Below, one piece after another: positions 1-64,000 of a stretch of DNA of 64,000 bases; positions within the stretch are counted from its first letter, which is position 1; each line of letters starts with the position of its first letter. The notes under the pieces were generated by a model. It was not told the DNA's origin. It ran no database searches and saw only the letters and a list, made by a program, of their open reading frames with translations. This DNA is from Gemmatimonadota bacterium (GTDB lineage: Bacteria; Gemmatimonadota; Gemmatimonadetes; Gemmatimonadales; Gemmatimonadaceae): positions 192,674-256,673 of the forward strand of contig VHBO01000001.1 in assembly GCA_016871895.1 (NCBI GenBank). The letters run 5' to 3'. Made by a program: the position numbers and the translations under genes.

Positions 1-1173
1 CTCCACCGGGGCGTCGTCCTCCTCCGGCTCGAGGGAACAGGTGGAGTAGATCAGGAGCCCGCCGGGCGCGACCGCCTCGGCGGCGCCCCGCAGGATGGCG
101 CGCTGTGTCGCCGACATCACCGCGAGATCGGAGGGCTTCAGGCGCCAGCGCGCGTCAGGGTGGCGACGGAAGGTCCCGGTCCCCGTGCAGGGCGCGTCGA
201 CGAGCACCGCGTCGAAGGTGCCGAGGGTCCCCGCCTCGCGCGCGTCGCAGACCACGGGGGTGACGTGGTCCAGATGGAGGCGCGCGATCGTCGCCTCGAG
301 CCGCCCGAGGCGCGCCTCGGAAGCATCGGCCGCGATCACCTCGCCCGCGGTGCGCGCGAGCTCCACCGCCTTGCCGCCAGGGGCCGCGCAGAGGTCGGCG
401 ACCCGCGCACCGGCGGGGATCGCCGCGTAGCGCGTCACGAGTGTCGCCGCGGGATCCTGCACGAGGCAACGCCCCTCACGGAAGGCGGTGAGCGCGGTGA
501 GCGCAGTGCCGCTGGGGAGCCGCACGCCGTCGTCGACGAGCGGCGCAGGCTCGGTCGTGACGCCCTCGGCGGCGCACATCGCCGCGAGCTCGGCCGCCGT
601 GCAATCCCAAGGGCGGAGATGGATCGGCGCCTCGGTGTTGTTCGCCTCGAGCAGCGCCTGCGTCGCCTCCGCCCCCCAGCGCGCCACCCACCGCGCGACG
701 AGCCAGCGCGGGTGCGAGTACGTCACCGCCAACGCCTCGACCGGGTCCGCGGGGAGCGGCGGCGCGGGATGGTCGCGTTCGCGATCGAGGCGGCGGAGGA
801 CCGCGTTCACGAGGCCGGCCGCGCCGGGCCCGTGCCGGCGCTTCGCGAGCTCGACGGTCTGCGCGATCGCGGCGTAGGCGGGGACGCTGTCCATCTGGAA
901 GAGCTGTGCCGCACCGAGGCGGAGGAGATCGGCCACGTCGGCGTCGATCCGTGCGAAGCCTCCCGTCACGCAGGGCGCGATCCGATGATCGAGGGCGCCG
1001 CGTCGACGCAGCATCGTCCAGACGAGCTCCTGCACCCAGCGGCGGTCGCGCGGCTCGAGCGCGGCGGTGCGGCGGTCGAAGGCGGCGTCGAGGAGCACAC
1101 CCGACCGAAGGTCGGCGAGCAGATCCGCGGCAGCGCGCCGGGCGTCGGTGATGGTGGCGACGGCGGGAGACAT
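1..1173 (-). CDS. rsmB: 16S rRNA m5C967 methyltransferase RsmB/Sun (partial, runs off the window start)
   Basis: Not in the ORF track. Hand translation from ATG 1173 gives MSPAVATITDARRAAADLL...ELVWTMLRR...LLRLGAAQLFQMDSVPAYAAIAQTVELAK...GLVNAVLRR (NusB-like domain), later DLCAAPGGKA and VLVDAPCTGTGTFRRHPDARW. Lies downstream of def-fmt. Confidence 0.93.
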   Translation of the reverse strand, partial: MSPAVATITDARRAAADLLADLRSGVLLDAAFDRRTAALEPRDRRWVQELVWTMLRRRGALDHRIAPCVTGGFARIDADVADLLRLGAAQLFQMDSVPAYAAIAQTVELAKRRHGPGAAGLVNAVLRRLDRERDHPAPPLPADPVEALAVTYSHPRWLVARWVARWGAEATQALLEANNTEAPIHLRPWDCTAAELAAMCAAEGVTTEPAPLVDDGVRLPSGTALTALTAFREGRCLVQDPAATLVTRYAAIPAGARVADLCAAPGGKAVELARTAGEVIAADASEARLGRLEATIARLHLDHVTPVVCDAREAGTLGTFDAVLVDAPCTGTGTFRRHPDARWRLKPSDLAVMSATQRAILRGAAEAVAPGGLLIYSTCSLEPEEDDAPVE

Positions 1174-1228
1174 CACGGGAAAGATACCCGGCCGGAGCGG
1201 CGTGCCCGGCCACCGCGTCGGTGCGGCG

Positions 1229-2170
1229 TCAGGCGTCCGGCAGCGCCCAACGATCCCCGACCGCGATGCCGCGGCCCTGTGCCCAATCAATGGTGCTGAG
1301 GCGCCGCCGACCCGCCGGGTGCACCGACTCGATCGCGACCGCCCCGCCACCGCAGGCGACGACCATCCCCATCTCCCCCACCTCGAGGACCTCGCCGGCG
1401 TCCCCTCGGCGGTCCAGGAGCGGGCGCGCCCCGAAGCAGCGCACCTCGGCGTCCCGCACGATGCCCCACGCCCCGGGCTTCGGGTCGTACGCCTGGATCG
1501 CGCGCGCCACCACGGCGGCGGGGCGTGTCCAATCGAGGCGCGCCGTGGTGCGGTCGATCTTCGGTGCGTAGGTGCTCGCGGCGTCGTCCTGCGGGGTCGC
1601 GGTGAGCTCGCCGAGCTCGAGGAGTGTGACCGCCTCGACGACCGCCTCCGCGCCGAGCTCCGAGAGGCGTTCGGTCAACTCACCCCCCGTCTCTCCCGGC
1701 GCGATCGGCGTCGTGAGGGTGAGCAGCATTGGGCCCGCGTCGAGGGCGCGGACCATCTGCATGATCGTCACCCCGGTCTCGGCGTCGCCGGCTAGGAGCG
1801 CGGCCTGGATCGGTGCCGCCCCACGCCACCGCGGGAGGAGTGAGGCGTGGATGTTCACCGTGCCGCGCGGCGGGAGGGCGATCACATCCTCGCGGAGGAG
1901 ATGCCCATACGCCACCACCACGGAGAGGTCGGGCGCGAGCGCGCGGAGCTGTTCGAGGAACTCGTCGCCGCGTGGACGGTCGGGCTGGAGAATGGGGATC
2001 CCCTCCTCGAGTGCCACCTGCTTCACGGGGGAGGGAACGAGCGTCGAGCGCGAGCGGCCCTGCGGGCGGTCAGGCTGCGTGACGACGCCGACGACCTCGT
2101 GTCCCTCACCGATGAGCGCGCGCAACGGCGGCGTCGCGAACTCCGGGGTCCCCCAGAAGAGGATGCGCAC
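1229..2170 (-). CDS. fmt: Methionyl-tRNA formyltransferase
   Basis: MRILFWGTPEFA, VVTQPDRPQGR, NIHASLLPRWRGAAPIQ; follows def. Confidence 0.97.
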   Translation of the reverse strand: MRILFWGTPEFATPPLRALIGEGHEVVGVVTQPDRPQGRSRSTLVPSPVKQVALEEGIPILQPDRPRGDEFLEQLRALAPDLSVVVAYGHLLREDVIALPPRGTVNIHASLLPRWRGAAPIQAALLAGDAETGVTIMQMVRALDAGPMLLTLTTPIAPGETGGELTERLSELGAEAVVEAVTLLELGELTATPQDDAASTYAPKIDRTTARLDWTRPAAVVARAIQAYDPKPGAWGIVRDAEVRCFGARPLLDRRGDAGEVLEVGEMGMVVACGGGAVAIESVHPAGRRRLSTIDWAQGRGIAVGDRWALPDA

Positions 2171-2740
2171 TCAGATCCGCTGTTCGGTGGCGTGCTCGGT
2201 GGTCGGCTCCGGCTCCGTCCCACCGGGGCCGAAGATGCGCACGAGATTCGGATAGCGCCCCTTCTCCTTCTCCCAGGTCGCAAGCACGCTCCGGCGCTTG
2301 AGGAAGCTCAGATGGTCGATGAAGAGCTTCCCGTGGAGATGGTCGATCTCGTGCTGGAGGCAGACGCCGAGCAGCCCGTCGGCGGTGATCTCGATCGGCG
2401 CGCCGTGTTCGTTTATCGCGCGGACCGTCACCTGCGCCGAGCGGTCGACGGTGCCGAAGGTGTTGGGGATGGAGAGACACCCCTCCTCCCACTTGATCCG
2501 CCCGTCGCGGGCGACGATCTCGGGGTTGAAGAGCGTCAGCAGCGTCTCCTCGACCTCGACCACGCAGAGTCGCTCGCGCCGTCCCACTTGCGGGGCGGCG
2601 AGCCCGACACCATCGGCCACGTGCATCGTCTCGAGCATATCCGCGGCGAGCTGCCGCAACTCGTCCGTCACGACCTCGACGGGCACCGTCTCCTCGCGGA
2701 GGATCGGGGCGCCGAGGACCGTGATCGGGAGGACGGCCAT
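2171..2740 (-). CDS. def: Peptide deformylase
   Basis: GVGLAAPQVG, EGCLSIP, QHEIDHLHG motifs. Confidence 0.97.
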   Translation of the reverse strand: MAVLPITVLGAPILREETVPVEVVTDELRQLAADMLETMHVADGVGLAAPQVGRRERLCVVEVEETLLTLFNPEIVARDGRIKWEEGCLSIPNTFGTVDRSAQVTVRAINEHGAPIEITADGLLGVCLQHEIDHLHGKLFIDHLSFLKRRSVLATWEKEKGRYPNLVRIFGPGGTEPEPTTEHATEQRI

Positions 2741-3087
2741 TACGCCGCGACCTCGGCGCTCCCGCCGACGGAGACGATGCGTCCGCGCGTGACGATCAGG
2801 CGCGACTCGCCGCTCTTGATGGTGACGTGGTCACCCAGACCCGCCGTGGTGCCCGCCGCGATGTGGACTACCTCGCCGACGATCCCGCCGGCGGTCACGA
2901 TCTGGTCCCCCTTCTTGATGCCCAGCACACGGGCCTCGTGCGCCTTCCGCTCCTTCGACTGTGGGCGAATGACGAGGAAGTAGAAGATCGCGAAGATCGA
3001 ACCGAACATGAACAGCGTGCCGGCGGCGGAACCGCCGGGGGCGGGCTGCGCGGCGGCGGTCTGAGCGAGGATCGGGAGGAGGGTCAT
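2740..3087 (-). CDS. yajC: Preprotein translocase subunit YajC
   Basis: IFYFLVIRPQ...KGDQIVTAGGIVGEV. Confidence 0.95.
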   Translation of the reverse strand: MTLLPILAQTAAAQPAPGGSAAGTLFMFGSIFAIFYFLVIRPQSKERKAHEARVLGIKKGDQIVTAGGIVGEVVHIAAGTTAGLGDHVTIKSGESRLIVTRGRIVSVGGSAEVAA

Positions 3088-3130
3088 GGTCTCGGAGGTG
3101 GAGGGACGTCGGGAAATCTAGCGGCGCCGC

Positions 3131-4198
3131 TCAGGCGATCAGCATCGCGTCGCCATAGGAGTAGAACCGGTACCCCTCGCGCACGGCGACGTCGTAGGCG
3201 TGGCGCATCAGGTCATACCCCGCCATCGCGGCGACGAGCATCAGCAGGGTCGATCGGGGGAGATGGAAGTTCGTCACCACGAGGTCGGCGCCAGTCGGGC
3301 GGTGCGGTGGCCGGATGAACACGTCGGTCTCCCCGCTCCCCGCCTGGAAGCGCCCCGCCGCGTGGATGGTCTCGAGCGTGCGCAACGCGGTGGTCCCGAC
3401 CGCGCAGATCCGTCCCCCCGCGGCGCGGGTCGCGCCAAGGCGCGCCGCCATCTCGGGCCGGACCTCGTACCACTCCCGGTGCATCCGGTGGGCGGCCGGG
3501 TCATCGACCTCGACCGGTTTGAACGTCCCCGCCCCGACGTGCAGGAGCACCTCGGCGCGCGTCACGCCCTGCGCCTCCAGGGTGGTGAGGAGCTCGGGGG
3601 TGAAATGCAGGCCCGCGGTCGGGGCGGCCACCGAGCCCTCCTCGCGCGCATACACCGTCTGGTACCGCTCCACGTCCGCGGCACCGTCGGCGCGGGCAAT
3701 GTACGGTGGGAGCGGGATGTGCCCGTGCATCGCGATCATCGCGGCGGGGTCGTCGGCGAGGAGCCGCACGACGCGCGTCCCCTCGGCAGTCGGTTCCTCG
3801 ACGTCGACCGCAAACCCGTCTGCGATCGTGACCCGGCGCCCCGGTTTGAGCTTGGCGCCGGGCTGCACCATCGCCTCCCACCGGCCATCGGCGAGGGGGC
3901 GGAGGAGGAGGATCTCCGCCGGGGCGCCCGAGGCCCGCGTTCCGAGCAGCCGGGCGCGGAAGACCCGCGTGGTGTTCACCACGAGCGCGTCCCCGGCGCG
4001 CAGGAAGCGCGGGAGGTCGCGGAAGGTGTGGTGCGTGACCGTGCCGGCGGCGCGGTCGACGACCATCAGGCGGCTCTCGTCGCGCCGTTCGGTCGGATGC
4101 TGCGCGATCCGGTCGGGCGGGAGATGGAAGTCGTAATCCGCGGTGCGGAGGCCGAGGACCGGCGGCTCCGTGGCGCGGCGATCGTCGCCGTCGCCCAT
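3131..4198 (-). CDS. queA: S-adenosylmethionine:tRNA ribosyltransferase-isomerase
   Basis: DYDFHLPPDRIAQHP, GSVAAPTAGLHFT, TNFHLPRSTL, YRFYSYGDAMLI. Confidence 0.97.
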   Translation of the reverse strand: MGDGDDRRATEPPVLGLRTADYDFHLPPDRIAQHPTERRDESRLMVVDRAAGTVTHHTFRDLPRFLRAGDALVVNTTRVFRARLLGTRASGAPAEILLLRPLADGRWEAMVQPGAKLKPGRRVTIADGFAVDVEEPTAEGTRVVRLLADDPAAMIAMHGHIPLPPYIARADGAADVERYQTVYAREEGSVAAPTAGLHFTPELLTTLEAQGVTRAEVLLHVGAGTFKPVEVDDPAAHRMHREWYEVRPEMAARLGATRAAGGRICAVGTTALRTLETIHAAGRFQAGSGETDVFIRPPHRPTGADLVVTNFHLPRSTLLMLVAAMAGYDLMRHAYDVAVREGYRFYSYGDAMLIA

Positions 4199-4200
4199 CG

Positions 4201-5232
4201 TCAGAACAGGTCGGCCTGCGGGGCGGGCGGCGTCGCCGGGGGCGGATAGCCGAGGTGGCGGTACGCCTGCGCGGTGGCAACGCGGCCGCGCGGGGTGCGC
4301 TGCAGGAAGCCGTGCTGCACGAGGAAGGGCTCGTACACCTCTTCGAGGGTATCGGGCTCCTCACCGACGGCAGCGGCGATCGTCGTCACCCCGACGGGCC
4401 CGCCGTCGAACTTCTCGATGATCGCGCGGAGCACGCGCGTATCCATCTCGTCGAGCCCGAACTCATCGACGTCGAGCATCGCGAGGGCATCGCGCGCGAC
4501 ATCGCGGGAGATGTGTCCGCCCGCCCGCACCTGCGCGAAGTCTCGGACACGCCGGAGCAGCCGGTTCGCCACGCGCGGGGTCCCACGCGCGCGCCGCGCA
4601 ATCTCGTGCGCGCCCGCCGCGTCGATCCCCGCGCCGAGCACGGCGGCGGTGCGATGCACGATCTCCTCGACCTCCGCCGGCGGGTAGTAGTTCAGCCGCA
4701 GCTCGATCCCGAAGCGCGCGCGGAGCGGCGCGGTGAGCATCCCGAGCCGCGTGGTGGCGCCGAGGAGCGTGAAGCGCTCGATCGGCATCGTGATCGTCTG
4801 CGCCTTCGGGCCCTCGGAGAGGCGGATGTCGATGCGCGCATCCTCCATCGCGGGATAGAGGAACTCGTCAATCACCGGCCGCAGGCGATGGATCTCGTCG
4901 ATGAAGAGGATGTCGCCGGCGCGCAGGTTGGTCAGCGTCCCGACGAGGTCCCCGGGCTTCTCGAGCGCAGGCCCCGAGGTGGTGTGGAGGTTCACCCCGA
5001 GCTCGCGGGCGATCAGCTCGGCGAGCGTCGTCTTCCCGAGGCCCGGCGGGCCGAAGAGGAGCGCGTGGTCGAGGGGCTCATTCCGCGCGAGCGCCGCGTC
5101 AAGGTAGATGCGGAGCGCTTCCTTCACCTTTCCCTGCCCGATGAACTCCGCGAGCCGCTGCGGGCGCAACGAGAGCTCCACCACCGACTCGTCGGCGAGG
5201 GACTCCGGGGTGGTGATCTCAGGGCGGCTCAT
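4201..5232 (-). CDS. ruvB: Holliday junction branch migration helicase RuvB
   Basis: [47 protein letters not shown]. Confidence 0.98.
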
Positions 5233-5242
5233 CGGAGAGAAT

Positions 5243-5848
5243 CTAGCCGAGGGCGGCGAGCGACCGGCGGATCAGGTCGGCGGTCGATTCACCCGCCGGC
5301 GCGCCTTCGAGGGCACGCCGGACCGCGCGCTCCGCATCGGACGCGCCATAGCCGAGCGCGACGAGCGCGCGGACCGCGTCGGCGCCCGGACCGCCGCCGC
5401 TCGCGCTCCCCGCGCCGGAGACCGGACCGGCGGGGAGGTCGCCGCCCTCGAGCTTGTCGCGCAGCTCGAGCACGAGGCGCTCCGCCAGCTTCTTTCCCAC
5501 CCGCGGTACCTGCGTCAGGGTCGCGAGGTCCCCCTCACGCACCGCGCGCACCAGACGCTCCGCCGTCAACGTCGAGAGGAGGTTCATCGCGAGCGCCGGG
5601 CCCACGCCCGTCGTCCCCATCAGGCGCTGGAAGAGCCGACGCTCCTCGGCCGTCGCGAAGCCGTAGAGCAACCACGCGTCGTCGCGCACGACGAGCGCGG
5701 TGTGTAGCGCGATCTCCCCGCCGGGGCGCGGCAGCCGCTCGAGGACGGCGAGCGGAACGAGGATCTCGTAGGCGATCCCGCCGGCGGTGAGCACCTCGAT
5801 GCGGTCGATCGCGTGCGCGACAAGGGTGCCGTGGACGCGGGCGATCAT
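5243..5848 (-). CDS. ruvA: Holliday junction DNA-binding protein RuvA
   Basis: [45 protein letters not shown]. Confidence 0.96.
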
Positions 5849-6342
5849 CGGCGGCTCCCGGTCAGCGCGCGGGCCAATGGCTGCCGAAGCGCACAGGTGA
5901 GTGCCGCGGCGACGCCGTCGGCGGCGTCCGCCGGCTGCGGCGGGGACTTCAGACGGAGGAGCTGCGAGACCATGTATTGCACCTGGGTCTTGGTGGCGGC
6001 GCCGGTGCCGGTGATTGCCTTCTTGATGTCGGCGGGCGGGTACTCGTGGATCGGGAGCCCCGCCTCCGCGCCCGCGAGGAGGATGACACCGCGGGCGTGG
6101 CCGAGCACGATGGTGGTGCGGACGTTCCGGGCGTAGAAGATCGCTTCGACGGCCATCGCGTCAGGGCGGTGGCGCGCCAGCAGCTCGCGGATGCCTTCGG
6201 CGATATCGCGGAGCCGGTCCGGCAGCGGCTGGGTGGGGGCCGTGCGGATCACGCCGCACTCGATCAGCGTGGGGCGCGGGTCGGCGCGCACGACGCCGAA
6301 CCCGGTGACCGCGGTGCCGGGGTCGATGCCGAGGATCAGCAC
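5845..6342 (-). CDS. ruvC: Crossover junction endodeoxyribonuclease RuvC
   Basis: ILGIDPG, MAVEAIF, LGHARGV, ATKTQVQYMV, DAADGVAAAL. Confidence 0.96.
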   Translation of the reverse strand: MLILGIDPGTAVTGFGVVRADPRPTLIECGVIRTAPTQPLPDRLRDIAEGIRELLARHRPDAMAVEAIFYARNVRTTIVLGHARGVILLAGAEAGLPIHEYPPADIKKAITGTGAATKTQVQYMVSQLLRLKSPPQPADAADGVAAALTCALRQPLARALTGSRR

Positions 6343-6364
6343 GGTCGGCCCCGAGGCACCGCGC

Positions 6365-7108
6365 TCACCCCGCCGACATCTCCGACATGTCCATATCGAA
6401 GTTCGCGTCGACCTTCTGCACGTCGTCGAGGTCCTCGATCGCCTCGAGGAGCTTGAGCAGCTGCTCCGCGGTCGTGCCTTCGACGCGCACCGTGCTCCTC
6501 GGGATCCAGGCCAGCGCCGCCTCGCTCGCGACGAGCCCCGCGGCCTCGAGCGCCCGGGAGACCGCGTGCAGGTCCGCCGGCGCCGTGGTGATCACGAAAT
6601 GCTCATCCTCGCGCGCGAAGTCCTCGGCGCCCGCCTCGAGGATCGGCTCCATCACCGCATCCTCGTCACGTCCGTTCGCGGGCACCGTGATCTGGCCCTT
6701 CCGGTCGAACATGAACGCGACCGAGTTCGAAGTGCCGAGGTTGCCGCCGCCACGCGAGAGCTTCGCGCGGACCTCGGCGACGGTGCGGGTCGGGTTGTCG
6801 GAGAGCGCCTGGATCATCAGGGCGACGCCGCCGGGCCCATAGGCCTCGTACAGCACCTCGGTGTAGTCGACTCCTTCGAGCTCACCGGTGCCCTTCTTGA
6901 TCGCGCGCTCGATGTTCTCCTTGGGGCAGGACTGTGCCTTGGCGTTGTCGATCGCCGTGCGCAGGCGCGGGTTGCCGTCAGGGTCGCCACCGCCCGCCTT
7001 GGCGGCGACGGTGATCTCCCGCAGGAGTTTCGTGAAGATGGCGCCGCGCTTGGCGTCGGCCGCCGCCTTGTAGTGCTTGATCTGCTTCCACTTACTATGA
7101 CCGGCCAT
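6365..7108 (-). CDS. yebC: YebC/PmpR family DNA-binding regulator
   Basis: Start reassigned to MAGHSKWKQIK (ATG 7108); NPRLR, YEAYGPGGVA; usual position upstream of ruvC. Confidence 0.95.
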   Translation of the reverse strand: MAGHSKWKQIKHYKAAADAKRGAIFTKLLREITVAAKAGGGDPDGNPRLRTAIDNAKAQSCPKENIERAIKKGTGELEGVDYTEVLYEAYGPGGVALMIQALSDNPTRTVAEVRAKLSRGGGNLGTSNSVAFMFDRKGQITVPANGRDEDAVMEPILEAGAEDFAREDEHFVITTAPADLHAVSRALEAAGLVASEAALAWIPRSTVRVEGTTAEQLLKLLEAIEDLDDVQKVDANFDMDMSEMSAG

Positions 7109-7151
7109 CGGACATCCGTCAGGGAGGGCGGGGCGAGGCGGCGCCTCAGTT

Positions 7152-8252
7152 TCAGCGGACCGTGAGGCTGCCGCGGAAGCCGGAGAGGCGGGTCTCACTC
7201 CCGTCGGTGAGGTCGAACAGGGTCCCGGTGCTGAGGCCCACCGAAGGATATACGCCCAGGGACCCGATTCCGACCCGGGCTCGCAGTCCGACGTTGAACA
7301 GATTGCCGGCGCGGTTGCCGTCGACGCTCCAGAGCCGCGTCTCGACGGTGGGCTGCAGCAGGATGCCGGCCCACTCCACGCTGACCCCCGTCGAGAGGTT
7401 CAGCACGTTCTCCGGTGGCGCGACCCCTCCGACCTGCTCTCCCTCGAGTCGGATCAGGTTCCACGCGGAGATGAATGCGTTGACGCCGGCCACGGGCATG
7501 GAGGCCGACGCGGATGCCGTGAGGCGATTGCCGGTCGACACGGCGGTTGTGTCCGCGATGTCGTCGCCGAACGATGAGAAGTCGAGGCCCAGTGCGATTT
7601 GTCCGTCTCCGAGGGGACGGTCGACGCCGAGGCGCAGGCGCAGCTCATCCGCGGGCGTGAAGCGATATGCCGCCTGCTCGACGGCGAACGCCGAGAAGGC
7701 GGTGGAGCGTCGGACGCTACTCCCGAGACCGAGGTTCCATGCGCCGAGTGGCCGCGCGTACGCGAGGCCGCCGGTCATCGATAGGCCGTTGCCCATCGAG
7801 GACACCGCGTAGTTGAGGAAGTCGTTGCCGATCTGGCCGGCGGCTTCTTGTTGTCCCGCCTCGATCAGGTACTGACCGGTGGGCAGGTTGAGCCCGAAGG
7901 TCGCGAGCAGGTTTTCCCGCAGGGTGAGGTTCCCACGGACCTGCGTGTCGGTGGGGCCTGAGATGCGGCTGGTGGTGAGACCTGCCACGGCCACCCCCGA
8001 TGTCGCGAAGGCCGTCGAGACATCCATGCCGAACCGCTCGGAGATTGGCAGCACCAGGACGATGGGTATCGTCGTTTGGGTGATGCTTCGCTGCGTCGTC
8101 CCGTCCCCGATCCGGTACGCGGTGACCGTCGGCGCGCCGATCAGCGCGTTCCGCGCATCTTGGGCATTCATCCAGCTGGCCGGGAGCAACAATCCGGCCA
8201 GGAGCAGGCTGGCACGGCTTGCCGTCCGACCCCACAACGATGATGGGATCAT
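7152..8252 (-). CDS. Hypothetical exported protein, probable outer-membrane beta-barrel
   Basis: Signal-peptide-like N-terminus; alternating amphipathic strands (GLAYARP, WNLGLGSS, LRLRLGVD); ATGA overlap with the upstream gene. Confidence 0.6.
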   Translation of the reverse strand: MIPSSLWGRTASRASLLLAGLLLPASWMNAQDARNALIGAPTVTAYRIGDGTTQRSITQTTIPIVLVLPISERFGMDVSTAFATSGVAVAGLTTSRISGPTDTQVRGNLTLRENLLATFGLNLPTGQYLIEAGQQEAAGQIGNDFLNYAVSSMGNGLSMTGGLAYARPLGAWNLGLGSSVRRSTAFSAFAVEQAAYRFTPADELRLRLGVDRPLGDGQIALGLDFSSFGDDIADTTAVSTGNRLTASASASMPVAGVNAFISAWNLIRLEGEQVGGVAPPENVLNLSTGVSVEWAGILLQPTVETRLWSVDGNRAGNLFNVGLRARVGIGSLGVYPSVGLSTGTLFDLTDGSETRLSGFRGSLTVR

Positions 8253-9616
8253 GGGCGGCGGATGATGATGGTCACGGTCCCCGACCGGACCGGTGTGTCG
8301 ACAGCGGTCGTGCTCGTCGAGGCATCTCGTTGTGGGGGCGGGGCGGCCGGGGGTGGGCCGCTCGCGCTGGTGGTCTGGACGGAGACGGCCGGAGGATTCA
8401 GGGACTGCGACGCGTTCGCGAGCGTGGAGGCGACGCCCCCGCCCCCCCCACCGGCTGCCGCGCCCCCGGTGCTACCCGTCACCGCCGCCTGTACCGTCGC
8501 GGCCTCCGGGGTTCCCTGCAGACTGGCCTCGATCGTCGCTGCTGCCACCTCAACCCCGGCGGTGCCCACCTGCGCCGCGGCGGTCGTGGCCTGCGCCTTC
8601 GTGGCGGCGAGCCCGAACGAGGGGTCCAGCGATCGTGCATCGTCGAAGAACCGTGCCGCGTCCTCGAATCGGCCGTCGTCCGTCGCCTGCAGGCCACGGC
8701 TGTAGGCAAGGAACGCGTTGAGGTTCGTCGTGGGGCGCCGCTCGACGAGTTGCCGCTCCGCCGGCGTGAGTGTCACCCCGAGTCGATCGAACAGCACGAA
8801 GGCGAGCTGCTTCTCCATCGCGAAGAGCGCATCGAGGGAGTTCGTGACGGTCGCGGGGTCGCCGAAACTTCCGTCCGCCACCCGGACGAGTCGCGCGTCG
8901 AGCGTCAGCCCCGAGGTCCCCTGCTGCAGGATCACGCCGTTCACCAGGGTCCCGGCCTGAATCAACCGCCCGGCGCGCACGGCGCTTCCCGAGTCGATGG
9001 CGCCCGAGGCACCGAGCTGGATCTCGTCGGCGAGTGCCTGCATCCGGTCGCGCTCGACGACGGTGAGTTTCGCGGAACGGCTCAGGTCGGTGATCAGGAG
9101 TTCCGCCAAGCCGCGCTCCAGTGGCCTGAGTAGCGTGTCGGCGCCACGGAACACGAGAGGGGGTACAGCCACCGTGAGCGGAGAGCCCGGAGTGCCCGTG
9201 AGTCGCGCCTCATCCGCCAGGGCGGCCTTGGCGTTGGCGACCGCCTCCTCTCGGACGAGGGCGACGAGTCGCGCGCGGATTTGATCCTTGGTGCGCCGAC
9301 TCACGCCGAACTGCAGGTAGGCCTCGTACGCCCGGCGTGCCGCACCGAGATCCTGCAGTGCCTCCGCCGTCAGGCCCGCGTAGAGCGAGGAGAGTCCGTC
9401 CTTCGGGTCGAGGGTCCGAGCCGATTCGAGGACTGGCAGGGCCTCGCGGAACCGCTGTGCCTTGTAGTAAGCGATGCCGAGCGCCCGGAGTGCTGGCACG
9501 CTGCGCGGGCTTCGCGCCCGCGCAGACTCCAGACGGGCAATCGGATCACCCCGCTGGGCTGCCCCGGGGCCGGCGGTCAGCAGGAGGAGCAACAGGGCAC
9601 GAGCGACGAGGCGCAT
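8249..9616 (-). CDS. Exported TPR + CsgG/TolB_N-like domain protein with Ala/Thr/Pro-rich tail
   Basis: Start reassigned to MRLVARALLLLLL (9616); TPR helices (ALGIAYYKAQRFREALPVL); CsgG-like LITDLSRSAKLTVVERDRM...AGRLIQAGTLVNG. Confidence 0.75.
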   Translation of the reverse strand: MRLVARALLLLLLTAGPGAAQRGDPIARLESARARSPRSVPALRALGIAYYKAQRFREALPVLESARTLDPKDGLSSLYAGLTAEALQDLGAARRAYEAYLQFGVSRRTKDQIRARLVALVREEAVANAKAALADEARLTGTPGSPLTVAVPPLVFRGADTLLRPLERGLAELLITDLSRSAKLTVVERDRMQALADEIQLGASGAIDSGSAVRAGRLIQAGTLVNGVILQQGTSGLTLDARLVRVADGSFGDPATVTNSLDALFAMEKQLAFVLFDRLGVTLTPAERQLVERRPTTNLNAFLAYSRGLQATDDGRFEDAARFFDDARSLDPSFGLAATKAQATTAAAQVGTAGVEVAAATIEASLQGTPEAATVQAAVTGSTGGAAAGGGGGGVASTLANASQSLNPPAVSVQTTSASGPPPAAPPPQRDASTSTTAVDTPVRSGTVTIIIRRP

Positions 9617-9686
9617 GAGCGACTCCGAGGGGGCAGGGCGGATAAACGTCAAAGGTACGGATTCGCGTCGGCCGGCGGCAAGCGAA

Positions 9687-10097
9687 TCAGCCGCGCCGGA
9701 GTCGGGCGACCAGGCCGGCCACCTCCAGTCGTGCCGCCCGTGGGTACCCGATCCCGAGCGCGACGCCGATGGCTTCGCTGAGGGCTTCCAGAGCAACCGC
9801 GGCTGACGGTGTCGCCGTTCCTTCGCTCGCGGCCACGGCGCGGAGGATCGCGGTTCGGATCGATGGGTCGAGCGTGACGGCGGGCAGCCAAGCACGAATC
9901 GCGTCCGCCCGCCGCGCCCTCGTCTCCGGGGAGAGCGCGCTCGGGTCGATGCAGGCCGAGAGGAGCCGAACGGCCATCACGCCCGCCATCAGCGCCTCCC
10001 GTCCCCCGCCGTGGGGCGCCTCCGCGGCGGCGCGCAACAGCGCCGGGGCCGGGAAGCGGGGGCGGGAGAGCGCGAACGCGGGAACCGGAGCCTTCAT
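9687..10097 (-). CDS. Hypothetical Ala-rich protein
   Basis: Fills the gap between divergent genes; CACTTT box 6 nt before the ATG; no recognisable family. Confidence 0.5.
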   Translation of the reverse strand: MKAPVPAFALSRPRFPAPALLRAAAEAPHGGGREALMAGVMAVRLLSACIDPSALSPETRARRADAIRAWLPAVTLDPSIRTAILRAVAASEGTATPSAAVALEALSEAIGVALGIGYPRAARLEVAGLVARLRRG

Positions 10098-10176
10098 CCC
10101 GAGAAAGTGGTGCGCGGCTCCGCACCGGGGGAAGAGGGTGATGGATGGCCCTGACGGGCGGGGCTATCTTCCGCCG

Positions 10177-11994
10177 ATGCACGTCTATCGACGGCTCCTG
10201 CCGTTCCTCCGTCCGCATCGCGGGCGTCTGGCCGGCAACGTCGTGCTGAACATCGTCGCGGCCGCGCTCGACGGCATCGCGTTCACCCTGCTCATCCCCT
10301 TCCTCAACACCCTCTTCGGTCTGCCGACGCAGATCGCCGGGGGGATGGGATGGCTCACCCGGCTCCAGACGGGGCTCATCGGCCCGCTCCTCGACCCGGC
10401 CGACCCGATGGGATCGCTGCGTAGCGTCATCCTCGTGCTGATCGGGATGGTCGCGCTCAAGAACCTCTTCCTCTGGGGCGGCGGGCAGTTCGGCGCCTCG
10501 CTCCAGGAATACATCACACGCGATCTACGGCACGCGGTCTTCACGCACCTGCAACGGCTCCCGCTCCCCTGGTTCAGCCGGATGCGCACCGGGCAAGTCC
10601 TCGCCCGCGTGCTGACCGACACCGAACAGACGAAGGCGGTCCTCGCCGAGGTGGCGACGCGCTCCGTGCAGAACGTGGCGGCGATCGTCGTGACCCTCGT
10701 CATCCTCTTCCGGATGTCGCCGTGGTTGACCCTCGCCGCGCTCGTGATCGCGCCGGCGCTGATGGCACTCCTCCAGCCGCTGCTGCGCCGGCTCCGCACC
10801 GGCCACCGGCGACTGCGGCACGAGTACGGGGAGATGACGAGCGTGCTCCAGGAGGTGGTGAGCGGGATCCGACTCGTGAAGTCGTTCCGCGGCGAGCGCT
10901 ACGAGGAGGGCCGCTTCCTCGGCGCCTCGGCCGGCTATTCGCGCGGGATGACGCGGATGCAGCGCCTCGCCCTCCTCGCCGGCCCGCTGACAGAAGTCCT
11001 CGGCACCTTCATCGCGATGGGGGTCCTCTGGCTCGGCGCGCGCGAGGTACTCGAGACGCGGACGATGGACGGCGGCATCCTCATCACCTTCATGGTGCTG
11101 GTGATGCGGCTTCTCCAGCCGATCAAGCAGCTCTCGCAGGCGCCGACCACCGCGCAGCAGTCGTTCGCCGCCGCAGAGCGTCTCTTTGAGATCCTCGACC
11201 ATCCCACGGAGACGGCGACCGACCGCGGGCATCGCCCCGTCGCGTCGTTCACCGACGCGATCGCCTTCGAGGGGGTCGGCTTCGCGTATGGGGAGACGCC
11301 GGTCCTCGCCGATATCACGTTCACGGCGCGCCGCGGCGAGGTGGTGGCGCTCGTCGGGGCGAGTGGGGCGGGGAAGAGCACCCTCGTCGACCTCCTCCCG
11401 CGGTTCATCGAGCCGACCGCTGGCCGGGTCACGCTCGACGGCGTCGACACGCGGGAGATCCCGCTCGCGACGCTCCGGGCCCTCACCGGCATCGTGAGCC
11501 AGGACACCGTCCTCTTCCACGACACGGTCCGCGCGAACATCGCGTATGGCGCCCCCGACCGGTACACCGCCGCTCAGGTCGAGGCGGCGGCGCGCGCGGC
11601 GAACGCACACGACTTCATCCAAGCGCTGCCGCAGGGGTACGACACGATCCTCGGCGAGCGCGGCACGCTCCTCTCGGGCGGCCAGCGGCAGCGCCTCGCC
11701 ATCGCGCGTGCCCTCCTCACCGATCCGCCGATCCTGATCCTCGACGAGGCCACGTCGGCGCTCGACACCGAGAGCGAGCGGCTCGTGCAGGAGGCCATCG
11801 ACCGGCTCCTCGCGGGACGGACCGTCTTCGTGATCGCGCACCGCCTCTCGACCGTGGTTCACGCCGCGCAGATCCTCGTCCTCGATCGCGGCCGGATCGT
11901 CGAGCGCGGCACGCACGACGCGCTGCTCGCGCGCGACGGCGCGTACGCGCGCCTCCACGCGATGCAGCAGCCCGGGGCGCCGCGTGGCGGCTGA
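10177..11994 (+). CDS. msbA: MsbA-like ABC transporter (TMD + NBD)
   Basis: Start reassigned to MHVYRRLLPFL; multiple TM helices; GASGAGKST, LSGGQRQR, ILDEATSALD; next to a lipid A acyltransferase. Confidence 0.85.
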   Translation: MHVYRRLLPFLRPHRGRLAGNVVLNIVAAALDGIAFTLLIPFLNTLFGLPTQIAGGMGWLTRLQTGLIGPLLDPADPMGSLRSVILVLIGMVALKNLFLWGGGQFGASLQEYITRDLRHAVFTHLQRLPLPWFSRMRTGQVLARVLTDTEQTKAVLAEVATRSVQNVAAIVVTLVILFRMSPWLTLAALVIAPALMALLQPLLRRLRTGHRRLRHEYGEMTSVLQEVVSGIRLVKSFRGERYEEGRFLGASAGYSRGMTRMQRLALLAGPLTEVLGTFIAMGVLWLGAREVLETRTMDGGILITFMVLVMRLLQPIKQLSQAPTTAQQSFAAAERLFEILDHPTETATDRGHRPVASFTDAIAFEGVGFAYGETPVLADITFTARRGEVVALVGASGAGKSTLVDLLPRFIEPTAGRVTLDGVDTREIPLATLRALTGIVSQDTVLFHDTVRANIAYGAPDRYTAAQVEAAARAANAHDFIQALPQGYDTILGERGTLLSGGQRQRLAIARALLTDPPILILDEATSALDTESERLVQEAIDRLLAGRTVFVIAHRLSTVVHAAQILVLDRGRIVERGTHDALLARDGAYARLHAMQQPGAPRGG

Positions 11995-12922
11995 CCGCGT
12001 CGTCCACCCGCCGACCCTCGCCCAGCGCCTTGAGTACGTCGCGCTCCGGTCGGCGGCCTTCCTCCTCCGTCCCTTCGGGTGGCGTGCCGCCTCGGCGGTC
12101 GGGGCTGGGGTCGGGGCGTTCGTGTATCGCGTGCTCCGGCTCCGCGCCGCCCGTGTGGAGCGTGCGATCCGCGCCTGCTTCCCGGAGTTCTCAGACGCGC
12201 GGGTGCGCGCCGTCGCCGCGGCGAGCTACCGCAGCATCGGTCGCGTGATGTTCGAGAGCATCTATCTCTCTCGGGCGACGCCCGCCGAGGTGCGGGCGGC
12301 GTTCGTCGGGGTGGAGGGGCGTGACGTGCTCGAGGCCGCGTACGCGCAGGGGAAGGGGGTGATCCTCGCGGCGGGGCACATCGGGAACTGGGAGCTGAGC
12401 GGCGCGTGGCTCGGCGCCTCGGGGCTCCCGGTGGACGGCATCACGATGCATATGGCGAACCCGCTCTCCGACCGCTTCTTCGCCCGCACGCGCGAACGCC
12501 TCGGGATGCGCGTGATCTTCGATGACGAGGCGGTCCGCGCCGTCCCGCGGTCGCTGCGTGAGAACCGCGCGATCGGCTTCGTCTCCGATCAGAGCGCGAA
12601 GGGGCTCGCGAGCACCATCGTCCCCTTCTTCGGCCGTCCTGCGCGTACCCCCCGCGGCGCGGCCGTCTTCGCGATGCGCGGCGACGTCCCCATCGTCTTC
12701 ATCTCCGCCATCCGGCAGCCCGACGGCCGCTACCTCGAGCGCTTCGAGGCGGTTCCGCTCGTCCGCACCGGGGACCGGGACGCCGACATCGATGCGACGG
12801 TGCGGCGCTACACGCAGGTGCTCGAGCGGCTCGTGCGCGAACATCCCGAGCAGTACTTCTGGCAGCATCGTCGATGGAAGGGCCAGCCGGCGGACACCCC
12901 GGCGCACCTCCGTGAACCGTGA
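11984..12922 (+). CDS. Lipid A biosynthesis acyltransferase (LpxL/HtrB family)
   Basis: GHIGNWE (HxxxxE), FFGRPART, PEQYFWQHRRWK. Confidence 0.92.
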   Translation: MAADRVVHPPTLAQRLEYVALRSAAFLLRPFGWRAASAVGAGVGAFVYRVLRLRAARVERAIRACFPEFSDARVRAVAAASYRSIGRVMFESIYLSRATPAEVRAAFVGVEGRDVLEAAYAQGKGVILAAGHIGNWELSGAWLGASGLPVDGITMHMANPLSDRFFARTRERLGMRVIFDDEAVRAVPRSLRENRAIGFVSDQSAKGLASTIVPFFGRPARTPRGAAVFAMRGDVPIVFISAIRQPDGRYLERFEAVPLVRTGDRDADIDATVRRYTQVLERLVREHPEQYFWQHRRWKGQPADTPAHLREP

Positions 12923-14085
12923 GCGCGCCCATCGGCTACGACGTCGACGCGCTCCGCGCGCGGGAGTTCCCGTGGGAGGTCGCGGGCGAGGCGATCCACC
13001 TCGACCACGCCTCGATCGGTCCCGTGCCGCAGTGCGCGCGCGACGCGGTCGCCGCGTATGACGACCGGCGGGCGGAGCCGCATCGGCTGGGGATGGAGGA
13101 TTTCTTCCCGGTCCTCGACCGCGCACGAGCGTTGGTCGCGTCGCTCATCGGCGCGGAGGCGGCGGAGATCGCTCTCACCACGAACACGAGCTGGGGGGTG
13201 AACCTCGCGGCGTATGCGCTTCCGCTCGGGCCGGGGGATCTCGTGCTCGGGAGCGAGGGGGAGTTCCCCGCGAACGTATATCCCTGGATGTCGGCGGCAC
13301 GGGCGCGCGGCTTCACCTACGAACGGTTGCCGCTCGCCGGGAGCGCGCCCGATGTCGCGGCGCTGCTCACGCGTATCGCGGGGGATCCGCGGGTGCGGGG
13401 GGTCGCGCTCAGTTGGGTCTCGTTCTGGAGCGGCGCGCGGATCGACCTCGACGCGATCGGCGCCGCGTGTCGTGCGCGCGGCATCTGGTTCGCCGTCGAC
13501 GCCATCCAGGGGCTTGGGCCCCTCGCGCTCGATCTCCGTGCCACGCCCGTCGACATCGTCTCGTGCGGGGCGCAGAAGTGGCTCTGCTCGCCGTGGGGCA
13601 GCGGGTTCGTGTACGTGCGACGCGGCCTCGTCGAACACCTGGAGCCCCCCGCCGCCGGGTGGCTGGCGCAGGCGAGCTCGGGCGACTTCGGCCGCTTCCT
13701 CGACTACGACCCCGCCTGGCACGCCGATGCGCGCCGGTTCGAGGTCGGGACGATCCCGTATCAAGACGTCGTCGGGATGAACGCGACCCTCGAGCTCCTG
13801 CACACGCTCGGCCCCGCAGCGGTCGAGGCGCACGTGCGAGGGCTCACGCGTCGGCTGCTCGACTGGGCGTCGCGCGCGCCCGAGGTGCGCGTGCTCACGC
13901 CGTCGGACGATGCCGCCCGCGCGGGAATCGTGGCCCTGGTGACCCCCGACGTCGCCGGGGATTCGGCGCGGCTCCGTGAGGCGCGGGTGACGCACTCGGT
14001 GCGTGAGGGAGCGATCCGCCTCTCGCCGCACTTCCACAACACCATCGTCGACGTCGACGCCGCCATCCGCGCGATCGGCCGGTAG
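12919..14085 (+). CDS. Class V PLP-dependent aminotransferase / cysteine desulfurase-like enzyme
   Basis: HLDHASIGP, VDAIQGLG, SCGAQKWLCSPWGSG, RLSPHFHN. Confidence 0.88.
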   Translation: MSAPIGYDVDALRAREFPWEVAGEAIHLDHASIGPVPQCARDAVAAYDDRRAEPHRLGMEDFFPVLDRARALVASLIGAEAAEIALTTNTSWGVNLAAYALPLGPGDLVLGSEGEFPANVYPWMSAARARGFTYERLPLAGSAPDVAALLTRIAGDPRVRGVALSWVSFWSGARIDLDAIGAACRARGIWFAVDAIQGLGPLALDLRATPVDIVSCGAQKWLCSPWGSGFVYVRRGLVEHLEPPAAGWLAQASSGDFGRFLDYDPAWHADARRFEVGTIPYQDVVGMNATLELLHTLGPAAVEAHVRGLTRRLLDWASRAPEVRVLTPSDDAARAGIVALVTPDVAGDSARLREARVTHSVREGAIRLSPHFHNTIVDVDAAIRAIGR

Positions 14086-14105
14086 CGCCCCGTTATCTTT
14101 CGTCG

Positions 14106-15800
14106 GTGTCCGCTCCCGACATCCCCGCCGCCTCGCCGGCGCTCGCCTCCTCCCTCGACGCGCTGATCGCGCGGCGTCGCACCTTCGCGATCATCTCGCA
14201 CCCCGACGCGGGGAAGACGACGCTCACCGAGAAGCTCCTCCTGTACGGTGGTGCGATCCATCAGGCGGGCGCGGTGAAGGCGCGGAAATCACAGCGGCAC
14301 GCGACCTCCGACTGGATGGCGCTTGAGCAGGAGCGCGGCATCTCGGTCACCTCGTCGGTGCTGCAGTTCGAGTACCTCGGCTATCAGGTCAACCTCCTCG
14401 ACACCCCGGGTCATCAGGACTTCGGCGAGGACACCTACCGCACGCTCGTCGCGGCCGATAGCGCCGTGATGCTGCTCGACAATCGCAAGGGCGTCGAGGA
14501 ACGGACGCGTCAGCTCTTCGACGTCTGCCGTCGCCGACGGATGCCGATCTTCACCGTCGTCAATAAGTGCGACCGCGTCGGTGAGGACCCGCTCAAGCTC
14601 GTGAGCGACCTCGAGGCAGAGCTCGGGATCACCGCGGTCGCGGCGCACTGGCCGATCCATCAGGACACGGCGGAGCAGGGGAGCGTCTTCGTCGGCGTGT
14701 ACGATCGCCGGCGCACGCGGGCCCACCTCTTCGAGCGTGGGACGCATCATGGGGCGCAGCGCGTCGAGACGCGCGTCGTCGATCTCGACGGTCCCGCCGA
14801 TCCGCGCCTCGTCGCGGCGCTCGGGGGTGACGAGACCGCGCAGGTGGCGGTCGACAAGCTCGCGCACGATGTGGAGCTCCTCGACCTCGCGGGTCACGAG
14901 TTCAGCCCGGCGGCGATCATCGCGGGGGAGCAGACCCCGGTGTACTTCGCGTCGGCGATCACGAATTTCGGCGTCGAGCCCTTCCTCGAGAACTTCCTTC
15001 CCCTCGCCCCCTCGCCGGTCGCGCGGGAGAGCAGCGCTGGCCCGGTCGCGCCGGGGCTCATCGCCTTCACCGGCTTCGTATTCAAGGTGCAGGCGAATAT
15101 GGATCCGCGGCACCGCGATCGGATCGCCTTCGTGCGTGTCTGTTCCGGGCGCTACGCCGCGGGCCTCGAGGTCTCGCACGTCCGCACGGGGAAGAGCTTC
15201 AAGCTCGCCCCACCGCAGCAGTTCCTCGGCCGTGAGCGCGCGTTCGCGGAGGAGGCGCTGCCGGGCGATGTGGTGGGGGTGCACGACCGCGGGTCGTTGC
15301 GTATCGGGGACACTCTCGCGAGCGCCGAGGCCCCGCGTGATGCCGCGGGACGGCTCCTCGAGTATGTGGGGATCCCGCGCTTCGCCCCGGAGCACTTCGC
15401 CCGGATCCTCTCGAAGGATCCCCTCCGCCGGAAGGCGCTCGACAAGGGGCTGCGTGAGCTCACCGAGGAGGGCGCCGCGCAGGTCTTCTTCGCCGAGTCG
15501 GTCCTCGGGCCCGTCCCGATCGTCGGAGCCGTGGGGCTCCTGCAGTTCGACGTGATGCTGCATCGGCTCGAGCACGAGTACGGTGCGCCCTGCACGCTCG
15601 AGCGGGTGCCGTTCCGGTACCCCCGGTGGGTGACCGGTCCTCAGGCGGCGATTGAGCGGATGGGGGAGGCGCAGGACCTCTCGCTCCTGTACGACGCGAA
15701 GGAGCATCCGGTGCTCCTCTTCCGCGACGAATGGCGGCTCCGGTGGGCGCTGGAGCGCGCCGAGACGCTCGGTCTCGCCTTCCACGAGGCGGCGCCCTGA
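14106..15800 (+). CDS. prfC: Peptide chain release factor 3
   Basis: RRTFAIISHPDAGKTTLTEK, DTPGHQDF, FKVQANMDPRHRDRIAF, VGAVGLLQFDV. Confidence 0.97.
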   Translation: MSAPDIPAASPALASSLDALIARRRTFAIISHPDAGKTTLTEKLLLYGGAIHQAGAVKARKSQRHATSDWMALEQERGISVTSSVLQFEYLGYQVNLLDTPGHQDFGEDTYRTLVAADSAVMLLDNRKGVEERTRQLFDVCRRRRMPIFTVVNKCDRVGEDPLKLVSDLEAELGITAVAAHWPIHQDTAEQGSVFVGVYDRRRTRAHLFERGTHHGAQRVETRVVDLDGPADPRLVAALGGDETAQVAVDKLAHDVELLDLAGHEFSPAAIIAGEQTPVYFASAITNFGVEPFLENFLPLAPSPVARESSAGPVAPGLIAFTGFVFKVQANMDPRHRDRIAFVRVCSGRYAAGLEVSHVRTGKSFKLAPPQQFLGRERAFAEEALPGDVVGVHDRGSLRIGDTLASAEAPRDAAGRLLEYVGIPRFAPEHFARILSKDPLRRKALDKGLRELTEEGAAQVFFAESVLGPVPIVGAVGLLQFDVMLHRLEHEYGAPCTLERVPFRYPRWVTGPQAAIERMGEAQDLSLLYDAKEHPVLLFRDEWRLRWALERAETLGLAFHEAAP

Positions 15801-15953
15801 TCGGGGCCTGCGGCGGAACGCTTGGGGCCGCCGCCGCGTAGTTAACGAGTCGGTCCCATCCCACGTATACACGGGTGTCCGGATCCCGCACGCGATGGCG
15901 TGTGGGCGGCCGGCCGCCGAATTCGCCTTCCTTTGTCTTCTCCGAGTGCCTTC

Positions 15954-18900
15954 GTGACGCTTCGCCGTCTGTTCCTCTCGTTCGTCGCCCTCGCCGGGCT
16001 CCTCGCGCACCCCGCCACTGCCGCCGCCCAAGGGGGCGCTGACGTCATCCGTGGGCGCGTCGTCGGCCCCGACGAGCAGCCCCTCTCCGGTGCCATCGTC
16101 ACGGCCACCTCGGTGAGCGGGAACGTCAGCCGCCGGGCGCGCACCGGCCGCGACGGCCGCTACACCATCATCTTCCAGGGCGGCGACGGCGACTACTTCC
16201 TCCTCGTCCAGTCGATCGGCTACGCCCCGCGCCGCTTCCAGGTGAAGCGCGTCGCCGACGAGGAGATCCTCATCGCCGACGCCAAGCTCGCCTTCAATGC
16301 GCAGGCGCTCGACACGGTGCAGATCGCCGGCGAGCGGAACCGCGTGAACCGCAACGCCGGGCAGGACGACATCGGCGGCACCGAGCGCGGAGTCTCCGCC
16401 TCGAACCTCGCCGCCGACCAGCAGGGGGACCTCGCCGCCATGGCGGCATCGATCCCCGGCGTCCAGTTCGTCCCGGGCGCCGATGGCGACCCGTCGGGCT
16501 TCTCGGTCCTTGGCCTCACCTCCGACCAGAATTCCACGACCCTCAACGGTCTCAACACGGGCGCTTCGAATCTCCCGCGCGACGCGGCGGTCTCGAGCTC
16601 CCTCGTCACTGCGCCGTACGACGTCTCGCGCGGCGGGTTCAGCGGCGGGCAGTTCAACGTCCGCAGTCGTCCCGGGTCGAACTTCCTCGTGCGGTCATCG
16701 AGCCTGAACCTCGACCAGCCGTCGCTCCAGTGGACCGATCCGGCCGGCCGGTCGCTCAATCAGGAGTATGCGAACACCTCCGCGGGCGGGAGCCTCAGCG
16801 GGCCGATCACCTTCGATCAGGCGTTCTACAACTTCTCGTATCAGGTCGGGCGGCGCTCGAACGACCTGCAGACGCTGCTCAACACCGACGCCGTCGGCCT
16901 GCAGGCGTCGGGCATCGCGGCCGATTCGGTGACCCGCCTCCTCAGCATCCTCGGGTCGGCGGGGATCCCCGCGACCGTGGGGGGGATCCCAAACGACCGA
17001 ACCAGCGACCAGCTCCTCTTCTTCGGGGCGCTCGACTGGGCGCCCCCCTCCTCGCTCACCGGACAGGCGCTCAACGTCTCGTTCAACGGGAGCATCAATC
17101 AGCAGTCGCCGGCGAGCGCCCTCGGCTCGACGCTGCCCGCCGCGAGCGGGGAGCGGACCAACGGGAGCGGCGGGGTGCAGCTCCGGCACACGAACTTCTT
17201 CGGGATCTTCCTGAGCGAGACGAACCTCGGGTTCAGCAGCTCGCGGAACGTCGCGTCCCCGTATCAGCTCCTTCCGGGCGGCACGGTGCTCGTGAACTCG
17301 ACCTTCGGCGACGGCGCGAACGGCGTGACGAACGTGAGCTTCGGCGGGAGTCCCTTCCTCAACACGACGCAGACCACCGCCAACCTCGCGTTCAACAACC
17401 AACTCTCCTGGTTCAGCCTCAACAACCGGCATCGCCTGAAGTTCACCACCGAGCTGCGGCGTGACGCGTACTCGAGCGAGCAGACCATCAACCAGTTCGG
17501 GACCTTCCGCTTCAACTCACTGGCGGATCTGGAGAGTGACGTCCCCGCGAGCTTCTCGCGGCTCCTCCTCCCGCGTACCCGCGAGGCGAGCCAGTGGATC
17601 GGCGGTGCCTCGCTCGGCGACTCGTGGCGCGTGAAGCCCGACTTCCAGCTCCAGTACGGCGTCCGCGTCGACGGAAACCGCTTCGCGGATCGGCCCGGCT
17701 ACAACGCGGCGGTGGAGTCGGCGTTCGGTGTCCGGAACGACGTCCTCCCGGACTTCGTCGGTGTGAGCCCGCGCCTCGGCTTCTCGTGGACCTATGGTGT
17801 CGCCCCGCAGATCCCCGGCTTCGAGGGCGCCGTGCGCGGCCCGCGCGCCGTGGTCCGCGGCGGCATCGGTGTCTTCCAGAACTCCCCGCAGACGCGGCTC
17901 ACGGGGACGGCCCTCGACAACACGGGCCTCGCCACCGGCCTCCAGAACCTCGTCTGCACCGGCGCGGCTACGCCGATCCCCGACTGGGCGACCTACGGCC
18001 TCGATCCCTCGCAGATCCCCGACGTTTGCGCGGACGGCTCCCTCGGCTCGGTCTTCTCGAACAGCCGTCCGAACGTGACGCTGTTCAGCCGCGACTATCG
18101 ACCGCAGCGGTCGCTCCGGTCCAACGTGCAGTGGTCGGGCGCCGTGCTCGACGCTCGCTTCACCGCGACCGCGGAGCTCACCTACTCGCGGAATGAGTAC
18201 CAGCCGAGCTTCGTCGATCTCAACTTCAATCCCGTGACACGCTTCGCCCTCGCGAGTGAGGGGGGGCGGCCGATGTTCGTGAACCCGGCGAGCATCGTCC
18301 CGTTCACCGGCGCCATCGCGCCCGGCGACAACCGGATCTCGGCGCAGTTCAACCGCGTCACACAGCAGGTCTCGGACCTGCAGGGCGAGAGCCGTCAGCT
18401 CTCGCTCCGGCTCTCCCCCACGCGGTTCAGCACCGGGCTCACCTGGTCCCTCGCCTACGTGCTCTCCGACAACCGCGACCAGGTCCGTGGCTTCCAGAAC
18501 ACCGCTGGTGATCCGCGGCTCGTGGAGTGGGCGGCGAGCGCGTTCAACTCGCGGCATCAGGTGAGCTTCAGCCTCGGCTACAACCTCTTCGACGCCATCC
18601 GCATCAACTGGTTCGGGAGCTTCCGCGCCGGGAACCCGTACACGCCGCTCGTCTCGGGTGACGTGAATGGCGACGGCTACTCGAACGACCGCGCCTTCAT
18701 CTTCGACCCGGCCACGACGGCGGACCCCGCCGTCGCGTCGGCGATGACCTCACTCCTCGAGACGACCGACCGCGCGGCGCGGGCGTGCCTGCGCGCGCAG
18801 CTCGGCGCGATTGCCGGGCGGAACAGCTGTCAGGGCCCCTGGATCCAGACCGCGAACCTCAGCCTCTCACTGAATCCTGTGAAGTTCCGCCTCCCGCAGC

Positions 18901-19685
18901 GGGCGACCCTCTCGTTCAACGTGAGCAACCCGCTCGGCGCCGCCGATCTCCTCCTCCACGGCGAGGACGGCATCAAGGGGTGGGGCCAGGCGCGCATCCC
19001 CGATCCGACGCTGTTGTACGTGCGCGGGTTCAATCCGGCGACCCAGCGCTTCCGCTATGACGTGAATCAGCGCTTCGGCAACACCAGTCCGCAGCTCAGC
19101 GCGATCCGGGCGCCGGTGGTGCTCACGGTCCAGCTCCGCTTCGACCTCGGCCCCACTCGTGAGCGGCAGATCCTCCATCAGACCCTCGATCGCGGGCGCT
19201 CGCTCCCGGGCAACAAGGCCCCGGAGGCGGCGCTCAAGGCGCAGTACGGCTCCGCCGGGCTGCCGAACCCGATGGCGACGATCCTCCGGCAGGCCGACAC
19301 GCTGCGGCTCACCAGCCCGCAGGCCGACAGTCTCGCGACGATGAATCGGTGGTATCTCATCCGGCTCGACTCCATCTGGTCGCCGGTCGCGAAGCGGTTC
19401 GCGGCGCTCGGGGAGTCATACGACCGTGAGGCGGTCTTCGCGGAGTACACCAAGGCCCGGCAGGGCTCGGTCGACCTTCTGCTCAAGCTCGAGCCGCGTC
19501 TGAACGCGCTGCTGACGCGGGAGCAGAAGCGGAAGCTCCCGCAGTTCATCGCCGTCTATCTTGACCAGCGGTACCTGCAGTCGGTGCGGAACGGAACGGC
19601 CGGCACGGGGTTTGGTCTCCCGGGCGGCTTCGACGTCGGCGCGATGGGTGGCGGTGGCGGGATGCGGATCGAGATCCGACGCTGA
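15954..19685 (+). CDS. Oar-type TonB-dependent receptor-like protein with N-terminal carboxypeptidase-regulatory-like domain and C-terminal helical extension
   Basis: Signal peptide from GTG 15954; IRGRVVGPDEQPLSGAIVTA...GRYTI; plug-like LNGLN...SRGGFSGG; SPRLGFSW; GDVNGDGYSND. Confidence 0.8.
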   Translation: MTLRRLFLSFVALAGLLAHPATAAAQGGADVIRGRVVGPDEQPLSGAIVTATSVSGNVSRRARTGRDGRYTIIFQGGDGDYFLLVQSIGYAPRRFQVKRVADEEILIADAKLAFNAQALDTVQIAGERNRVNRNAGQDDIGGTERGVSASNLAADQQGDLAAMAASIPGVQFVPGADGDPSGFSVLGLTSDQNSTTLNGLNTGASNLPRDAAVSSSLVTAPYDVSRGGFSGGQFNVRSRPGSNFLVRSSSLNLDQPSLQWTDPAGRSLNQEYANTSAGGSLSGPITFDQAFYNFSYQVGRRSNDLQTLLNTDAVGLQASGIAADSVTRLLSILGSAGIPATVGGIPNDRTSDQLLFFGALDWAPPSSLTGQALNVSFNGSINQQSPASALGSTLPAASGERTNGSGGVQLRHTNFFGIFLSETNLGFSSSRNVASPYQLLPGGTVLVNSTFGDGANGVTNVSFGGSPFLNTTQTTANLAFNNQLSWFSLNNRHRLKFTTELRRDAYSSEQTINQFGTFRFNSLADLESDVPASFSRLLLPRTREASQWIGGASLGDSWRVKPDFQLQYGVRVDGNRFADRPGYNAAVESAFGVRNDVLPDFVGVSPRLGFSWTYGVAPQIPGFEGAVRGPRAVVRGGIGVFQNSPQTRLTGTALDNTGLATGLQNLVCTGAATPIPDWATYGLDPSQIPDVCADGSLGSVFSNSRPNVTLFSRDYRPQRSLRSNVQWSGAVLDARFTATAELTYSRNEYQPSFVDLNFNPVTRFALASEGGRPMFVNPASIVPFTGAIAPGDNRISAQFNRVTQQVSDLQGESRQLSLRLSPTRFSTGLTWSLAYVLSDNRDQVRGFQNTAGDPRLVEWAASAFNSRHQVSFSLGYNLFDAIRINWFGSFRAGNPYTPLVSGDVNGDGYSNDRAFIFDPATTADPAVASAMTSLLETTDRAARACLRAQLGAIAGRNSCQGPWIQTANLSLSLNPVKFRLPQRATLSFNVSNPLGAADLLLHGEDGIKGWGQARIPDPTLLYVRGFNPATQRFRYDVNQRFGNTSPQLSAIRAPVVLTVQLRFDLGPTRERQILHQTLDRGRSLPGNKAPEAALKAQYGSAGLPNPMATILRQADTLRLTSPQADSLATMNRWYLIRLDSIWSPVAKRFAALGESYDREAVFAEYTKARQGSVDLLLKLEPRLNALLTREQKRKLPQFIAVYLDQRYLQSVRNGTAGTGFGLPGGFDVGAMGGGGGMRIEIRR

Positions 19686-19774
19686 TGCCGTCCACCCGTC
19701 CTGTATCGATCGTTCATTCCGTTCGACCGTCCTTGGCGTCGATGGCCGTCGTCGCCTTCACTCGAGACTCCGTC

Positions 19775-21217
19775 ATGTCCCGTCATCCCCTCGGCGCCCT
19801 CGCGGCGCTCCTGCTCGCCGCCCTCCCCGTGGGGGCGCAGTCACGTCTCCCGGCGATCCGCACCCTCGGTCCGATCACGGCCCGGTCCGCCGAACCGCTC
19901 GGTGCCGTCTCCGCCGCGGTGCCTCTGCCGGACGGGCGCGTCCTCGTCAATGACGTGCTGCAGCGTCGCGTGGTGATGTTCGACTCCACGCTCGCGCAGA
20001 TGAGCGTCGTCGCCGACACCACGAGCGCCACGGCGAACGCGTACGGTGCGCGAGGGGGCGGTCTCATCGGCTACCGCGGGGATTCGGCGCTCTTCATCGA
20101 CCCCGCCTCGCTCTCGATGATCACCGTGAATCCCAAGGGGGAGCTGACGACCGTCCGTGCGGTGCCCCGCGCGAATGAGATTCAAGCGCTTTCCGGCGCG
20201 CAGGGGCGCCCCGGTTTCGACACGCAGGGACGCCTCATCTACCGCGCGACGCCGCGGCCGCGGGCGGCACGCCGCGATGCGCGCCCGGTGGTCGGCAACT
20301 TCGTGATGCCGGAGCTCCCGGACTCCGCGCCGATCGTCCGCCTCGATATGGCGAACCGGTCGGGCGATCTGGCGAGCCGCGCCAGCGACACCGTCGCCGC
20401 GCTGAAGATCAACCGCCCCGACGTGAAGGTCACGCAGGGCGCCGACGGCCGGATCAGCGTGAACACGACCGTCCATCCGATGCCCTCGCTCGATGAGTGG
20501 GCACTCCTCGCGGATGGCACGGTGGCCGTGATCCGCGGGCACGACTTCCACGTGGATCGGTACAAGCCTGATGGCACGGCGACCTCCTCGCCGAAACTCC
20601 CCTTCGATTGGCAGCGGCTCGACGACGACGCGAAGGCGTTCATCATCGACAGCACTCGCACCGCGATGGAGAAGCAGCGTGAGGAGGCGCAGCGGATGAT
20701 GGCGAACGCCGGTGGGCCGATGGCGTTCATGCAGGCCGGCGGCGGCGAGATGATGATGTCCGCGATGGGTGGTGGCGGGATGGGTGGTGGGATGGGGGGA
20801 GGTGCCTTCGTGATGATGGGCGGTCCCGGAGGCGGTCCGCCGCAGCGCGGCGGCGGGCAGGGCGGCGGGCAGGGGGGCGGCCCCAACGGCGGGCGCGGGG
20901 GGCAGGGCGGCAATGGCTTCCAGCTTCCCCCGATCAACCTGGTCAACCCGAACGAGCTCCCCGATTATCGGCCCCCCTTCCTCGCGCAGGCCGCCCTGGG
21001 CGACCTCGACGGGAACCTCTGGGTCCGCACCACCGCGGCCCCGACCGGCGACGGCGGTGCGATCTACTACGTGATCGACGCGTACGACACCGTATCGGAC
21101 CGTGTCCAGGTTCCGCAGGGGCGGATCATCGCCGGTTTCGGGAAGGGTGGGGTGGTCTATCTCGCCTTCCGTGACACCGAGGGGCGTGCGTTCCTCGAGA
21201 CAGTTCGCCTGCGCTGA
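19775..21217 (+). CDS. Exported hypothetical protein (possible beta-propeller) with Gly/Met-rich insert
   Basis: Signal peptide MSRHPLGALAALLLAALPVGAQ; propeller-like strands (LPDGRVLVND, DGNLWVR, GGVVYLA); the ORF track start overlaps the receptor stop. Confidence 0.65.
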   Translation: MSRHPLGALAALLLAALPVGAQSRLPAIRTLGPITARSAEPLGAVSAAVPLPDGRVLVNDVLQRRVVMFDSTLAQMSVVADTTSATANAYGARGGGLIGYRGDSALFIDPASLSMITVNPKGELTTVRAVPRANEIQALSGAQGRPGFDTQGRLIYRATPRPRAARRDARPVVGNFVMPELPDSAPIVRLDMANRSGDLASRASDTVAALKINRPDVKVTQGADGRISVNTTVHPMPSLDEWALLADGTVAVIRGHDFHVDRYKPDGTATSSPKLPFDWQRLDDDAKAFIIDSTRTAMEKQREEAQRMMANAGGPMAFMQAGGGEMMMSAMGGGGMGGGMGGGAFVMMGGPGGGPPQRGGGQGGGQGGGPNGGRGGQGGNGFQLPPINLVNPNELPDYRPPFLAQAALGDLDGNLWVRTTAAPTGDGGAIYYVIDAYDTVSDRVQVPQGRIIAGFGKGGVVYLAFRDTEGRAFLETVRLR

Positions 21218-21238
21218 CGCCACTGTCGTGGCTCGACC

Positions 21239-21277
21239 GAACGCGGGGCTCGGCGTCGCCGAGCCCCGCGTTCTTCG
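21239..21277 (+). terminator. Intrinsic terminator-like hairpin after the receptor operon
   Basis: Perfect 16-bp stem GAACGCGGGGCTCGGC / GCCGAGCCCCGCGTTC with 3-nt loop; only a weak T-tract follows. Confidence 0.7.
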
Positions 21278-21314
21278 TGAAACATCCATCCCGAGAGATT
21301 TTTTCGCCTTTCCC

Positions 21315-21343
21315 TTGCCGCCTGTTCCAGAAGGGTCTACGCT
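21315..21343 (+). promoter_or_regulatory. Putative sigma70-type promoter for feoAB
   Basis: TTGCCG (21315-21320), 17-nt spacer, TACGCT (21338-21343). Confidence 0.6.
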
Positions 21344-21357
21344 TCATATGTCGTCGG

Positions 21358-21372
21358 TGAGAACCATTCTCA
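21358..21372. promoter_or_regulatory. Fur-box-like 7-1-7 operator
   Basis: TGAGAAC-C-ATTCTCA, near-palindrome close to the Fur 7-1-7 consensus TGATAATnATTATCA; lies between the promoter and feoA. Confidence 0.7.
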
Positions 21373-21405
21373 TCTCGACTGAACCCGCTGAATCGATCCG
21401 TTGAC

Positions 21406-21675
21406 GTGACCACCGGCTCCTCCCGCGAACTCCCCGTCTGCACCTGCCCCCTCGTCGATTCGGCGACGGGCGCGGAAGCCACCGTCGTCGCGATCGCCTG
21501 CGCCGACCGTGACGCCTGCCGCCTGCGGGTGATGGGGGTCTATGAGGGCGCCACCGTCTCCGTGATCGACAAGAAGCACTGCCTACTCGTGGACGTGCGC
21601 GGCACCCGCCTCGCGCTCGGCGCGGAACTCGCCGAGGGCATCACGGTCCTCACGCGGGGCATCCCCGCCAGCTGA
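21406..21675 (+). CDS. feoA: Ferrous iron transport protein A
   Basis: RLRVMGVYEGATVSV...VRGTRLALG; directly upstream of feoB. Confidence 0.85.
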   Translation: MTTGSSRELPVCTCPLVDSATGAEATVVAIACADRDACRLRVMGVYEGATVSVIDKKHCLLVDVRGTRLALGAELAEGITVLTRGIPAS

Positions 21676-21677
21676 GG

Positions 21678-23624
21678 ATGATGGCCGTGGGAACCCCGGG
21701 CTCCGCCCCGGCGTCGGGAGCGTTACGGGTCGCGATCATCGGCAACCCCAACACCGGCAAGACCACCCTCTTCAACGCGCTCACCGGCCTGCGGCAACGG
21801 GTGGGCAACTTCGCCGGCGTCACCGTCGAGCGTGTCGAGGGCGGGTTCCAGATGCCCGACGGCCGGCGCATCACCGTCGTCGATCTGCCGGGCGCCTACT
21901 CCCTCGCCGCCACCTCGCCTGATGAGCGCATCGCGCTCGACGTGCTGCGGGGCCACGACGGGCGGGAGCCCCGCCCCGATGTCGTCCTCGTCGTGGTGGA
22001 TGCGACGCACCTCGGACGGAACCTCTTCCTCGCGAGCCAGGTCTGCGAGCTCGGGCTCCCCGTCGTCGTCGCGCTGAATCAGGTCGACGCCGCCGCCGCG
22101 CGCGGCATCACCGTCGATGTGCCCGCGCTGATCCACGAGCTCGGCGTCCCGATCGTCCCGACGGTCGCCTCCCGTGGCGAAGGGCTCGACCCGCTCCGCC
22201 GCGCCCTCGTCGCCGCCGCGACCTTGCCCGCGCCGACGCCACGCTTCGCCCTCGACGAGTCGGCGGAGACCACGGCGGCTCGCTACGGATGGATCACCGA
22301 CGTGATCGCGCGGACCGTCAGGCAACGGGCTAGCGCATCGGGCTCGGCGAGCGACCGGATCGACGCCATCGCCCTGCACCGTCTTGGTGGGCCGATTCTT
22401 TTCCTCGTCGTGATGGCGCTCGTCTTCCAGGCGGTCTTCTCCTGGGCCACGCCCGTGCAAGACGCGATCGAGTCGGGCGTCCTCGGCGTCGGACACGCGA
22501 TCGGGCAGCTCGTCCCCGAGGGGGACCTCCGCTCCCTCGTGGTCGACGGCGTCTTCGCGGGCGTCGGGTCGGTCCTTGTCTTCCTCCCGCAGATCGCGCT
22601 CCTCTTCGCCTTCATCAGCGTCCTCGAGCAGAGTGGCTATATGGCACGCGCCGCCTTCTTGATGGATCGGCTGATGCGTCGCGTGGGCCTCAACGGCAAG
22701 AGCTTCATCCCGATGCTCAGCGGCTATGCCTGCGCCGTGCCCGGGATCATGGCGACGCGGACGATCGAGGATCCCAAGGATCGACTCGCGACGATCCTGG
22801 TCGTCCCCCTGATGAGTTGCTCCGCGCGGCTCCCGGTCTACACGCTGCTGATCGGCGCCTTCGTCCCCGCGATGCCGCTCCTGCCCGGACTTGATCTGCA
22901 GGGCGCGACGATGCTGGCGATGTACCTCCTCGGCACAGTCGCCGCGCTCGGCGTCGCCGCGCTCTTCCGCCGCACCCTCCTCCGCGGGCCCGTCCGCCCG
23001 ATGATCCTCGAGCTGCCCCCGTATCGCTGGCCGTCGCCGCGCTCGATCGCGATCATTGTCTGGCAGCGCTCGGTTCTCTTCCTCCGGCGCGCCGGGACGG
23101 TGATCCTCGCGCTCAGCATCGTGCTCTGGGCCCTCGCGACCTTCCCGCGCACCCCGGTCGCCCCCGACGCGCCACCCGCCGTCGCGCAAGAGACGCAGCT
23201 CGCCAACTCCGCACTCGGTCGCTTCGGGCGGGCGATCGAACCCGCGGTGGCGCCCCTCGGCTACGATTGGAAGATCGGCGTCTCGATCCTCGCGAGCTTC
23301 GCCGCGCGCGAGGTCTTCGTCTCGACGATGGGGACGATCTACGGCGTGGGTGATGCGGGGGAGTCGGCGCTGGCGGATGCGCTCCGCGCGGAGCGACGCC
23401 CCGACGGCACGGCGGCCTACACACCGCTGATCGCCGTGAGCCTGATGGTGTTCTATGTGTTCGCGCTGATGTGTATGAGCACGATCGCCGTGACCGTCCG
23501 CGAGGCCGGCGGGGGGCGAATCGGCTGGCGGTGGGCGGCGATCCAGTTCGCGTATATGCTGGCGCTCGCCTATGGCGCCGCCTGGCTGGTGCTCGTCGTG
23601 GGCCGCGCGATGGGGCTCGGCTGA
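21678..23624 (+). CDS. feoB: Ferrous iron transporter B
   Basis: GNPNTGKT, VGNFAGVTVE, DLPG; GYMARAAFLMD, MSCSARLPVY, ELPPYRWP, FAAREV. Confidence 0.96.
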   Translation: MMAVGTPGSAPASGALRVAIIGNPNTGKTTLFNALTGLRQRVGNFAGVTVERVEGGFQMPDGRRITVVDLPGAYSLAATSPDERIALDVLRGHDGREPRPDVVLVVVDATHLGRNLFLASQVCELGLPVVVALNQVDAAAARGITVDVPALIHELGVPIVPTVASRGEGLDPLRRALVAAATLPAPTPRFALDESAETTAARYGWITDVIARTVRQRASASGSASDRIDAIALHRLGGPILFLVVMALVFQAVFSWATPVQDAIESGVLGVGHAIGQLVPEGDLRSLVVDGVFAGVGSVLVFLPQIALLFAFISVLEQSGYMARAAFLMDRLMRRVGLNGKSFIPMLSGYACAVPGIMATRTIEDPKDRLATILVVPLMSCSARLPVYTLLIGAFVPAMPLLPGLDLQGATMLAMYLLGTVAALGVAALFRRTLLRGPVRPMILELPPYRWPSPRSIAIIVWQRSVLFLRRAGTVILALSIVLWALATFPRTPVAPDAPPAVAQETQLANSALGRFGRAIEPAVAPLGYDWKIGVSILASFAAREVFVSTMGTIYGVGDAGESALADALRAERRPDGTAAYTPLIAVSLMVFYVFALMCMSTIAVTVREAGGGRIGWRWAAIQFAYMLALAYGAAWLVLVVGRAMGLG

Positions 23625-23752
23625 TGCGCGCCGACACCTGGGCCGCGCTGGGCATCGTGCTGGCCGCCGTCGCGTATCTCGTCCGGCGGGCGGTGGTCCG
23701 GTCTCGTGCCGCGAAGGCCACCGGCCCCGGCTGCGACCGCTGCGGGCACTAA
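23624..23752 (+). CDS. FeoB-associated Cys-rich small membrane protein (42 aa)
   Basis: TGATG overlap with the feoB stop; MRADTWAALGIVLAAVAYLVRR...GCDRCGH: one TM helix plus CxxC. Confidence 0.8.
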   Translation: MRADTWAALGIVLAAVAYLVRRAVVRSRAAKATGPGCDRCGH

Positions 23753-23798
23753 GGACACGGCGGGGCGCCTGAGCGGTTTGCTGTGGCCGATCGCCCTT

Positions 23799-23859
23799 CG
23801 CTGTTGACGGTGCTGTCCGCTGTTGCTGTTCGCTTCCAGCCTTCAGCCTTCAGCCTATC
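23799..23859. repeat. Degenerate heptamer tandem array overlapping the tyrS stop
   Basis: On the minus strand GCTGAAG GCTGAAG GCTGGAA GCGAACA GCAACA GCGGACA. Confidence 0.6.
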
Positions 23860-25145
23860 TCCACCACCGCGACTTCCCGCGCGCCCTTCCGCACCAGCAA
23901 CCACCGGCCGCGCACCGCATCGCTGACCGCGACATCGGTCGCGTCGGCCGCGCACTTCACGCCGTTCACCGCCACGCCGCCCTGTTGCACGAGCTTCCGC
24001 GCCGCCGACCGCGAGAGCGCGAACGCCGTCTCGAGCAGGGCGACGAGATCGATCCGGCCATCGGCCGGCGTCAGCCGCACGCTCGGCATCTCCACGGCGA
24101 GCGTCGTGAAGACCGCATCGTCGAGCGCGTGGGCGTCGGCCTTCTTGTCGAACACGGTGGCGGAGACCCGTTCGGCCACCGCCGTCGCGGCCGCACCGTG
24201 GACGAGGGTCGTGACCTCGGCGGCGAGGCGACGCTGCGCGCGCCGCTCGTGGGGCGCGGCGGCGTGCGCCGTCTCCAGCGCCTCGATCGTCGCGCGGTCG
24301 AGCAGTGTGAAGGAGCGCAGGAGCCGACCGACGTCGGCGTCCTCCGTGTTGATCCAGAACTGATAGAAGCGGTACGGACTCGTCCGCGCGGCATCGAGCC
24401 AGACGGCACCCGCCTCCGTCTTTCCGAACTTCCGGCCCTGCGCATCGGTCAGCAGGGGGAAGGTGAGGCCGTGAACGGCGCCACGAGCGGCGCGGCGCAC
24501 CAGCTCCGTCCCCGCCGTGATGTTCCCCCACTGGTCGCTCCCGCCGATCTGCAGGGTGACGCCGTCCGCCTGGAAGAGCCGGAGGAAGTCGTAGGCCTGC
24601 AGCAGCATATACGAGAATTCGGTATAGGAGATCCCCGTCTCGAGCCGCGACTGCACCGAGTCCTTCTGCATCATCCAGTTGATGCTGAAGTGCTTCCCCG
24701 TGTCGCGCAGGAAGGGGATGAGGCCGAGCGCGCCGAGCCAGTCGCGGTTGTCGCGGATGTGGACGTGGGGGAGTGCGCTATCGCCCAGGGCGTTGGCCAT
24801 CACCGACCGGATCTGTCGGCCGATGGCCTCCGCGTTCGCGGCGACCTCCTCGGCGGGGCGGATCGGCCGCTCTTCGGACTTCCCGCTCGGGTCACCGATG
24901 AGCGCGGTGCCGCCCCCAACGAGCGCGACCGCTTCGTGGCCGGCGCGGACGAGGCGTACGAGCCCGAGCAGCGGGAGGAGGTTGCCGACGTGCAGGCTGT
25001 CGGCCGTGGGGTCGAAGCCGCAGTACCCGCGCACGACGCCCGCCGCGAGCGCCTCCGCGCAGCCCTCCGTCTGCTGGAAGAGGAGGCCGCGCCACGCGAG
25101 CTCGTCGAGCAGCGGGAGGGAATCGGGGGCGGAGGACGGCGCCAT
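23850..25145 (-). CDS. tyrS: Tyrosine--tRNA ligase
   Basis: YCGFDPTADSLHVGN (HIGH), QIGGSDQWGNI, KFGKT (KMSKS), C-terminal S4-like domain. Confidence 0.98.
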   Translation of the reverse strand: MAPSSAPDSLPLLDELAWRGLLFQQTEGCAEALAAGVVRGYCGFDPTADSLHVGNLLPLLGLVRLVRAGHEAVALVGGGTALIGDPSGKSEERPIRPAEEVAANAEAIGRQIRSVMANALGDSALPHVHIRDNRDWLGALGLIPFLRDTGKHFSINWMMQKDSVQSRLETGISYTEFSYMLLQAYDFLRLFQADGVTLQIGGSDQWGNITAGTELVRRAARGAVHGLTFPLLTDAQGRKFGKTEAGAVWLDAARTSPYRFYQFWINTEDADVGRLLRSFTLLDRATIEALETAHAAAPHERRAQRRLAAEVTTLVHGAAATAVAERVSATVFDKKADAHALDDAVFTTLAVEMPSVRLTPADGRIDLVALLETAFALSRSAARKLVQQGGVAVNGVKCAADATDVAVSDAVRGRWLLVRKGAREVAVVEIG

Positions 25146-25282
25146 GGGCGGAAAGCTATCCGTCTCCTCGGGGGACGGGGACTCCCGGCGCGGTTGACAG
25201 CGGTCCGCACGCGCGGCGGGCGCGGCGCACGGCGCCCACGCGTTGCCCGCGCCCCCGGGCGCACCCTAGCTTCCGGGACGCG

Positions 25283-27373
25283 ATGCGACGCCTGATCCGC
25301 CCCCTCCTGCTGAGCCTCGGCGTCGGCGCCCTAGTCGTCGGGGTGTCGGGGCTCGTCTGGTGGAACGTCTTCCTCTGCCGCGGCGACGTCTGTCCCTCCG
25401 TCGCGCAGTTCGATGAGTACGAGCCGGCGCAGCCGGCGCGCCTCTACGCCGTGGACGGCCGTTTCATCGCCGAGGTTGGGCTCGAGCGGCGGTCGCTTGT
25501 CCGGCTCGCTGACATCCCGGCGCACGTCGTCCAGGCCTTCGTCCTCACCGAGGACAAGCGGTTCTATCGGCACGATGGCATCGACTATCGCCGCATCTTC
25601 GGGGCCGTTTGGTCGAACGTACAGGCGCGAGGGCTCTCGGAGGGGTTCTCGACGATCACGATGCAGCTCGCCCGCAACGTTTTTCCGGAGCAGCTGCCGT
25701 CGCGGACCCGCGTCTCCGGCGTCCGGGACAACCTGTTGCGCAAGTTCCGCGAGATGAAAGTGGCCCGGCAGCTGGAGGCGCGTTTCCCGAAGGAACGCAT
25801 CCTTGAGCTCTACCTCAATCAGATCCCGCTCGGGGCCGGGGCGTATGGCGTGGAATCCGCCGCGCAGCGCTACTTCGGCAAAGCGGTGACGGAACTGAAC
25901 GTCGCCGAGGCGGCGATGCTCGCCGCGCTCCCCAAGGCGCCGGCGCGGTACAACCCGCGCCGCTTCCCGGACCGGGCGATCCAGCGCCGGAACTCGGTGC
26001 TCGAGCTGATGCGACGCGGCGGCGCGTTGGCCGATGCCGACGCGTCGACGGCGAAGGCGTATCCCCTGCGAATCGTCCGGACCGTGCGGGGCGGCGGCGA
26101 TGTGGCACCGTACTTCGTCGAGTGGGTCCGGCGGATCCTCGCGGAGCGCTATGGTACCCGCGCGACCCGGCAGGGCTTTCGCGTGATCACCTCGCTCGAT
26201 CTCGATCTGCAGGGCGCCGCGGAGCGGGCGATCGACCGCCAGCTCCGCGCCGTCGAGGCCGGGGTACACGGCCCATACCCGCACCTCACGTATGAGGGAT
26301 ATCTCGCGCGCGCGGCGGGCGGAATCGATGACCCGGCGAGCGCCGACTCGCCGTACCTGCAGGGGGCGTTCGTCGCGATCGATCCGCGCACCGGCGGGAT
26401 CCGCGCCCTCGTCGGCGGGCGGGACTACGACGATTCGAAGTTCGACCGCGCGACGCAGGCGCTCCGGCAACCCGGGTCGACCTTCAAGCCGTTCGTGTAC
26501 GCGGCCGCGGTGCAGGCGGGGCGCTCCCCGAGCGCGGTCGTGGACGACTCGCCGATCGAGGTGTCGCAGGCCGATGGGTCGCTCTGGAGCCCGAAGAACT
26601 TCGACAACACCTACGAGGGCGAGATGTCGATGCGCCGCGCCCTCTTCATGTCGCGCAATCTCCCTGCCGTGAAGACGGCGATGGAGGTCGGCGAGGGGGC
26701 GGTCGCCGACCTCGCGCATACCTTCGGCCTCACCACCGAGATCCCGCCGTACCCGTCAATCGCGCTCGGCACCGCGGAGGTGCAACCGCTCGAGCTGATC
26801 GCCGCGTACGCCACCTTCGCGAACCTGGGGTGGCGCGTCGCGCCGAACCCGCTCGTGCGCGTCGAGACCACCGATGGCCGCGTCCTCGAAGAAGCCAAGG
26901 CCGAGCGCATCCAGGTGCTGACGCCCGAGGCCGCGTGGCTGATGGTCGATATGATGAAGGACGTCGTCAGTCGCGGGTCGGGAACGGCGATCCGTCGCTT
27001 AGGATTCCAGCTCCCCACGGCGGGGAAGACGGGGACGACGAGCAACTACTCCGACGTCTGGTACGTAGGGTACACCTCGGATCTCGTGGCCGGCGTCTGG
27101 ATGGGGTTCGACCGTCGTCGGCGCATCAAGGACAACGCGCAGGGTGGCCAGCTCGCCGCCCCGGCGTGGGCGGCCTTCATGCGCGAGGTCTACGCCCGTC
27201 GCCCGGCCTCGGCGGACTGGGCGCGCCCGATCGGGGTGAGCGCGATCCCGGTCGATGAACGGACGGGGCAGCGCCTCCCGGCGACCTGCCCGGTCGATGG
27301 GGATTCGGTCCGCGTGGAGTATTTCCTCGCGGGGACGGAGCCGGCGCCGAGCGGGATCTGCCGGACCCCCTGA
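25283..27373 (+). CDS. Class A penicillin-binding protein (PBP1A family)
   Basis: EDKRFYRH, GFSTITMQLARN, RKFRE, ELYLN; transpeptidase QPGSTFKP, SRN, KTGT. Confidence 0.95.
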   Translation: MRRLIRPLLLSLGVGALVVGVSGLVWWNVFLCRGDVCPSVAQFDEYEPAQPARLYAVDGRFIAEVGLERRSLVRLADIPAHVVQAFVLTEDKRFYRHDGIDYRRIFGAVWSNVQARGLSEGFSTITMQLARNVFPEQLPSRTRVSGVRDNLLRKFREMKVARQLEARFPKERILELYLNQIPLGAGAYGVESAAQRYFGKAVTELNVAEAAMLAALPKAPARYNPRRFPDRAIQRRNSVLELMRRGGALADADASTAKAYPLRIVRTVRGGGDVAPYFVEWVRRILAERYGTRATRQGFRVITSLDLDLQGAAERAIDRQLRAVEAGVHGPYPHLTYEGYLARAAGGIDDPASADSPYLQGAFVAIDPRTGGIRALVGGRDYDDSKFDRATQALRQPGSTFKPFVYAAAVQAGRSPSAVVDDSPIEVSQADGSLWSPKNFDNTYEGEMSMRRALFMSRNLPAVKTAMEVGEGAVADLAHTFGLTTEIPPYPSIALGTAEVQPLELIAAYATFANLGWRVAPNPLVRVETTDGRVLEEAKAERIQVLTPEAAWLMVDMMKDVVSRGSGTAIRRLGFQLPTAGKTGTTSNYSDVWYVGYTSDLVAGVWMGFDRRRRIKDNAQGGQLAAPAWAAFMREVYARRPASADWARPIGVSAIPVDERTGQRLPATCPVDGDSVRVEYFLAGTEPAPSGICRTP

Positions 27374-27437
27374 GCGGGCGGCTGGCGACCCTCCTACGCC
27401 GCGCGTTATCCTTCGCGCGTCCTTCGGGGAGGCCTGA

Positions 27438-28013
27438 GTGACCGTCGGTTGTCTTGCGTTGAACGCGTCGTACGAACCGCTGACGATGGTCCCGCTCAAG
27501 CGGGCCCTGCGCCTCGTCATCGACGGGAAGGCGGAGATCGTCGAAGCCGACGCCTCGCGAGCCGTCCGCGCCGCGCGCCTCTCGGTCCCGCATCCGGTCG
27601 TCATCCGGCTCCGCACCTTCGTCCACGTGCCCCGACGCTTCCGTCGACAGGTGACGAACACCTTCCTCTTCGCGCGTGATGGGTATCGGTGCCAGTACTG
27701 CGGGCGGCCGAACGACGCGCTGCGACCGCGGGAATCGCTCACGCGCGATCACGTGATCCCGATCTCGCGCGGCGGTCTGAACGTCTGGACGAACGTCGTG
27801 ACCGCCTGCTCGACGTGCAACACGCGCAAGGCGAACCATCTCGTGTCGGAATGCGGGATGCAGCTCCTCACCGAGCCGGCGGAGCCGCACTTCGTGCATC
27901 TCTCCTGGGCGGTGCGTCGGCTCACGCCGACGCAGGCGCGCTACATCCGCCTCTTTTACGGCGAGACGGTGGTGCGAGAGCTCGCCCGGAACGACCGGCT
28001 CCGCGCCTCGTAG
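27438..28013 (+). CDS. HNH endonuclease (McrA-like)
   Basis: VLNAS-like LALNASYEPL; RDGYRCQYCG, TRDHVIPISRGG, NVVTACSTCNTRK; GGAGG RBS. Confidence 0.92.
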   Translation: MTVGCLALNASYEPLTMVPLKRALRLVIDGKAEIVEADASRAVRAARLSVPHPVVIRLRTFVHVPRRFRRQVTNTFLFARDGYRCQYCGRPNDALRPRESLTRDHVIPISRGGLNVWTNVVTACSTCNTRKANHLVSECGMQLLTEPAEPHFVHLSWAVRRLTPTQARYIRLFYGETVVRELARNDRLRAS

Positions 28014-28675
28014 CGACGGCGGTCCCCGCCGAGCAGGCGTGTCGCGAGCGTCCGCACGCCGCGTCCGAGTGCCGGGGCGGCCGCGCGATCCCCGCGGAGG
28101 GCTGGCTCGAGTTCGCCGCGCAACCAGCGATTCACCTCGTCAAGGTCGGTGACCGATAGCGCCTCCACTTCCACGGTGGCGACGAAGTAGTGGGACCGCC
28201 CATCGGCCGGCGCCCGGAGCGGGACCTGCACAGGCCGTTCCGCCGCGGTCGCCGCGTCGGTGAGCGCGCGATACGAGCCGAGGGCGACGCGCTGCGCGCC
28301 CACGAGCTGGGTCACCTCGTAGCGCTCGTCACCACCGAGGCGTCGCACGACCACATCCCAGGTCGCGGCTCGCTGCAGCGCGTCCACGAGCCGACCTTCG
28401 GCCCAGAGCTCGACGCGGAAGCGAAGTCGAGCGGGGAACCCGGCGGTCAGGAGCGCCGAGAGGTTCGGGGCGGTCAGCACCCCCTGCGCGCGCACGGTCG
28501 GCCCGTCCTCCGCGAGCCGCTCGATGGCCGGGAGATCGATGATCACGCCGGGCGTCCGCTCCTGCGCGCCGAGCGATGCCCCGAGTGATGTGCCGAGTGC
28601 GGGCGCGATCAGGGTGAGGAGCGTCGCGCCGAGCGTGGCCACGAGGCGGAGGCGGTGGACCGCCCGTCGATGCAT
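27956..28675 (-). CDS. Exported hypothetical protein, DUF4390-like
   Basis: Start reassigned to ATG 28675 (overlaps the upstream stop); signal peptide; G.PARLRFRVELW pattern resembles DUF4390. Confidence 0.55.
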   Translation of the reverse strand: MHRRAVHRLRLVATLGATLLTLIAPALGTSLGASLGAQERTPGVIIDLPAIERLAEDGPTVRAQGVLTAPNLSALLTAGFPARLRFRVELWAEGRLVDALQRAATWDVVVRRLGGDERYEVTQLVGAQRVALGSYRALTDAATAAERPVQVPLRAPADGRSHYFVATVEVEALSVTDLDEVNRWLRGELEPALRGDRAAAPALGRGVRTLATRLLGGDRRRYEARSRSFRASSRTTVSP

Positions 28676-30459
28676 CAGAAGCGACGACCGACGCGCAGGA
28701 GGACGTTCATCGGCTCGCGGCCCGTCGAGACCGCCTTCGCGACGTAGAGCCCGAGGCCGCCGAAGTCGATGCCGAGGCCGAGGGAGGTGCGGAAGGTCCC
28801 GAGCGCCGGAATCCCGGCGACCTCGAGTGCCAGATCCCCCGTCCCCGGTCGCATCCATCCGCGACCGGCATCGGCGAAGAGCACCCAGCTCGGCCGTTCG
28901 TCGATCCCGATCGACCAGTCATCGCCGCCGATCCGCCAGTCGAAGCCAATCGGCTGCCGCAGCTCCGCCTGCATCAGGAGCATCCGCTCGCACTGGGTCG
29001 CGTCGCCGGGCCAGATGCCGATGCCGCCGCAGGTGAAGACGTCGACGGCGTCATTCGGCGCACGTCGGAAATCGTATCCCTCGACCGAGCCCGGGCCGCC
29101 GACGCTCACGCGGCGCTGCAGCGGGAGTCGATCCCCGCCGAGCGATCCGCCGGTTACGAGCCGGAGCGACAGCTCCGTCCCGGGCGCGATCCGCGTGCGC
29201 CGGCGTGCATCGAGGAATCCACGGGTGTACGCGACGTCCTGTGGGAGGATCGGCGCGAAGGAGAGCATCGACATGATCCGTGGGTCGAGTGCGAGGAGGA
29301 GTCGTCCGCGCCCACGTTCGACGTCCGCCTGCACGAACCAGCCGCCGGTGAGCGGCGAGCGCAGCTTCTCGCGGGTGTCGATGCTGAGCCGGATCCCGCG
29401 CAGGTCGACGACGCCCACGTCGGCGATCGGATTCGGCCGCCACGCCTCCCGGGCGCGACTCAGTGTCACCGGGTCGCGCGATTCGACGGAGCGCCACCGC
29501 TCGCGCCCGACGAAGAGATCGACGCTCCCGTACCCGCCCGCGCGTCCGCCAAGGGTCAGCTCGCCGCCGTGCCGCCCGTAGTAGTCGCGCTGGTCACGAT
29601 GCGCGATCCACGTGGCGAGTCCCGACTCGGTGTTGGAGATCTGCCATCCCTCGATCGCGTCGATACGGTCGAAGGCGCGCGCGCCGACGGCGATGGCCTT
29701 CGCCTCGCCGATGCGGAGCTGGAGCGAGGCATCGTGCCCGAGGGAGCCACGATCCCAGGCGACGGGGCCGGCGGTCCGGACGAGGCCGAGGGCGGCGAGG
29801 TCGATGCTCCCCCACGCGGTGCGCCGCCGGAGCTTCGGCCCGGTGAGGACCGGCAACCCTTCGACGCGATTGTAGGTCGACGCCGAGACGTGGAAGAGTT
29901 CCGTCGACGTCCCGCGTGGCGCGCGATCGCGCGCATCGGCCGGCAGCCAGTCGCGGAGGCCCATCTCCTCCGCGACGAGCACCCCGTCCTCGAGCTGGTA
30001 GCGCAACACTTCCGCCTGCAGGCGTATCTCGCCGCCGACGCGCGCCTCCGGGGCGCGGTCGAGGGAGCCGCCGAGCACCAGGAGATCCCCGTCGATGACG
30101 GCGCTCGCGTCGAGCCGCACATCGGCGTTCACCGCGATGAGGGACCCCGCGACGGTACCGGCGATGCGGACGGGGCCGGTGAGCACGGCGACATCCCCCA
30201 CCGAACGGCCGGCGGCCTCGAGTGCATAGGGGCCATCCACGCGCGTCGTCCCCGGTGCGTTGTAGCGCGTGATCGCCTCGCGCCACGTCGGGGTCTCCCG
30301 CGTGCGCCCGCCCTGAGCCCCCGCCGTGTCCGGGAGGACGCCGATGAGCAGAGACAACGCGATCGCGAACGTGACGCGGAGGGAGGGGCTGATGCGGTGG
30401 GTCGGGCGCGGCATATCGAGACGGGCTGGTGGGAAACGGAACGGGCGAGCGGGGGACAC
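28675..30459 (-). CDS. BamA/TamA-like outer-membrane barrel with N-terminal bactofilin-like repeats
   Basis: Signal peptide (alternative start ATG 30414); GDVAV..GPVRIAGTVAGSLIAV..GDLLVLGG repeats; YNRVEG; GGPGSVEGYDF (lid-motif-like); ends in Phe (RVGRRF). Confidence 0.65.
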   Translation of the reverse strand: MSPARPFRFPPARLDMPRPTHRISPSLRVTFAIALSLLIGVLPDTAGAQGGRTRETPTWREAITRYNAPGTTRVDGPYALEAAGRSVGDVAVLTGPVRIAGTVAGSLIAVNADVRLDASAVIDGDLLVLGGSLDRAPEARVGGEIRLQAEVLRYQLEDGVLVAEEMGLRDWLPADARDRAPRGTSTELFHVSASTYNRVEGLPVLTGPKLRRRTAWGSIDLAALGLVRTAGPVAWDRGSLGHDASLQLRIGEAKAIAVGARAFDRIDAIEGWQISNTESGLATWIAHRDQRDYYGRHGGELTLGGRAGGYGSVDLFVGRERWRSVESRDPVTLSRAREAWRPNPIADVGVVDLRGIRLSIDTREKLRSPLTGGWFVQADVERGRGRLLLALDPRIMSMLSFAPILPQDVAYTRGFLDARRRTRIAPGTELSLRLVTGGSLGGDRLPLQRRVSVGGPGSVEGYDFRRAPNDAVDVFTCGGIGIWPGDATQCERMLLMQAELRQPIGFDWRIGGDDWSIGIDERPSWVLFADAGRGWMRPGTGDLALEVAGIPALGTFRTSLGLGIDFGGLGLYVAKAVSTGREPMNVLLRVGRRF

Positions 30460-31821
30460 CTATCCTACGTCGCCGATCCCGAGGCGTTTCATCCGGCGGT
30501 AGAGATTCGGTCGGTCGGTCCGGAGGCGTCGCGCCGCTTCGGCCACCACGCCGTTCGCGGCCGCGAGGGCACGGAGGATCAACAATCGCTCGTGTGCGTC
30601 GAGCGCGTCGGCGAGCGGGGTATCGAGCTGTTGCGCGGCAGGGAGCAATGGTTCCCCATCTGCCGGCAGCAGGGCATCCACCTCGGCGGCGCCGACCACT
30701 TGATCCCCGTGCAGCAGCGCGACCCGCTCGAGCACGTTCGCCAGCTCGCGGACGTTGCCGGGCCACGGATGGCGCGCGAGCCGATCGATCGCCTCGGTGG
30801 TCCACCGAGTGGGCGCGGGGCCGCCGCGGCGACGACGCTGCGCCTCGAAGTGCGCCACGAGCGCGGGGAGGTCTGTGGGGCGCTCGCGGAGCGGCGGGAG
30901 GGGCAGCGCGACCACGTTGAGCCCGAAGTACAGGTCGGCGTCGAATCGTCCGTCGCGCACGAGTCGCGGGAGGTCCTCTCGCGACGTGGCGATCACACGC
31001 ACATCCACCTTGATGGCACGCGGCCCGCCGAGGCGTTCGATCTCCCGCGCGTCGAGGAGGCGCCGCATCCGCCGCTGGACGTCGGCTGGCACCGCGGCGA
31101 CCTCGTCGAGGACGAGCGTGCCGCCGTGCGCGAGCTCCACGTGACCGATCCGCCGGTCGGGATCGCCGGTGATGGCGCCGCGTTCCTGACCGAAGAGCAC
31201 TGCGGCGAGGCGTTCCGCCGGGATCGCGGCGCAGGGGACGCGAAGGAGCGGCCGTTCCCGGCGCGCGCTCTGCGCGTGAATCGAGGCGGCGGCGAGTTCC
31301 TTCCCGGTCCCTGATTCCCCGGTGATGAGGACGCGCGCATCGGAGTGCGTCACGCGTGCGATGGTCGCGCGCACGGTGGTCATCGCCGGCGAGTCGCCGA
31401 CGAGGTCGGCACCGAGCCCGAGATCGGCGCGGAGCACCGCGCGTTCGTGTCGCACCTGACGGAGCTCCATCGCGTTCGCGACGGCGAGCACCAGGCCTTC
31501 GGGGGAGAGTGGCTTCTCGAGGAAGTTCACGGCGCCGAGGCGGGTCGCCTGCACCGCGTCGGCGAGCGCCGCCTTCCCGGACATCATCACGACCGGGAGG
31601 TCAGGGAGCTGCGCCCGGATCGCTTCGAGGAGGTCGAGCCCGTCGCGCGGGCCCGGCATCATCAGGTCGAGGAGGAGGACGTCGGGGACCACCTCGAGCG
31701 CCTTCGCGAGGCCGCTGGCCGCGTCCGTCGCCTCGTGCACCTCGTACTCTTCTTGAGCGAGGACCGCGCCGACCATCCACCGGAGATTGGCTTCGTCATC
31801 GACCACCAGCACGGAGGGCAT
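30460..31821 (-). CDS. NtrC/NtrX-family response regulator (REC-AAA+-HTH), degenerate AAA+ motifs
   Basis: VLVVDDE, LLDLMMP, GESGTGKE, WPGNVRELAN, AARRLRTDRPNLYRRMK. Confidence 0.9.
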   Translation of the reverse strand: MPSVLVVDDEANLRWMVGAVLAQEEYEVHEATDAASGLAKALEVVPDVLLLDLMMPGPRDGLDLLEAIRAQLPDLPVVMMSGKAALADAVQATRLGAVNFLEKPLSPEGLVLAVANAMELRQVRHERAVLRADLGLGADLVGDSPAMTTVRATIARVTHSDARVLITGESGTGKELAAASIHAQSARRERPLLRVPCAAIPAERLAAVLFGQERGAITGDPDRRIGHVELAHGGTLVLDEVAAVPADVQRRMRRLLDAREIERLGGPRAIKVDVRVIATSREDLPRLVRDGRFDADLYFGLNVVALPLPPLRERPTDLPALVAHFEAQRRRRGGPAPTRWTTEAIDRLARHPWPGNVRELANVLERVALLHGDQVVGAAEVDALLPADGEPLLPAAQQLDTPLADALDAHERLLILRALAAANGVVAEAARRLRTDRPNLYRRMKRLGIGDVG

Positions 31822-31827
31822 CGCGCG

Positions 31828-33051
31828 TCACTCCGGGAGGCGTGGGAGGCGCAGCGTGATCGTCGTCCCCACGCCGGGCGTGCTCGTCGCCTCGACCGCG
31901 CCGCGATGCGCCAAGATGGTTTGCTTCACGATCGCGAGGCCGAGCCCGGTGCCTCCCGCGCGACGGGTCACATAGGGCTCCCAGATCCGTGGCAGCTCCG
32001 TCGCCGGGATGCCGCAGCCGTCGTCCGCGACATCGATCCGCACCTCGGTCGCCATCTCGGCAATGGTGATGCGCACCGTCCCGTGACCACCGGTGGCGTG
32101 TGTGGCGTTGAGGAGCAGGTTCGCGATCGCGCGCTGCAGCGCTTCGTGCTGTCCGTCGACGACGAGCGTCTCGGGGCCCACGTAGCGGAAGGTGACCGCC
32201 GGCGGCAGGGTGTGGCGCGCCGCGGAACGGACGAGGGCGACGAGGTCGACCGGCGCCACGGGGGCGTCAGGGAGACGGCCGAACTGCGCGAAGCTCGTCG
32301 CCATCGCCTCAAGCCGCGCCGATTCGGCATCTAGGACGTCGATCGCCTCGCGCTGCTCCGGCGTCGCCTGTCGACGAAGGGTCGCCACGGCGTAGCGGAT
32401 GGGGGTGAGCGGATTCTTCAGCTCGTGTGCGACCTGGCGCGCCGATTCCCGGAAGGCGCCGAGCCGCTCGGCCTCGACCGTCGCCCGGCGGCCCGCCTCG
32501 AGCTCTGCGGCCATCCGTCGCATCCCGTCACGCAGCACCCCGAACTCCGGGGCACCGCGCACCGTGACCTCGGCGTCCGATGGGAGCGGGGCGTCGCGCG
32601 CGATCCGGTCGGTCCATCCCACGAGCTCGTCGAGCGGACGTGAGAGTTGGCGACTCAGGTGGCCCGCGACGCGCCAGGTGACGATACCGAGCACCACGAG
32701 CAGCAACAGCCCGACGATGAGGACCGCGCCGATCACCCGCTGACCGAGGAACGCCGTCCGACGGGCCTGCACCGCGGACGCGTCGAGCAAGGCGGCGTGC
32801 GCGTCGAGCGCTGCGGTCGCGTCGGGGGTGCCCGGCTGCGTGCGAGCGGCCTCGATGGCGGCATCTCCCGTGCGCACCACCGCCTCCCACGCGCCGATCC
32901 CGCCGACGATCGGCAGGACACGCGCTGCCATCCCGCTCCACGCCAGTGTGAGCAGGAGCGCGGGGACGAGAGCGAGCATCGTCAGGACGACGAGGAGCCG
33001 GGTCCTGAAAGGGAGCGGACGTCGTGGCGCCCAGGTGGGTCGAAGTGACAC
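31828..33051 (-). CDS. Membrane sensor histidine kinase (HAMP, NtrY-like H-box)
   Basis: Two TM helices, HAMP, ARQVAHELKNPLTPI, DDGCGI, GTGLGLAIV. Confidence 0.92.
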   Translation of the reverse strand: MSLRPTWAPRRPLPFRTRLLVVLTMLALVPALLLTLAWSGMAARVLPIVGGIGAWEAVVRTGDAAIEAARTQPGTPDATAALDAHAALLDASAVQARRTAFLGQRVIGAVLIVGLLLLVVLGIVTWRVAGHLSRQLSRPLDELVGWTDRIARDAPLPSDAEVTVRGAPEFGVLRDGMRRMAAELEAGRRATVEAERLGAFRESARQVAHELKNPLTPIRYAVATLRRQATPEQREAIDVLDAESARLEAMATSFAQFGRLPDAPVAPVDLVALVRSAARHTLPPAVTFRYVGPETLVVDGQHEALQRAIANLLLNATHATGGHGTVRITIAEMATEVRIDVADDGCGIPATELPRIWEPYVTRRAGGTGLGLAIVKQTILAHRGAVEATSTPGVGTTITLRLPRLPE

Positions 33052-33336
33052 ACCCGTAAGCTACGGTCCGTTCCGTACCGGTGCATCGGGTCGAAGTGGC
33101 GGCCCACCTGTCATTTACGTTGCCTCTCACTAGGTTTCCTCGCAGAGGTTGCCGCGGACGGCGGCGTGGCGGTCCCCCGGATCGGGGGGCCCGACGCCTG
33201 GCCCGTGAGCGGTGCCTCGAGCGGGTGCGCGGCTGCGCCAGCGGCATCTTCCGGGACCTGTGGGTCCGGACGAGCGGCTGCGCGCGATCGCCCCCGCGCC
33301 TCATCACTCCCATGGCGCGAGGCGCCAAGGAACAGC

Positions 33337-34992
33337 ATGTCACATCGTCCGCATCACTCGGCGCGCCCTGGGCGCGTCGCGGTGGCTCCCCTCCATCGGG
33401 GCCCCCAGGCCGAGACACCCGGCCATCCCCACGCGCCGAACGCGGCGCTCCTCATCGACTTCGACAACGTCACGATGGGGATCCGCTCCGACCTGCAGAC
33501 GGAGCTCCGGAACCTCCTCAGCAGCTCCATCATCTCGGGGAAGGTCGCCGTCCAGCGCGCGTACGCCGACTGGCGTCGCTATCCACAGTACATCGTTCCG
33601 CTCTCCGAGTCGTCGATCGACCTCATCTTCGCGCCGGCCTACGGCAGCTCGAAGAAGAACGCGACCGACATCCGCCTCGCCGTCGACGCGATGGAGCTCG
33701 TCTTCACGCGGCCGGAGATCGGGACCTTCATCCTCCTCTCCGGTGACTCCGATTTCTCGTCGCTCGTGCTCAAGCTCAAGGAGTACGGGAAGTACGTGAT
33801 TGGCGTCGGAATCCGGGAGTCGTCGAGCGACCTGCTCGTCCAGAACTGCGACGAGTACTACTCCTACAACGCGCTCGCCGGCCTCGTGAAGTCGGGCGAC
33901 GAGGCGGAGCAGAAGAAGTGGGATCCGTGGGAGCTCGTCACCGAGGCGATCACGCGGATGCAGCGCAACGGCGATGTGATGCGCTCCGACCGCCTGAAGC
34001 AGGTGATGGTCGAGATCGACCCGTCGTTCGATGAGAAGAATCTCGGGATGGCGAAGTTCTCGCGCTTCTGCCTCGAGGCCTCGCAGAAGGGGCTGCTCCA
34101 CGTGGTGAAGCTCGAGAACGGGCAGCTCGAGGTCGGCCCGGCCGCGTCGAAGGCGGGCGCTGCCCCGACGGAGCGCGCCGAGCGTCCTGCCGCGGGAGAA
34201 CCGCGTGAGGAGCGCGAGGGGGGGCGTCGTCGTGGGCGCCGCGGGCGCGGCGGTCGCGGCCGGGATCGCGATCGTGAGCGCACCGGCGAGCCGTCGGAGT
34301 CGACGGGCGAGAGCCCGGCGGCTGACACGGTCGCGACTGAGACGCCGGCCGGCAGCGGGGCGCAGAAGCCGTCCCCGAAGGCCCCAGCCGTCGATGCCTC
34401 GATCGGCGCCGAGGGACTGCGTCTCACGCGCGACGAGGCGTTCGACCTCGTGCGGCGTGCGGTCGCAGCGGTGGCGCGCGGCGATGCGCCCGTGCTCGCC
34501 GAGCGCGTCCGCGCGGAGGCGCGGGCGCTCTTGGCGCGCGACAGCGAGTCGCTCTCCGAGCGGAACTTCACGCGTATCCTGAAGGACGCGCACGATGCCG
34601 GGATCCTCGATCTCCGGAAGCGCGGCGAGAGCTTCGAGGTGCTGGCCTCCTCGGGCGGTCCGAGCATCGCCGACCAGCTGGCGAGTGCGGAGGCGGCGGC
34701 GACGCCGGTCGCCGCGCCGGCCGCGCCCGCCCCGCGTGGGATGGGGCCGCGCTCCGCGCCGAACACGCGCGGTGGGCGTGCGGCTGCCAAGGCGGCGGTG
34801 CCCCCGAGCCTGCTCCTCCTCGGCGTCGTCGATGAGCCGGCACCGGCGACCGCCGCGGCGGAGCCCGTGGCCGACGAGCCGAAGAAGGGACGCGCGAAGG
34901 CCAAGAAGGCCGCTGCGCCGTCTGAGAAGCCGGTGACGGCCAAGAAGGCGCCGGCGAAGAAGGCCCCGGCGAAGAAGAAGGCCGCGAAGTAA
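33337..34992 (+). CDS. NYN domain protein with OST-HTH/LOTUS-like domains and Lys/Ala/Pro tail
   Basis: IDFDN, AYADW, KNATDIRLAVDAM, LSGDSDF; FDEKNLGMAKFSRF; start codon uncertain. Confidence 0.85.
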   Translation: MSHRPHHSARPGRVAVAPLHRGPQAETPGHPHAPNAALLIDFDNVTMGIRSDLQTELRNLLSSSIISGKVAVQRAYADWRRYPQYIVPLSESSIDLIFAPAYGSSKKNATDIRLAVDAMELVFTRPEIGTFILLSGDSDFSSLVLKLKEYGKYVIGVGIRESSSDLLVQNCDEYYSYNALAGLVKSGDEAEQKKWDPWELVTEAITRMQRNGDVMRSDRLKQVMVEIDPSFDEKNLGMAKFSRFCLEASQKGLLHVVKLENGQLEVGPAASKAGAAPTERAERPAAGEPREEREGGRRRGRRGRGGRGRDRDRERTGEPSESTGESPAADTVATETPAGSGAQKPSPKAPAVDASIGAEGLRLTRDEAFDLVRRAVAAVARGDAPVLAERVRAEARALLARDSESLSERNFTRILKDAHDAGILDLRKRGESFEVLASSGGPSIADQLASAEAAATPVAAPAAPAPRGMGPRSAPNTRGGRAAAKAAVPPSLLLLGVVDEPAPATAAAEPVADEPKKGRAKAKKAAAPSEKPVTAKKAPAKKAPAKKKAAK

Positions 34993-35018
34993 TCGCAGCG
35001 GGTCGATGTGGATGTGCT

Positions 35019-35051
35019 ACGGGGCCGCCGGCGGATCGCCGGCGGCCCCGT
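35019..35051. terminator. GC-rich hairpin between convergent genes
   Basis: Perfect 15-bp stem ACGGGGCCGCCGGCG / CGCCGGCGGCCCCGT with GAT loop; no U-tract. Confidence 0.55.
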
Positions 35052-35171
35052 GTGCGTGCGGGCGTCTGCGTGGGCGTGTGCGTGCGGGCGTCTGCGTGGG
35101 CGTCTGCGTGGGCGTCTGCGTGGGCGTCTGCGTGGGCGTCTGCGTGGGCGTCTGCGTGGGCGTCTGCGTGC
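35050..35171. repeat. 12-bp tandem repeat (GGGCGTCTGCGT)n
   Basis: Seven perfect consecutive units at 35086-35169, plus one perfect and degenerate copies at 35050-35085. Confidence 0.95.
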
Positions 35172-35239
35172 GGGTCGCTGATGCGCCCGGGATGCGGCGG
35201 CCCGCGCGCTCTCAGTGCGCGAGGACCCGCCGCAGCGCG

Positions 35240-36442
35240 CTACCGGATCACGCCCGTCGCGAGCCCGACCTTCCGGATGCTCCGCACCGCGTGGTCGAGG
35301 TCGTCGCGTGTGTGCGCCGCCGAGATCTGGCAGCGGAGCCGCGCCGTGCCCTGCGGCACCACGGGGAAGCCGAAGCCGGTCACGAAGATCCCCTCGGCGA
35401 GGAGGAGCTCGCTCATCCGGATCGCATCGGCCGTCTCGCCGATGATGATCGGGACGATCGGTGTCTCGCCATCGAGTGGGGAGAATCCGGCCTCCCGGAT
35501 AGCAGCGCGGAAGTAGCGCGCGTTCTCGTGCAGGCGCGTCACGCGTTCCGGGTGCTGCTCGATGAACTCCACCGAGGCGAGCGCGCTCGCGGCCACCGTG
35601 GGCGGGAGCGCGTTCGAGAAGAGCTGCGGCCGTGAGCGCTGCGTGAGCGTGTCGCAGAGCGCGGCGGGGCCCGCGACGAACCCGCCCGCTGCGCCGCCCA
35701 GCGCCTTGCCGAGGGTGCTGGTGATGATGTCCACCTCGCCGACCACGCCGAAATGCTCCGCCGTACCCCGGCCCGTCGCGCCCAGCACGCCGGTGGCGTG
35801 CGAGTCGTCCATCACGAGGATGGCGTCGTGGTCGCGGGCGATCTGCAGCAGTTGCGGCAGCTTCGCGACGCTCCCTTCCATCGAGAAGACGCCATCGGTC
35901 CAGATGATCCGCCGCCGCGCGCCGGCGTTCGCCTTGAGCTTGGCCACGAGGTCATCGAGGTCGCTGTGGGCATACACGGCGGTGGTGCACTTTGTGATCG
36001 CCTTCGCAAGCCGGATCGAGTCGATGATCGATGCGTGGTTCAGGGCATCGGAGATGACGAAGTCCCCGGCCTGGACGATCGAGGCGGTGAGCCCCTCGTT
36101 CGCGTTCCAGGCGGAGACGAAGCTCATCGCCGTCTCGGTGCCGACGAAGCGCGCGAGCGCCGTCTCCAGCTCGCGGTGGACCGTGAAGGTCCCGCAGATG
36201 AACCGGACGCTCCCGGTCCCAGCGCCGAAGTCACGTAGCCCCTGAATCCCCGCTTCGACCACTGTCGGCTCGTCACAGAGCCCGAGGTAGTTGTTCGAGG
36301 AGAGGATCAGGATTTCACCGCGGCCCTCCATCTGGACCCGCGCCGCCTGCGGCGAGGCGAGATGGTTGAGCCGCTTGTAGGTGCCCGCGGCCTTGAGGGC
36401 GTCGAGCCCCGCCTGCAATTCGTTCTTGAACGGCTGATTCAT
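35240..36442 (-). CDS. kbl: 2-amino-3-ketobutyrate CoA ligase (glycine C-acetyltransferase)
   Basis: LSSNNYLGL, SVRFICGT, DALNHASIIDSIRL, TSTLGKALGG, SRPQLFSN; follows tdh. Confidence 0.95.
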   Translation of the reverse strand: MNQPFKNELQAGLDALKAAGTYKRLNHLASPQAARVQMEGRGEILILSSNNYLGLCDEPTVVEAGIQGLRDFGAGTGSVRFICGTFTVHRELETALARFVGTETAMSFVSAWNANEGLTASIVQAGDFVISDALNHASIIDSIRLAKAITKCTTAVYAHSDLDDLVAKLKANAGARRRIIWTDGVFSMEGSVAKLPQLLQIARDHDAILVMDDSHATGVLGATGRGTAEHFGVVGEVDIITSTLGKALGGAAGGFVAGPAALCDTLTQRSRPQLFSNALPPTVAASALASVEFIEQHPERVTRLHENARYFRAAIREAGFSPLDGETPIVPIIIGETADAIRMSELLLAEGIFVTGFGFPVVPQGTARLRCQISAAHTRDDLDHAVRSIRKVGLATGVIR

Positions 36443-36449
36443 TGGTTAT

Positions 36450-36490
36450 CCCTGTTCCCTGACCCCTGTCACCTGTCCCCTGACACCTCG
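36450..36490. repeat. Heptamer tandem array overlapping the tdh stop
   Basis: CCCTGTT CCCTGAC CCCTGTC ACCTGTC CCCTGAC. Confidence 0.75.
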
Positions 36491-37506
36491 AAGATCACCT
36501 TCCCCGCCTCCCCCGACTTGATCGCCGCGATCGCCTCGGCGTGCCGCTCCAGCGGGAAGGTGTGGGTGATCGCCGCGGTCGGATCGAACTGGCCGGCACG
36601 CAGGAACTGCGTCATCTCGATCCAAGTGTCGTACATCCGGCGTCCGACCACGCCGTACACGGTGATCCCCTTGAAGATCACCTCGGTGGCGAAGTCCACC
36701 TCCATCGGCTTGGCGGGGATCCCGAGCATCTGCACACGCCCGCCCACGCGCACGAGCGCGAACGCCTGGTGGATCGCTGCGGGGACGCCGCTCATCTCGA
36801 GGACGACGTCCACGCCCAGCCCGTGCGTCGCGGCGCGCACCGCCTCGGCGGCCTCGGCCGGCGTCACCGCCGCGGTCGCGCCCATCCGGCGTGCCAACGC
36901 GAGGCGCGTCGGGTTGACGTCGCTCGCGATGATCGCCGAGGCGCCCGCCGCCTTCGCGATCCCCACGGCGAAGATCCCAATCGGGCCGCACCCCGTCACG
37001 AGCACCGTCGCACCGGGCAGCTGCGTCCCGTGGAGTGCGGTGTGGAAGGCGTTCCCCATCGGGTCGTGGATGCCCCCGATGGCAAAGCTCACCGCCGGGT
37101 CGAGATGCCAGGCGTTGCTCGCCGGCATCGCGATATAGTCGGCGAAGGCGCCGTCACGATCCACCCCGATGATCTTCGTCTCCGGGCAAACGTGGGCGTT
37201 CCCCGTGCGACAGAGGTGGCAGCGTCCGCACACGATGTGCCCTTCGGCCGTCACCCGGTCGCCGACCTGCACGCTGGTGACGAGGCCGCCGACGCGCTCG
37301 ACAACGCCGGAGAACTCGTGTCCGACGGTGAAGGGGGGACGGCAGCGCCCCTGCGCCCAGGCGTCCCAGTCGTGGATGTGCACGTCCGTGCCGCAGACCC
37401 CTGCCGCCCGGACGCGGATCAGGACTTCATCCTCGCGGATGGTGGGGACGGGGACGTCGCGGAGCTCGAACCCTTCGGTGGGACCTGCCTTGACCAGTGC
37501 GCGCAC
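36469..37506 (-). CDS. tdh: L-threonine 3-dehydrogenase
   Basis: CGTDVHIHDWDAWAQ, GHEFSG, CGRCHLCRTGNAHVC, GCGPIG; pairs with kbl. Confidence 0.96.
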   Translation of the reverse strand: MRALVKAGPTEGFELRDVPVPTIREDEVLIRVRAAGVCGTDVHIHDWDAWAQGRCRPPFTVGHEFSGVVERVGGLVTSVQVGDRVTAEGHIVCGRCHLCRTGNAHVCPETKIIGVDRDGAFADYIAMPASNAWHLDPAVSFAIGGIHDPMGNAFHTALHGTQLPGATVLVTGCGPIGIFAVGIAKAAGASAIIASDVNPTRLALARRMGATAAVTPAEAAEAVRAATHGLGVDVVLEMSGVPAAIHQAFALVRVGGRVQMLGIPAKPMEVDFATEVIFKGITVYGVVGRRMYDTWIEMTQFLRAGQFDPTAAITHTFPLERHAEAIAAIKSGEAGKVIFEVSGDR

Positions 37507-37543
37507 CGGGAGACTCGTCGTTCGGGGTGGGGACCATCAACCC

Positions 37544-40504
37544 CTAATGATCGCCCGACACCGCCACCGGGGAAAGCGCATCCACCCGGACCGCGCACAC
37601 CTTGAACTCCGGGATCCCGGACGGACCGTCGAGCGCCGGGTTCGTGAGCAGATTCGCCGCCGCCTCGCGGTAGTGCATCGGCAGGAAGACCTGTCGGCGC
37701 GCCACGCGCTCGGAGAGCCGGACGTGCACGCGGATGGTGTTCCGGCGTGACGTCACCTGCACTTCGTCCCCGTCGGCCACGCCGAGGTCGGCGGCGTCGA
37801 CCGGATTGAGCTCGAGGGTCGGCGTGCTTTCCCGCGCGTCGAGCGCGGTGCTGCGACGCGTCATCGTCCCGGTGTGCCAGTGATACATCTGCCGCCCCGT
37901 GTTCAGGAAGAACGGGAACTCGGCATCGGGCAGCTCGGCGGGCGGCAGGTAGGCCACCGGATGGAAGCGCGCGAGGCCGTCGGTCGTCGGGAAGTGGTCG
38001 GCGAAGAGGAACGCCGTTCCCTCGTGTGTGCCGTCGGGGACGGGATACTGGAGCCCGCCCACCCGCGCCGCGAGGCGGGCGTGCGAGACGCCGCGCCAGT
38101 TCGGCGTGACGCGCGCGATCTCGTCGAAGACCTCGGCGGCGGTCGTGTACGGCGCGTGGACGCCGAGGCGACGCGAGAGGTCGAGGACGATGTCGAGGTC
38201 GCCGCGTGCCTGTCCCGGTGGGTCGACCGCCTTCCGCGAGAGTTGGATGCGACGCTCCGTGTTCACGAAGGTGCCGTCCTTCTCCGCGAAGCTCGCGCCG
38301 GGGAGCACCACATCCGCGCACCGCGCGGACTCCGTGAGGAAGAGGTCCTGCACCGCGAGGAAGTCGAGACCGAGGAACCAGTCCTCGGCGTGCGCGACAT
38401 CCGGGTCGGAGATGATGGGGTTCTCCCCCATGATGTAGAGGCCGCGCACCGGCGACTCGTGGCCGACGATCTCGGTGACTTTCCGCCCGACCGTCGGGTC
38501 GAGCCGCTCGGGCGGGACCTGCCACGCCGCCGCGAAGGCGGCGCGGACCGCCGGATCGTCGACGCGCTGGTAGTCGGTGAAGGCGAAGGGAATCGCCCCC
38601 ATATCGCTGGAACCCTGGACGTTGTTCTGCCCGCGAATCGGGATCATCGGCGCGCCCCAGCGGCCGATCATCCCGCAGGCGAGCATCAGGTTCAGCAGCG
38701 AGGTGACGATGTCGGTCCCCGTATGATGCTGCGTGAGCCCCATTGCCCAGAGCGTCGCGGAGCGCGGGCCACGGGCGTAGGCCTCCGCGGCGCGACGGAT
38801 CGCATCGGCGGGGACACCGGTGATCGCCGCGGCCATTTCGGGAGTGTAGGGCGCCACCGCGGCGCGGACCGCGTCGAAGTCGCGGGTCCGGGCCGCGATG
38901 AAGGCGCGGTCCTCGAGCCCCTTCGCGAGCACGTGATGCAGCATCCCGTTCAGCAGGGCCACGTCGGTCCCGGGGATCATCTGCAGATGGACGTCGGCGC
39001 GGGCGGCGAGCTCGATGCGGCGTGGGTCGGCGACGATGAGCGTCGCCCCGCGCTTCAGGGCCCGCTTGAGCGCCGCGCCGAACACCGGATGGCTCTCGGT
39101 CGTGTTGGCGCCCAGCAGGAAGATGACCTCGGATTCGTATTCCACCTCGCGCATCGATCCGGACGCAGCCGAGGTGGCGAGCGCGCGTTGCATCGCGCTC
39201 ACGGAGGAGGCGTGACAGAGACGCGTGCAGTGGTCGACGTTGTTGGTGCCGATGCCCGCGCGGAAGAGCTTCTGGAGGATGTAATTCTCCTCGTTGGCGC
39301 ACTTGGCGCTCTGGAAGGTCGCGAGGCTCGATGGGCCGTGCGTGTCGCGCAGGCGCGCGAGTTCCTGGGCGGTGAGCTCGAGCGCCTCCTCCCACGTGGC
39401 CTCGCGGAACGGAGCGAACCAGTCGGGTGGCGTCGCGATGCGGTCGCGCGGGTCGCCGAGCGCCTCCTCGGCGCCGCCATCGCGCCGACGGAGCGGGTTC
39501 GTGCGCGGCCGATGGTCCTTCGCAGCGTGCCCCTCGTCCTCGACGGCGACCCACGGTCCGCCGCGACGCGGCCACGAGGCGATGTCAGGGTGCGACGGAT
39601 CGAAGCGCCAGACCCCGTCGGTCCCGCGGGTCCACCCACGGCGGATGAGCGGCGTGGTCAGGCGATCGCGATGCAACACGAAGTCGGTGCCGAAGCGTCC
39701 CTTCACGCAGGTCGATCCCTGGTTCGGCGTCTCCTCCTCGATCCACGGCGAGCGGACGCGCACCACCTGGCCGGCGTGCACCTCGAGGTCGAGCTGGCAG
39801 CCGACGGCACAGTAGGGGCAGACCGAGCGGACCGTCTCCGCGGGTGCCTCGAGCGTGCCGGCGCGCAGCTTCGCCATCGGGAGGATGTCGTGGATGGCGC
39901 CGGTCGGGCAGACGCGGACGCACTCGCCGCACCAAGTGCATCCGGCGTGCTCCGGATTCCCGTCGGCCCCGACGATGATCGCCGTGCCCTCGCCGCGCTC
40001 CGCGACCTCGAGCACGCCGACCACCTGGATATCCTCGCAGGCTCGCACGCAGCGGGTGCAGAGGATGCAGGTGCTCATGTCGTGCGTGATGATGGGATCG
40101 GATGGGCGTTCGTCGCCCGCGCGCAGCGGGAGCGCGCCGGAGCGGGTGCGCGGCACGTCGTAGCGATGGACGAGCGCCTCGAATTCGTTGCGGCCGCCGT
40201 TGGCGGGGATCGTCTCCGCGGGGTAGCGCTCGAGGAGGAGCGAGAGGACCGCGCGGCGATTCTCGACGGCAGCGTGCGATTCGGTGTGCACCACCATCCC
40301 ATCGGCGGCGGGCGTCGCGCACGCGGGGAGCAACTTTTTCTCCCCCTCGACGGAGACGAGACAGATGCGGCAGTTGCCGACTGTCGGGAGCTTTGGATAC
40401 CAGCAGAGGGTTGGCACCTCGATGCCCGCGCCGCGCGCCGCATCGAGGATCGTTCCGCCTGCCGCGACGTCGCATTCGCGACCGTCGATGATGACCCGCG
40501 CCAT
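37544..40504 (-). CDS. fdhF: Formate dehydrogenase alpha subunit (molybdopterin, Cys-type)
   Basis: Start reassigned to MARVIIDG (40504); 2Fe-2S C-x10-C-x2-C-x13-C; CILCTRCVRAC, CTWCGECVRVCP, CPYCAVGC..CVKG; active site RLCH; IRGQNNVQG. Confidence 0.9.
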   Translation of the reverse strand: MARVIIDGRECDVAAGGTILDAARGAGIEVPTLCWYPKLPTVGNCRICLVSVEGEKKLLPACATPAADGMVVHTESHAAVENRRAVLSLLLERYPAETIPANGGRNEFEALVHRYDVPRTRSGALPLRAGDERPSDPIITHDMSTCILCTRCVRACEDIQVVGVLEVAERGEGTAIIVGADGNPEHAGCTWCGECVRVCPTGAIHDILPMAKLRAGTLEAPAETVRSVCPYCAVGCQLDLEVHAGQVVRVRSPWIEEETPNQGSTCVKGRFGTDFVLHRDRLTTPLIRRGWTRGTDGVWRFDPSHPDIASWPRRGGPWVAVEDEGHAAKDHRPRTNPLRRRDGGAEEALGDPRDRIATPPDWFAPFREATWEEALELTAQELARLRDTHGPSSLATFQSAKCANEENYILQKLFRAGIGTNNVDHCTRLCHASSVSAMQRALATSAASGSMREVEYESEVIFLLGANTTESHPVFGAALKRALKRGATLIVADPRRIELAARADVHLQMIPGTDVALLNGMLHHVLAKGLEDRAFIAARTRDFDAVRAAVAPYTPEMAAAITGVPADAIRRAAEAYARGPRSATLWAMGLTQHHTGTDIVTSLLNLMLACGMIGRWGAPMIPIRGQNNVQGSSDMGAIPFAFTDYQRVDDPAVRAAFAAAWQVPPERLDPTVGRKVTEIVGHESPVRGLYIMGENPIISDPDVAHAEDWFLGLDFLAVQDLFLTESARCADVVLPGASFAEKDGTFVNTERRIQLSRKAVDPPGQARGDLDIVLDLSRRLGVHAPYTTAAEVFDEIARVTPNWRGVSHARLAARVGGLQYPVPDGTHEGTAFLFADHFPTTDGLARFHPVAYLPPAELPDAEFPFFLNTGRQMYHWHTGTMTRRSTALDARESTPTLELNPVDAADLGVADGDEVQVTSRRNTIRVHVRLSERVARRQVFLPMHYREAAANLLTNPALDGPSGIPEFKVCAVRVDALSPVAVSGDH

Positions 40505-40580
40505 CGTTGCACTCACGTCCGAGGGGTGCAGAAATGATCGCGGTGGCACGCGACGTTGGCAACGAGTTCGTCGCGAGGTG

Positions 40581-40609
40581 TTGACAGCGCGGACGAAAAG
40601 TCTTATGAA
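40581..40609 (+). promoter_or_regulatory. Putative sigma70 promoter for the small peptide gene
   Basis: Consensus TTGACA (40581-40586), 17 nt, TATGAA (40604-40609; imperfect -10). Confidence 0.55.
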
Positions 40610-40714
40610 GTGGGTAGGAAATCGTGATTCCAAACCAGCGGACGCGCTTTCCGGACCCACCGATCCACCGGGGGATCGGCCGGGACACACCACTCCTTTC
40701 AAGGAGCGAGTACC

Positions 40715-40774
40715 ATGGCTGCCAAGAAGAAGGCTGCGAAGAAGGCGACGAAGAAGGCCGCGAAGAAGAAGTAA
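40715..40774 (+). CDS. 19-aa Lys/Ala-rich basic peptide MAAKKKAAKKATKKAAKKK
   Basis: AAGGAG 8 nt before the ATG; all ten Lys codons are AAG; TAA stop; terminator follows; below the ORF-track cutoff. Confidence 0.8.
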   Translation: MAAKKKAAKKATKKAAKKK

Positions 40775-40795
40775 GCGGCTGTCGCGTTCACACGG

Positions 40796-40830
40796 GGGGA
40801 TCGGCTACGGCCGGTCCCCTTTGTGTTTTT
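40796..40830 (+). terminator. Intrinsic terminator
   Basis: GGGGATCGGC-TACG-GCCGGTCCCC stem (UNCG-type loop) followed by TTTGTGTTTTT. Confidence 0.85.
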
Positions 40831-40934
40831 CTGGATGGTGTGATGCGGACAGCTTCCGCGCGCTCGAAGCGCTGCGTGAAAGCGAATCAGTGCGAGAGCT
40901 CCTCGTCGAACTCGTGCGGCGAACTACCTCCGCA

Positions 40935-41099
40935 TCAGGCGGCGCGATTCGTCCCGCTCGCCTCGGCGTCTGGCGCGTCGTCCGGCACCGGGCCCCAGAC
41001 GTACGCTGAGAACCGCGGCGCAGGCTCGGGGGTCAGGCCGGTGGAGATGATGATGCCGATCGGTTCGTCGGACGCCGATAACTGGGTGATCTGGTCCAT
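40935..41099 (-). CDS. Putative 54-aa small protein
   Basis: MDQITQLSASDEPIGIIISTGLTPEPAPRFSAYVWGPVPDDAPDAEASGTNRAA; GAGGA upstream; AT-rich region further upstream. Confidence 0.45.
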   Translation of the reverse strand: MDQITQLSASDEPIGIIISTGLTPEPAPRFSAYVWGPVPDDAPDAEASGTNRAA

Positions 41100-41287
41100 G
41101 TCCGCTTCGTCCTCTGCTCAGGGACGGGCCGGCGGCTCGCCGACCCTTACGCACTTATCATAGAAGATAGGCGTGAGGGCTCTGCGGTCACCGTAGTGGC
41201 GCAAGTTGTTCTACTGTAACTATTTAGGCGGCATCCTCCCGATCGGATCAACCGGGGTGTCGCAGGATGACACACGGCGGAACGCCC

Positions 41288-42070
41288 TCAGGCCACCAAC
41301 TTCTTCGCCACGAAGGTCGATGTCGCGCCCGGCTCCGGGACGAGCGAGATCTGCCAGCCGGAGTCGTACCGCGACCGGAGCTCCTCCTCGCTCAGCACCG
41401 CCTGGCCCGCGATAATCGTCTCGATCAAGTGCACGCCCCCGTCGGTCGTCGCTTCCTGCAGGAGACGGAACACCCGTTCGCGCTCGATCGTCGAGAGCCC
41501 AGCGAATGCGGCCGGCGTGCAGATGACCGCGCCGAGTGGGCCATCGGGGGTGAAGCTGACGAGGTCCGCGGCGAACCCGCGCACCTTCTCCGTGAGGCCG
41601 TTGTCGCGCGCCATCAGCAACACCCGATTCACCACCGCGACCTCGGGTTCGATCGCCGTCACCTCGCAGCCGTTCGCCGCGAGGTAGAGCGCGGACCCCT
41701 CGATTCGCGCGCCGGCCACGAGCACCGATGAGGTCTGCCGAGTCATCGGCAGCGCGTGCGTCAGCGGGGTGTCGGGCCGGAGTCCCCAATGCTCGGGACG
41801 CTGGAGCTCGCTCGCGTTCCGTTCGCGCCGGCGTCGCCACGTCACGAAGGTTGGGAGCCGCAGCCGGCGCGCGATGATCTTGTCGACCTCATCGGCGAGC
41901 ATCACCTCGCGCATCCCGAGCTGCGCGCCCTCGTCGAGCGTGCGCGCCGCCTCTGCCGCGATGCCATACAGGAACTCGCGCGACACCGAGCTCTTGTAGT
42001 CCTCGACCTCTCGCTCCACGTAGCGCAGATACTCCTGGCGCAGCGATTGTGGATGCGACGAGAGAGCCAT
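41288..42070 (-). CDS. Hypothetical protein with degenerate class I SAM-methyltransferase-like C-terminal domain
   Basis: Start reassigned to MALSSHPQ; SVLVAGARIEGSALYLAANGCEVTAIE resembles TehB-type motif I. Confidence 0.65.
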   Translation of the reverse strand: MALSSHPQSLRQEYLRYVEREVEDYKSSVSREFLYGIAAEAARTLDEGAQLGMREVMLADEVDKIIARRLRLPTFVTWRRRRERNASELQRPEHWGLRPDTPLTHALPMTRQTSSVLVAGARIEGSALYLAANGCEVTAIEPEVAVVNRVLLMARDNGLTEKVRGFAADLVSFTPDGPLGAVICTPAAFAGLSTIERERVFRLLQEATTDGGVHLIETIIAGQAVLSEEELRSRYDSGWQISLVPEPGATSTFVAKKLVA

Positions 42071-42189
42071 GAGGGGCGCGTCGAGGGAACGTGGGGAGTC
42101 TCTGCACAAGCTACGTTCAATCGGCGATGCGACAACCCCTGCGCATCTCGACATCTTTCCACATCAGGCCATCGACTCGGAGGAACGTG

Positions 42190-42972
42190 ATGCCGGAGTT
42201 GCCGGAGGTCGAGGCCGCCGCACGGATCGCGCGCCGAGCCGTCGTGGGGCGGGCGATCGCTGCCGTCGACGTGCTGCACCCGAGCATCGCCCGTCGGTGG
42301 ACCCTCGCCGAGCGGCGGCGGTGCCGCGGACGCCGGATCTCGGCGGTCACGCGTCGTGGGAAGTCACAGCTCCTCCATCTGGATGATGGGTGCATCCTGG
42401 TCGTGCATTTCCGGCTCGACGGCGACTGGGTGGTCGACGCAGCCGGGGAGCCGCTCCCGTCGTTCGCACGATTCGCGATCCGGTGCACCGATGGGCGTCG
42501 CCTCGTCCTCACCGACCCCCGTGCGCTGAGCACCGTCACCGTGCACACGCCTGCGGCGCCGCCGACGTTCGCCCTCGGGCCCGAGGCGGATGATCCGACG
42601 CTCACCGCCGCGGAGCTCGGTGCCCGGCTCGCGGGACGACGGACGGCGATCAAGCAGGCCCTGCTTGACCAGCGCATCCTCGCCGGGCTCGGGAACATCT
42701 ACGCGGCGGAAGCGCTCTGGCGCGCGCGTCTCGATCCGCGACGACGCGTGGGCACGCTGGAGGCATCAGAGGTCGCTCGACTCCTCCGGGGCATCCGTGC
42801 GGCGCTCGCCGACGGTGTGGCACACCTCGGTCGCTACCGGACGGGCACGCGCACCGCCCCGTGGCGCGTCTACGATCGCGCGGGCAGCCCGTGTCGGCGA
42901 TGTCGCACCCAAATCGCGATCCTCACACAGGGAGGCCGTACGACCTACTGGTGCCCCGGGTGCCAGCACTGA
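42190..42972 (+). CDS. mutM: Formamidopyrimidine-DNA glycosylase
   Basis: Start MPELPEVE (42190); RRGK, LLDQRILAGLGNIYA, C-terminal zinc finger CRRC...WCPGCQ. Confidence 0.93.
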   Translation: MPELPEVEAAARIARRAVVGRAIAAVDVLHPSIARRWTLAERRRCRGRRISAVTRRGKSQLLHLDDGCILVVHFRLDGDWVVDAAGEPLPSFARFAIRCTDGRRLVLTDPRALSTVTVHTPAAPPTFALGPEADDPTLTAAELGARLAGRRTAIKQALLDQRILAGLGNIYAAEALWRARLDPRRRVGTLEASEVARLLRGIRAALADGVAHLGRYRTGTRTAPWRVYDRAGSPCRRCRTQIAILTQGGRTTYWCPGCQH

Positions 42973-43027
42973 CCGGTCCACCGTCACCGATCACGACGTC
43001 GCACCGGACTCGCCGCGGTCGCTGGCG

Positions 43028-44197
43028 TCAGTCCCCCGCCTCGAGGAGCGCGCCCTTCAGATAGCCCGTCTCCGGGATCGTGAGCACCTCGGGGTGGTCG
43101 AGCGGCTGGCCGGTGAGCGCGCGCAGCACGATGCGCCGGCCGCTGTCCGCCGCCGCCGCCTCGAGCATCGCGAGGAAGTCGTGGCGTCGCACGTGGTAGC
43201 TGCAGCTCGCGGTGTAGAGACACCCGCCCGGCGCGAGGAGGCGCATCGCGCGGAGGTTCAGGTCCTTGTAGCCCCGCAACGCCCCGGCGATCGAGGCCCG
43301 ATTCTTGGCGAAGGCCGGCGGGTCGAGCACGATCGTCTCGTAGCGCGCGCCGCGGCGTTCCTCGGCCCGGAGGAAGTCGAAGACGTCGGCCTCGACGGCG
43401 GTGATGTTCGTCCGTGCGTTCCGTGCGGCGTTCTCGGCGACCCGCTCCAACGCGGCGGCGGAGACATCGACCGCGGTCACCGTCGCGGCACGGGCGGCGA
43501 GGTGCAGCGCGAACGAGCCGTGATAGCTGAACAGGTCGAGCGCCGCGCCGCGGGCGATCCCGCCGACGAGCCGGCGCGCCTCGCGCTGGTCGAGGAAGGC
43601 GCCCGTCTTCTGCCCGGTGTGCGGGGCTGCGAGGTATCGGACGCCGTGTTCGCGGACCTCGATCGTCTCCGGTACGGCGCCGACGAGTGGTTCCACGACG
43701 CGCGCGAGCCCCTCGCGCGCCCGCACGCTCGCGTCGTTCCGCGCGAGGATCCCGTCGATGCCGGGGAGCGCGCGGAGCGCGTCGACGATCTCGGCGCGGT
43801 GCGCCTCAAGGCCCGCGGAGAGGAGCTGCACGACGAGCCAGCGGTCGAACCGGTCCACCACGAGCGAGGGGAGACCGTCCCCTTCGCCGTGCACGAGTCG
43901 GCACGCGGTCGTCTCGCCGTCAAGCAGCCCATCCCGCCGCGCGACCGCCGCGCCGATCTGTGTGCGCCACCAGTCCACGTCGAGCCGCCCGAGGGTGTCG
44001 CGGCTCACGAAGCGCAGTGCGATCTCCGAGGCGGGGCTCCAGAGTGCGGTGCCGAGCGGCCGCCCCTGCGGATCACGCACGGCGACCGCGCCGGCCGGGG
44101 CATCGGAGGGCGTGATCAGGTCGGACCGGAAGATCCAGGGATGCCCGCCCTGCCAGCGGCGGCTCCCTCGGGTCGAGATGACGGCGGAGGATGACAT
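43028..44197 (-). CDS. PUA-domain class I SAM-dependent rRNA methyltransferase (RlmI family)
   Basis: GHPWIFRSD, HGEGDGLPSLVVDRF, GQKTGAFLDQRE, LDPPAFAK, ETGYLK. Confidence 0.9.
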   Translation of the reverse strand: MSSSAVISTRGSRRWQGGHPWIFRSDLITPSDAPAGAVAVRDPQGRPLGTALWSPASEIALRFVSRDTLGRLDVDWWRTQIGAAVARRDGLLDGETTACRLVHGEGDGLPSLVVDRFDRWLVVQLLSAGLEAHRAEIVDALRALPGIDGILARNDASVRAREGLARVVEPLVGAVPETIEVREHGVRYLAAPHTGQKTGAFLDQREARRLVGGIARGAALDLFSYHGSFALHLAARAATVTAVDVSAAALERVAENAARNARTNITAVEADVFDFLRAEERRGARYETIVLDPPAFAKNRASIAGALRGYKDLNLRAMRLLAPGGCLYTASCSYHVRRHDFLAMLEAAAADSGRRIVLRALTGQPLDHPEVLTIPETGYLKGALLEAGD

Positions 44198-44278
44198 CCT
44201 CCAACTTAGCCCGTCTCGGCGCCAACTCGGTGCCATCTCGGTAGACGAACCCGGCGTCCGGCGTCATCTTCCGCCGAC

Positions 44279-44668
44279 GTGTCTCCGCTCTCGTCTCCTC
44301 TGCGCAGCGTCCGCGGCATCCGCGGCGCCACCACCGTCACCGCTGACCAGCCCGTCCTCATCCGGGCCGCAGTGCGCGAGCTGCTGGAGGCGATCCTCGA
44401 TGAGAACGACGTCGCGCCCGCGGATGTGATCTCGGCCGTCTTCACCGCGACGCCGGACCTCGTGAGCGAGTTCCCGGCGTATGCGGCCCGGCAGATGGGA
44501 TGGACCGATATCCCGCTCCTCTGCGCGCAGGAGCTTCCCGTCGTCGATGCGCTGCCGCGGTGCCTGCGTGTGCTGTTGCACGTGGAGACGTCACGGCAAC
44601 GGGGCGAGATTCGGCACCTCTACCTCCGCGACGCAATCCTGCTCCGGTCCGATTTGCAGGGCGATTGA
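44279..44668 (+). CDS. aroH: AroH-type chorismate mutase
   Basis: VRGIRGATT, FTATPDL..FPA, LPRCLRVLLH, HLYLRDAILLRSDL. Confidence 0.93.
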   Translation: MSPLSSPLRSVRGIRGATTVTADQPVLIRAAVRELLEAILDENDVAPADVISAVFTATPDLVSEFPAYAARQMGWTDIPLLCAQELPVVDALPRCLRVLLHVETSRQRGEIRHLYLRDAILLRSDLQGD

Positions 44669-44690
44669 CCGCGTCGGTCGCCGCCCGCGC

Positions 44691-45761
44691 TCAGCGCGGC
44701 GGTGCGGGCGATGGAGTGGGTGAGGGTTCGGTGCGCGCGAGGGAGTCCCGCCGCGCGACCGAGTCTCTGGCGATGGAATCAGCCCGCGCGATCGAATCGC
44801 GCCGCGCGACCTCGCGGACCATCACGATCGCCTCGAGGTGTTCCGCGTAGGTCTTTCGGAACTCGTGGTGTCCATCGGGATGCGCGACGAAGAATCGGTA
44901 CGGCACCGCGGCGGGGAAGAGCGTCGCCTTCAGACTCGCGAGCCCAGGCGCGGCGATTGGGCCGGGCGGGAGCCCGGGGTTCCGATAGGTGTTGTACGGC
45001 GAGTCGACCTTCAGGTGGCGCAGGAGCACGCGGCCGGGGCGCTGCCGCAGCGCGTACTGCACGGTGGGATCGGCTTGCAGCGCCATCCCGATGCGCAGGC
45101 GGTTGCGGTACACGCCGGCGATGATCGGGCGTTCCGCATCCTTCACCGCCTCCTTCTCGACGATGGAGGCGAGGGTCACCACCTCGTGGCGCGTCTGCTT
45201 GAGCGCCGCGAGTCGCGCATCCCAGGCAGGGTCCCAGCGGGACTCGAAGCGACGCACCATCAGCTCCACCGCCTCGCGGGCCGTGACGCCCTTCGGGAAA
45301 TCGTAGGTATCGGGGAAGAGATACCCTTCGGTGGTCTCGACACGCCGCGGGATGCCGAGGCGGGCCAGGAGCGCTGGATCACGGACCGCCGCCTCCAGCG
45401 AGTCGAGCGGGAGTTCGAGAGTCTTCGCGAGGACGGGGAGCGTCTCCCAGAGCGGCCAGCCTTCGGGGATTGTCACGCGGTTCATGATCTCCTCGCCCGT
45501 CTGCAGCGCGTGGAGGATCCCGTTCCAGCTCGCCCCGCGACGGATCACGTACATCCCGTAGCGGGTCGAGCGGTCCCGGCCGCGGCGTGCGGCGTAGAAC
45601 CCGAAGAGGCGCGGGAATCGCACCACCCTGTGGGCGGCGAGGGAGTCGGCTGCCTCACGGAAGCTCGAACCGGGACGGATCGTGAGCACGACCTCCGTGT
45701 CGTCGCCGGTGGCGCAGCCCGAGAGGGCGAGCGTCAGGGCGACCAGGAGGACGCGCGCCAT
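44691..45761 (-). CDS. mltG: Endolytic transglycosylase MltG
   Basis: VTIPEG, EGYLFPDTY, LASIVEKE, MALQADPTVQY, SPYNTY, GLPPGPI; start at 45761 or 45782. Confidence 0.94.
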   Translation of the reverse strand: MARVLLVALTLALSGCATGDDTEVVLTIRPGSSFREAADSLAAHRVVRFPRLFGFYAARRGRDRSTRYGMYVIRRGASWNGILHALQTGEEIMNRVTIPEGWPLWETLPVLAKTLELPLDSLEAAVRDPALLARLGIPRRVETTEGYLFPDTYDFPKGVTAREAVELMVRRFESRWDPAWDARLAALKQTRHEVVTLASIVEKEAVKDAERPIIAGVYRNRLRIGMALQADPTVQYALRQRPGRVLLRHLKVDSPYNTYRNPGLPPGPIAAPGLASLKATLFPAAVPYRFFVAHPDGHHEFRKTYAEHLEAIVMVREVARRDSIARADSIARDSVARRDSLARTEPSPTPSPAPPR

Positions 45762-45774
45762 CCCGACGCGACGC

Positions 45775-46275
45775 TCAGCCATCGGCGTGCTCCAAATCGA
45801 CGGTAGCGGCCCCGGACGCGAGATCGATCGCACGCGCGTCGGCGGAGGCGAAGGTGCGGAGGGCATGCTGCAGCAGGATCGTCGCGGCCATCGCATCCAC
45901 ATCACCCTTCCGGCCCCGCGTGGAGCCTTCCATCACCTGGACCGCCCGGAGCGCGGCGGCCGTCGTGAAGCGCTCGTCAACGAGTTCCGCCGGATGTCCC
46001 GTGCGCACCTGCAGCTCGTGCGCGAGGCGTCGCGCCTCACCGGCACGCGGCGTGTCTTCCCCCTGGGCGTCGAGCGGCAGGCCGACCACGAACCCCTCCG
46101 CCGCGAGTGCGGCGGCCTGGTCGAGGAGTGCGGTGAGCGGCGGGCGTTTGCCGGGGCGGCGGAGCAGGTGCCCGGCGGGAGACGCGATCATCCCGAGTGG
46201 ATCGCTCACGGCGAGCCCGATGCGGCGGTCGCCGAGGTCGATCGCGAGCCAGCGGCGGCGCCAGGTCGCCGTCAC
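45775..46275 (-). CDS. ruvX: Holliday junction resolvase-like protein YqgF/RuvX
   Basis: LAIDLGDRRIGLAVSD, VVGLP, VDERFTT, VDAMAATILLQ. Confidence 0.94.
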   Translation of the reverse strand: MTATWRRRWLAIDLGDRRIGLAVSDPLGMIASPAGHLLRRPGKRPPLTALLDQAAALAAEGFVVGLPLDAQGEDTPRAGEARRLAHELQVRTGHPAELVDERFTTAAALRAVQVMEGSTRGRKGDVDAMAATILLQHALRTFASADARAIDLASGAATVDLEHADG

Positions 46276-47528
46276 GCCCCCTCCGCCATACGCGTGAAGA
46301 ACTCCAGGTTCGACGCCGTCTGTGTGAGCCGACGGAGGATGAACTGCACCGCGTCGTCCGGCGCCATACCCCCGACGAAGTGGCGGAGCAGGAAGATCCG
46401 GTTCCGTTCCTTCTCGGAGAGGAGGAGTTCCTCCTTCCGGGTGCCGGAGCGGTTGATCTCGAAGGCGGGGTAGATGCGTCGATTCGCGATGTCGCGGTCG
46501 AGGACGATCTCCATATTCCCCGTCCCCTTGAACTCCTCGAAGATCACCTCGTCCATCCGCGACCCCGTCGAGACGAGCGCCGTCGCGACGATGGTGAGGG
46601 AGCCGCCGCCGTCGATGCGGCGCGCGGCACCGAAGAACCGCTTGGGCCGCTCGAGCGCCTTCGCATCGACGCCCCCCGAGAGGATCTTCCCCGACATCGG
46701 GATGATCGCGTTGTGGGCGCGGGCGAGGCGCGTGATCGAGTCGAGGAGGATGACGACGTCTCGCCCCGCCTCGACGAGCCGCTTCGCTTTCTCAATCACC
46801 ATTTCCGCCACCTGTACGTGGCGCTTCGGCGTCTCGTCGAAGGTCGAGGCGACCACTTCGGCGCTCGGGCAGGTCGCGATGAAGTCGGTGACCTCCTCCG
46901 GGCGCTCGTCGATCAGCAGGACGATGAGCACGACCTCGGGATGATTCTCGGCGATCGCGTTCGCCATCCGCTGGAGCAGTAGCGTCTTCCCCGCGCGCGG
47001 CGGCGCCACGATGAGGCCGCGCTGCCCCTTGCCGAGTGGCGCGATGAGGTCGGCGAGGCGCATCGACAGCCCGCCGGACTGCGACTCGAGCCGGAGGCGC
47101 TGGTCGGGGTACTTCGGCTTGAGCGCGTCGAATCCGATGCGTGAGGCGATCGTCTCCGGCGGCTGCCCGTTCACCGACTCAAGCCGATGCAGCGCGAGGA
47201 ACTGGTCGGCGTGGCGTGGTGGTCGCATCGACCCGCGGAGGACATCGCCCGTCCGAAGGGCGAACCGCCGGATCAGCGCCTGACTTACGTAGATGTCGTC
47301 CGGGCTCGTGAGATAGCTGTGATCCGGGCTCCGGAGGAACCCGTGTCCCTGCGGGACGAGCTCGAGGGTCCCCTCCGCGATAAGCGGGTCCCCGCGGAGC
47401 AGGAGCCCCCGCTGCACTCGGTCGAGGCAGTCGGCGCGCGACATCAGGGACGGCGCGGGAATCCCGAGCGTCTCAGCGAGGGCCTGCAGGTCGGTCGCCG
47501 GGAGGCGGCGGAGGGAGGGGGTATCCAC
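46272..47528 (-). CDS. rho: Transcription termination factor Rho
   Basis: [52 protein letters not shown]; start placed at GTG 47528 (418 aa) because the track start lies inside the tRNA. Confidence 0.96.
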
Positions 47529-47626
47529 GCGGGATGGGCCGTGGGGGTGGCGCTCGTCCGTGGGGGCGCCCGCACGGGGGCACGGAGGCGCGACGACGAC
47601 AGGTGACGAGGCCCGAGGAGCGGGCA

Positions 47627-47700
47627 TGCGCGAGGCGGGATTCGAACCCACGACCTTCGGCTCCGGAGGCCGACGCTCTATCCAGCTGAGCTACTCGCGC
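47627..47700 (-). tRNA. tRNA-Arg(CCG)
   Basis: GCGCGAG acceptor stem, D-arm, anticodon loop CTCCGGA, T-loop GGTTCGAATCC; CCA not encoded. Confidence 0.97.
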
Positions 47701-47899
47701 GAATCGGGAAAGCTACTCTCGCGAGGGGGGCCAGGGTAGGGTCGAAGTGGGTCTGCTGGCCGCGACGACGCACTCCCGGCCGCCCGAGTCCCGCGCCCGT
47801 CGGCGGTGTCACCGGGAATGAGTCGTCGTCGCTTCGTCGTGACGTGGTGCTCCCGCCATCCTGCTGGCGCGTTCGGGTGGGCCCGGCGACCTTACCGCC

Positions 47900-49192
47900 G
47901 TGATGCCCACCCCTGGCGTCCCACCGACGCGCCCGACTCGCCCCATCCCTTCCACGCCGCGCGCGCGAGTCGCCGCCGGCATTCCGGCGAGCGCCGATGG
48001 ATGGAGGGAATGGTGGCGGGCACTCGCGGAGCAGTTCGACGAGCTGCAAGTGCTGGATGCGCTCGGGCCGGCAGAGCGACACGACGTGCGGCGCCAGCTC
48101 CAGGTGGAGAGCGCCACGTCGGTGATGGCGTTGGGATGGCTCGCCATCCCGGTCTTCATCCTGCTGATGCGGATGGACCTGCTGCGCATCGCTGAAGGCC
48201 TTCTGACGGGGCACAGCGTGCAGGCGTGGTCGTACAAAGTCTTGGGCGTGGCGCACCTGATGGTCGGAGCCGCAGCGATCCCCGCCTTCCGTATCGGGCG
48301 CCTGCGCCGCCGGACGCCGGACGAGCCCGCGGTGACGCTGCAGGTGATTCACATGACCCTGATTCTCACGGCGGCGATGACGAGTTCGGTGCTGGGACTC
48401 CTCTTCCGTGGCTCCACCTACGGCTTCGTCGTGGCGATGCTCACCGGGAACCTGATCTATCACCTGCCGTACCTCGGGCGGTGGGTCTTCAATGCGATGG
48501 CGGTGACCATCGCCGGGCTCTTCGCGCTCGGGGTCGACCACCTTCTGCTTCGGAGCGTCCCGCCGTCGCCGCTCGCTGATGTGACGCGGAGCGTCGAGCT
48601 CGTCATCATCCTCCTCCTGACGATCATGAGCGGGAGCGTCGTGCGACGGCAGCGCATCCGGTCGATCATCGTCGAGCAGCGCCTCTCGCGGCTCGCACTG
48701 GTGGATGGGCTGACGGGGGTCGCGAGTCGCCGCCGAACCGAGGCGGTCCTTGAGGATGAACTCGCTGTCGCCGGTCCGACGCGACCGCTCTCCGTCGTCC
48801 TCGTCGACCTCGATGCGTTCAAGCGGGTGAACGACACCTATGGGCACAACGCTGGCGACGACGTACTCCGCGGCGTCGCACGGCTGCTGCAGCAGCGCGG
48901 CCGGTTGAGTGACACGGTGGGTCGCTGGGGCGGAGAGGAGTTCGTGCTGGTCTGCCCCGACACCTCAGTCACCGGAGCGCTGGGGCTCGCGGAGCAGCTC
49001 CGGGAGCGCATCGCTCGGCAAGCATTTGTCGGCGTCGGCCGCCAGACGGCGAGCTTCGGCGTGGCCGAGGCGGCCCCCGGTGAGGCACCCGCGTCGCTCA
49101 TCGCCCGCGCCGATGCGGCGATGTATGCGGCGAAGAGCGCGGGGCGGAACCGGGTGTGCGAGGCGGGCGGGCGGAGTGACGCTGAAGGCTGA
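47900..49192 (+). CDS. Membrane-bound diguanylate cyclase (GGDEF)
   Basis: About six TM helices; DGLTG, DLDAFKRVNDTYGHNAGD, RWGGEEF. Confidence 0.92.
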   Translation: MMPTPGVPPTRPTRPIPSTPRARVAAGIPASADGWREWWRALAEQFDELQVLDALGPAERHDVRRQLQVESATSVMALGWLAIPVFILLMRMDLLRIAEGLLTGHSVQAWSYKVLGVAHLMVGAAAIPAFRIGRLRRRTPDEPAVTLQVIHMTLILTAAMTSSVLGLLFRGSTYGFVVAMLTGNLIYHLPYLGRWVFNAMAVTIAGLFALGVDHLLLRSVPPSPLADVTRSVELVIILLLTIMSGSVVRRQRIRSIIVEQRLSRLALVDGLTGVASRRRTEAVLEDELAVAGPTRPLSVVLVDLDAFKRVNDTYGHNAGDDVLRGVARLLQQRGRLSDTVGRWGGEEFVLVCPDTSVTGALGLAEQLRERIARQAFVGVGRQTASFGVAEAAPGEAPASLIARADAAMYAAKSAGRNRVCEAGGRSDAEG

Positions 49193-49222
49193 CAGCTAGA
49201 AGCGGCAAGCCACCAGCGGTCA
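49181..49222. repeat. Degenerate heptamer array overlapping the GGDEF stop
   Basis: GCTGAAG GCTGACA GCTAGAA GCGGCAA GCCACCA GCGGTCA. Confidence 0.6.
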
Positions 49223-49224
49223 GT

Positions 49225-52167
49225 TCACGGAGCGACTAACCGCGAGACCTCGAACACCCGCCCGTCGGCGATTGTCCACTTCACGCGCGTCGTCGCCGTG
49301 ATGTCGGTGAGCGGATCCCCCGCGACGATCGCGAGATCCGCGAGCTTTCCGGGCGCGATGATCCCCGCATCGATGCCGAGCTGCGCCGCCGCATCTCGGG
49401 TCGCGGTGCGGAGCGCCTCCGCCGGCGTCATCCCCGCGAGCACGTAGCTCAGCAATTCTCCGTGCAGTGTCGCGGCGTTCGGCGTGTCGGTGCCCGCCAC
49501 GACCCGCGTGCCGGCGCGGAAGAGCCCCATGACCATCTGCCCCCCGGCACCGGCGCCCCCGGCGGCCATCGCTGAGGCGGCGGCTGACGGCGCGGCCCCT
49601 GCGCCCGGCGTCTGTCGCATCCACGCGGGGTACAGCGCGAAGCGCGGGTCCGTGGCCAATCCCGACACCCGCGCGTAGAGCTCGCGCAGTCCGCCGCCGC
49701 TCAGCGCGAGGGTCGGGGTGATCGGCATCCCGCTCGCGGCGAAGAGCTGCGCGACATCCGCGTACGACCGGTTCAGCGACGCCGCCTTCGGCGAGTAGCC
49801 GCGGCGGCTCGTCCCGGTGGTGTGCTCTGTGCCGTCCATCCCGTTCCGTGCCGCCGGGTAGATCTCGTGCGACGCGGCCGGCACCCCCATCGTATGCGCG
49901 AACTCGGCGATCCGCCGCTGCTGCGCGTCGGGCATCCGCACGTAACTCTTGAACAGGTCGAAGCCGAGCGCGCGCCCGCGCTCGAGCTCGCGCGTGAGGT
50001 GCGCAGGCGACGACACCGCCACCGCCATCTTGTAGTAGACGCGCTGCCACTCCATCAGGTAGCCCGTCACGAAGAGGCGTGGCCCGGGACGCGTCCCCGC
50101 CTCGACGGCCTCGCGGTCCTCGATCGCCTCGTACGGCGTACTCCCGGGGCTCCGCACGGAAGTGATCCCGAAGGCGAGATACGCGCGGTTCGCGTTCGCG
50201 CCGAAATCCTTCTGCAGGTGGGTGTGGTACTCGATGAGGCCCGGCATCACGGTGAGCCCGGTTGCATCCACCACCGCCATCCCCGCGGGATGCGCGGCGT
50301 GCGGCGCCACGCGGACGATCCGATTGCCGTCGAGCAGGATGTCGACGTCGGTGCGTGCCGGCCCGTCGGTCCCGTCGACGAGACGCCCGGCGTGCACGAG
50401 GGTGCGGCCCGTCGGGCGCTGCGGCGAGTAGCGGAGCGCGAGCGGCACGTCAACGGCGACGCCGGTGCTGGTCTCGAGCAGACGCAGCCGTTCGTTCGCC
50501 TGGTACAGCACGCCACCATCCGCGGTCCAGCTCGGCGCGTGCGCGATCTCGCTCGTCACGCGCCGCGGTGGGCCGAGCGGTGTCCCGTCGGGGGCGATCG
50601 GCAGCAGAGCGAGTTGTCCCTCGTAGACGAGCGCCATCGTCGTACCGTCGGGAGAGATGGCTGGGCCGGCGCCGACGCGCGAGTCGATCGAGAGGTGCTC
50701 CACCGGGACGTGCCAGACCGGCGGTTCCCCCGTGGTGGCGATCGAGAGGAGTTGGTTCGTCCCCTCACGGAAGCGCGCCGAGTAGCGACGGAGCGCGGTG
50801 ATGAGCACGCGCCGCCCATTGGGCGACCATGCCGGCGCGCCCGGGCCGAAGAGCTGGGGGTGTAGCGCTGTCACGCGCCCCGTCGCCACCTCCACCATCG
50901 CGACGCTCGCGGCGCGCCAGATCCCGTCGACATCGAGGAAGGCGAGCCGCGTCCCATCAGGGGACCACGTCGGCGCCATCGCCGAGGTGGGCTCCGTTGT
51001 CAGTCGGCGCATCACGTTGGTGCGCGTATCGAGGATCCAGAGGTCGAGGAGCGCATCGCCGGCCCGGTCACTCGCCCACGCCAGGTAGCGCCCATCGGGT
51101 GACCACGAGGGATCGGCGTCGAGCGCCGCATCGCGCGTGACGTTCCGCGGCGTGCCGCCGCGGGGCATCAGGTAGAGGTCGCCGAGCGCGACGAAAGCGA
51201 TCTGCGAGCCGTCTGGCGAGATGACGGGCCCAACGATCCCACGCGCTGCCTGCGGGGTGCGTCCGTCCACGTCACGTCGGCGTGCCGCGTACGCGGGGCG
51301 CACCACCTCGAGCGTGGCGCGGAGCGGGATCTCGCGCGCCGCGCCCCCTGCGAGCGGCTGCCGCCGGATGCGGCCATCGGCCACATAGACGATCTCCTCC
51401 GCGCCGAGCCACCCTGTCCGGAACGGGAAGGCGTTCGCCTCGCCCGTGAGCGGCGCGTCGCCGCGCATGAGTCGGCTCATCGTCGCCGTCCCCTCGTGAT
51501 GCACCAGCGTGCCGCCCGGCCCCCACGAGGGCGCATCCACGCGTCCGCTGCCGGTCGGGAACGTGCGCTCCGCGCCCGTCTCGATCGTGATGGCGTGCAC
51601 GCCGATCTTCCCGCCGCGTGTCCCCACGAACGCGACTTCGCGGCCATCGGGGGAGAAGGTCGGCATATAATCGTCGCCCGTGTCGCGGGTGAGCTGCCGC
51701 AGCGCCCCGCTCTCGAGCTCGAGCACCCAGATGTCGGTGTTCCCCGACCGGTCCGAGCTGAAGGCGACGAAACGCCCGTCGGGTGAATGCGTGGGCTCGC
51801 GGTCGTCGTACGGCCCCCAGGTGAGGCGACGCATCGCGCCTCCATCCCGGGCCACCTGCCAGAGATCGAACCCGTCCTCGTCGTAACCCTGGAAGACGAC
51901 GGTCCGGCCATCGGGCGCCCAGTTGGGCTGGCGTGCATCGTGCTCGATGTCCGTGATCCGCGTCGCGGTGCCCCCTGCTACCGGCAAGGTCCAGATGGCC
52001 CCCTGCAGATCGATGGCGAGGGTCCGCCCGTCGGGGGACGCGGCCACACTCATCGACGTCCCCTCGTCGACGATGACGGCGCGGTGGCCACCCTGTCTGG
52101 GAAGGGCGGCGGCGAGGGCCAAAAGGATGAGCGCGGTGGCGGCGCGCAGACGGGATGAGGCAGTCAT
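49225..52167 (-). CDS. Exported PD40/TolB-like beta-propeller + amidohydrolase fusion
   Basis: Start reassigned to MTASSRL (52167); repeated PxWSPDG motifs; MPGLIEYHTH, AGTDTP, GKLADL. Confidence 0.88.
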   Translation of the reverse strand: MTASSRLRAATALILLALAAALPRQGGHRAVIVDEGTSMSVAASPDGRTLAIDLQGAIWTLPVAGGTATRITDIEHDARQPNWAPDGRTVVFQGYDEDGFDLWQVARDGGAMRRLTWGPYDDREPTHSPDGRFVAFSSDRSGNTDIWVLELESGALRQLTRDTGDDYMPTFSPDGREVAFVGTRGGKIGVHAITIETGAERTFPTGSGRVDAPSWGPGGTLVHHEGTATMSRLMRGDAPLTGEANAFPFRTGWLGAEEIVYVADGRIRRQPLAGGAAREIPLRATLEVVRPAYAARRRDVDGRTPQAARGIVGPVISPDGSQIAFVALGDLYLMPRGGTPRNVTRDAALDADPSWSPDGRYLAWASDRAGDALLDLWILDTRTNVMRRLTTEPTSAMAPTWSPDGTRLAFLDVDGIWRAASVAMVEVATGRVTALHPQLFGPGAPAWSPNGRRVLITALRRYSARFREGTNQLLSIATTGEPPVWHVPVEHLSIDSRVGAGPAISPDGTTMALVYEGQLALLPIAPDGTPLGPPRRVTSEIAHAPSWTADGGVLYQANERLRLLETSTGVAVDVPLALRYSPQRPTGRTLVHAGRLVDGTDGPARTDVDILLDGNRIVRVAPHAAHPAGMAVVDATGLTVMPGLIEYHTHLQKDFGANANRAYLAFGITSVRSPGSTPYEAIEDREAVEAGTRPGPRLFVTGYLMEWQRVYYKMAVAVSSPAHLTRELERGRALGFDLFKSYVRMPDAQQRRIAEFAHTMGVPAASHEIYPAARNGMDGTEHTTGTSRRGYSPKAASLNRSYADVAQLFAASGMPITPTLALSGGGLRELYARVSGLATDPRFALYPAWMRQTPGAGAAPSAAASAMAAGGAGAGGQMVMGLFRAGTRVVAGTDTPNAATLHGELLSYVLAGMTPAEALRTATRDAAAQLGIDAGIIAPGKLADLAIVAGDPLTDITATTRVKWTIADGRVFEVSRLVAP

Positions 52168-52306
52168 CAGAGCTCCGGAGAAGTGGCGCGCCTCGAAGAT
52201 GCATCGGATGGCGGGAGGCGCCAGCCGGGAGGCCTCGACGGGGCGGAACCTCCGTCTGTAACTTCTCCTCGTTTGGTTCCCTCTCTTCTGATCGCAGAGG
52301 CCCTCG

Positions 52307-55300
52307 ATGGAATTGCGCGACCGGCTGCAGGCCGCCCTTGGCAGCGAATTTACGATCGAACGGGAACTCGGTGGGGGCGGGATGTCCCGCGTCTTCGTCG
52401 CCCTCGACGTCCGACTTGGCCGTCGCGTTGTCATCAAAGTGCTCTCGCCCGAGCTGGCAGCGCACCTTTCCACTGGGCGATTCGAGCGGGAGATCCAGCT
52501 CGCCGCCTCGCTGCAGCAGGCGAACATCGTCCCGCTCCTGACGGCGGGAATCCTCGATGGCGTGCCCTTCTACATGATGCCGTTCGTCGAAGGGGAATCG
52601 CTCCGCGCTCGCCTCGCTCGTGGGCCCCTCTCGGAGGCCGAAGTCATCAGTGTGCTGCGAGACGTCGCCCGAGCGCTCGTCTACGCGCACGGGCGCCGCG
52701 TCGTACACCGCGACATCAAACCTGACAACGTCCTCCTCTCGGGCGAGGCCGCCGTCGTGACAGACTTCGGAATCGCCAAGGCGCTGAACGAGGCCCGGAC
52801 GCGTCCCGATGCCTCGGTGACGGGACTCACCCAGCTCGGGACCGCCATCGGCACGCCGGCCTATATGGCGCCGGAGCAGGCCACGGGTGATCCGGCGACC
52901 GATCACCGCGCTGATTTGTACGCGCTTGGCTGTATGGCATACGAGCTGCTGGCCGGCACGCCCCCCTTCCATGGTCGGGCGGTGTACCAGCTCCTCCAGG
53001 CCCACCTGAGCGAGGTTCCACCTCCGCTCGAAGCGATTCGTGTCGGGGTGGACCCGGCGCTGGCCGCGCTCGTGATGGCCTGCCTAGCGAAGGATCCAGA
53101 AGCCCGGCCGGAGACCGCGAAGGCGTTTCTGCACCAGCTCGATGCGCTCCGGTCGAGCGGTGCCCGCGAGGCGATACCGGCGGTGTTGGCGGCGACGCCC
53201 CGCCGGCTCGGGAAGGTGCTCGGTTTGTGGGTCGTCGGTAGCGGTGCTGCCTGGGTCCTCGCGCGTGCGGCCGTCATCGGGATTGGACTGCCGCGCTGGA
53301 CGGTGACGCTGGTCCTCGCCGTGGCCGCGTTGGCTCTGCCGCTGATGGTCGCCACTTGGTATGTGCAGCGAATGGCGCGGCAGGCTCTGGTGCAGACGCC
53401 TGCGCTCACGCCGGGCGGCTCCGTACTGCGTGGGACGATGGCGACCATCGCCATCAAGGCGAGTCCCCATCTCTCCTGGCGTCGGACGCGGCTCGCTGGC
53501 ATCGCCGCCGCGGTCGCGGTGGTCCTCGCCGTCGGCGGCTATGTCGTACTCCGGCAGCTCGGCGTGGGCCCCGCCGCGTCGCTCCTCTCCGCCGGGCGCA
53601 TTCAGGCCGATTCACGCATCCTTGTGGGACAGTTCACGACCACGTCGAGCGACTCGTCCCTCGGCAGCGTGGTCGCGCAGGCGATGCGGACGTCACTTGG
53701 ACAATCCACCGCCATCCGGCTGGTCAGCCCATCCGAGGCGGCGGGTGCGCTTGTGCGGATGACCCTGCCGGGTTCGACGCCACTCACCCTCGCCACGGCC
53801 CGTGAACTCGCGGTGCGTGAAGGGATCCCGCTCATTGTGACGGGGCAGGTCGCGACGCTTGGGACGGGCTTCATGGTGACGACGAGCCTCGTCAGCAGCG
53901 AAACAGGGGAGCCCCTCGTCGAGCTGCAGCGGGCGGCCGATGGTCCGGGGGCGCTGCTGAGTGCGATTGATGCATTGGCGCTCGACCTCCGGGAGCGGAT
54001 TGGCGAATCGCTGCGCTCGGTGGCGCGGGCCCCGCGGCTTGAGGAGGCGACCACCGCGTCGCTCGCGGCGCTCCGGGAGTACACGCGTGGGGTCGAACTG
54101 GGCGATCTCGGCGGTGATTGGAAGCGCGGACTCGAGCACCTACGCGCCGCCGTCGCGGTCGATTCGACATTCGCGTCGGCCTGGCGGAAGATTGCGGTGT
54201 ACGAGGGTAATCTGGGGTCGGCGGAGTCGGTGCAGTTCGCGGCGGCGGCGGCGGCGTATCGGTTCCGGGAGCGCACCGTCGGCACGGAACGGCAGCAGAT
54301 CGAAGCGACTTTTCTCGGCCGGGTGAACACGCGGGCCGCGATCGCCGCGTATCGGCGATCTACCGGGACTTCGCGGAACAATCTCGCGCTCGCGCTCAAC
54401 ACCGCCGGCCGCTTCGCCGAGGCGGAGTCCGTGCTGGTTGCGCAGGAGGTGGAGCGCGCTGAGCGCGGCGGGGCTCGCATCATTCAGGAGCAGCTGAATC
54501 TGTTGCACGCACAGCTCGGACAACGGAAGTACTCTGAGGCGACGGCCACCCTTCGGGTCCTCGAGGCAGAGTTTCCGAATACGGATTACCTCGAGCGGTC
54601 CCGAGCGTGGGCCGCCATCGCCATTGGTGGTGTGGACTCATTGCCAGCCGTTGCCACGCGTATGCAGGCGGCCTCGCAATCGATGTCTCGGATGACCGGT
54701 GTCGGCTATGAGCGCGCCCTGGCCGGTGCCAAGGGAGAGTACCGTCGCTTTGTCGCCCTCGGTCGCACTATGCAGGCTGTCGCGGACAGCGCGGGCAACG
54801 CCTCGACCGCTGACCCAGCGATGATTCGGCTGAGCGAGATACTGACGGTCGCGCTTGCATCCAAGGACTTCGCGCGCGGCCTTCGGGCGCTCGATTCACT
54901 GGTCGCGGCGAATCCGGAGGATGGACGTCCCGTGCTCGACCGGAACACCGCGCTTTTTGCGCAGGCATATGCGAGGCTCGGGAATGTCGTACGGTCGCGG
55001 TCACTCATCGCGTCGAACCTGCAGGCGGCGTCCGCAGAGGAGCGACTCTATCAGTGGGGCATCAGCCGCGTCGTTGAAGCGGAGATCGCCCTCGCCGCGC
55101 AAGAGGGGGACGCGGCGCTCTCGGCCCTGCGGGCCAGTGTGGCGGCGGATTCGGGGGCCCTCGCGGCGGCCGCTTTTGGAGACCACTTCGAACGGATGGG
55201 ACGCGCGTTTGAGATGGCGGGACGCCGGGATAGCGCCATCGTGTATCTGGAGCGCTATCGGTTGGTCGAGGACTTTGTGACGGTGCAGGGGCACCTGGCC

Positions 55301-55477
55301 CAGCTCTATCCCGATGTGCTCCGTCGGCTTGGCGGGCTCTATGCCCAGCAGGGCGATCGGCCACGCGCACTCGCGGCGTACGAGGCGCTCTTGCGTCTGT
55401 GGCGTGATGCCGATCCGGTGCTCGCGCCCGCTATCGCCGACGTCCGTAGTCGTCGCGACGAGCTCTCTGGACGCTGA
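52307..55477 (+). CDS. Hanks-type Ser/Thr kinase with TM segments, TolB_N-like and TPR-like regions
   Basis: ELGGGGMSRVF, VIKVL, HRDIKPDN, DFG, GTPAYMAPE. Confidence 0.95.
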   Translation: MELRDRLQAALGSEFTIERELGGGGMSRVFVALDVRLGRRVVIKVLSPELAAHLSTGRFEREIQLAASLQQANIVPLLTAGILDGVPFYMMPFVEGESLRARLARGPLSEAEVISVLRDVARALVYAHGRRVVHRDIKPDNVLLSGEAAVVTDFGIAKALNEARTRPDASVTGLTQLGTAIGTPAYMAPEQATGDPATDHRADLYALGCMAYELLAGTPPFHGRAVYQLLQAHLSEVPPPLEAIRVGVDPALAALVMACLAKDPEARPETAKAFLHQLDALRSSGAREAIPAVLAATPRRLGKVLGLWVVGSGAAWVLARAAVIGIGLPRWTVTLVLAVAALALPLMVATWYVQRMARQALVQTPALTPGGSVLRGTMATIAIKASPHLSWRRTRLAGIAAAVAVVLAVGGYVVLRQLGVGPAASLLSAGRIQADSRILVGQFTTTSSDSSLGSVVAQAMRTSLGQSTAIRLVSPSEAAGALVRMTLPGSTPLTLATARELAVREGIPLIVTGQVATLGTGFMVTTSLVSSETGEPLVELQRAADGPGALLSAIDALALDLRERIGESLRSVARAPRLEEATTASLAALREYTRGVELGDLGGDWKRGLEHLRAAVAVDSTFASAWRKIAVYEGNLGSAESVQFAAAAAAYRFRERTVGTERQQIEATFLGRVNTRAAIAAYRRSTGTSRNNLALALNTAGRFAEAESVLVAQEVERAERGGARIIQEQLNLLHAQLGQRKYSEATATLRVLEAEFPNTDYLERSRAWAAIAIGGVDSLPAVATRMQAASQSMSRMTGVGYERALAGAKGEYRRFVALGRTMQAVADSAGNASTADPAMIRLSEILTVALASKDFARGLRALDSLVAANPEDGRPVLDRNTALFAQAYARLGNVVRSRSLIASNLQAASAEERLYQWGISRVVEAEIALAAQEGDAALSALRASVAADSGALAAAAFGDHFERMGRAFEMAGRRDSAIVYLERYRLVEDFVTVQGHLAQLYPDVLRRLGGLYAQQGDRPRALAAYEALLRLWRDADPVLAPAIADVRSRRDELSGR

Positions 55478-55515
55478 GGACGGCTGGGCGCGGCGGTGTG
55501 ATCGTCATCGGCGCA

Positions 55516-56658
55516 TCAACGCCAGCGGAATGGCGTGAAATCGAACGCCGGTGTCGCACCGAGTGCGAGATCTGCCAGCACCTCGCCGATCGCGCTTGCG
55601 AACTTGAACCCATGGCCGGAGCAGGGGGACGCGACCCAGACCCGATCGGTGTCAGGGGCTAGGTCGATGAGGAAGTGCTCGTCGGGCGTATTCGAGTAAT
55701 GGCAGGTGGCGGTTCCGCGGAGGATGCCGTCCGCCCACGGCAGGTGGGCCGCAAGGTGCGCGCGCATCACCGAAACCTCCGCCGCGGTCGCCGGCGCGCG
55801 GACGTCGCCGGCGCGGGTCGTGTGCGTCGAGGTCCCGGGCGCGCGATGATGCCACGCGACCTTGACGCCGTCGCCGACGTCAGGGAAGCCGTACCAGATC
55901 GTCCCGGGTGCGATCTCTGAGAGGAAGACCGGGAACCGCTCCGGCGCGAATGCGGTCGCCTCCGCCCGCGGAGCGAACCAGAACTGGACCTGCCGTTCCA
56001 CCGTCAGGGCTGGGACGAGGGCTGGGATCAGCTCGGGTGCGCGGCCGCCGGCGCTGACGATGAGTTGGGCGGCACGCAGCGTGCGCCGAGTCGTGCGCAC
56101 CGTGACGTGATCGGGATGTGCCGTCCATCCCGTGACGGTCTCGCCGAGATGAAGGGTAGCCCCCGCTTGGGTCGCGAGCCGAAGCGCGGTCGCGATGCAA
56201 CGTTCTGGATCGAGGATACCCGCACGCGGCTCGAGGATCCCGATCCAGTCGTCCGCAACGCGATGGGCGGGGAAAGCGCGTCGCAACGCATCGGCGTTGA
56301 ACTGCTCGTGAGGCAGGCGGTGCCGCATCGCGCTCTCGAGCGCACCGGTGACTAGCCGAGAGGTCGGGGCACCGAGGCAGAGCCCGCCGGTGACACGGAG
56401 CAGGGACGTACCGGCGTCCCGTTCGAGGGTCTGCCACGCAGCGTAGGCGCGCTGCACGAGAGGGACGTACAACGGATCCTCGAAGTACGCCTCGCGGATG
56501 ATCCGCGAGCGGCCGTGGCTCGAGCCGAGGTCGTGCGGGGGGTGGCCGCGGTCGATCCCGATGACGTGGACGCCGCGGCGGGCGAGTTCGAGGAGGGTCA
56601 GACTCCCCGTTGCCCCGAGGCCGACGATGAGCACTTCGGGGCTTGCGTCCGTGACCAT
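55516..56658 (-). CDS. Monomeric sarcosine oxidase / N-methyl-L-tryptophan oxidase family FAD enzyme
   Basis: Start reassigned to MVTDASPEVLIVGLGATG; GSSHGRSRIIR, YSNTPDEHFLID, CSGHGFKF. Confidence 0.92.
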   Translation of the reverse strand: MVTDASPEVLIVGLGATGSLTLLELARRGVHVIGIDRGHPPHDLGSSHGRSRIIREAYFEDPLYVPLVQRAYAAWQTLERDAGTSLLRVTGGLCLGAPTSRLVTGALESAMRHRLPHEQFNADALRRAFPAHRVADDWIGILEPRAGILDPERCIATALRLATQAGATLHLGETVTGWTAHPDHVTVRTTRRTLRAAQLIVSAGGRAPELIPALVPALTVERQVQFWFAPRAEATAFAPERFPVFLSEIAPGTIWYGFPDVGDGVKVAWHHRAPGTSTHTTRAGDVRAPATAAEVSVMRAHLAAHLPWADGILRGTATCHYSNTPDEHFLIDLAPDTDRVWVASPCSGHGFKFASAIGEVLADLALGATPAFDFTPFRWR

Positions 56659-56891
56659 TCGCCGATCGTAGCACCGAACGCTGCTGAACTCAATCACGGC
56701 TGGTGCAGCGCTGGCGTGTTGGGGTGGATTCCTGTATCGTGGTCGTGTTTCGGACTCACGCCCAATTCGGGGTACTTTGCTATGCATCTCGCACAGCGCG
56801 GCGGGCCAGTGACGGTGGGTCGGGTCTGCTTCGATGGCGCGCGCACCGAGGCGGTACGGACGGCGTTGGCCTCGTCAGAGCCCGGGGTCGG

Positions 56892-57644
56892 GTGACCCCC
56901 TTCCAGAGCCTCGTCGCCGCACACATCGCGACGGGGGCCTGGGGCCTCGTCCTGTTCTGGGTCGCGGTCCTCTCACGCAAAGGCGGTCGCGCGCATCGAC
57001 GCGCCGGATTCGTCTTCGCCTACAGTATGCTCGTGACCGGGACGATCGCCGCGGCGATGGGCATTGCCACGCTTCGCGACCCACTCGGCACCCATCCGCA
57101 CCTCGACGACGCGCGACTCGTCTCCGGTATCTTCGGCTGGATGATGGTTTATCTCGCGATCCTGACGATCAGTCTCGCCTGGCACGGGCTCATCGTCGTC
57201 CGGAATAAGCGGGAGCACGCACGTAATCGGGCGCCGCGCGAGCTGGCGTTGCAGGGGCTCGTGATCGTCGCGGCGGTCAACTGTGCCGTGCAGGGGTGGC
57301 TTCGGGGGCTCCCGCTGATGATGGGAATCAGCATCGTCGGTGTCGCCTCCGGGGTGACGAACCTCGTCTTCGCCTTCCGCACCGCCCCCGTGCGCTGGGC
57401 GTATCTCATCGAGCATATGAAGGCGCTCGTCGGGGCCGGCATCTCGGTCTACACCGCCTTCATGACGTTCGGCCTCGTCCGCTTCACACCGCGCACCGGC
57501 CCCGCGGAATCGCACGCCGCCCTCAATCCGTTGCTCTGGGCGGTCCCGCTCACGGTCGGGCTCTCGATCATCATCTATCACCGCATCCGCATCGGGCGGT
57601 GGGGGCAGCGCGACGCGAGCCCGCGTGTGCAGGTCGCCGAGTGA
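56892..57644 (+). CDS. DUF2306-like membrane protein
   Basis: Start reassigned to GTG 56892; HIATG...RKGGRAHRRAG; HMKALVGAGISVYTAF. Confidence 0.75.
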   Translation: MTPFQSLVAAHIATGAWGLVLFWVAVLSRKGGRAHRRAGFVFAYSMLVTGTIAAAMGIATLRDPLGTHPHLDDARLVSGIFGWMMVYLAILTISLAWHGLIVVRNKREHARNRAPRELALQGLVIVAAVNCAVQGWLRGLPLMMGISIVGVASGVTNLVFAFRTAPVRWAYLIEHMKALVGAGISVYTAFMTFGLVRFTPRTGPAESHAALNPLLWAVPLTVGLSIIIYHRIRIGRWGQRDASPRVQVAE

Positions 57645-58039
57645 GCGCGCACGTGGCACGGCGGGCCCGCACGCGCGCCGGTGGGAGCCTCATCGGGTTC
57701 GGCGTCTACGGCATCGGGATGGGGCTCGCCCTCCTCCTCGCCCCTGACCCGACCCTCGACCTGCTCCTGACCGCCCGAACCACCGAGCATTGGGTGCGGC
57801 TGCTCGGCGCGACGGCGGTGCTACTCGGTGCGTATTACGTCGTGGCCGGGCGCGCGGAGGTCATGGTGCTCATCCACGCGTCACTCTGGGGGCGTATCGG
57901 GCTCGCCGCCGCCTTCGTCGGACTCGTCATCGCCGGGGTCGCACCGATCCTGCTGCTCGGCATCGCCGGCAACGAGATGCTCGGGGTGCTCTGGACCACC
58001 CTCGCGCTGCGCGCGGATGCACGGGCTAGGGCGCGATGA
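57641..58039 (+). CDS. Hypothetical 4-TM membrane protein
   Basis: GTGA and ATGA overlaps with both neighbours; four hydrophobic segments. Confidence 0.7.
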   Translation: MSAHVARRARTRAGGSLIGFGVYGIGMGLALLLAPDPTLDLLLTARTTEHWVRLLGATAVLLGAYYVVAGRAEVMVLIHASLWGRIGLAAAFVGLVIAGVAPILLLGIAGNEMLGVLWTTLALRADARARAR

Positions 58040-59415
58040 CCTCGTCGTATCGGCCGCCGGCCCCGCACCCGCTCCCCCCGGTCCGCTCCCTCCTCCGGGT
58101 GATCTTGCAGGGGGAGGGAGACCTCCTTTCGCTGATCCCCGACCTCGCCTACGAGGAGCGACTCCTCCCCTTAGGGATCACGCGTCGGGGGATCCTCTAT
58201 GTGAACGATCCGCAGCTCGTCGCGCAGGTGCTCACCGATCCCGCGGGCATCTTCCCGAAGAACGACCTGATGGTGGACGCCGTCGCGCCGCTGATCGGGA
58301 ATGCGATGTTCGTGTCGAGCGGGGTAACGTGGCGTCGGCAGCGGCGAATGATCGAACCGGCGTTCTCGCATATGCGGCTTGCCCGGGCCTTTGGCCAGAT
58401 GGACGCCGCCGTCGATGACCACGAGCAATGGCTGGAGCGGAAGCGCGCCACGTGCGCGGCCTTCTCCCTCGATGCCGCGATGGGGCATCTCACCGCCGAC
58501 GTGATCACGCGGACCATCTTCTCGACGCCGCTCGCCGAGGGCGCTGCCCGCGACGTCTTCGAGGCGTTCGCCGTCTTCGAACGGCAGGTCGCGAGCGTGA
58601 ACGTGAAGGCGCTCCTCTTCGACAAGCCGTGGCGCCACACGCCGCAGCCACCGCGCGTCCTCGAGGCGTGCCGGCGCATCCGCGCCCTGATCGGGGCGAT
58701 GGTCGCGCCGCGTTTCGCCCCGGATGCCACGCCGGCGGACGACATCTGTGCCGCGGCGATCGCCGCCGTCGATCCAGAGTCCGGCGCGCCGTTCACCCGG
58801 GAGGAGCTCATCGATGAGCTCGGGGTCTTCTTCCTTGCCGGTCACGAGACGAGCGCCAGTGCGCTGACCTGGGTCTTCTTCCTGCTCTCGCAGCGCCCCG
58901 ATGTGGTGGCGCGCATCCGCGCCGAGGTCGACGGCGCCGTGGGGGATGGGCCGATCACCATCGAGCACGCGAAGCGCTTCCCGTTCATCAAGGCGGTCTT
59001 CAAGGAGACGCTGCGGCTCTATCCGCCGATCACCTTCCTCCCGCGCGTCGCGGCCGAGGACACCACGCTCGGTGGCCGCCGGGTGCGTCGCGGGACGATG
59101 GTGCTGGTCGCGCCGTGGACGATCCATCGCCATCGCGTGCTCTGGACCGACCCGGAGCGCTTCGATCCCGATCGCTTCCTCGATGGCCGAGAGGACGCGA
59201 TCACCCCGGGTGCCTATGTGCCGTTCGGGCTCGGGCCGCGCGTCTGCGTGGGGGCGGCCTTCGCGACACTCGAGGCGGCGCTCTTCATCGCCCGACTCAC
59301 CCGCCGGTTCGACTTCGAGGCGGTGGAGCCTGGGGCGGTGCGCCCCGTCGCGCGGCTGACGACGCGGCCGCGGCGCGAGATCCTGATGAAAGTCCGCGCC
59401 CGCGGCGCGACCTGA
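58036..59415 (+). CDS. Cytochrome P450
   Basis: I-helix AGHETS, ExxR (ETLR), PERF, heme motif PFGLGPRVCVG. Confidence 0.96.
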   Translation: MTSSYRPPAPHPLPPVRSLLRVILQGEGDLLSLIPDLAYEERLLPLGITRRGILYVNDPQLVAQVLTDPAGIFPKNDLMVDAVAPLIGNAMFVSSGVTWRRQRRMIEPAFSHMRLARAFGQMDAAVDDHEQWLERKRATCAAFSLDAAMGHLTADVITRTIFSTPLAEGAARDVFEAFAVFERQVASVNVKALLFDKPWRHTPQPPRVLEACRRIRALIGAMVAPRFAPDATPADDICAAAIAAVDPESGAPFTREELIDELGVFFLAGHETSASALTWVFFLLSQRPDVVARIRAEVDGAVGDGPITIEHAKRFPFIKAVFKETLRLYPPITFLPRVAAEDTTLGGRRVRRGTMVLVAPWTIHRHRVLWTDPERFDPDRFLDGREDAITPGAYVPFGLGPRVCVGAAFATLEAALFIARLTRRFDFEAVEPGAVRPVARLTTRPRREILMKVRARGAT

Positions 59416-59430
59416 CCCCGGCGTCGAGGC

Positions 59431-59709
59431 TCAGCGGCCCCAGAGCAGCACGACGTGCCAGGCGTGGAAGGCGAGGGCGGAGAGCAGCGCGAAGGCGAAC
59501 GCGAGCGGTCGACGCTCCACGCGGCGCACGAAGTACATTGAGACCATCAGGCTCCCGCCGGCGCCGAGGAACGAGAGGAGTTCGATCGGGGCCGGTCCGC
59601 GCCCCGTCTGCCGGTGCCAGAGGACGAGCACCGTCGCCTCGACGAACACGACGGCGAGCATGAACCCGATCATCCCGTCCGAGGCGAGGGCGCGGGTCAT
59701 CCGCCGCAT
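59431..59709 (-). CDS. Small hypothetical membrane protein (92 aa)
   Basis: C-terminal part of track ORF 59431..60213 from ATG 59709; three hydrophobic helices. Confidence 0.65.
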   Translation of the reverse strand: MRRMTRALASDGMIGFMLAVVFVEATVLVLWHRQTGRGPAPIELLSFLGAGGSLMVSMYFVRRVERRPLAFAFALLSALAFHAWHVVLLWGR

Positions 59710-59780
59710 TGTCCGTCGGAAGGGGGAGACGGAGCCCATCGGCTCGGGGCCCGCCTGATCCGGAAGGGGCGGGAGCTCGA

Positions 59781-60674
59781 TCACGGGGCGGGCTCGATCG
59801 CCGGGTCGATCGCCGGCGCGCGTCGGGCGAGCCAGAGTGGGATCCCCATCGCGAAGAGCCCGACGACGCCGGCCGAGACCATCCCCCAGCGGAAGCAGAT
59901 GAGGATGGGGAGGATCCCGTTCGCGGCGAAGAGGATGCTCGGAAAGGCGTGCGGCCCGACGGCGCGCACCCACGTCGACGGCGGGATCACCGCGAGCATC
60001 GCGCGCGTGACCAACGTCCCGGTGAGGAGCCAGCCGAGGAAGTTGGCGACGGGGATGCCGTGATACCCGTCGTATCCGAGGAGTCGCACCCAGGCGGAGG
60101 CCGCGCTCAGGTCGGGCACGAACCAGAGCCAATGCTCGGTGCGATACATCGCGGGGTCCATCACGAGATCCCACCCGGTCAGGATGAGCCCGGCGACGAA
60201 GGCCCACCACCACCGGGTCGTCGCGCCATCGCGCGCCGGGAGGAAGCGCGCGCCCATCCCCAGCGCGGCGACCGCCAGATAGAACCAGGAGGTAGGGATG
60301 TTGAACGGGACGAGCCCGCCGAGCATGAAGCCGAGTCGGTCCGTGTAGTCGTACGGGCCAAACGGGATGTCGGTCGCGGCACCGAGCGCCTCAGCGCCGA
60401 ACGAGAGTGCGAAGCAGAGGGCGAGGGCGCGGACGGCAGGGCGGGTGCCGACCGTGTGCGCGAGGAAAGCGAGCGCCGCAATTGCCCCGAGGACGACGGT
60501 CACTTGTCCACCGTACTGGTTGCCGATCCGCATCATCGCGTCGTTCGGGGGCGTGGAGAAGAACGCCGGGACCGGCGGCACGAGAAAGGTCGCGAAGGCC
60601 AGACCCGAAAACGCGCTGAGGGCCACGTGGGCCCTCAGCGCGACACCGGCGGTGCGAGGCAGCCGCCGGAACAT
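59781..60674 (-). CDS. Carotenoid biosynthesis protein, CruF-like 1,2-hydratase
   Basis: EALG..TDIPFGPYDY, VPFNIPTSW, WDLVMDP, GIPVANFLGW. Confidence 0.85.
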   Translation of the reverse strand: MFRRLPRTAGVALRAHVALSAFSGLAFATFLVPPVPAFFSTPPNDAMMRIGNQYGGQVTVVLGAIAALAFLAHTVGTRPAVRALALCFALSFGAEALGAATDIPFGPYDYTDRLGFMLGGLVPFNIPTSWFYLAVAALGMGARFLPARDGATTRWWWAFVAGLILTGWDLVMDPAMYRTEHWLWFVPDLSAASAWVRLLGYDGYHGIPVANFLGWLLTGTLVTRAMLAVIPPSTWVRAVGPHAFPSILFAANGILPILICFRWGMVSAGVVGLFAMGIPLWLARRAPAIDPAIEPAP

Positions 60675-60678
60675 CGGA

Positions 60679-61170
60679 TCAGAACTGCAGGCGGAGCGTG
60701 ATCGGGATGATGCGGGTCGAGGTGTTCGTCAGCTCGCCGTTGTCACCCTTTAGCAGCACCACGCGCGCGTCGGCGGAGAGCGCCCCGAAGAGGTGCAGCA
60801 TGATCCCGCCGTGCACGCCGATGCTCGCCGGCTCCGCCGTGCCATCGAAGCGGAGATTGTACTTGCCCATGCCGGCGTACAGGTTCACCCGCTCCTTCTT
60901 GCTGCCGAGGATCGCCGACGCGGCGTAGTTGAGGCTCGTCACCTTGGTGCCGCCTTCGTCGGGGAAGGCGTAGTACGAGCCGTCCACGGCGATGTCGAAG
61001 ATCGGCAGGATGCCGGTGCGCAGGCCGACGCCGCCACCGGTGCCGGTGTACGTCGAGCCACCATCGTAGGTCCAGGTCTGCTGCCCCCCGAAGATGGCGA
61101 GCTGCGCCTGAGCGGCGGCCGGGGCGAGGAACAGGGCGACGAGGGCCAGCAGCGAGAACGAGCGCTTCAC
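60679..61170 (-). CDS. Small outer-membrane beta-barrel protein
   Basis: Signal peptide from GTG 61170; amphipathic strands; ends IIPITLRLQF. Confidence 0.75.
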   Translation of the reverse strand: MKRSFSLLALVALFLAPAAAQAQLAIFGGQQTWTYDGGSTYTGTGGGVGLRTGILPIFDIAVDGSYYAFPDEGGTKVTSLNYAASAILGSKKERVNLYAGMGKYNLRFDGTAEPASIGVHGGIMLHLFGALSADARVVLLKGDNGELTNTSTRIIPITLRLQF

Positions 61171-61308
61171 GGGACTCTCTCCGGAAAGTATGATCGGGGC
61201 GCATCGCACCCCGCACAGAGCATACGACTGGCCGGGGTCGTCGGCAACGTGAGCCAGGTCACATCGTGCTTCTCGAGGGGACCGGCAGTCGCGTGACGCC
61301 GCCCGGCG

Positions 61309-61872
61309 TCAGAGCGCGAGGCGCAGGAAGATCGGGATCATCCGCACCCGGACCTTCGCATCGCTCCCGCTGTCATCGTAGCCGGCGTACTGGGCGTTCA
61401 CGAATCGCACCTCGAGGGCCATCCGCGCCGCGATGCGATACCCGACGCCGAGATGATAGCCGACGGATCGGTCCGACCCCCGCTGGGCGAGCCCCTCGTT
61501 GTCAGCGAAGTCATAGACCCACCAGTACGTCCCGGCCCCACCCAACAGCTGGAGGCGCGACCCGGGCCGCTGCACGATCATCGTCGCACTGAGCGCCACG
61601 TACGATTGGTCGAGCTGCGACTCGTAGCCGCTGTCCTTCACGCGGACCGGCGGGAAGCGGTACACGGCGCCGTCGAACGCGAGGTCGAATGGCGCGTTCT
61701 CCCGCGCGAGACGGGCGGAGAGGCCGCCGCCGGCGGAGAGTCCGGCGATCGACTCGACGCCGAGGGCGCCGGCGAATGCCGACCAGCGGAGATGCGTCTC
61801 GGCAGGGAGCTGAGCGCCCACGCGTCCGCCGAGAAGCGCGAGCAGGAGGGTCGCGAGGCCGATGCGATTCAC
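61309..61872 (-). CDS. Small outer-membrane beta-barrel protein (probable paralog of the preceding gene)
   Basis: GTG 61872 overlaps the caspase stop; signal peptide; GYHLGVGY; ends MIPIFLRLAL. Confidence 0.7.
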   Translation of the reverse strand: MNRIGLATLLLALLGGRVGAQLPAETHLRWSAFAGALGVESIAGLSAGGGLSARLARENAPFDLAFDGAVYRFPPVRVKDSGYESQLDQSYVALSATMIVQRPGSRLQLLGGAGTYWWVYDFADNEGLAQRGSDRSVGYHLGVGYRIAARMALEVRFVNAQYAGYDDSGSDAKVRVRMIPIFLRLAL

Positions 61873-63260
61873 GGGACGAGGCGGTAGGAGGGATCGCCCC
61901 AAACCTGCGGCGACTGGTCGCGGCCGTGGAGGCGACGCGCTTCATAGGGAAGACCGCGCACGGGATCGGTCAGCCACTGTCGCAGCTCGCCCACGGAGAG
62001 GCTGCCGTCACGGTCGCCGTCGGCGGCCCCCTGCAGCCCACGGAGGAAGAGATAGGTCAGGAGGCCGTGCCGCTGTTCCGGCTGCCAGCTCGCGAGCTGC
62101 TGTCCCTCGGCGGCGGTGATGATCGTCGCACCGCCGCCGGCGGCGAAGCGCACGGACGGATCGGTGACCCGGATACCAATTGGTGAGGCCTGTGCGATGA
62201 GCATCTCGCCACTGCCGGTAGCACCGGAGAAGCAGGCATCGAGCACCACGGTGACGTGACGCGCTCCGAGCGCGGCGAGGTTGTCGTAGAGGGCATCCAC
62301 CGGCAGGGCGGTGAGCGAGAGTCGGTCGGCGTCGCCATCCACCGGCATCAGATACGCGCGATTCGCCGTGGGGTCGGGCGCGCCGTGCCCCGAGTAGAAG
62401 ACGAAGACCTCGCTGATCCCGGGCTTCACCAGGTCACGGAGCCGTCCGGTCGGCGCCTCGCGGTCGCCGAAGAGCCCCTTGAGGTCCGAGAGCGTGGCGT
62501 CCTCCACCATCAGGATGTTGCCGGGCCGGACGCCGAGGACCCGCTCGGCGTGGAGCCGCATCGCAGCGGCATCGTTCGCCGCGTAGGCCACGGCCGGGGC
62601 GCGGCGGTAGGTGCGGTTGCCGATGATCACCGCGATGGCATCCGGACGGTCGGCGCGTGAGCGCGGGACGCCACGCATCAGGTCGGTGGGGCCGAGCGCG
62701 ACCGGCGGCGGCGCGATCGCCGGGCTCGTGCCCACCGCACCGGCGGCGACGAGTGGGGCGGGGGCGCCGGCGATGGTGAGGCCCAGGTCGATAGGTGCGG
62801 TGGTCGGGTACCGGCGTGCTGCGAACGCGACGCGGACCGGGACGACCCCCTCCTCGGTCATCATCCGCTCGATGGCGACGATCCGGAACGGCACGGTGGC
62901 GGTGGTGCCGGGCGCGAGGATGCCGACCTTGATGCGCCGACGGCGCTCGAAGGTGGTGCCGAGCGCGGAGATGTACCGGACGCGGGCGGCGTCCCCCGTC
63001 TGGACGTCCACGGTCACTGCGGCGAGGGGTCGCGCGGAGACGTTGCGGATCTGCAGTCGGATCTCGACCGTCTCATCCGGTGGGATTGTCGCCCCACCGG
63101 CACCGTTGAGCACACGGACGCCGGTGATGACGATGGGGTCGGCGGGGTCGCTTGCCCATTGGGCCGCGAGCGGGACCCGCGCGAGCAGGAGGAGGACGCC
63201 CGAGAGCACGGCGCGCAAGGAAGCGCGGAGACCGCGGGGCGACGTGGTACGGGTCAGCAT
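61869..63260 (-). CDS. Exported caspase-family (peptidase C14) protein with N-terminal Ig/CARDB-like domain
   Basis: Start reassigned to MLTRTT (63260); AVIIGNRTY, FYSGHG (His), LDACFSG (Cys), HGLLTY; EF-hand-like DGDRDGSLSVGEL. Confidence 0.88.
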   Translation of the reverse strand: MLTRTTSPRGLRASLRAVLSGVLLLLARVPLAAQWASDPADPIVITGVRVLNGAGGATIPPDETVEIRLQIRNVSARPLAAVTVDVQTGDAARVRYISALGTTFERRRRIKVGILAPGTTATVPFRIVAIERMMTEEGVVPVRVAFAARRYPTTAPIDLGLTIAGAPAPLVAAGAVGTSPAIAPPPVALGPTDLMRGVPRSRADRPDAIAVIIGNRTYRRAPAVAYAANDAAAMRLHAERVLGVRPGNILMVEDATLSDLKGLFGDREAPTGRLRDLVKPGISEVFVFYSGHGAPDPTANRAYLMPVDGDADRLSLTALPVDALYDNLAALGARHVTVVLDACFSGATGSGEMLIAQASPIGIRVTDPSVRFAAGGGATIITAAEGQQLASWQPEQRHGLLTYLFLRGLQGAADGDRDGSLSVGELRQWLTDPVRGLPYEARRLHGRDQSPQVWGDPSYRLVP

Positions 63261-63402
63261 ACGAGGAGGGTACGGCGCGCGCCGCAGGGCAGCAACGGGT
63301 CGCACCCCCGCCACCGCACCCCTGCGCGCGCGACCTCGGTGTCCGGCGCGTGCCATCCTCGCGGCTCGGTCGTCTCAATGGTATGCGCACCTCGAGGAGA
63401 CG

Positions 63403-64000
63403 ATGCGTCGCGTGACCTGTGCCGCCTGCGGTGCGCCGTCCGTGCTCGGTGCGTCGCGGTGCCCGAAGTGTCTCGCCCCGTTCGGCGGGGAGTCGCCGAC
63501 CAGCGGCGTCGTGCTCGTCGAGCCGCCCCCGCGTGCCGGTGGAGCGCCCGACGTCCGACGGTGGCTCTCGCTCGTGCTCGGCGCGCTCGGTGTCGTGGGG
63601 GTCGGGGCGCTGCTCTGGTCGACGCGGGACCGGGACGACGCGGTGTCTTCGGGGGCGACCGCGCCGGCGCCGGAGCCGGCCGAGGTCGTGCCAACGGCGA
63701 TCGATACGTCGAGATCGCCGGGGCCGATCGCGCCCGCGCCGGTCGCTGGTGCCGATGTGCGCAGCGGGACGACATCGGGGGCCGTCGTGACAGCGCCCCC
63801 CCGCGCCCCCCGCGCAGCGCCCGCCTCGCCGAGTGGTGACGCGGGGACGACTTTCACCTTCGAGACGCTGACCTGGGTACGGCTCCGGACCGCGCCGTCG
63901 GTCGAGGCGGAGGTCCTCGCGACGCTCGCGCCCGGGACGCGGGTGGAGGTCTCGGCGATCGGGCGCGGTTGGCTCACGGCCCGGTGGGAGGGGCAGGTCG
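63403..64000 (+). CDS. Zinc-ribbon / TM / Pro-rich linker / SH3-domain protein (partial)
   Basis: Not in the track. GAGGAG RBS, MRRVTCAACG...RCPKCL, TM helix, VRLRTAPSVEAEVLATLAPGTRVEV...GWL (bacterial SH3). Confidence 0.8.
   Translation, partial: MRRVTCAACGAPSVLGASRCPKCLAPFGGESPTSGVVLVEPPPRAGGAPDVRRWLSLVLGALGVVGVGALLWSTRDRDDAVSSGATAPAPEPAEVVPTAIDTSRSPGPIAPAPVAGADVRSGTTSGAVVTAPPRAPRAAPASPSGDAGTTFTFETLTWVRLRTAPSVEAEVLATLAPGTRVEVSAIGRGWLTARWEGQV

What the first reader, a model, noticed from the sequence alone, without database searches (positions are those of the whole stretch)
1173..63272. Recurrent TANNNT box 5-7 nt before start codons: widespread leaderless mRNAs
Seen, with spacer to the start codon: rsmB TATCTT 7 nt (1181-86), ruvB TAGATT 7 (5240-45; TAG is also the ruvA stop), msbA TATCTT 6 (10165-70), prfC TATCTT 6 (14094-99), tyrS TAGCTT 7 (25153-58), sensor kinase TAGCTT 6 (33058-63), rlmI-like TAAGTT 5 (44203-08), FAD oxidase TGcTACGAT 6 (56665-73), caspase TACCCT 6 (63267-72). 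All but the rlmI-like gene lack an SD; there the spacer itself is GGAGG, too close to function. Established: this geometry marks leaderless transcripts in Actinobacteria and Deinococcus. Inference: leaderless initiation is common in this lineage, includes internal promoters within operons, and fixes several start codons that the ORF track overextends.
Basis: partly seen in the sequence, partly recalled or inferred. Interest (0 to 1): 0.65.

Follow-up and report, generated by a model that had tools for sequence, protein, structure and literature searches.

The report
Leaderless-type promoters in a Gemmatimonadota genome
In this uncultured Gemmatimonadota bacterium about one gene in ten (about a fifth of genes whose upstream neighbour points the other way) has a promoter -10 box 6-7 bases before its start codon. 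Their mRNAs therefore probably start at the start codon, a mode already known from mycobacteria and Deinococcus and here extended to another lineage.

Summary
All nine TANNNT boxes lie where stated, 5-7 nt before an ATG or GTG. Across the 2.28-Mb genome, TANNNT 5-8 nt before start codons chosen blind to the motif occurs 148 times, against 24 ± 4.5 in shuffles, with a sharp peak at spacer 6.

The boxes behave as promoters, not ribosome sites:
- They precede 18.5% of genes with a divergent upstream neighbour but 3% of tightly packed same-strand genes.
- They replace the SD (5% against 27% SD-like).
- They favour ATG (78% against 58%).
- They use the same hexamers (TAGCTT, TATCTT, TAGATT) that dominate other upstream regions.

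Six-frame homology supports the proposed starts for ruvB, rlmI, msbA, the FAD oxidase, the kinase and, less cleanly, rsmB; the tyrS box is kept in 20 of 24 related genomes. Internal promoters are supported: 12 of 16 same-strand gene pairs with a 9-nt gap embed the upstream stop codon in a TARNNT box.

The signal is strong in this genus, patchy in its order and absent from other classes of the phylum. The mechanism is known (GeneMarkS-2 group C; Deinococcus -10 motif), so this is a new lineage for a known kind, of modest interest.

The parts
1171..1186 (-). rsmB: -10 box TATCTT (1186-1181), 7-nt spacer, ATG at 1173. It lies 55 nt after the end of the upstream same-strand gene, so it is an internal promoter.
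   Evidence: Sequence. The NusB domain starts at residue 10. Homology to the long ORF begins at residues 53-66 in 9 of 16 genera; the proposed start is residue 60.
5230..5245 (-). ruvB: -10 box TAGATT (5245-5240) whose TAG is the ruvA stop codon, 7-nt spacer, ATG at 5232.
   Evidence: Sequence. Homology starts at residues 1-3 in 28 of 30 genomes of the order. The nearest relative keeps a stop-embedded TAGATT, and 6 of 28 relatives have TANNNT at spacer 5-8.
10165..10179 (+). msbA-like ABC exporter: TATCTT, 6-nt spacer, ATG at 10177. The longest ORF (from 9769) overextends by 136 codons.
   Evidence: Sequence. Six-frame matches to the long ORF begin at residues 127-139 in 12 of 16 genera; the proposed start is residue 137.
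14094..14108 (+). prfC (RF3): TATCTT, 6-nt spacer, GTG at 14106. It lies 20 nt after the upstream gene's stop.
   Evidence: Sequence. The motif-blind start coincides. 6 of 23 Gemmatimonadota orthologues have TANNNT at spacer 5-8.
25143..25158 (-). tyrS: TAGCTT, 7-nt spacer, ATG at 25145. It is divergent from the gene starting at 25283.
   Evidence: Sequence. The motif-blind start coincides. 20 of 24 genomes across the family, order and class have TANNNT 5-10 nt (mostly 7-8) before the homologous start codon.
33049..33063 (-). Sensor histidine kinase: TAGCTT, 6-nt spacer, GTG at 33051. First gene of its unit, with a divergent neighbour.
   Evidence: Sequence. Homology begins at residues 3-13 of the protein read from this GTG in 14 genera.
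44195..44208 (-). rlmI-like methyltransferase: TAAGTT, 5-nt spacer (GGAGG), ATG at 44197.
   Evidence: Sequence. The PUA domain starts at residue 7. Homology begins at residues 2-7 in 29 genomes.
56656..56673 (-). FAD-dependent oxidoreductase (DAO): extended -10 TGcTACGAT, 6-nt spacer, ATG at 56658. The longest ORF (from 56787) overextends by 43 codons.
   Evidence: Sequence. The DAO domain starts at residue 9. Matches to the long ORF begin at residues 37-51 in 10 of 11 matches; the proposed start is residue 44.
63258..63272 (-). Caspase-domain protein: TACCCT, 6-nt spacer, ATG at 63260. This is the weakest box (C at position 5) and the start is unverified.
   Evidence: Sequence. No homologue at E <= 1e-30 in 16 other genera, so the start could not be tested.

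Best explanation
The TANNNT boxes are the -10 elements of the housekeeping sigma-70-type promoters of this Gemmatimonadota bacterium (local consensus TAnnTT). They sit so that RNA polymerase starts transcription on, or 1-2 nt before, the A/G of the start codon. The resulting mRNAs have no 5' leader and no Shine-Dalgarno site, and would be translated from a 5'-terminal AUG/GUG as in mycobacteria and Deinococcus.

About 8-13% of all genes use this layout, or roughly 17-26% of genes whose upstream neighbour is divergent. About 17 promoters lie inside same-strand gene strings with the upstream gene's TAG/TAA stop forming the first half of the -10 box.

Shown: the motif, its spacing, its distribution and conservation, and the correctness of most start codons. 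Inferred: the transcription start sites and the mode of translation.
For: - **Positional peak:** spacer 6 > 7, 148 genes against 24.0 ± 4.5 in shuffles. A count that makes no start choice gives the same peak.
- **Promoter-like distribution:** 18.5% of genes with a divergent upstream neighbour against 3.0% of genes less than 20 nt behind a same-strand gene. With all candidate starts allowed the figures are 29% and 5%.
- **Translation signals:** SD-like motifs occur in 5% of boxed genes against 27% of the others. ATG is used in 78% against 58%, and TTG is depleted.
- **Upstream promoter features:** G is enriched two bases upstream of the hexamer, and TTG lies 16-19 nt upstream in 9.5% against 3.4%.
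- **Same box elsewhere:** TAGCTT, TATCTT and TAGATT also dominate upstream regions of genes without an adjacent box. T at position 5 is 42% there against a 16% base frequency.
- **Conservation:** the tyrS box is kept in 20 of 24 genomes while the flanks vary.
- **Start codons:** homology reaches the proposed starts.
- **Literature:** the geometry matches published leaderless promoters, with the -10 box 6-8 nt from the start in M. tuberculosis (PMC6028130) and 6-7 bp in D. radiodurans, where it was validated experimentally (PMC12340547).
Against:
- The MAG has no 16S gene, so its anti-SD could not be examined.
- Spacers of 8-10 in relatives (tyrS in family f2) would give 1-3-nt leaders rather than strictly none.
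- Five of the nine cited starts differ from my motif-blind call by 8-25 codons and rest on homology. One of them, the caspase, is untested.
- The share of genes is well below that in Deinococcus (about a third).
Confidence: 0.8

Rival explanations
1. The box acts on the RNA, not the DNA. It would be a non-SD, A/U-containing ribosome-recruitment or reinitiation signal within a leadered or polycistronic mRNA, like the non-SD motifs of Bacteroidota (GeneMarkS-2 group B).
For: It occupies the position where an SD would sit. The 9-nt-gap class with stop-embedded boxes could in principle be a termination-reinitiation signal. No TSS data exclude it.
Against: An RBS-type signal should precede operon-internal genes as often as first genes, yet here it is six times commoner before genes with a divergent upstream neighbour. 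The invariant positions are exactly those of a -10 element, and the same hexamers occur at variable distances in other upstream regions. A weak -35 TTG and an upstream G accompany it. SD motifs still serve other genes in the genome.
Confidence: 0.07
2. The boxes are ordinary promoters but the start codons are misplaced. The true starts would lie further downstream, so the mRNAs have normal leaders.
For: My motif-blind caller put five of the nine starts elsewhere. High-GC ORFs offer many alternative GTG/ATG codons.
Against: Six-frame homology in other genera begins within a few residues of the proposed starts for ruvB (1-3), rlmI (2-7), kinase (3-13), tyrS, msbA and the FAD oxidase. Pfam domains begin at residues 7-22. 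A fixed 6-7-nt spacing to an in-frame start codon would not arise if the real starts were elsewhere.
Confidence: 0.05
3. It is a compositional or gene-calling artefact. In a 70% GC genome the rare A/T-containing hexamers pile up just outside coding regions, and start callers snap to them.
For: Intergenic DNA is slightly A/T-richer than coding DNA. My start caller uses coding potential, which drops at A/T-rich hexamers.
Against: The peak is 1-2 nt wide at spacer 6-7, not a shoulder. Shuffling the upstream 40 nt gives 24 against 148. Equally GC-rich relatives analysed the same way show little enrichment, and a lower-GC genome of another class shows none (G014, G052, G021). The reversed-pattern control gives 78 against 21.
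Confidence: 0.02

Closest known systems
Bacterial genomes rich in leaderless transcripts (GeneMarkS-2 'group C': Mycobacterium, Corynebacterium, Streptomyces, Deinococcus-Thermus; PMC6028130)
   Same: A Pribnow-type box 6-8 nt from the start of first genes in operons. SD sites serve the other genes. There is little or no -35 element. Starts are often mis-annotated by SD-based callers.
   Different: The lineage is Gemmatimonadota, and I found no paper in the library linking it to leaderless expression. The share is lower (about 17-26% of genes with a divergent upstream neighbour) than the 25-50% of operons quoted for group C. Within the phylum the trait is patchy: strong in this genus and some genera of a sister family, and near background in most of its own family and in other classes.
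The '-10 motif adjacent to ORFs' of Deinococcus radiodurans and Thermus (PMC12340547; de Groot et al. 2014, cited there)
   Same: TANNNT 6-7 bp upstream of the ORF, shown there by mutation to act as the promoter -10 region for leaderless mRNAs. GGAG is the second motif class upstream of ORFs.
   Different: There about one third of genes carry it and the commonest form is TACACT. Here it is about one gene in ten and the consensus is TAnnTT (TAGCTT, TAGATT, TATCTT). Nothing has been tested experimentally here.
Bacteroidota housekeeping promoters (-7 element TAnnTTTG; recalled from my own knowledge, not tested against a paper here)
   Same: T at the fifth and sixth positions of the box (TAnnTT).
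   Different: The two bases after the box are C/T then C, not TG. SD sites are in use, unlike in Bacteroidota. This is a resemblance only.

Membership tests
Leaderless genes with an ORF-adjacent -10 box (GeneMarkS-2 group C type) | A TANNNT-like motif sharply localised 6-8 nt upstream of start codons | tested here: met
   Spacer profile 15/87/35/11 at spacers 5-8 against about 3 background; z = 27 against shuffles.
Leaderless genes with an ORF-adjacent -10 box (GeneMarkS-2 group C type) | The motif precedes first genes of transcription units rather than all genes | tested here: met
   18.5% of genes with a divergent neighbour against 3.0% of genes less than 20 nt behind a same-strand gene.
Leaderless genes with an ORF-adjacent -10 box (GeneMarkS-2 group C type) | These genes lack an SD while other genes keep it | tested here: met
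   SD-like motif in 5% against 27%. GGAG peaks at spacers 5-9 genome-wide.
Leaderless genes with an ORF-adjacent -10 box (GeneMarkS-2 group C type) | The transcription start coincides with the start codon (5' UTR of 0 to a few nt) | not testable with these tools
No TSS study of Gemmatimonas was found.
Leaderless genes with an ORF-adjacent -10 box (GeneMarkS-2 group C type) | A substantial share of operons is leaderless (25-50% in published group C genomes) | tested here: inconclusive
   17% (motif-blind starts) to 26% (any candidate start, control subtracted) of genes with a divergent neighbour. This is at the lower edge. GeneMarkS-2 itself was not run.
Leaderless genes with an ORF-adjacent -10 box (GeneMarkS-2 group C type) | The start codon is correctly placed (the protein N-terminus is at that codon) | tested here: met
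   Homology reaches the proposed start for ruvB, rlmI, kinase, tyrS, msbA and the FAD oxidase, and mostly for rsmB. The caspase start is untestable.
Bacteroidota-type promoter (TAnnTTTG) | TTTG at positions 5-8 of the box | tested here: not met
   Position 5 is T in 68% and position 6 is T, but the next two bases are C/T (43/33%) and C (56%).

The most novel reading that the evidence does not exclude
Within one order of Gemmatimonadota, leaderless expression would be a patchy trait that rose or fell genus by genus. Reversed-pattern ratios run from about 1 to 25 among sister genera. In this genus it would have spread into operons through a recurrent design: the upstream gene's TAG/TAA stop is the first half of a TAnnTT -10 box, with a fixed 9-nt intercistronic gap, so that downstream cistrons such as ruvB are made both from the polycistronic mRNA and from their own leaderless mRNA.
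Probability: 0.45. Interest if true: 0.45.

Novelty: new member of a known kind. Interest (0 to 1): 0.33.

Why it matters
**Annotation.** In 104 of 227 candidate genes the box-adjacent start lies downstream of the longest ORF. SD-based or longest-ORF start calls will therefore mis-set N-termini in these MAGs; here msbA is overextended by 136 codons and the FAD oxidase by 43.

**Biology.** The finding adds part of Gemmatimonadota to the bacterial lineages that make substantial use of leaderless mRNAs. The trait varies strongly between sister genera, which gives a natural comparison for asking what drives gain or loss of leaderless initiation.

**Limits.** The mechanism itself is not new, and without transcript data the result stays a well-supported prediction.

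Tried and rejected
- **16S rRNA:** a search of the own genome found none, so the anti-SD could not be read.
- **Syntenic regions:** Later genome-search runs gave alignments but no loci.
- **Literature:** the GeneMarkS-2 supplement is not held, and the D. radiodurans paper's supplements do not mention Gemmatimonadota. Whether those surveys already classed this phylum is unknown.
- **Caspase start:** no homologues in the family.
- **Rfam:** only one tRNA in the window and no leader RNAs at these sites.
- **Chance or artefact:** rejected by the shuffle, spacer, reversed-pattern and other-genome controls.
- **Bacteroidota-type TAnnTTTG promoter:** rejected because the downstream TG is absent.
Full report
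**What the window is**

The window is C1:192674-256673 of a 2.28-Mb assembly in 129 contigs, with 70% GC. It is 96% complete by the tool's figure. RF3, RuvB and TyrS find their best relatives in Gemmatimonadota MAGs labelled Gemmatimonadaceae, Gemmatimonadales or Longimicrobiales, from lakes, groundwater and soil. It is therefore an uncultured Gemmatimonadota bacterium.

**The observation**

All nine boxes are present with the stated spacers and start codons. None of the nine has a usable SD. The GGAGG of the rlmI-like gene abuts the ATG directly.

**Is it more than chance?**

I built a simple gene caller: a 3-periodic fourth-order Markov model trained on long ORFs, with starts chosen only by coding potential, so blind to any upstream motif. 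It called 1781 genes covering 89% of the genome.
- TANNNT occurs 15, 87, 35 and 11 times at spacers 5, 6, 7 and 8 before these starts, against about 3 per spacer further away.
- In 500 shuffles of each upstream 40 nt the expected number of genes with a box at spacer 5-8 is 24.0 ± 4.5. The observed number is 148.
- A count that makes no start choice gives the same narrow peak. It takes every ATG/GTG/TTG that opens at least 100 coding-like codons and finds 130 at spacer 6 and 78 at spacer 7, against 30-40. Starts in non-coding frames show no peak.
- If any candidate start of a gene may be used, 227 genes have such a box, against 33-58 with displaced spacers.

The excess is therefore about 8% (strict) to 10-13% (permissive) of genes.

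**Promoter or ribosome signal?**

Several independent properties point to a promoter.
- **Where the box sits.** It precedes 18.5% of genes whose upstream neighbour is divergent, 5-10% of genes behind a same-strand gap of at least 20 nt, and 3.0% of genes less than 20 nt behind a same-strand gene. With permissive starts the extremes are 29% and 5%.
- **SD use.** SD-like motifs occur in 5% of boxed genes against 27% of the rest. GGAG still peaks at spacers 5-9 genome-wide, so the organism uses SD for other genes.
- **Start codons.** Boxed starts are 78% ATG and 20% GTG, against 58% and 38% overall. This fits a purine +1 and the AUG preference of leaderless translation.
- **Box sequence.** Aligned on the box, the consensus is TAnnTT, with T at position 5 in 68%. 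Top forms are TAGCTT, TAGATT and TATCTT. G is enriched two bases upstream, and there is a faint -35 (T 23 nt upstream; TTG 16-19 nt upstream in 9.5% against 3.4%).
- **Same box elsewhere.** The same three hexamers dominate the upstream regions of genes without an adjacent box, at variable distance. T at position 5 is 42% there against a 16% base frequency. The box is thus the organism's general -10 element, simply placed next to the ORF.

A spacer of 6 puts the A of ATG where +1 falls after a -10 hexamer. This matches the 6-8 nt reported for M. tuberculosis (PMC6028130) and the 6-7 bp shown experimentally for D. radiodurans (PMC12340547).

**The nine start codons**

Four of the nine (ruvB, prfC, tyrS, rlmI) coincide with my motif-blind starts. 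For the others I used six-frame homology in other genera.

| Gene | Where homology begins | Proposed start |
|---|---|---|
| ruvB | residues 1-3 in 28 of 30 genomes | residue 1 |
| rlmI-like | residues 2-7 | residue 1 |
| kinase | residues 3-13 of the protein read from the boxed GTG | residue 1 |
| msbA (long ORF) | residues 127-139 in 12 of 16 genera | residue 137 |
| FAD oxidase (long ORF) | residues 37-51 in 10 of 11 matches | residue 44 |
| rsmB (long ORF) | residues 53-66 in 9 of 16; further upstream in the rest | residue 60 |
| caspase | no homologue in 16 genera | untested |

The claim that the box fixes overextended ORFs therefore holds for msbA, the FAD oxidase and probably rsmB. Genome-wide, the boxed start is downstream of the longest ORF start in 104 of 227 genes.

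**Conservation**

- **tyrS:** 20 of 24 genomes spanning the genus, family, order and one further family of the class have TANNNT 5-10 nt (mostly 7-8) before the start codon that aligns with the N-terminus. The hexamers vary (TAGCTT, TAGATT, TACGAT, TACCAT, TATCTT) and the flanks are not conserved.
- **prfC:** 6 of 23 orthologues have such a box.
- **ruvB:** 6 of 28 have one, all among the closest relatives. The nearest relative keeps the stop-embedded TAGATT.

**Internal promoters**

Before tightly packed same-strand genes there are 19 boxes against 1.7 expected, and 15 of the 19 have the diagnostic T at position 5, against 18% genome-wide. Most share one design.
- Of the 16 same-strand pairs separated by exactly 9 nt, 13 have a TAG/TAA stop, although TGA makes up 79% of stops.
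- In 12 of the 16, the stop plus the next three bases reads TARNNT, so the stop codon is the first half of a box at spacer 6. Three more cases occur at a 10-nt gap.
- ruvA-ruvB belongs to this class of 17 stop-embedded boxes at 8-11-nt gaps (it is one of the 10-nt cases).
- One or two such cases also appear in 400-kb samples of the two same-genus genomes.

**How far the trait reaches**

I ran the same pipeline on 400 kb from each of seven relatives.

| Genome | Relationship | Excess of boxed genes |
|---|---|---|
| G000 | own | 8.1% |
| G027 | same genus | 7.1% |
| G007 | same genus | 4.8% |
| G052 | same family, other genus | 2.0% |
| G043 | same family, other genus | 1.0% |
| G051 | same order, family f2 | 3.5% |
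| G014 | same order, family f3 | 2.5% |
| G021 | other class | none |

I also counted TANNTT-N6-ATG against the reversed pattern in 81 genomes of the phylum.
- Own genome 78 against 21; a congener 92 against 33.
- About 1.0-1.5 in most genera of the own family.
- Strongly raised in some genera of the sister family f2: 76 against 3, 105 against 16, 61 against 12, 104 against 34.
- At or below 1.1 in the other orders and classes.

The trait is thus real but patchy, and confined to one order. This control is crude because the background depends on GC.

**What is known**

Leaderless transcription from an ORF-adjacent -10 box is well established. GeneMarkS-2 models it and assigns 1028 of 4769 bacterial genomes to 'group C', mostly Actinobacteria and Deinococcus-Thermus (PMC6028130). 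The box was validated by mutagenesis in D. radiodurans, and that study also surveyed other phyla (PMC12340547).

No paper in the library links leaderless expression to Gemmatimonadota. One paper only reports low SD use (22%) for the class Gemmatimonadetes. No TSS study of Gemmatimonas was found. An earlier, unchecked note of this scan describes five leaderless-type promoters in another Gemmatimonadales genome, which agrees.

**Limits**

- The MAG has no 16S gene.
- My gene caller misses short genes and mis-sets some starts, so the percentages are approximate.

**Verdict**

This is a known mechanism in a lineage where I found no report of it, with two small extras: the TAnnTT consensus and the stop-embedded boxes at 9-nt gaps. 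Interest is modest.

Noticed in passing
genome-wide; in the window e.g. 5240-5245 (ruvA stop / ruvB box): Of 16 same-strand gene pairs separated by exactly 9 nt, 13 end in TAG/TAA (genome average 21%) and 12 read TARNNT. The upstream stop codon is therefore the first half of a -10-like box 6 nt before the next start.
   Followed up: partly
genome-wide: The -10 consensus is TAnnTT (TAGCTT, TAGATT, TATCTT). T at position 5 is 68-76% in ORF-adjacent boxes and 42% in other upstream regions, against a 16% base frequency. This recalls the first six bases of the Bacteroidota TAnnTTTG element, but the following bases are C/T-C, not TG.
   Followed up: partly
window 25267-25285 (+), gene starting at 25283, divergent from tyrS: TAGCTT lies 10 nt before the ATG of the 696-aa gene. 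This may be a very short (about 3-4 nt) leader rather than a leaderless start.
   Followed up: no
G108, G037, G049, G044 and most of family f1: The count of TANNTT-N6-ATG against its reversed control differs up to 25-fold between sister genera of one order (76/3, 105/16 against about 1.0). Leaderless-type promoters seem to be gained or lost at genus level.
   Followed up: partly
window 14106-15800 (prfC): The eight genomes sampled from the two sister families of the order have no RF3 orthologue. Their best matches are about 30% identical and look like EF-G-type paralogues. The genus has a clear RF3 at 79-89% identity.
   Followed up: no
window 61869-63260 (-): The caspase-domain protein (Peptidase_C14 at residues 209-414) has no homologue at E <= 1e-30 in 16 other genera of the family.
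   Followed up: no
whole genome G000: No 16S rRNA gene is present in the assembly. The anti-SD of this organism therefore cannot be read from the MAG.
   Followed up: yes

Follow-up and report, generated by a model that had tools for sequence, protein, structure and literature searches.

Tails that consist mainly of lysine and alanine and lack acidic residues occur in several bacterial proteins, among them Hc1 and Hc2 of Chlamydia, AlgP of Pseudomonas, and the mycobacterial HupB, HBHA and Ku, with K and A arranged in KKAAKK-type repeats. These tails are encoded by short tandem DNA repeats and vary in length. AlgP, an H1-like protein with KPAA repeats, localises to polyphosphate granules and spaces them (PMC9239181). 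The C-terminal tail of eukaryotic H1/H5 and the protamines are also disordered polycations, which function through charge density and composition and evolve fast in length and sequence. In size, charge and absence from annotation, the closest described products are bTHX (26 aa), bL37 (24 aa), bS22 and eL41 (25 aa), which come from monocistronic genes with strong signals.

Here, we describe a 19-codon micro-gene of Gemmatimonadaceae and the family to which it appears to belong. Its predicted product shares a combined K and A content of about 90%, the repeats and the lack of acidic residues with the bacterial H1-like proteins, but it is only 19 aa long, contains no globular or other domain and has no HMM match at a curated threshold; in addition, the covarying 5′-UTR structure of this family is undescribed for the genes of those proteins. 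Homology with eukaryotic H1/H5 or the protamines is not demonstrable, since the micro-peptide has neither the winged helix of H1, than which it is an order of magnitude shorter, nor the Arg-richness of the protamines. Whereas the sequences of bTHX, bL37, bS22 and eL41 are conserved, free of repeats and fitted to particular sites in rRNA, the Gemmatimonadaceae family varies 10-fold in length and also varies in residue type.

The micro-gene was found in a 64,000-nucleotide stretch of DNA (the window) from a 2.28-Mb MAG with 70.5% G+C. The original prediction had claimed a TTGACA-17-TATGAA promoter, a leader of ~100 nt, an AAGGAG SD, a Lys/Ala ORF and an intrinsic terminator with a UNCG loop, and every one of these elements was located in the window (Table 1). 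The leader is about 105 nt long, the SD lies 8 nt before the ATG, and 19 nt separate the stop codon from the terminator stem. All 10 Lys codons are AAG, and a 12-nt tandem repeat (GAAGAAGGCCGC, 3.6 copies) occupies 40726-40768 inside the ORF. The encoded peptide of about 2.0 kDa contains 10 K, 7 A, 1 T and 1 M with no acidic residue, giving a net charge of about +10, and after Met removal it is probably AAKKKAAKKATKKAAKKK. The terminator scan returned a stem-loop at 40794-40819 with 12 pairs and the loop UACG, followed by a T-run up to 40830. No other tiny K-rich ORF is present in the host genome, and this, together with the conservation of the unit in related loci described below, goes well beyond chance.

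Table 1. Features of the micro-gene and of the convergent genes downstream of it (positions in the window)
Feature	Position	Strand	Remarks
Candidate sigma-70-type promoter	40581-40609	+	TTGACA 40581-40586, 17-nt spacer, TATGAA 40604-40609
P0, 5′-proximal leader hairpin	40617-40652	+	Sequence variable; MFE fold and RNAalifold
P1 hairpin, defining element of the leader	40654-40686	+	Covariation; covariance model R1
Predicted SD-occluding hairpin	40693-40706	+	Anti-SD CUCCUU 40693-40698, SD AAGGAG 40701-40706; folds
Micro-ORF, 19 aa	40715-40774	+	MAAKKKAAKKATKKAAKKK 40715-40771, TAA 40772-40774
Intrinsic terminator	40794-40830	+	GGGGGGAUCGGC-UACG-GCCGGUCCCC, then UUUGUGUUUUU; terminator scan
54-aa ORF	40935-41099	-	MDQITQLSASDEPIGIIISTGL...RFSAYVWGPVPDD...; convergent to the micro-gene
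288-aa protein	41288-42154	-	Weak TehB- or daptide-methyltransferase-like similarity

We searched the DNA of 60 relatives with a segment of the locus, and 40654-40830 was matched at 80-94% DNA identity. Every genome of the genus that is at least 90% complete carries this segment, and the only short, weak matches were in three genus genomes that are 71-85% complete. The ORF was intact, with 17-21 aa, in 30 of the 30 genus loci from this search; of another 46 public contigs, collected with the leader pattern, 44 likewise had an intact ORF of this length. The two exceptions are a locus at the end of the fetched DNA (L050) and one with the same start and a longer ORF (L069), and neither amounts to a disruption. 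Neither a frameshift, an internal stop nor a lost start was seen in the 74 genus loci. Among the 25 distinct DNA versions of the micro-ORF in the genus, substitutions were mostly at third positions of Ala and Thr codons (GCN/ACN), with the caveat that these codon-position counts come from short sequences and are partly alignment-dependent. The amino-acid changes were swaps among A, T, V and S, AAA occurred once among the Lys codons while AAC and AAT were absent, and the stop codon was either TAA or TAG. Every indel was a multiple of 3 and consisted of AAG or GCN units, so that slippage of these trinucleotides could by itself preserve the frame whether or not the DNA is coding. The claim of a complete stand-alone unit below usual ORF cut-offs was thus borne out, with the SD, the ORF and the terminator present and conserved in 74 related loci, and conservation of the ORF and SD in relatives, the lack of which would have refuted the original prediction by its own terms, was found in the same loci. 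Taken together, these comparisons make it very probable that 40581-40830 is a real, unannotated 19-codon gene that is translated in a freshwater Gemmatimonas-like bacterium.

The promoter is less certain. The promoter at 40581-40609 was absent from the list of a consensus promoter scan because the last base of its -10 element is A and not the canonical T. Support for it comes from relatives, since TTGACA with a TAT-type -10 is retained in the five closest loci and, as TTGACA-17-TATTCA, in a second clade. We call it only a candidate promoter because its -10 is non-canonical and because most genus members lack TTGACA and have the unit directly 3′ of a co-directional gene. In its own clade, where the TTGACA promoter is present, a divergent formate-dehydrogenase-like gene faces the unit, while the co-directional upstream gene of most other genus members ends in ...DFNFTSLSEAV. 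The convergent pair downstream, which consists of the 54-aa ORF (no match in Pfam or NCBIfam) and the 288-aa methyltransferase-like gene, is constant throughout the genus.

The locus with the longer ORF, L069 (public contig CAZIDS010000429.1), has a genus-type leader, and there MAAKKKKAAKKKTKKAAK... runs in frame into the longer ORF (...QFLYRQAELLDAKQWKAWTELFTEDGI). From its motifs we take this ORF to resemble an NTF2-like protein or a ring-hydroxylating dioxygenase beta subunit; the arrangement could reflect a fusion that exists in nature or else a chimera created during assembly.

The leader RNA is structured. With RNAalifold on 46 genus sequences, P0 showed four pairs with many compensatory changes (for example, GC 18, AU 16 and CG 5), P1 showed one covarying pair (CG 35, UA 11), and the terminator formed a 13-pair stem with covariation. 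The terminators of other genera are unrelated in sequence and equal in strength. In P1, a 1/2-nt internal loop separates an outer helix of 5 bp from an inner helix of 7 bp, which is capped by the hexaloop ACCGGG (40667-40672). When 43 distinct sequences from many Gemmatimonadaceae genera were compared, 87% of the cells in P1 were paired and both-side changes occurred in 11 of the 12 pairs. None of 500 shuffled controls reached any of the observed measures, and slid controls were 21-59% paired. Since G-U pairs are found on the sense strand, P1 is more likely to act as RNA than as a DNA operator.

The pattern CACCGGGG-N30-60-ATGGCNGCNAAGAAG was present in 55 of 201 Gemmatimonadaceae genomes, representing 27 of 77 genera, and the control gave no matches. 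R1, a covariance model that we built on P1, scored 50.1 bits (E=1e-9) at 40654-40686, its sole significant match in the own genome, and found about one match per genome in Gemmatimonadaceae. Six weak R1 matches were fetched from other families (three from f2 and three from f7), and none of them was followed by a basic ORF; R1 matches in sister families are probably false. Rfam 15 gave 0 matches in 39500-42000 of the window up to E=10, and its only matches in 18 loci from other phyla were to tRNA and 6S RNA at other places in these loci. These comparisons suggest that the family-wide P1 leader is a previously undescribed 5′-UTR motif that is specific to Gemmatimonadaceae.

Several further roles for P1 were considered and rejected. 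A P1 regulon in the own genome was ruled out because P1 is single copy there. We discarded a long-range interaction in which P1 would pair with the terminator, as the two do not covary with each other and the terminators are unrelated in other genera, and a pseudoknot between the hexaloop and a downstream CCGG was unnecessary, as the CCGG segment is the covarying outer helix. P1 does not mimic rRNA either, its apex (UCCACCGGGGGA) having no rRNA copy. A second copy of the apex is absent from a near-complete genus genome, and in a complete relative only a chance intragenic copy was seen. The 3′ arm of P1 (40667-40677) and the 5′ arm of the terminator (40795-40805) have an 11-mer in common, GGGGGAUCGGC (GGGGGATCGGC), of which the genome contains 7 copies; the sharing holds across the genus and not in other genera, and it is accompanied by no covariation link.

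Downstream of P1, we found a consistent type of product. In the fetched loci, 215 of 223 ACCGGG hairpins were followed by an SD, an ATG and a K/R-rich, acid-free ORF, and the eight exceptions were truncated loci, chance intragenic hairpins or false matches in other families. These ORFs encode 103 distinct products with lengths of 14-154 aa and an overall composition of 40% K, 32% A, 7% R, 6% G, 5% T, 4% V, 3% P and 2% S with practically no D or E; K and R together account for 41-64% of a product. Short forms (14-36 aa) are present in many genera and include MAAKKKKAAKKKKK (14 aa), MAAKKKKAAKKGGKKKK (17 aa) and MAAKKRGGRKGGAKKRGGAKKRGGAKKRGGARKRR (35 aa), and a 50-aa S/R/K product is also found behind the leader. 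In the genus that includes the complete 4.6-5.3 Mb Gemmatimonas sp. genomes, the leader precedes KKAAKK-repeat Lys/Ala proteins of 92-115 aa (105-107 aa in the complete genomes), and in sister genera it precedes Lys/Ala H1-like proteins of 92-154 aa, which are ordinary members of the compositional class of bacterial H1-like proteins. The window locus has the features that define this family, namely P1 with ACCGGG, the anti-SD/SD hairpin, the ATG, an acid-free K/R-rich ORF and a terminator. Judged by these comparisons, the locus is orthologous across Gemmatimonadaceae, and charge and composition are the conserved features of its product.

Since the same leader stands before H1-like proteins of 92-115 aa, we place the 19-aa peptide at the short end of a family of H1-like polycations. 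This lends substantial support to the earlier idea of a free H1-like tail, as the leader is shared with Lys/Ala H1-like proteins of up to 154 aa. A formal assignment to a known H1-like family did not follow, since the Pfam HC2 model (PF07382) gave 31.3 bits with the 142-aa leader-defined form and 10.3 bits with the 50-aa form, both below the gathering score of 40, and neither Pfam nor NCBIfam matched the 21-aa genus variant. The micro-peptide is also too small and too simple to offer a fold for comparison. An exact look-up of 16 peptides and proteins in a collection of 15 billion proteins found none of them.

Downstream of P1, the SD is enclosed in a CUCC...GGAG hairpin with variable loops that recurs in folds across the family; in one clade, the partner of the SD is instead a UCUC that directly precedes the ATG. 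The predicted pairing probability of the SD averaged 0.90 compared to 0.71 in shuffled sequences (92 distinct leaders, Wilcoxon p=4e-13), the shuffled value being already high because the leader is C/U-rich. The covarying leader and the predicted occlusion of the SD, which the original prediction had not noted any more than the length-variable family, imply that expression is regulated rather than simply constitutive. Like the ROSE and fourU thermometers and the autoregulatory leaders of r-protein genes, this leader is predicted to have a short hairpin that joins the SD to an anti-SD on its 5′ side, together with a conserved upstream hairpin, here P1, that could bind a factor. Unlike those elements, it matches no Rfam family and has a hexaloop, ACCGGG, that is specific to Gemmatimonadaceae.

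By analogy to H1 tails, Hc2, AlgP and the KA tails of HupB, Ku and HBHA, the micro-peptide is probably a polyanion-binding polycation; that it acts on the nucleoid specifically is a more tentative proposal, which we consider somewhat doubtful. Other ligands would suit such a peptide. A lineage-specific ribosome-associated micro-protein that sits in an rRNA groove in the manner of bTHX, bL37, bS22 or eL41, with an autoregulatory leader, would explain why the gene is tiny, very basic, monocistronic and strongly signalled and why it has a structured leader, as is typical of ribosomal-protein genes, and rRNA is the most abundant polyanion that a +10 peptide would meet. However, the orthologues range from 14 to 154 aa and shift in composition from K/A to R/G or S/R/K, and a fixed rRNA pocket is therefore hard to reconcile with them. 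Moreover, no ribosomal-protein family in Pfam or NCBIfam matched the 21-aa variant, there are no ribosomal genes nearby, and the apex of P1 has no rRNA copy, so that we regard a ribosomal micro-protein as unlikely, although a loose association with ribosomes would be compatible with the results. Binding of a non-nucleic polyanion, above all polyphosphate granules, has a precedent in AlgP and fits the composition equally well, and Gemmatimonas aurantiaca, the type species, is a polyphosphate accumulator. But ppk, ppx and granule genes are absent beside the locus, and similar tiny ORFs occur in many phyla whatever their polyphosphate lifestyle. As the sequence results do not distinguish polyphosphate from DNA or RNA as the ligand, we keep polyphosphate as a candidate and consider it quite unlikely to be the main one.

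The unit could be read as a non-coding or dual-function sRNA in which (AAG)n is an A-R-N module for Hfq binding and the ORF is incidental, for it is short and has a hairpin at its 5′ end, a single-stranded stretch rich in A and G, and a strong terminator that leads into a U tail, and its leader RNA is conserved above the synonymous sites of the ORF. Yet the third base of the A-R-N units stays G throughout the genus (one AAA and no AAC or AAT), as expected of Lys codons, and in other genera the tract gives way to sequence rich in CGN, GGN or UCN, the product of which is still a polycation. The nucleotides of the tract change while the polycation stays, so that the AAG tract cannot be understood as RNA alone; the start codon, the SD spacing and the stop codon that closes the basic tract are also kept in 215 of 223 leaders, and we hold the sRNA explanation to be very improbable. 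With Lys at 10 of 19 codons and a terminator behind it, the ORF might also be a lysine-sensing leader peptide, or attenuator, of a downstream gene, a design for which polycysteine leader ORFs provide a precedent. Such a gene is missing, however, since both downstream genes are convergent to the unit and this arrangement is kept in the genus. The stop lies 19 nt before the stem, no conserved antiterminator alternative was found, the terminator differs in sequence between genera, and orthologues of up to 154 aa are rich in Arg, Gly or Ser, all of which leaves attenuation scarcely credible. Decay of a longer H1-like or SWIB-tail gene after loss of selection would account for the long forms in sister genera and for the first 30 nt of the ORF, which equal the start of a SWIB-domain gene of the own genome, and repeat DNA contracts easily. 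A remnant is nevertheless highly improbable, because 17-21 aa are maintained in 74 loci at 80-94% DNA identity with the SD, start, stop, leader and terminator intact, and because short forms of 14-36 aa exist in many genera.

Returning to the polycation, we propose the following model, in which 40581-40830 would be a monocistronic gene for a 19-residue polycation at the short end of a Gemmatimonadaceae-wide family. The family would be defined by its 5′ leader (P0, P1 with ACCGGG and the anti-SD/SD hairpin) and not by peptide sequence, and its products would be acid-free, low-complexity, H1-tail-like polycations of Lys, Arg, Ala and Gly, 14-154 aa long. Selection would hold their charge and composition while their length drifts, plausibly by slippage of AAG-GCN repeats. 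The peptide would bind non-specifically by electrostatic attraction and neutralise the charge of cellular polyanions, of which DNA and/or RNA, ribosomes included, are the likeliest and polyphosphate is a possible one. Its output may be set post-transcriptionally by the structured leader, with P1 as a binding or stability element and with the SD masked until the leader is remodelled, perhaps in a feedback exerted by the polycation itself or by cation status. As a long shot, the short forms could be gene-encoded polyamines, that is, bulk polycations of 14-36 residues that are produced in large quantity and neutralise nucleic acids, with the P1/anti-SD leader as a feedback riboregulator that unmasks the SD. 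In this speculative version, to which we give a slim chance, the signal read by the leader would be polycation or Mg2+ status, or the peptide itself as a bound ligand.

If confirmed, the orthology of the leader, and not composition alone, would make the 19-residue peptide the same gene as the 100-residue H1-like proteins, and a histone-H1-like function in bacteria may therefore need only the bare tail. The leader would then be a strongly covarying 5′-UTR motif that gates the translation of a polycation and a tractable candidate riboregulator. Genes of the size of the micro-ORF are systematically absent from annotation.

Similar micro-ORFs are found outside Gemmatimonadota. The pattern AAGAAGGCNGCNAAGAAGAAGTAR, taken from the 3′ end of the micro-ORF, occurs in more than 120 contigs from many phyla. 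Among 76 loci (L087-L162, nearly all from other phyla), 34 carry a total of 35 K/A-only ORFs of 16-40 aa, most of which begin with MA[A/T]KK, and nearly all of which have a GGAG-type SD a few nt upstream and a strong hairpin downstream. They come from Nitrospira, Acidobacteriota, Bradyrhizobium, Steroidobacteraceae, Methylomirabilota, Eisenbacteria, Planctomycetota and a Micrarchaeaceae archaeon, and none of those in other phyla is annotated. No neighbour gene is common across the phyla, synteny being limited to clades, and our literature search found no description of stand-alone K/A oligopeptide genes. Micro-genes made up of an SD, an ORF and a terminator thus recur across phyla, and cultured relatives exist for the class. 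If the gene-encoded polyamine version were true, it would, together with these look-alikes, mean that charge homeostasis in prokaryotes has a widespread layer that annotation has missed. In an Aestuariivirga MAG (L091, JANPHF010000130.1), two K/A micro-ORFs of 26 and 33 aa lie in tandem at 3186-3439, and both have a GGAG SD and a terminator of their own.

Polycationic tails were also seen on larger proteins. Outside the window, the own genome encodes a 116-aa SWIB/MDM2-domain protein with a K/A-rich N-terminal tail (L002:1501-1850; contig C32:13036-13385), which scores 100 bits with Pfam SWIB and has an SD context similar to that of the micro-ORF. The 30 nt that its gene shares with the start of the micro-ORF (ATGGCTGCCAAGAAGAAGGCTGCGAAGAAG) suggest a shared or exchanged module of start plus tail. 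In three loci of genus g32 (L240, L242 and L243) and in one of g27 (L235), SWIB-domain genes with long K/A/P N-terminal tails lie behind a hairpin with a P1-like apex, UUCC-ACCGGG-GGAA, of which R1 covers the apical part only (15-17 bits). In some genera, more than one gene with a polycation tail may be marked by the ACCGGG loop, and the single g27 case could be chance. Inside the window, a 608-aa ORF at 33166-34992 (+), which by eye looks NYN/LabA-like with OST-HTH, terminates in a K/A/P tail (...KKGRAKAKKAAAPSEKPVTAKKAPAKKAPAKKKAAK). A 15-nt tandem repeat at 34937-34977 encodes this second polycationic tail, which lies less than 6 kb from the micro-gene. Directly after the terminator-like hairpin of the preceding gene, an intergenic 12-nt tandem array, GGGCGTCTGCGT, is repeated 9.1 times with 94% matches at 35060-35170.
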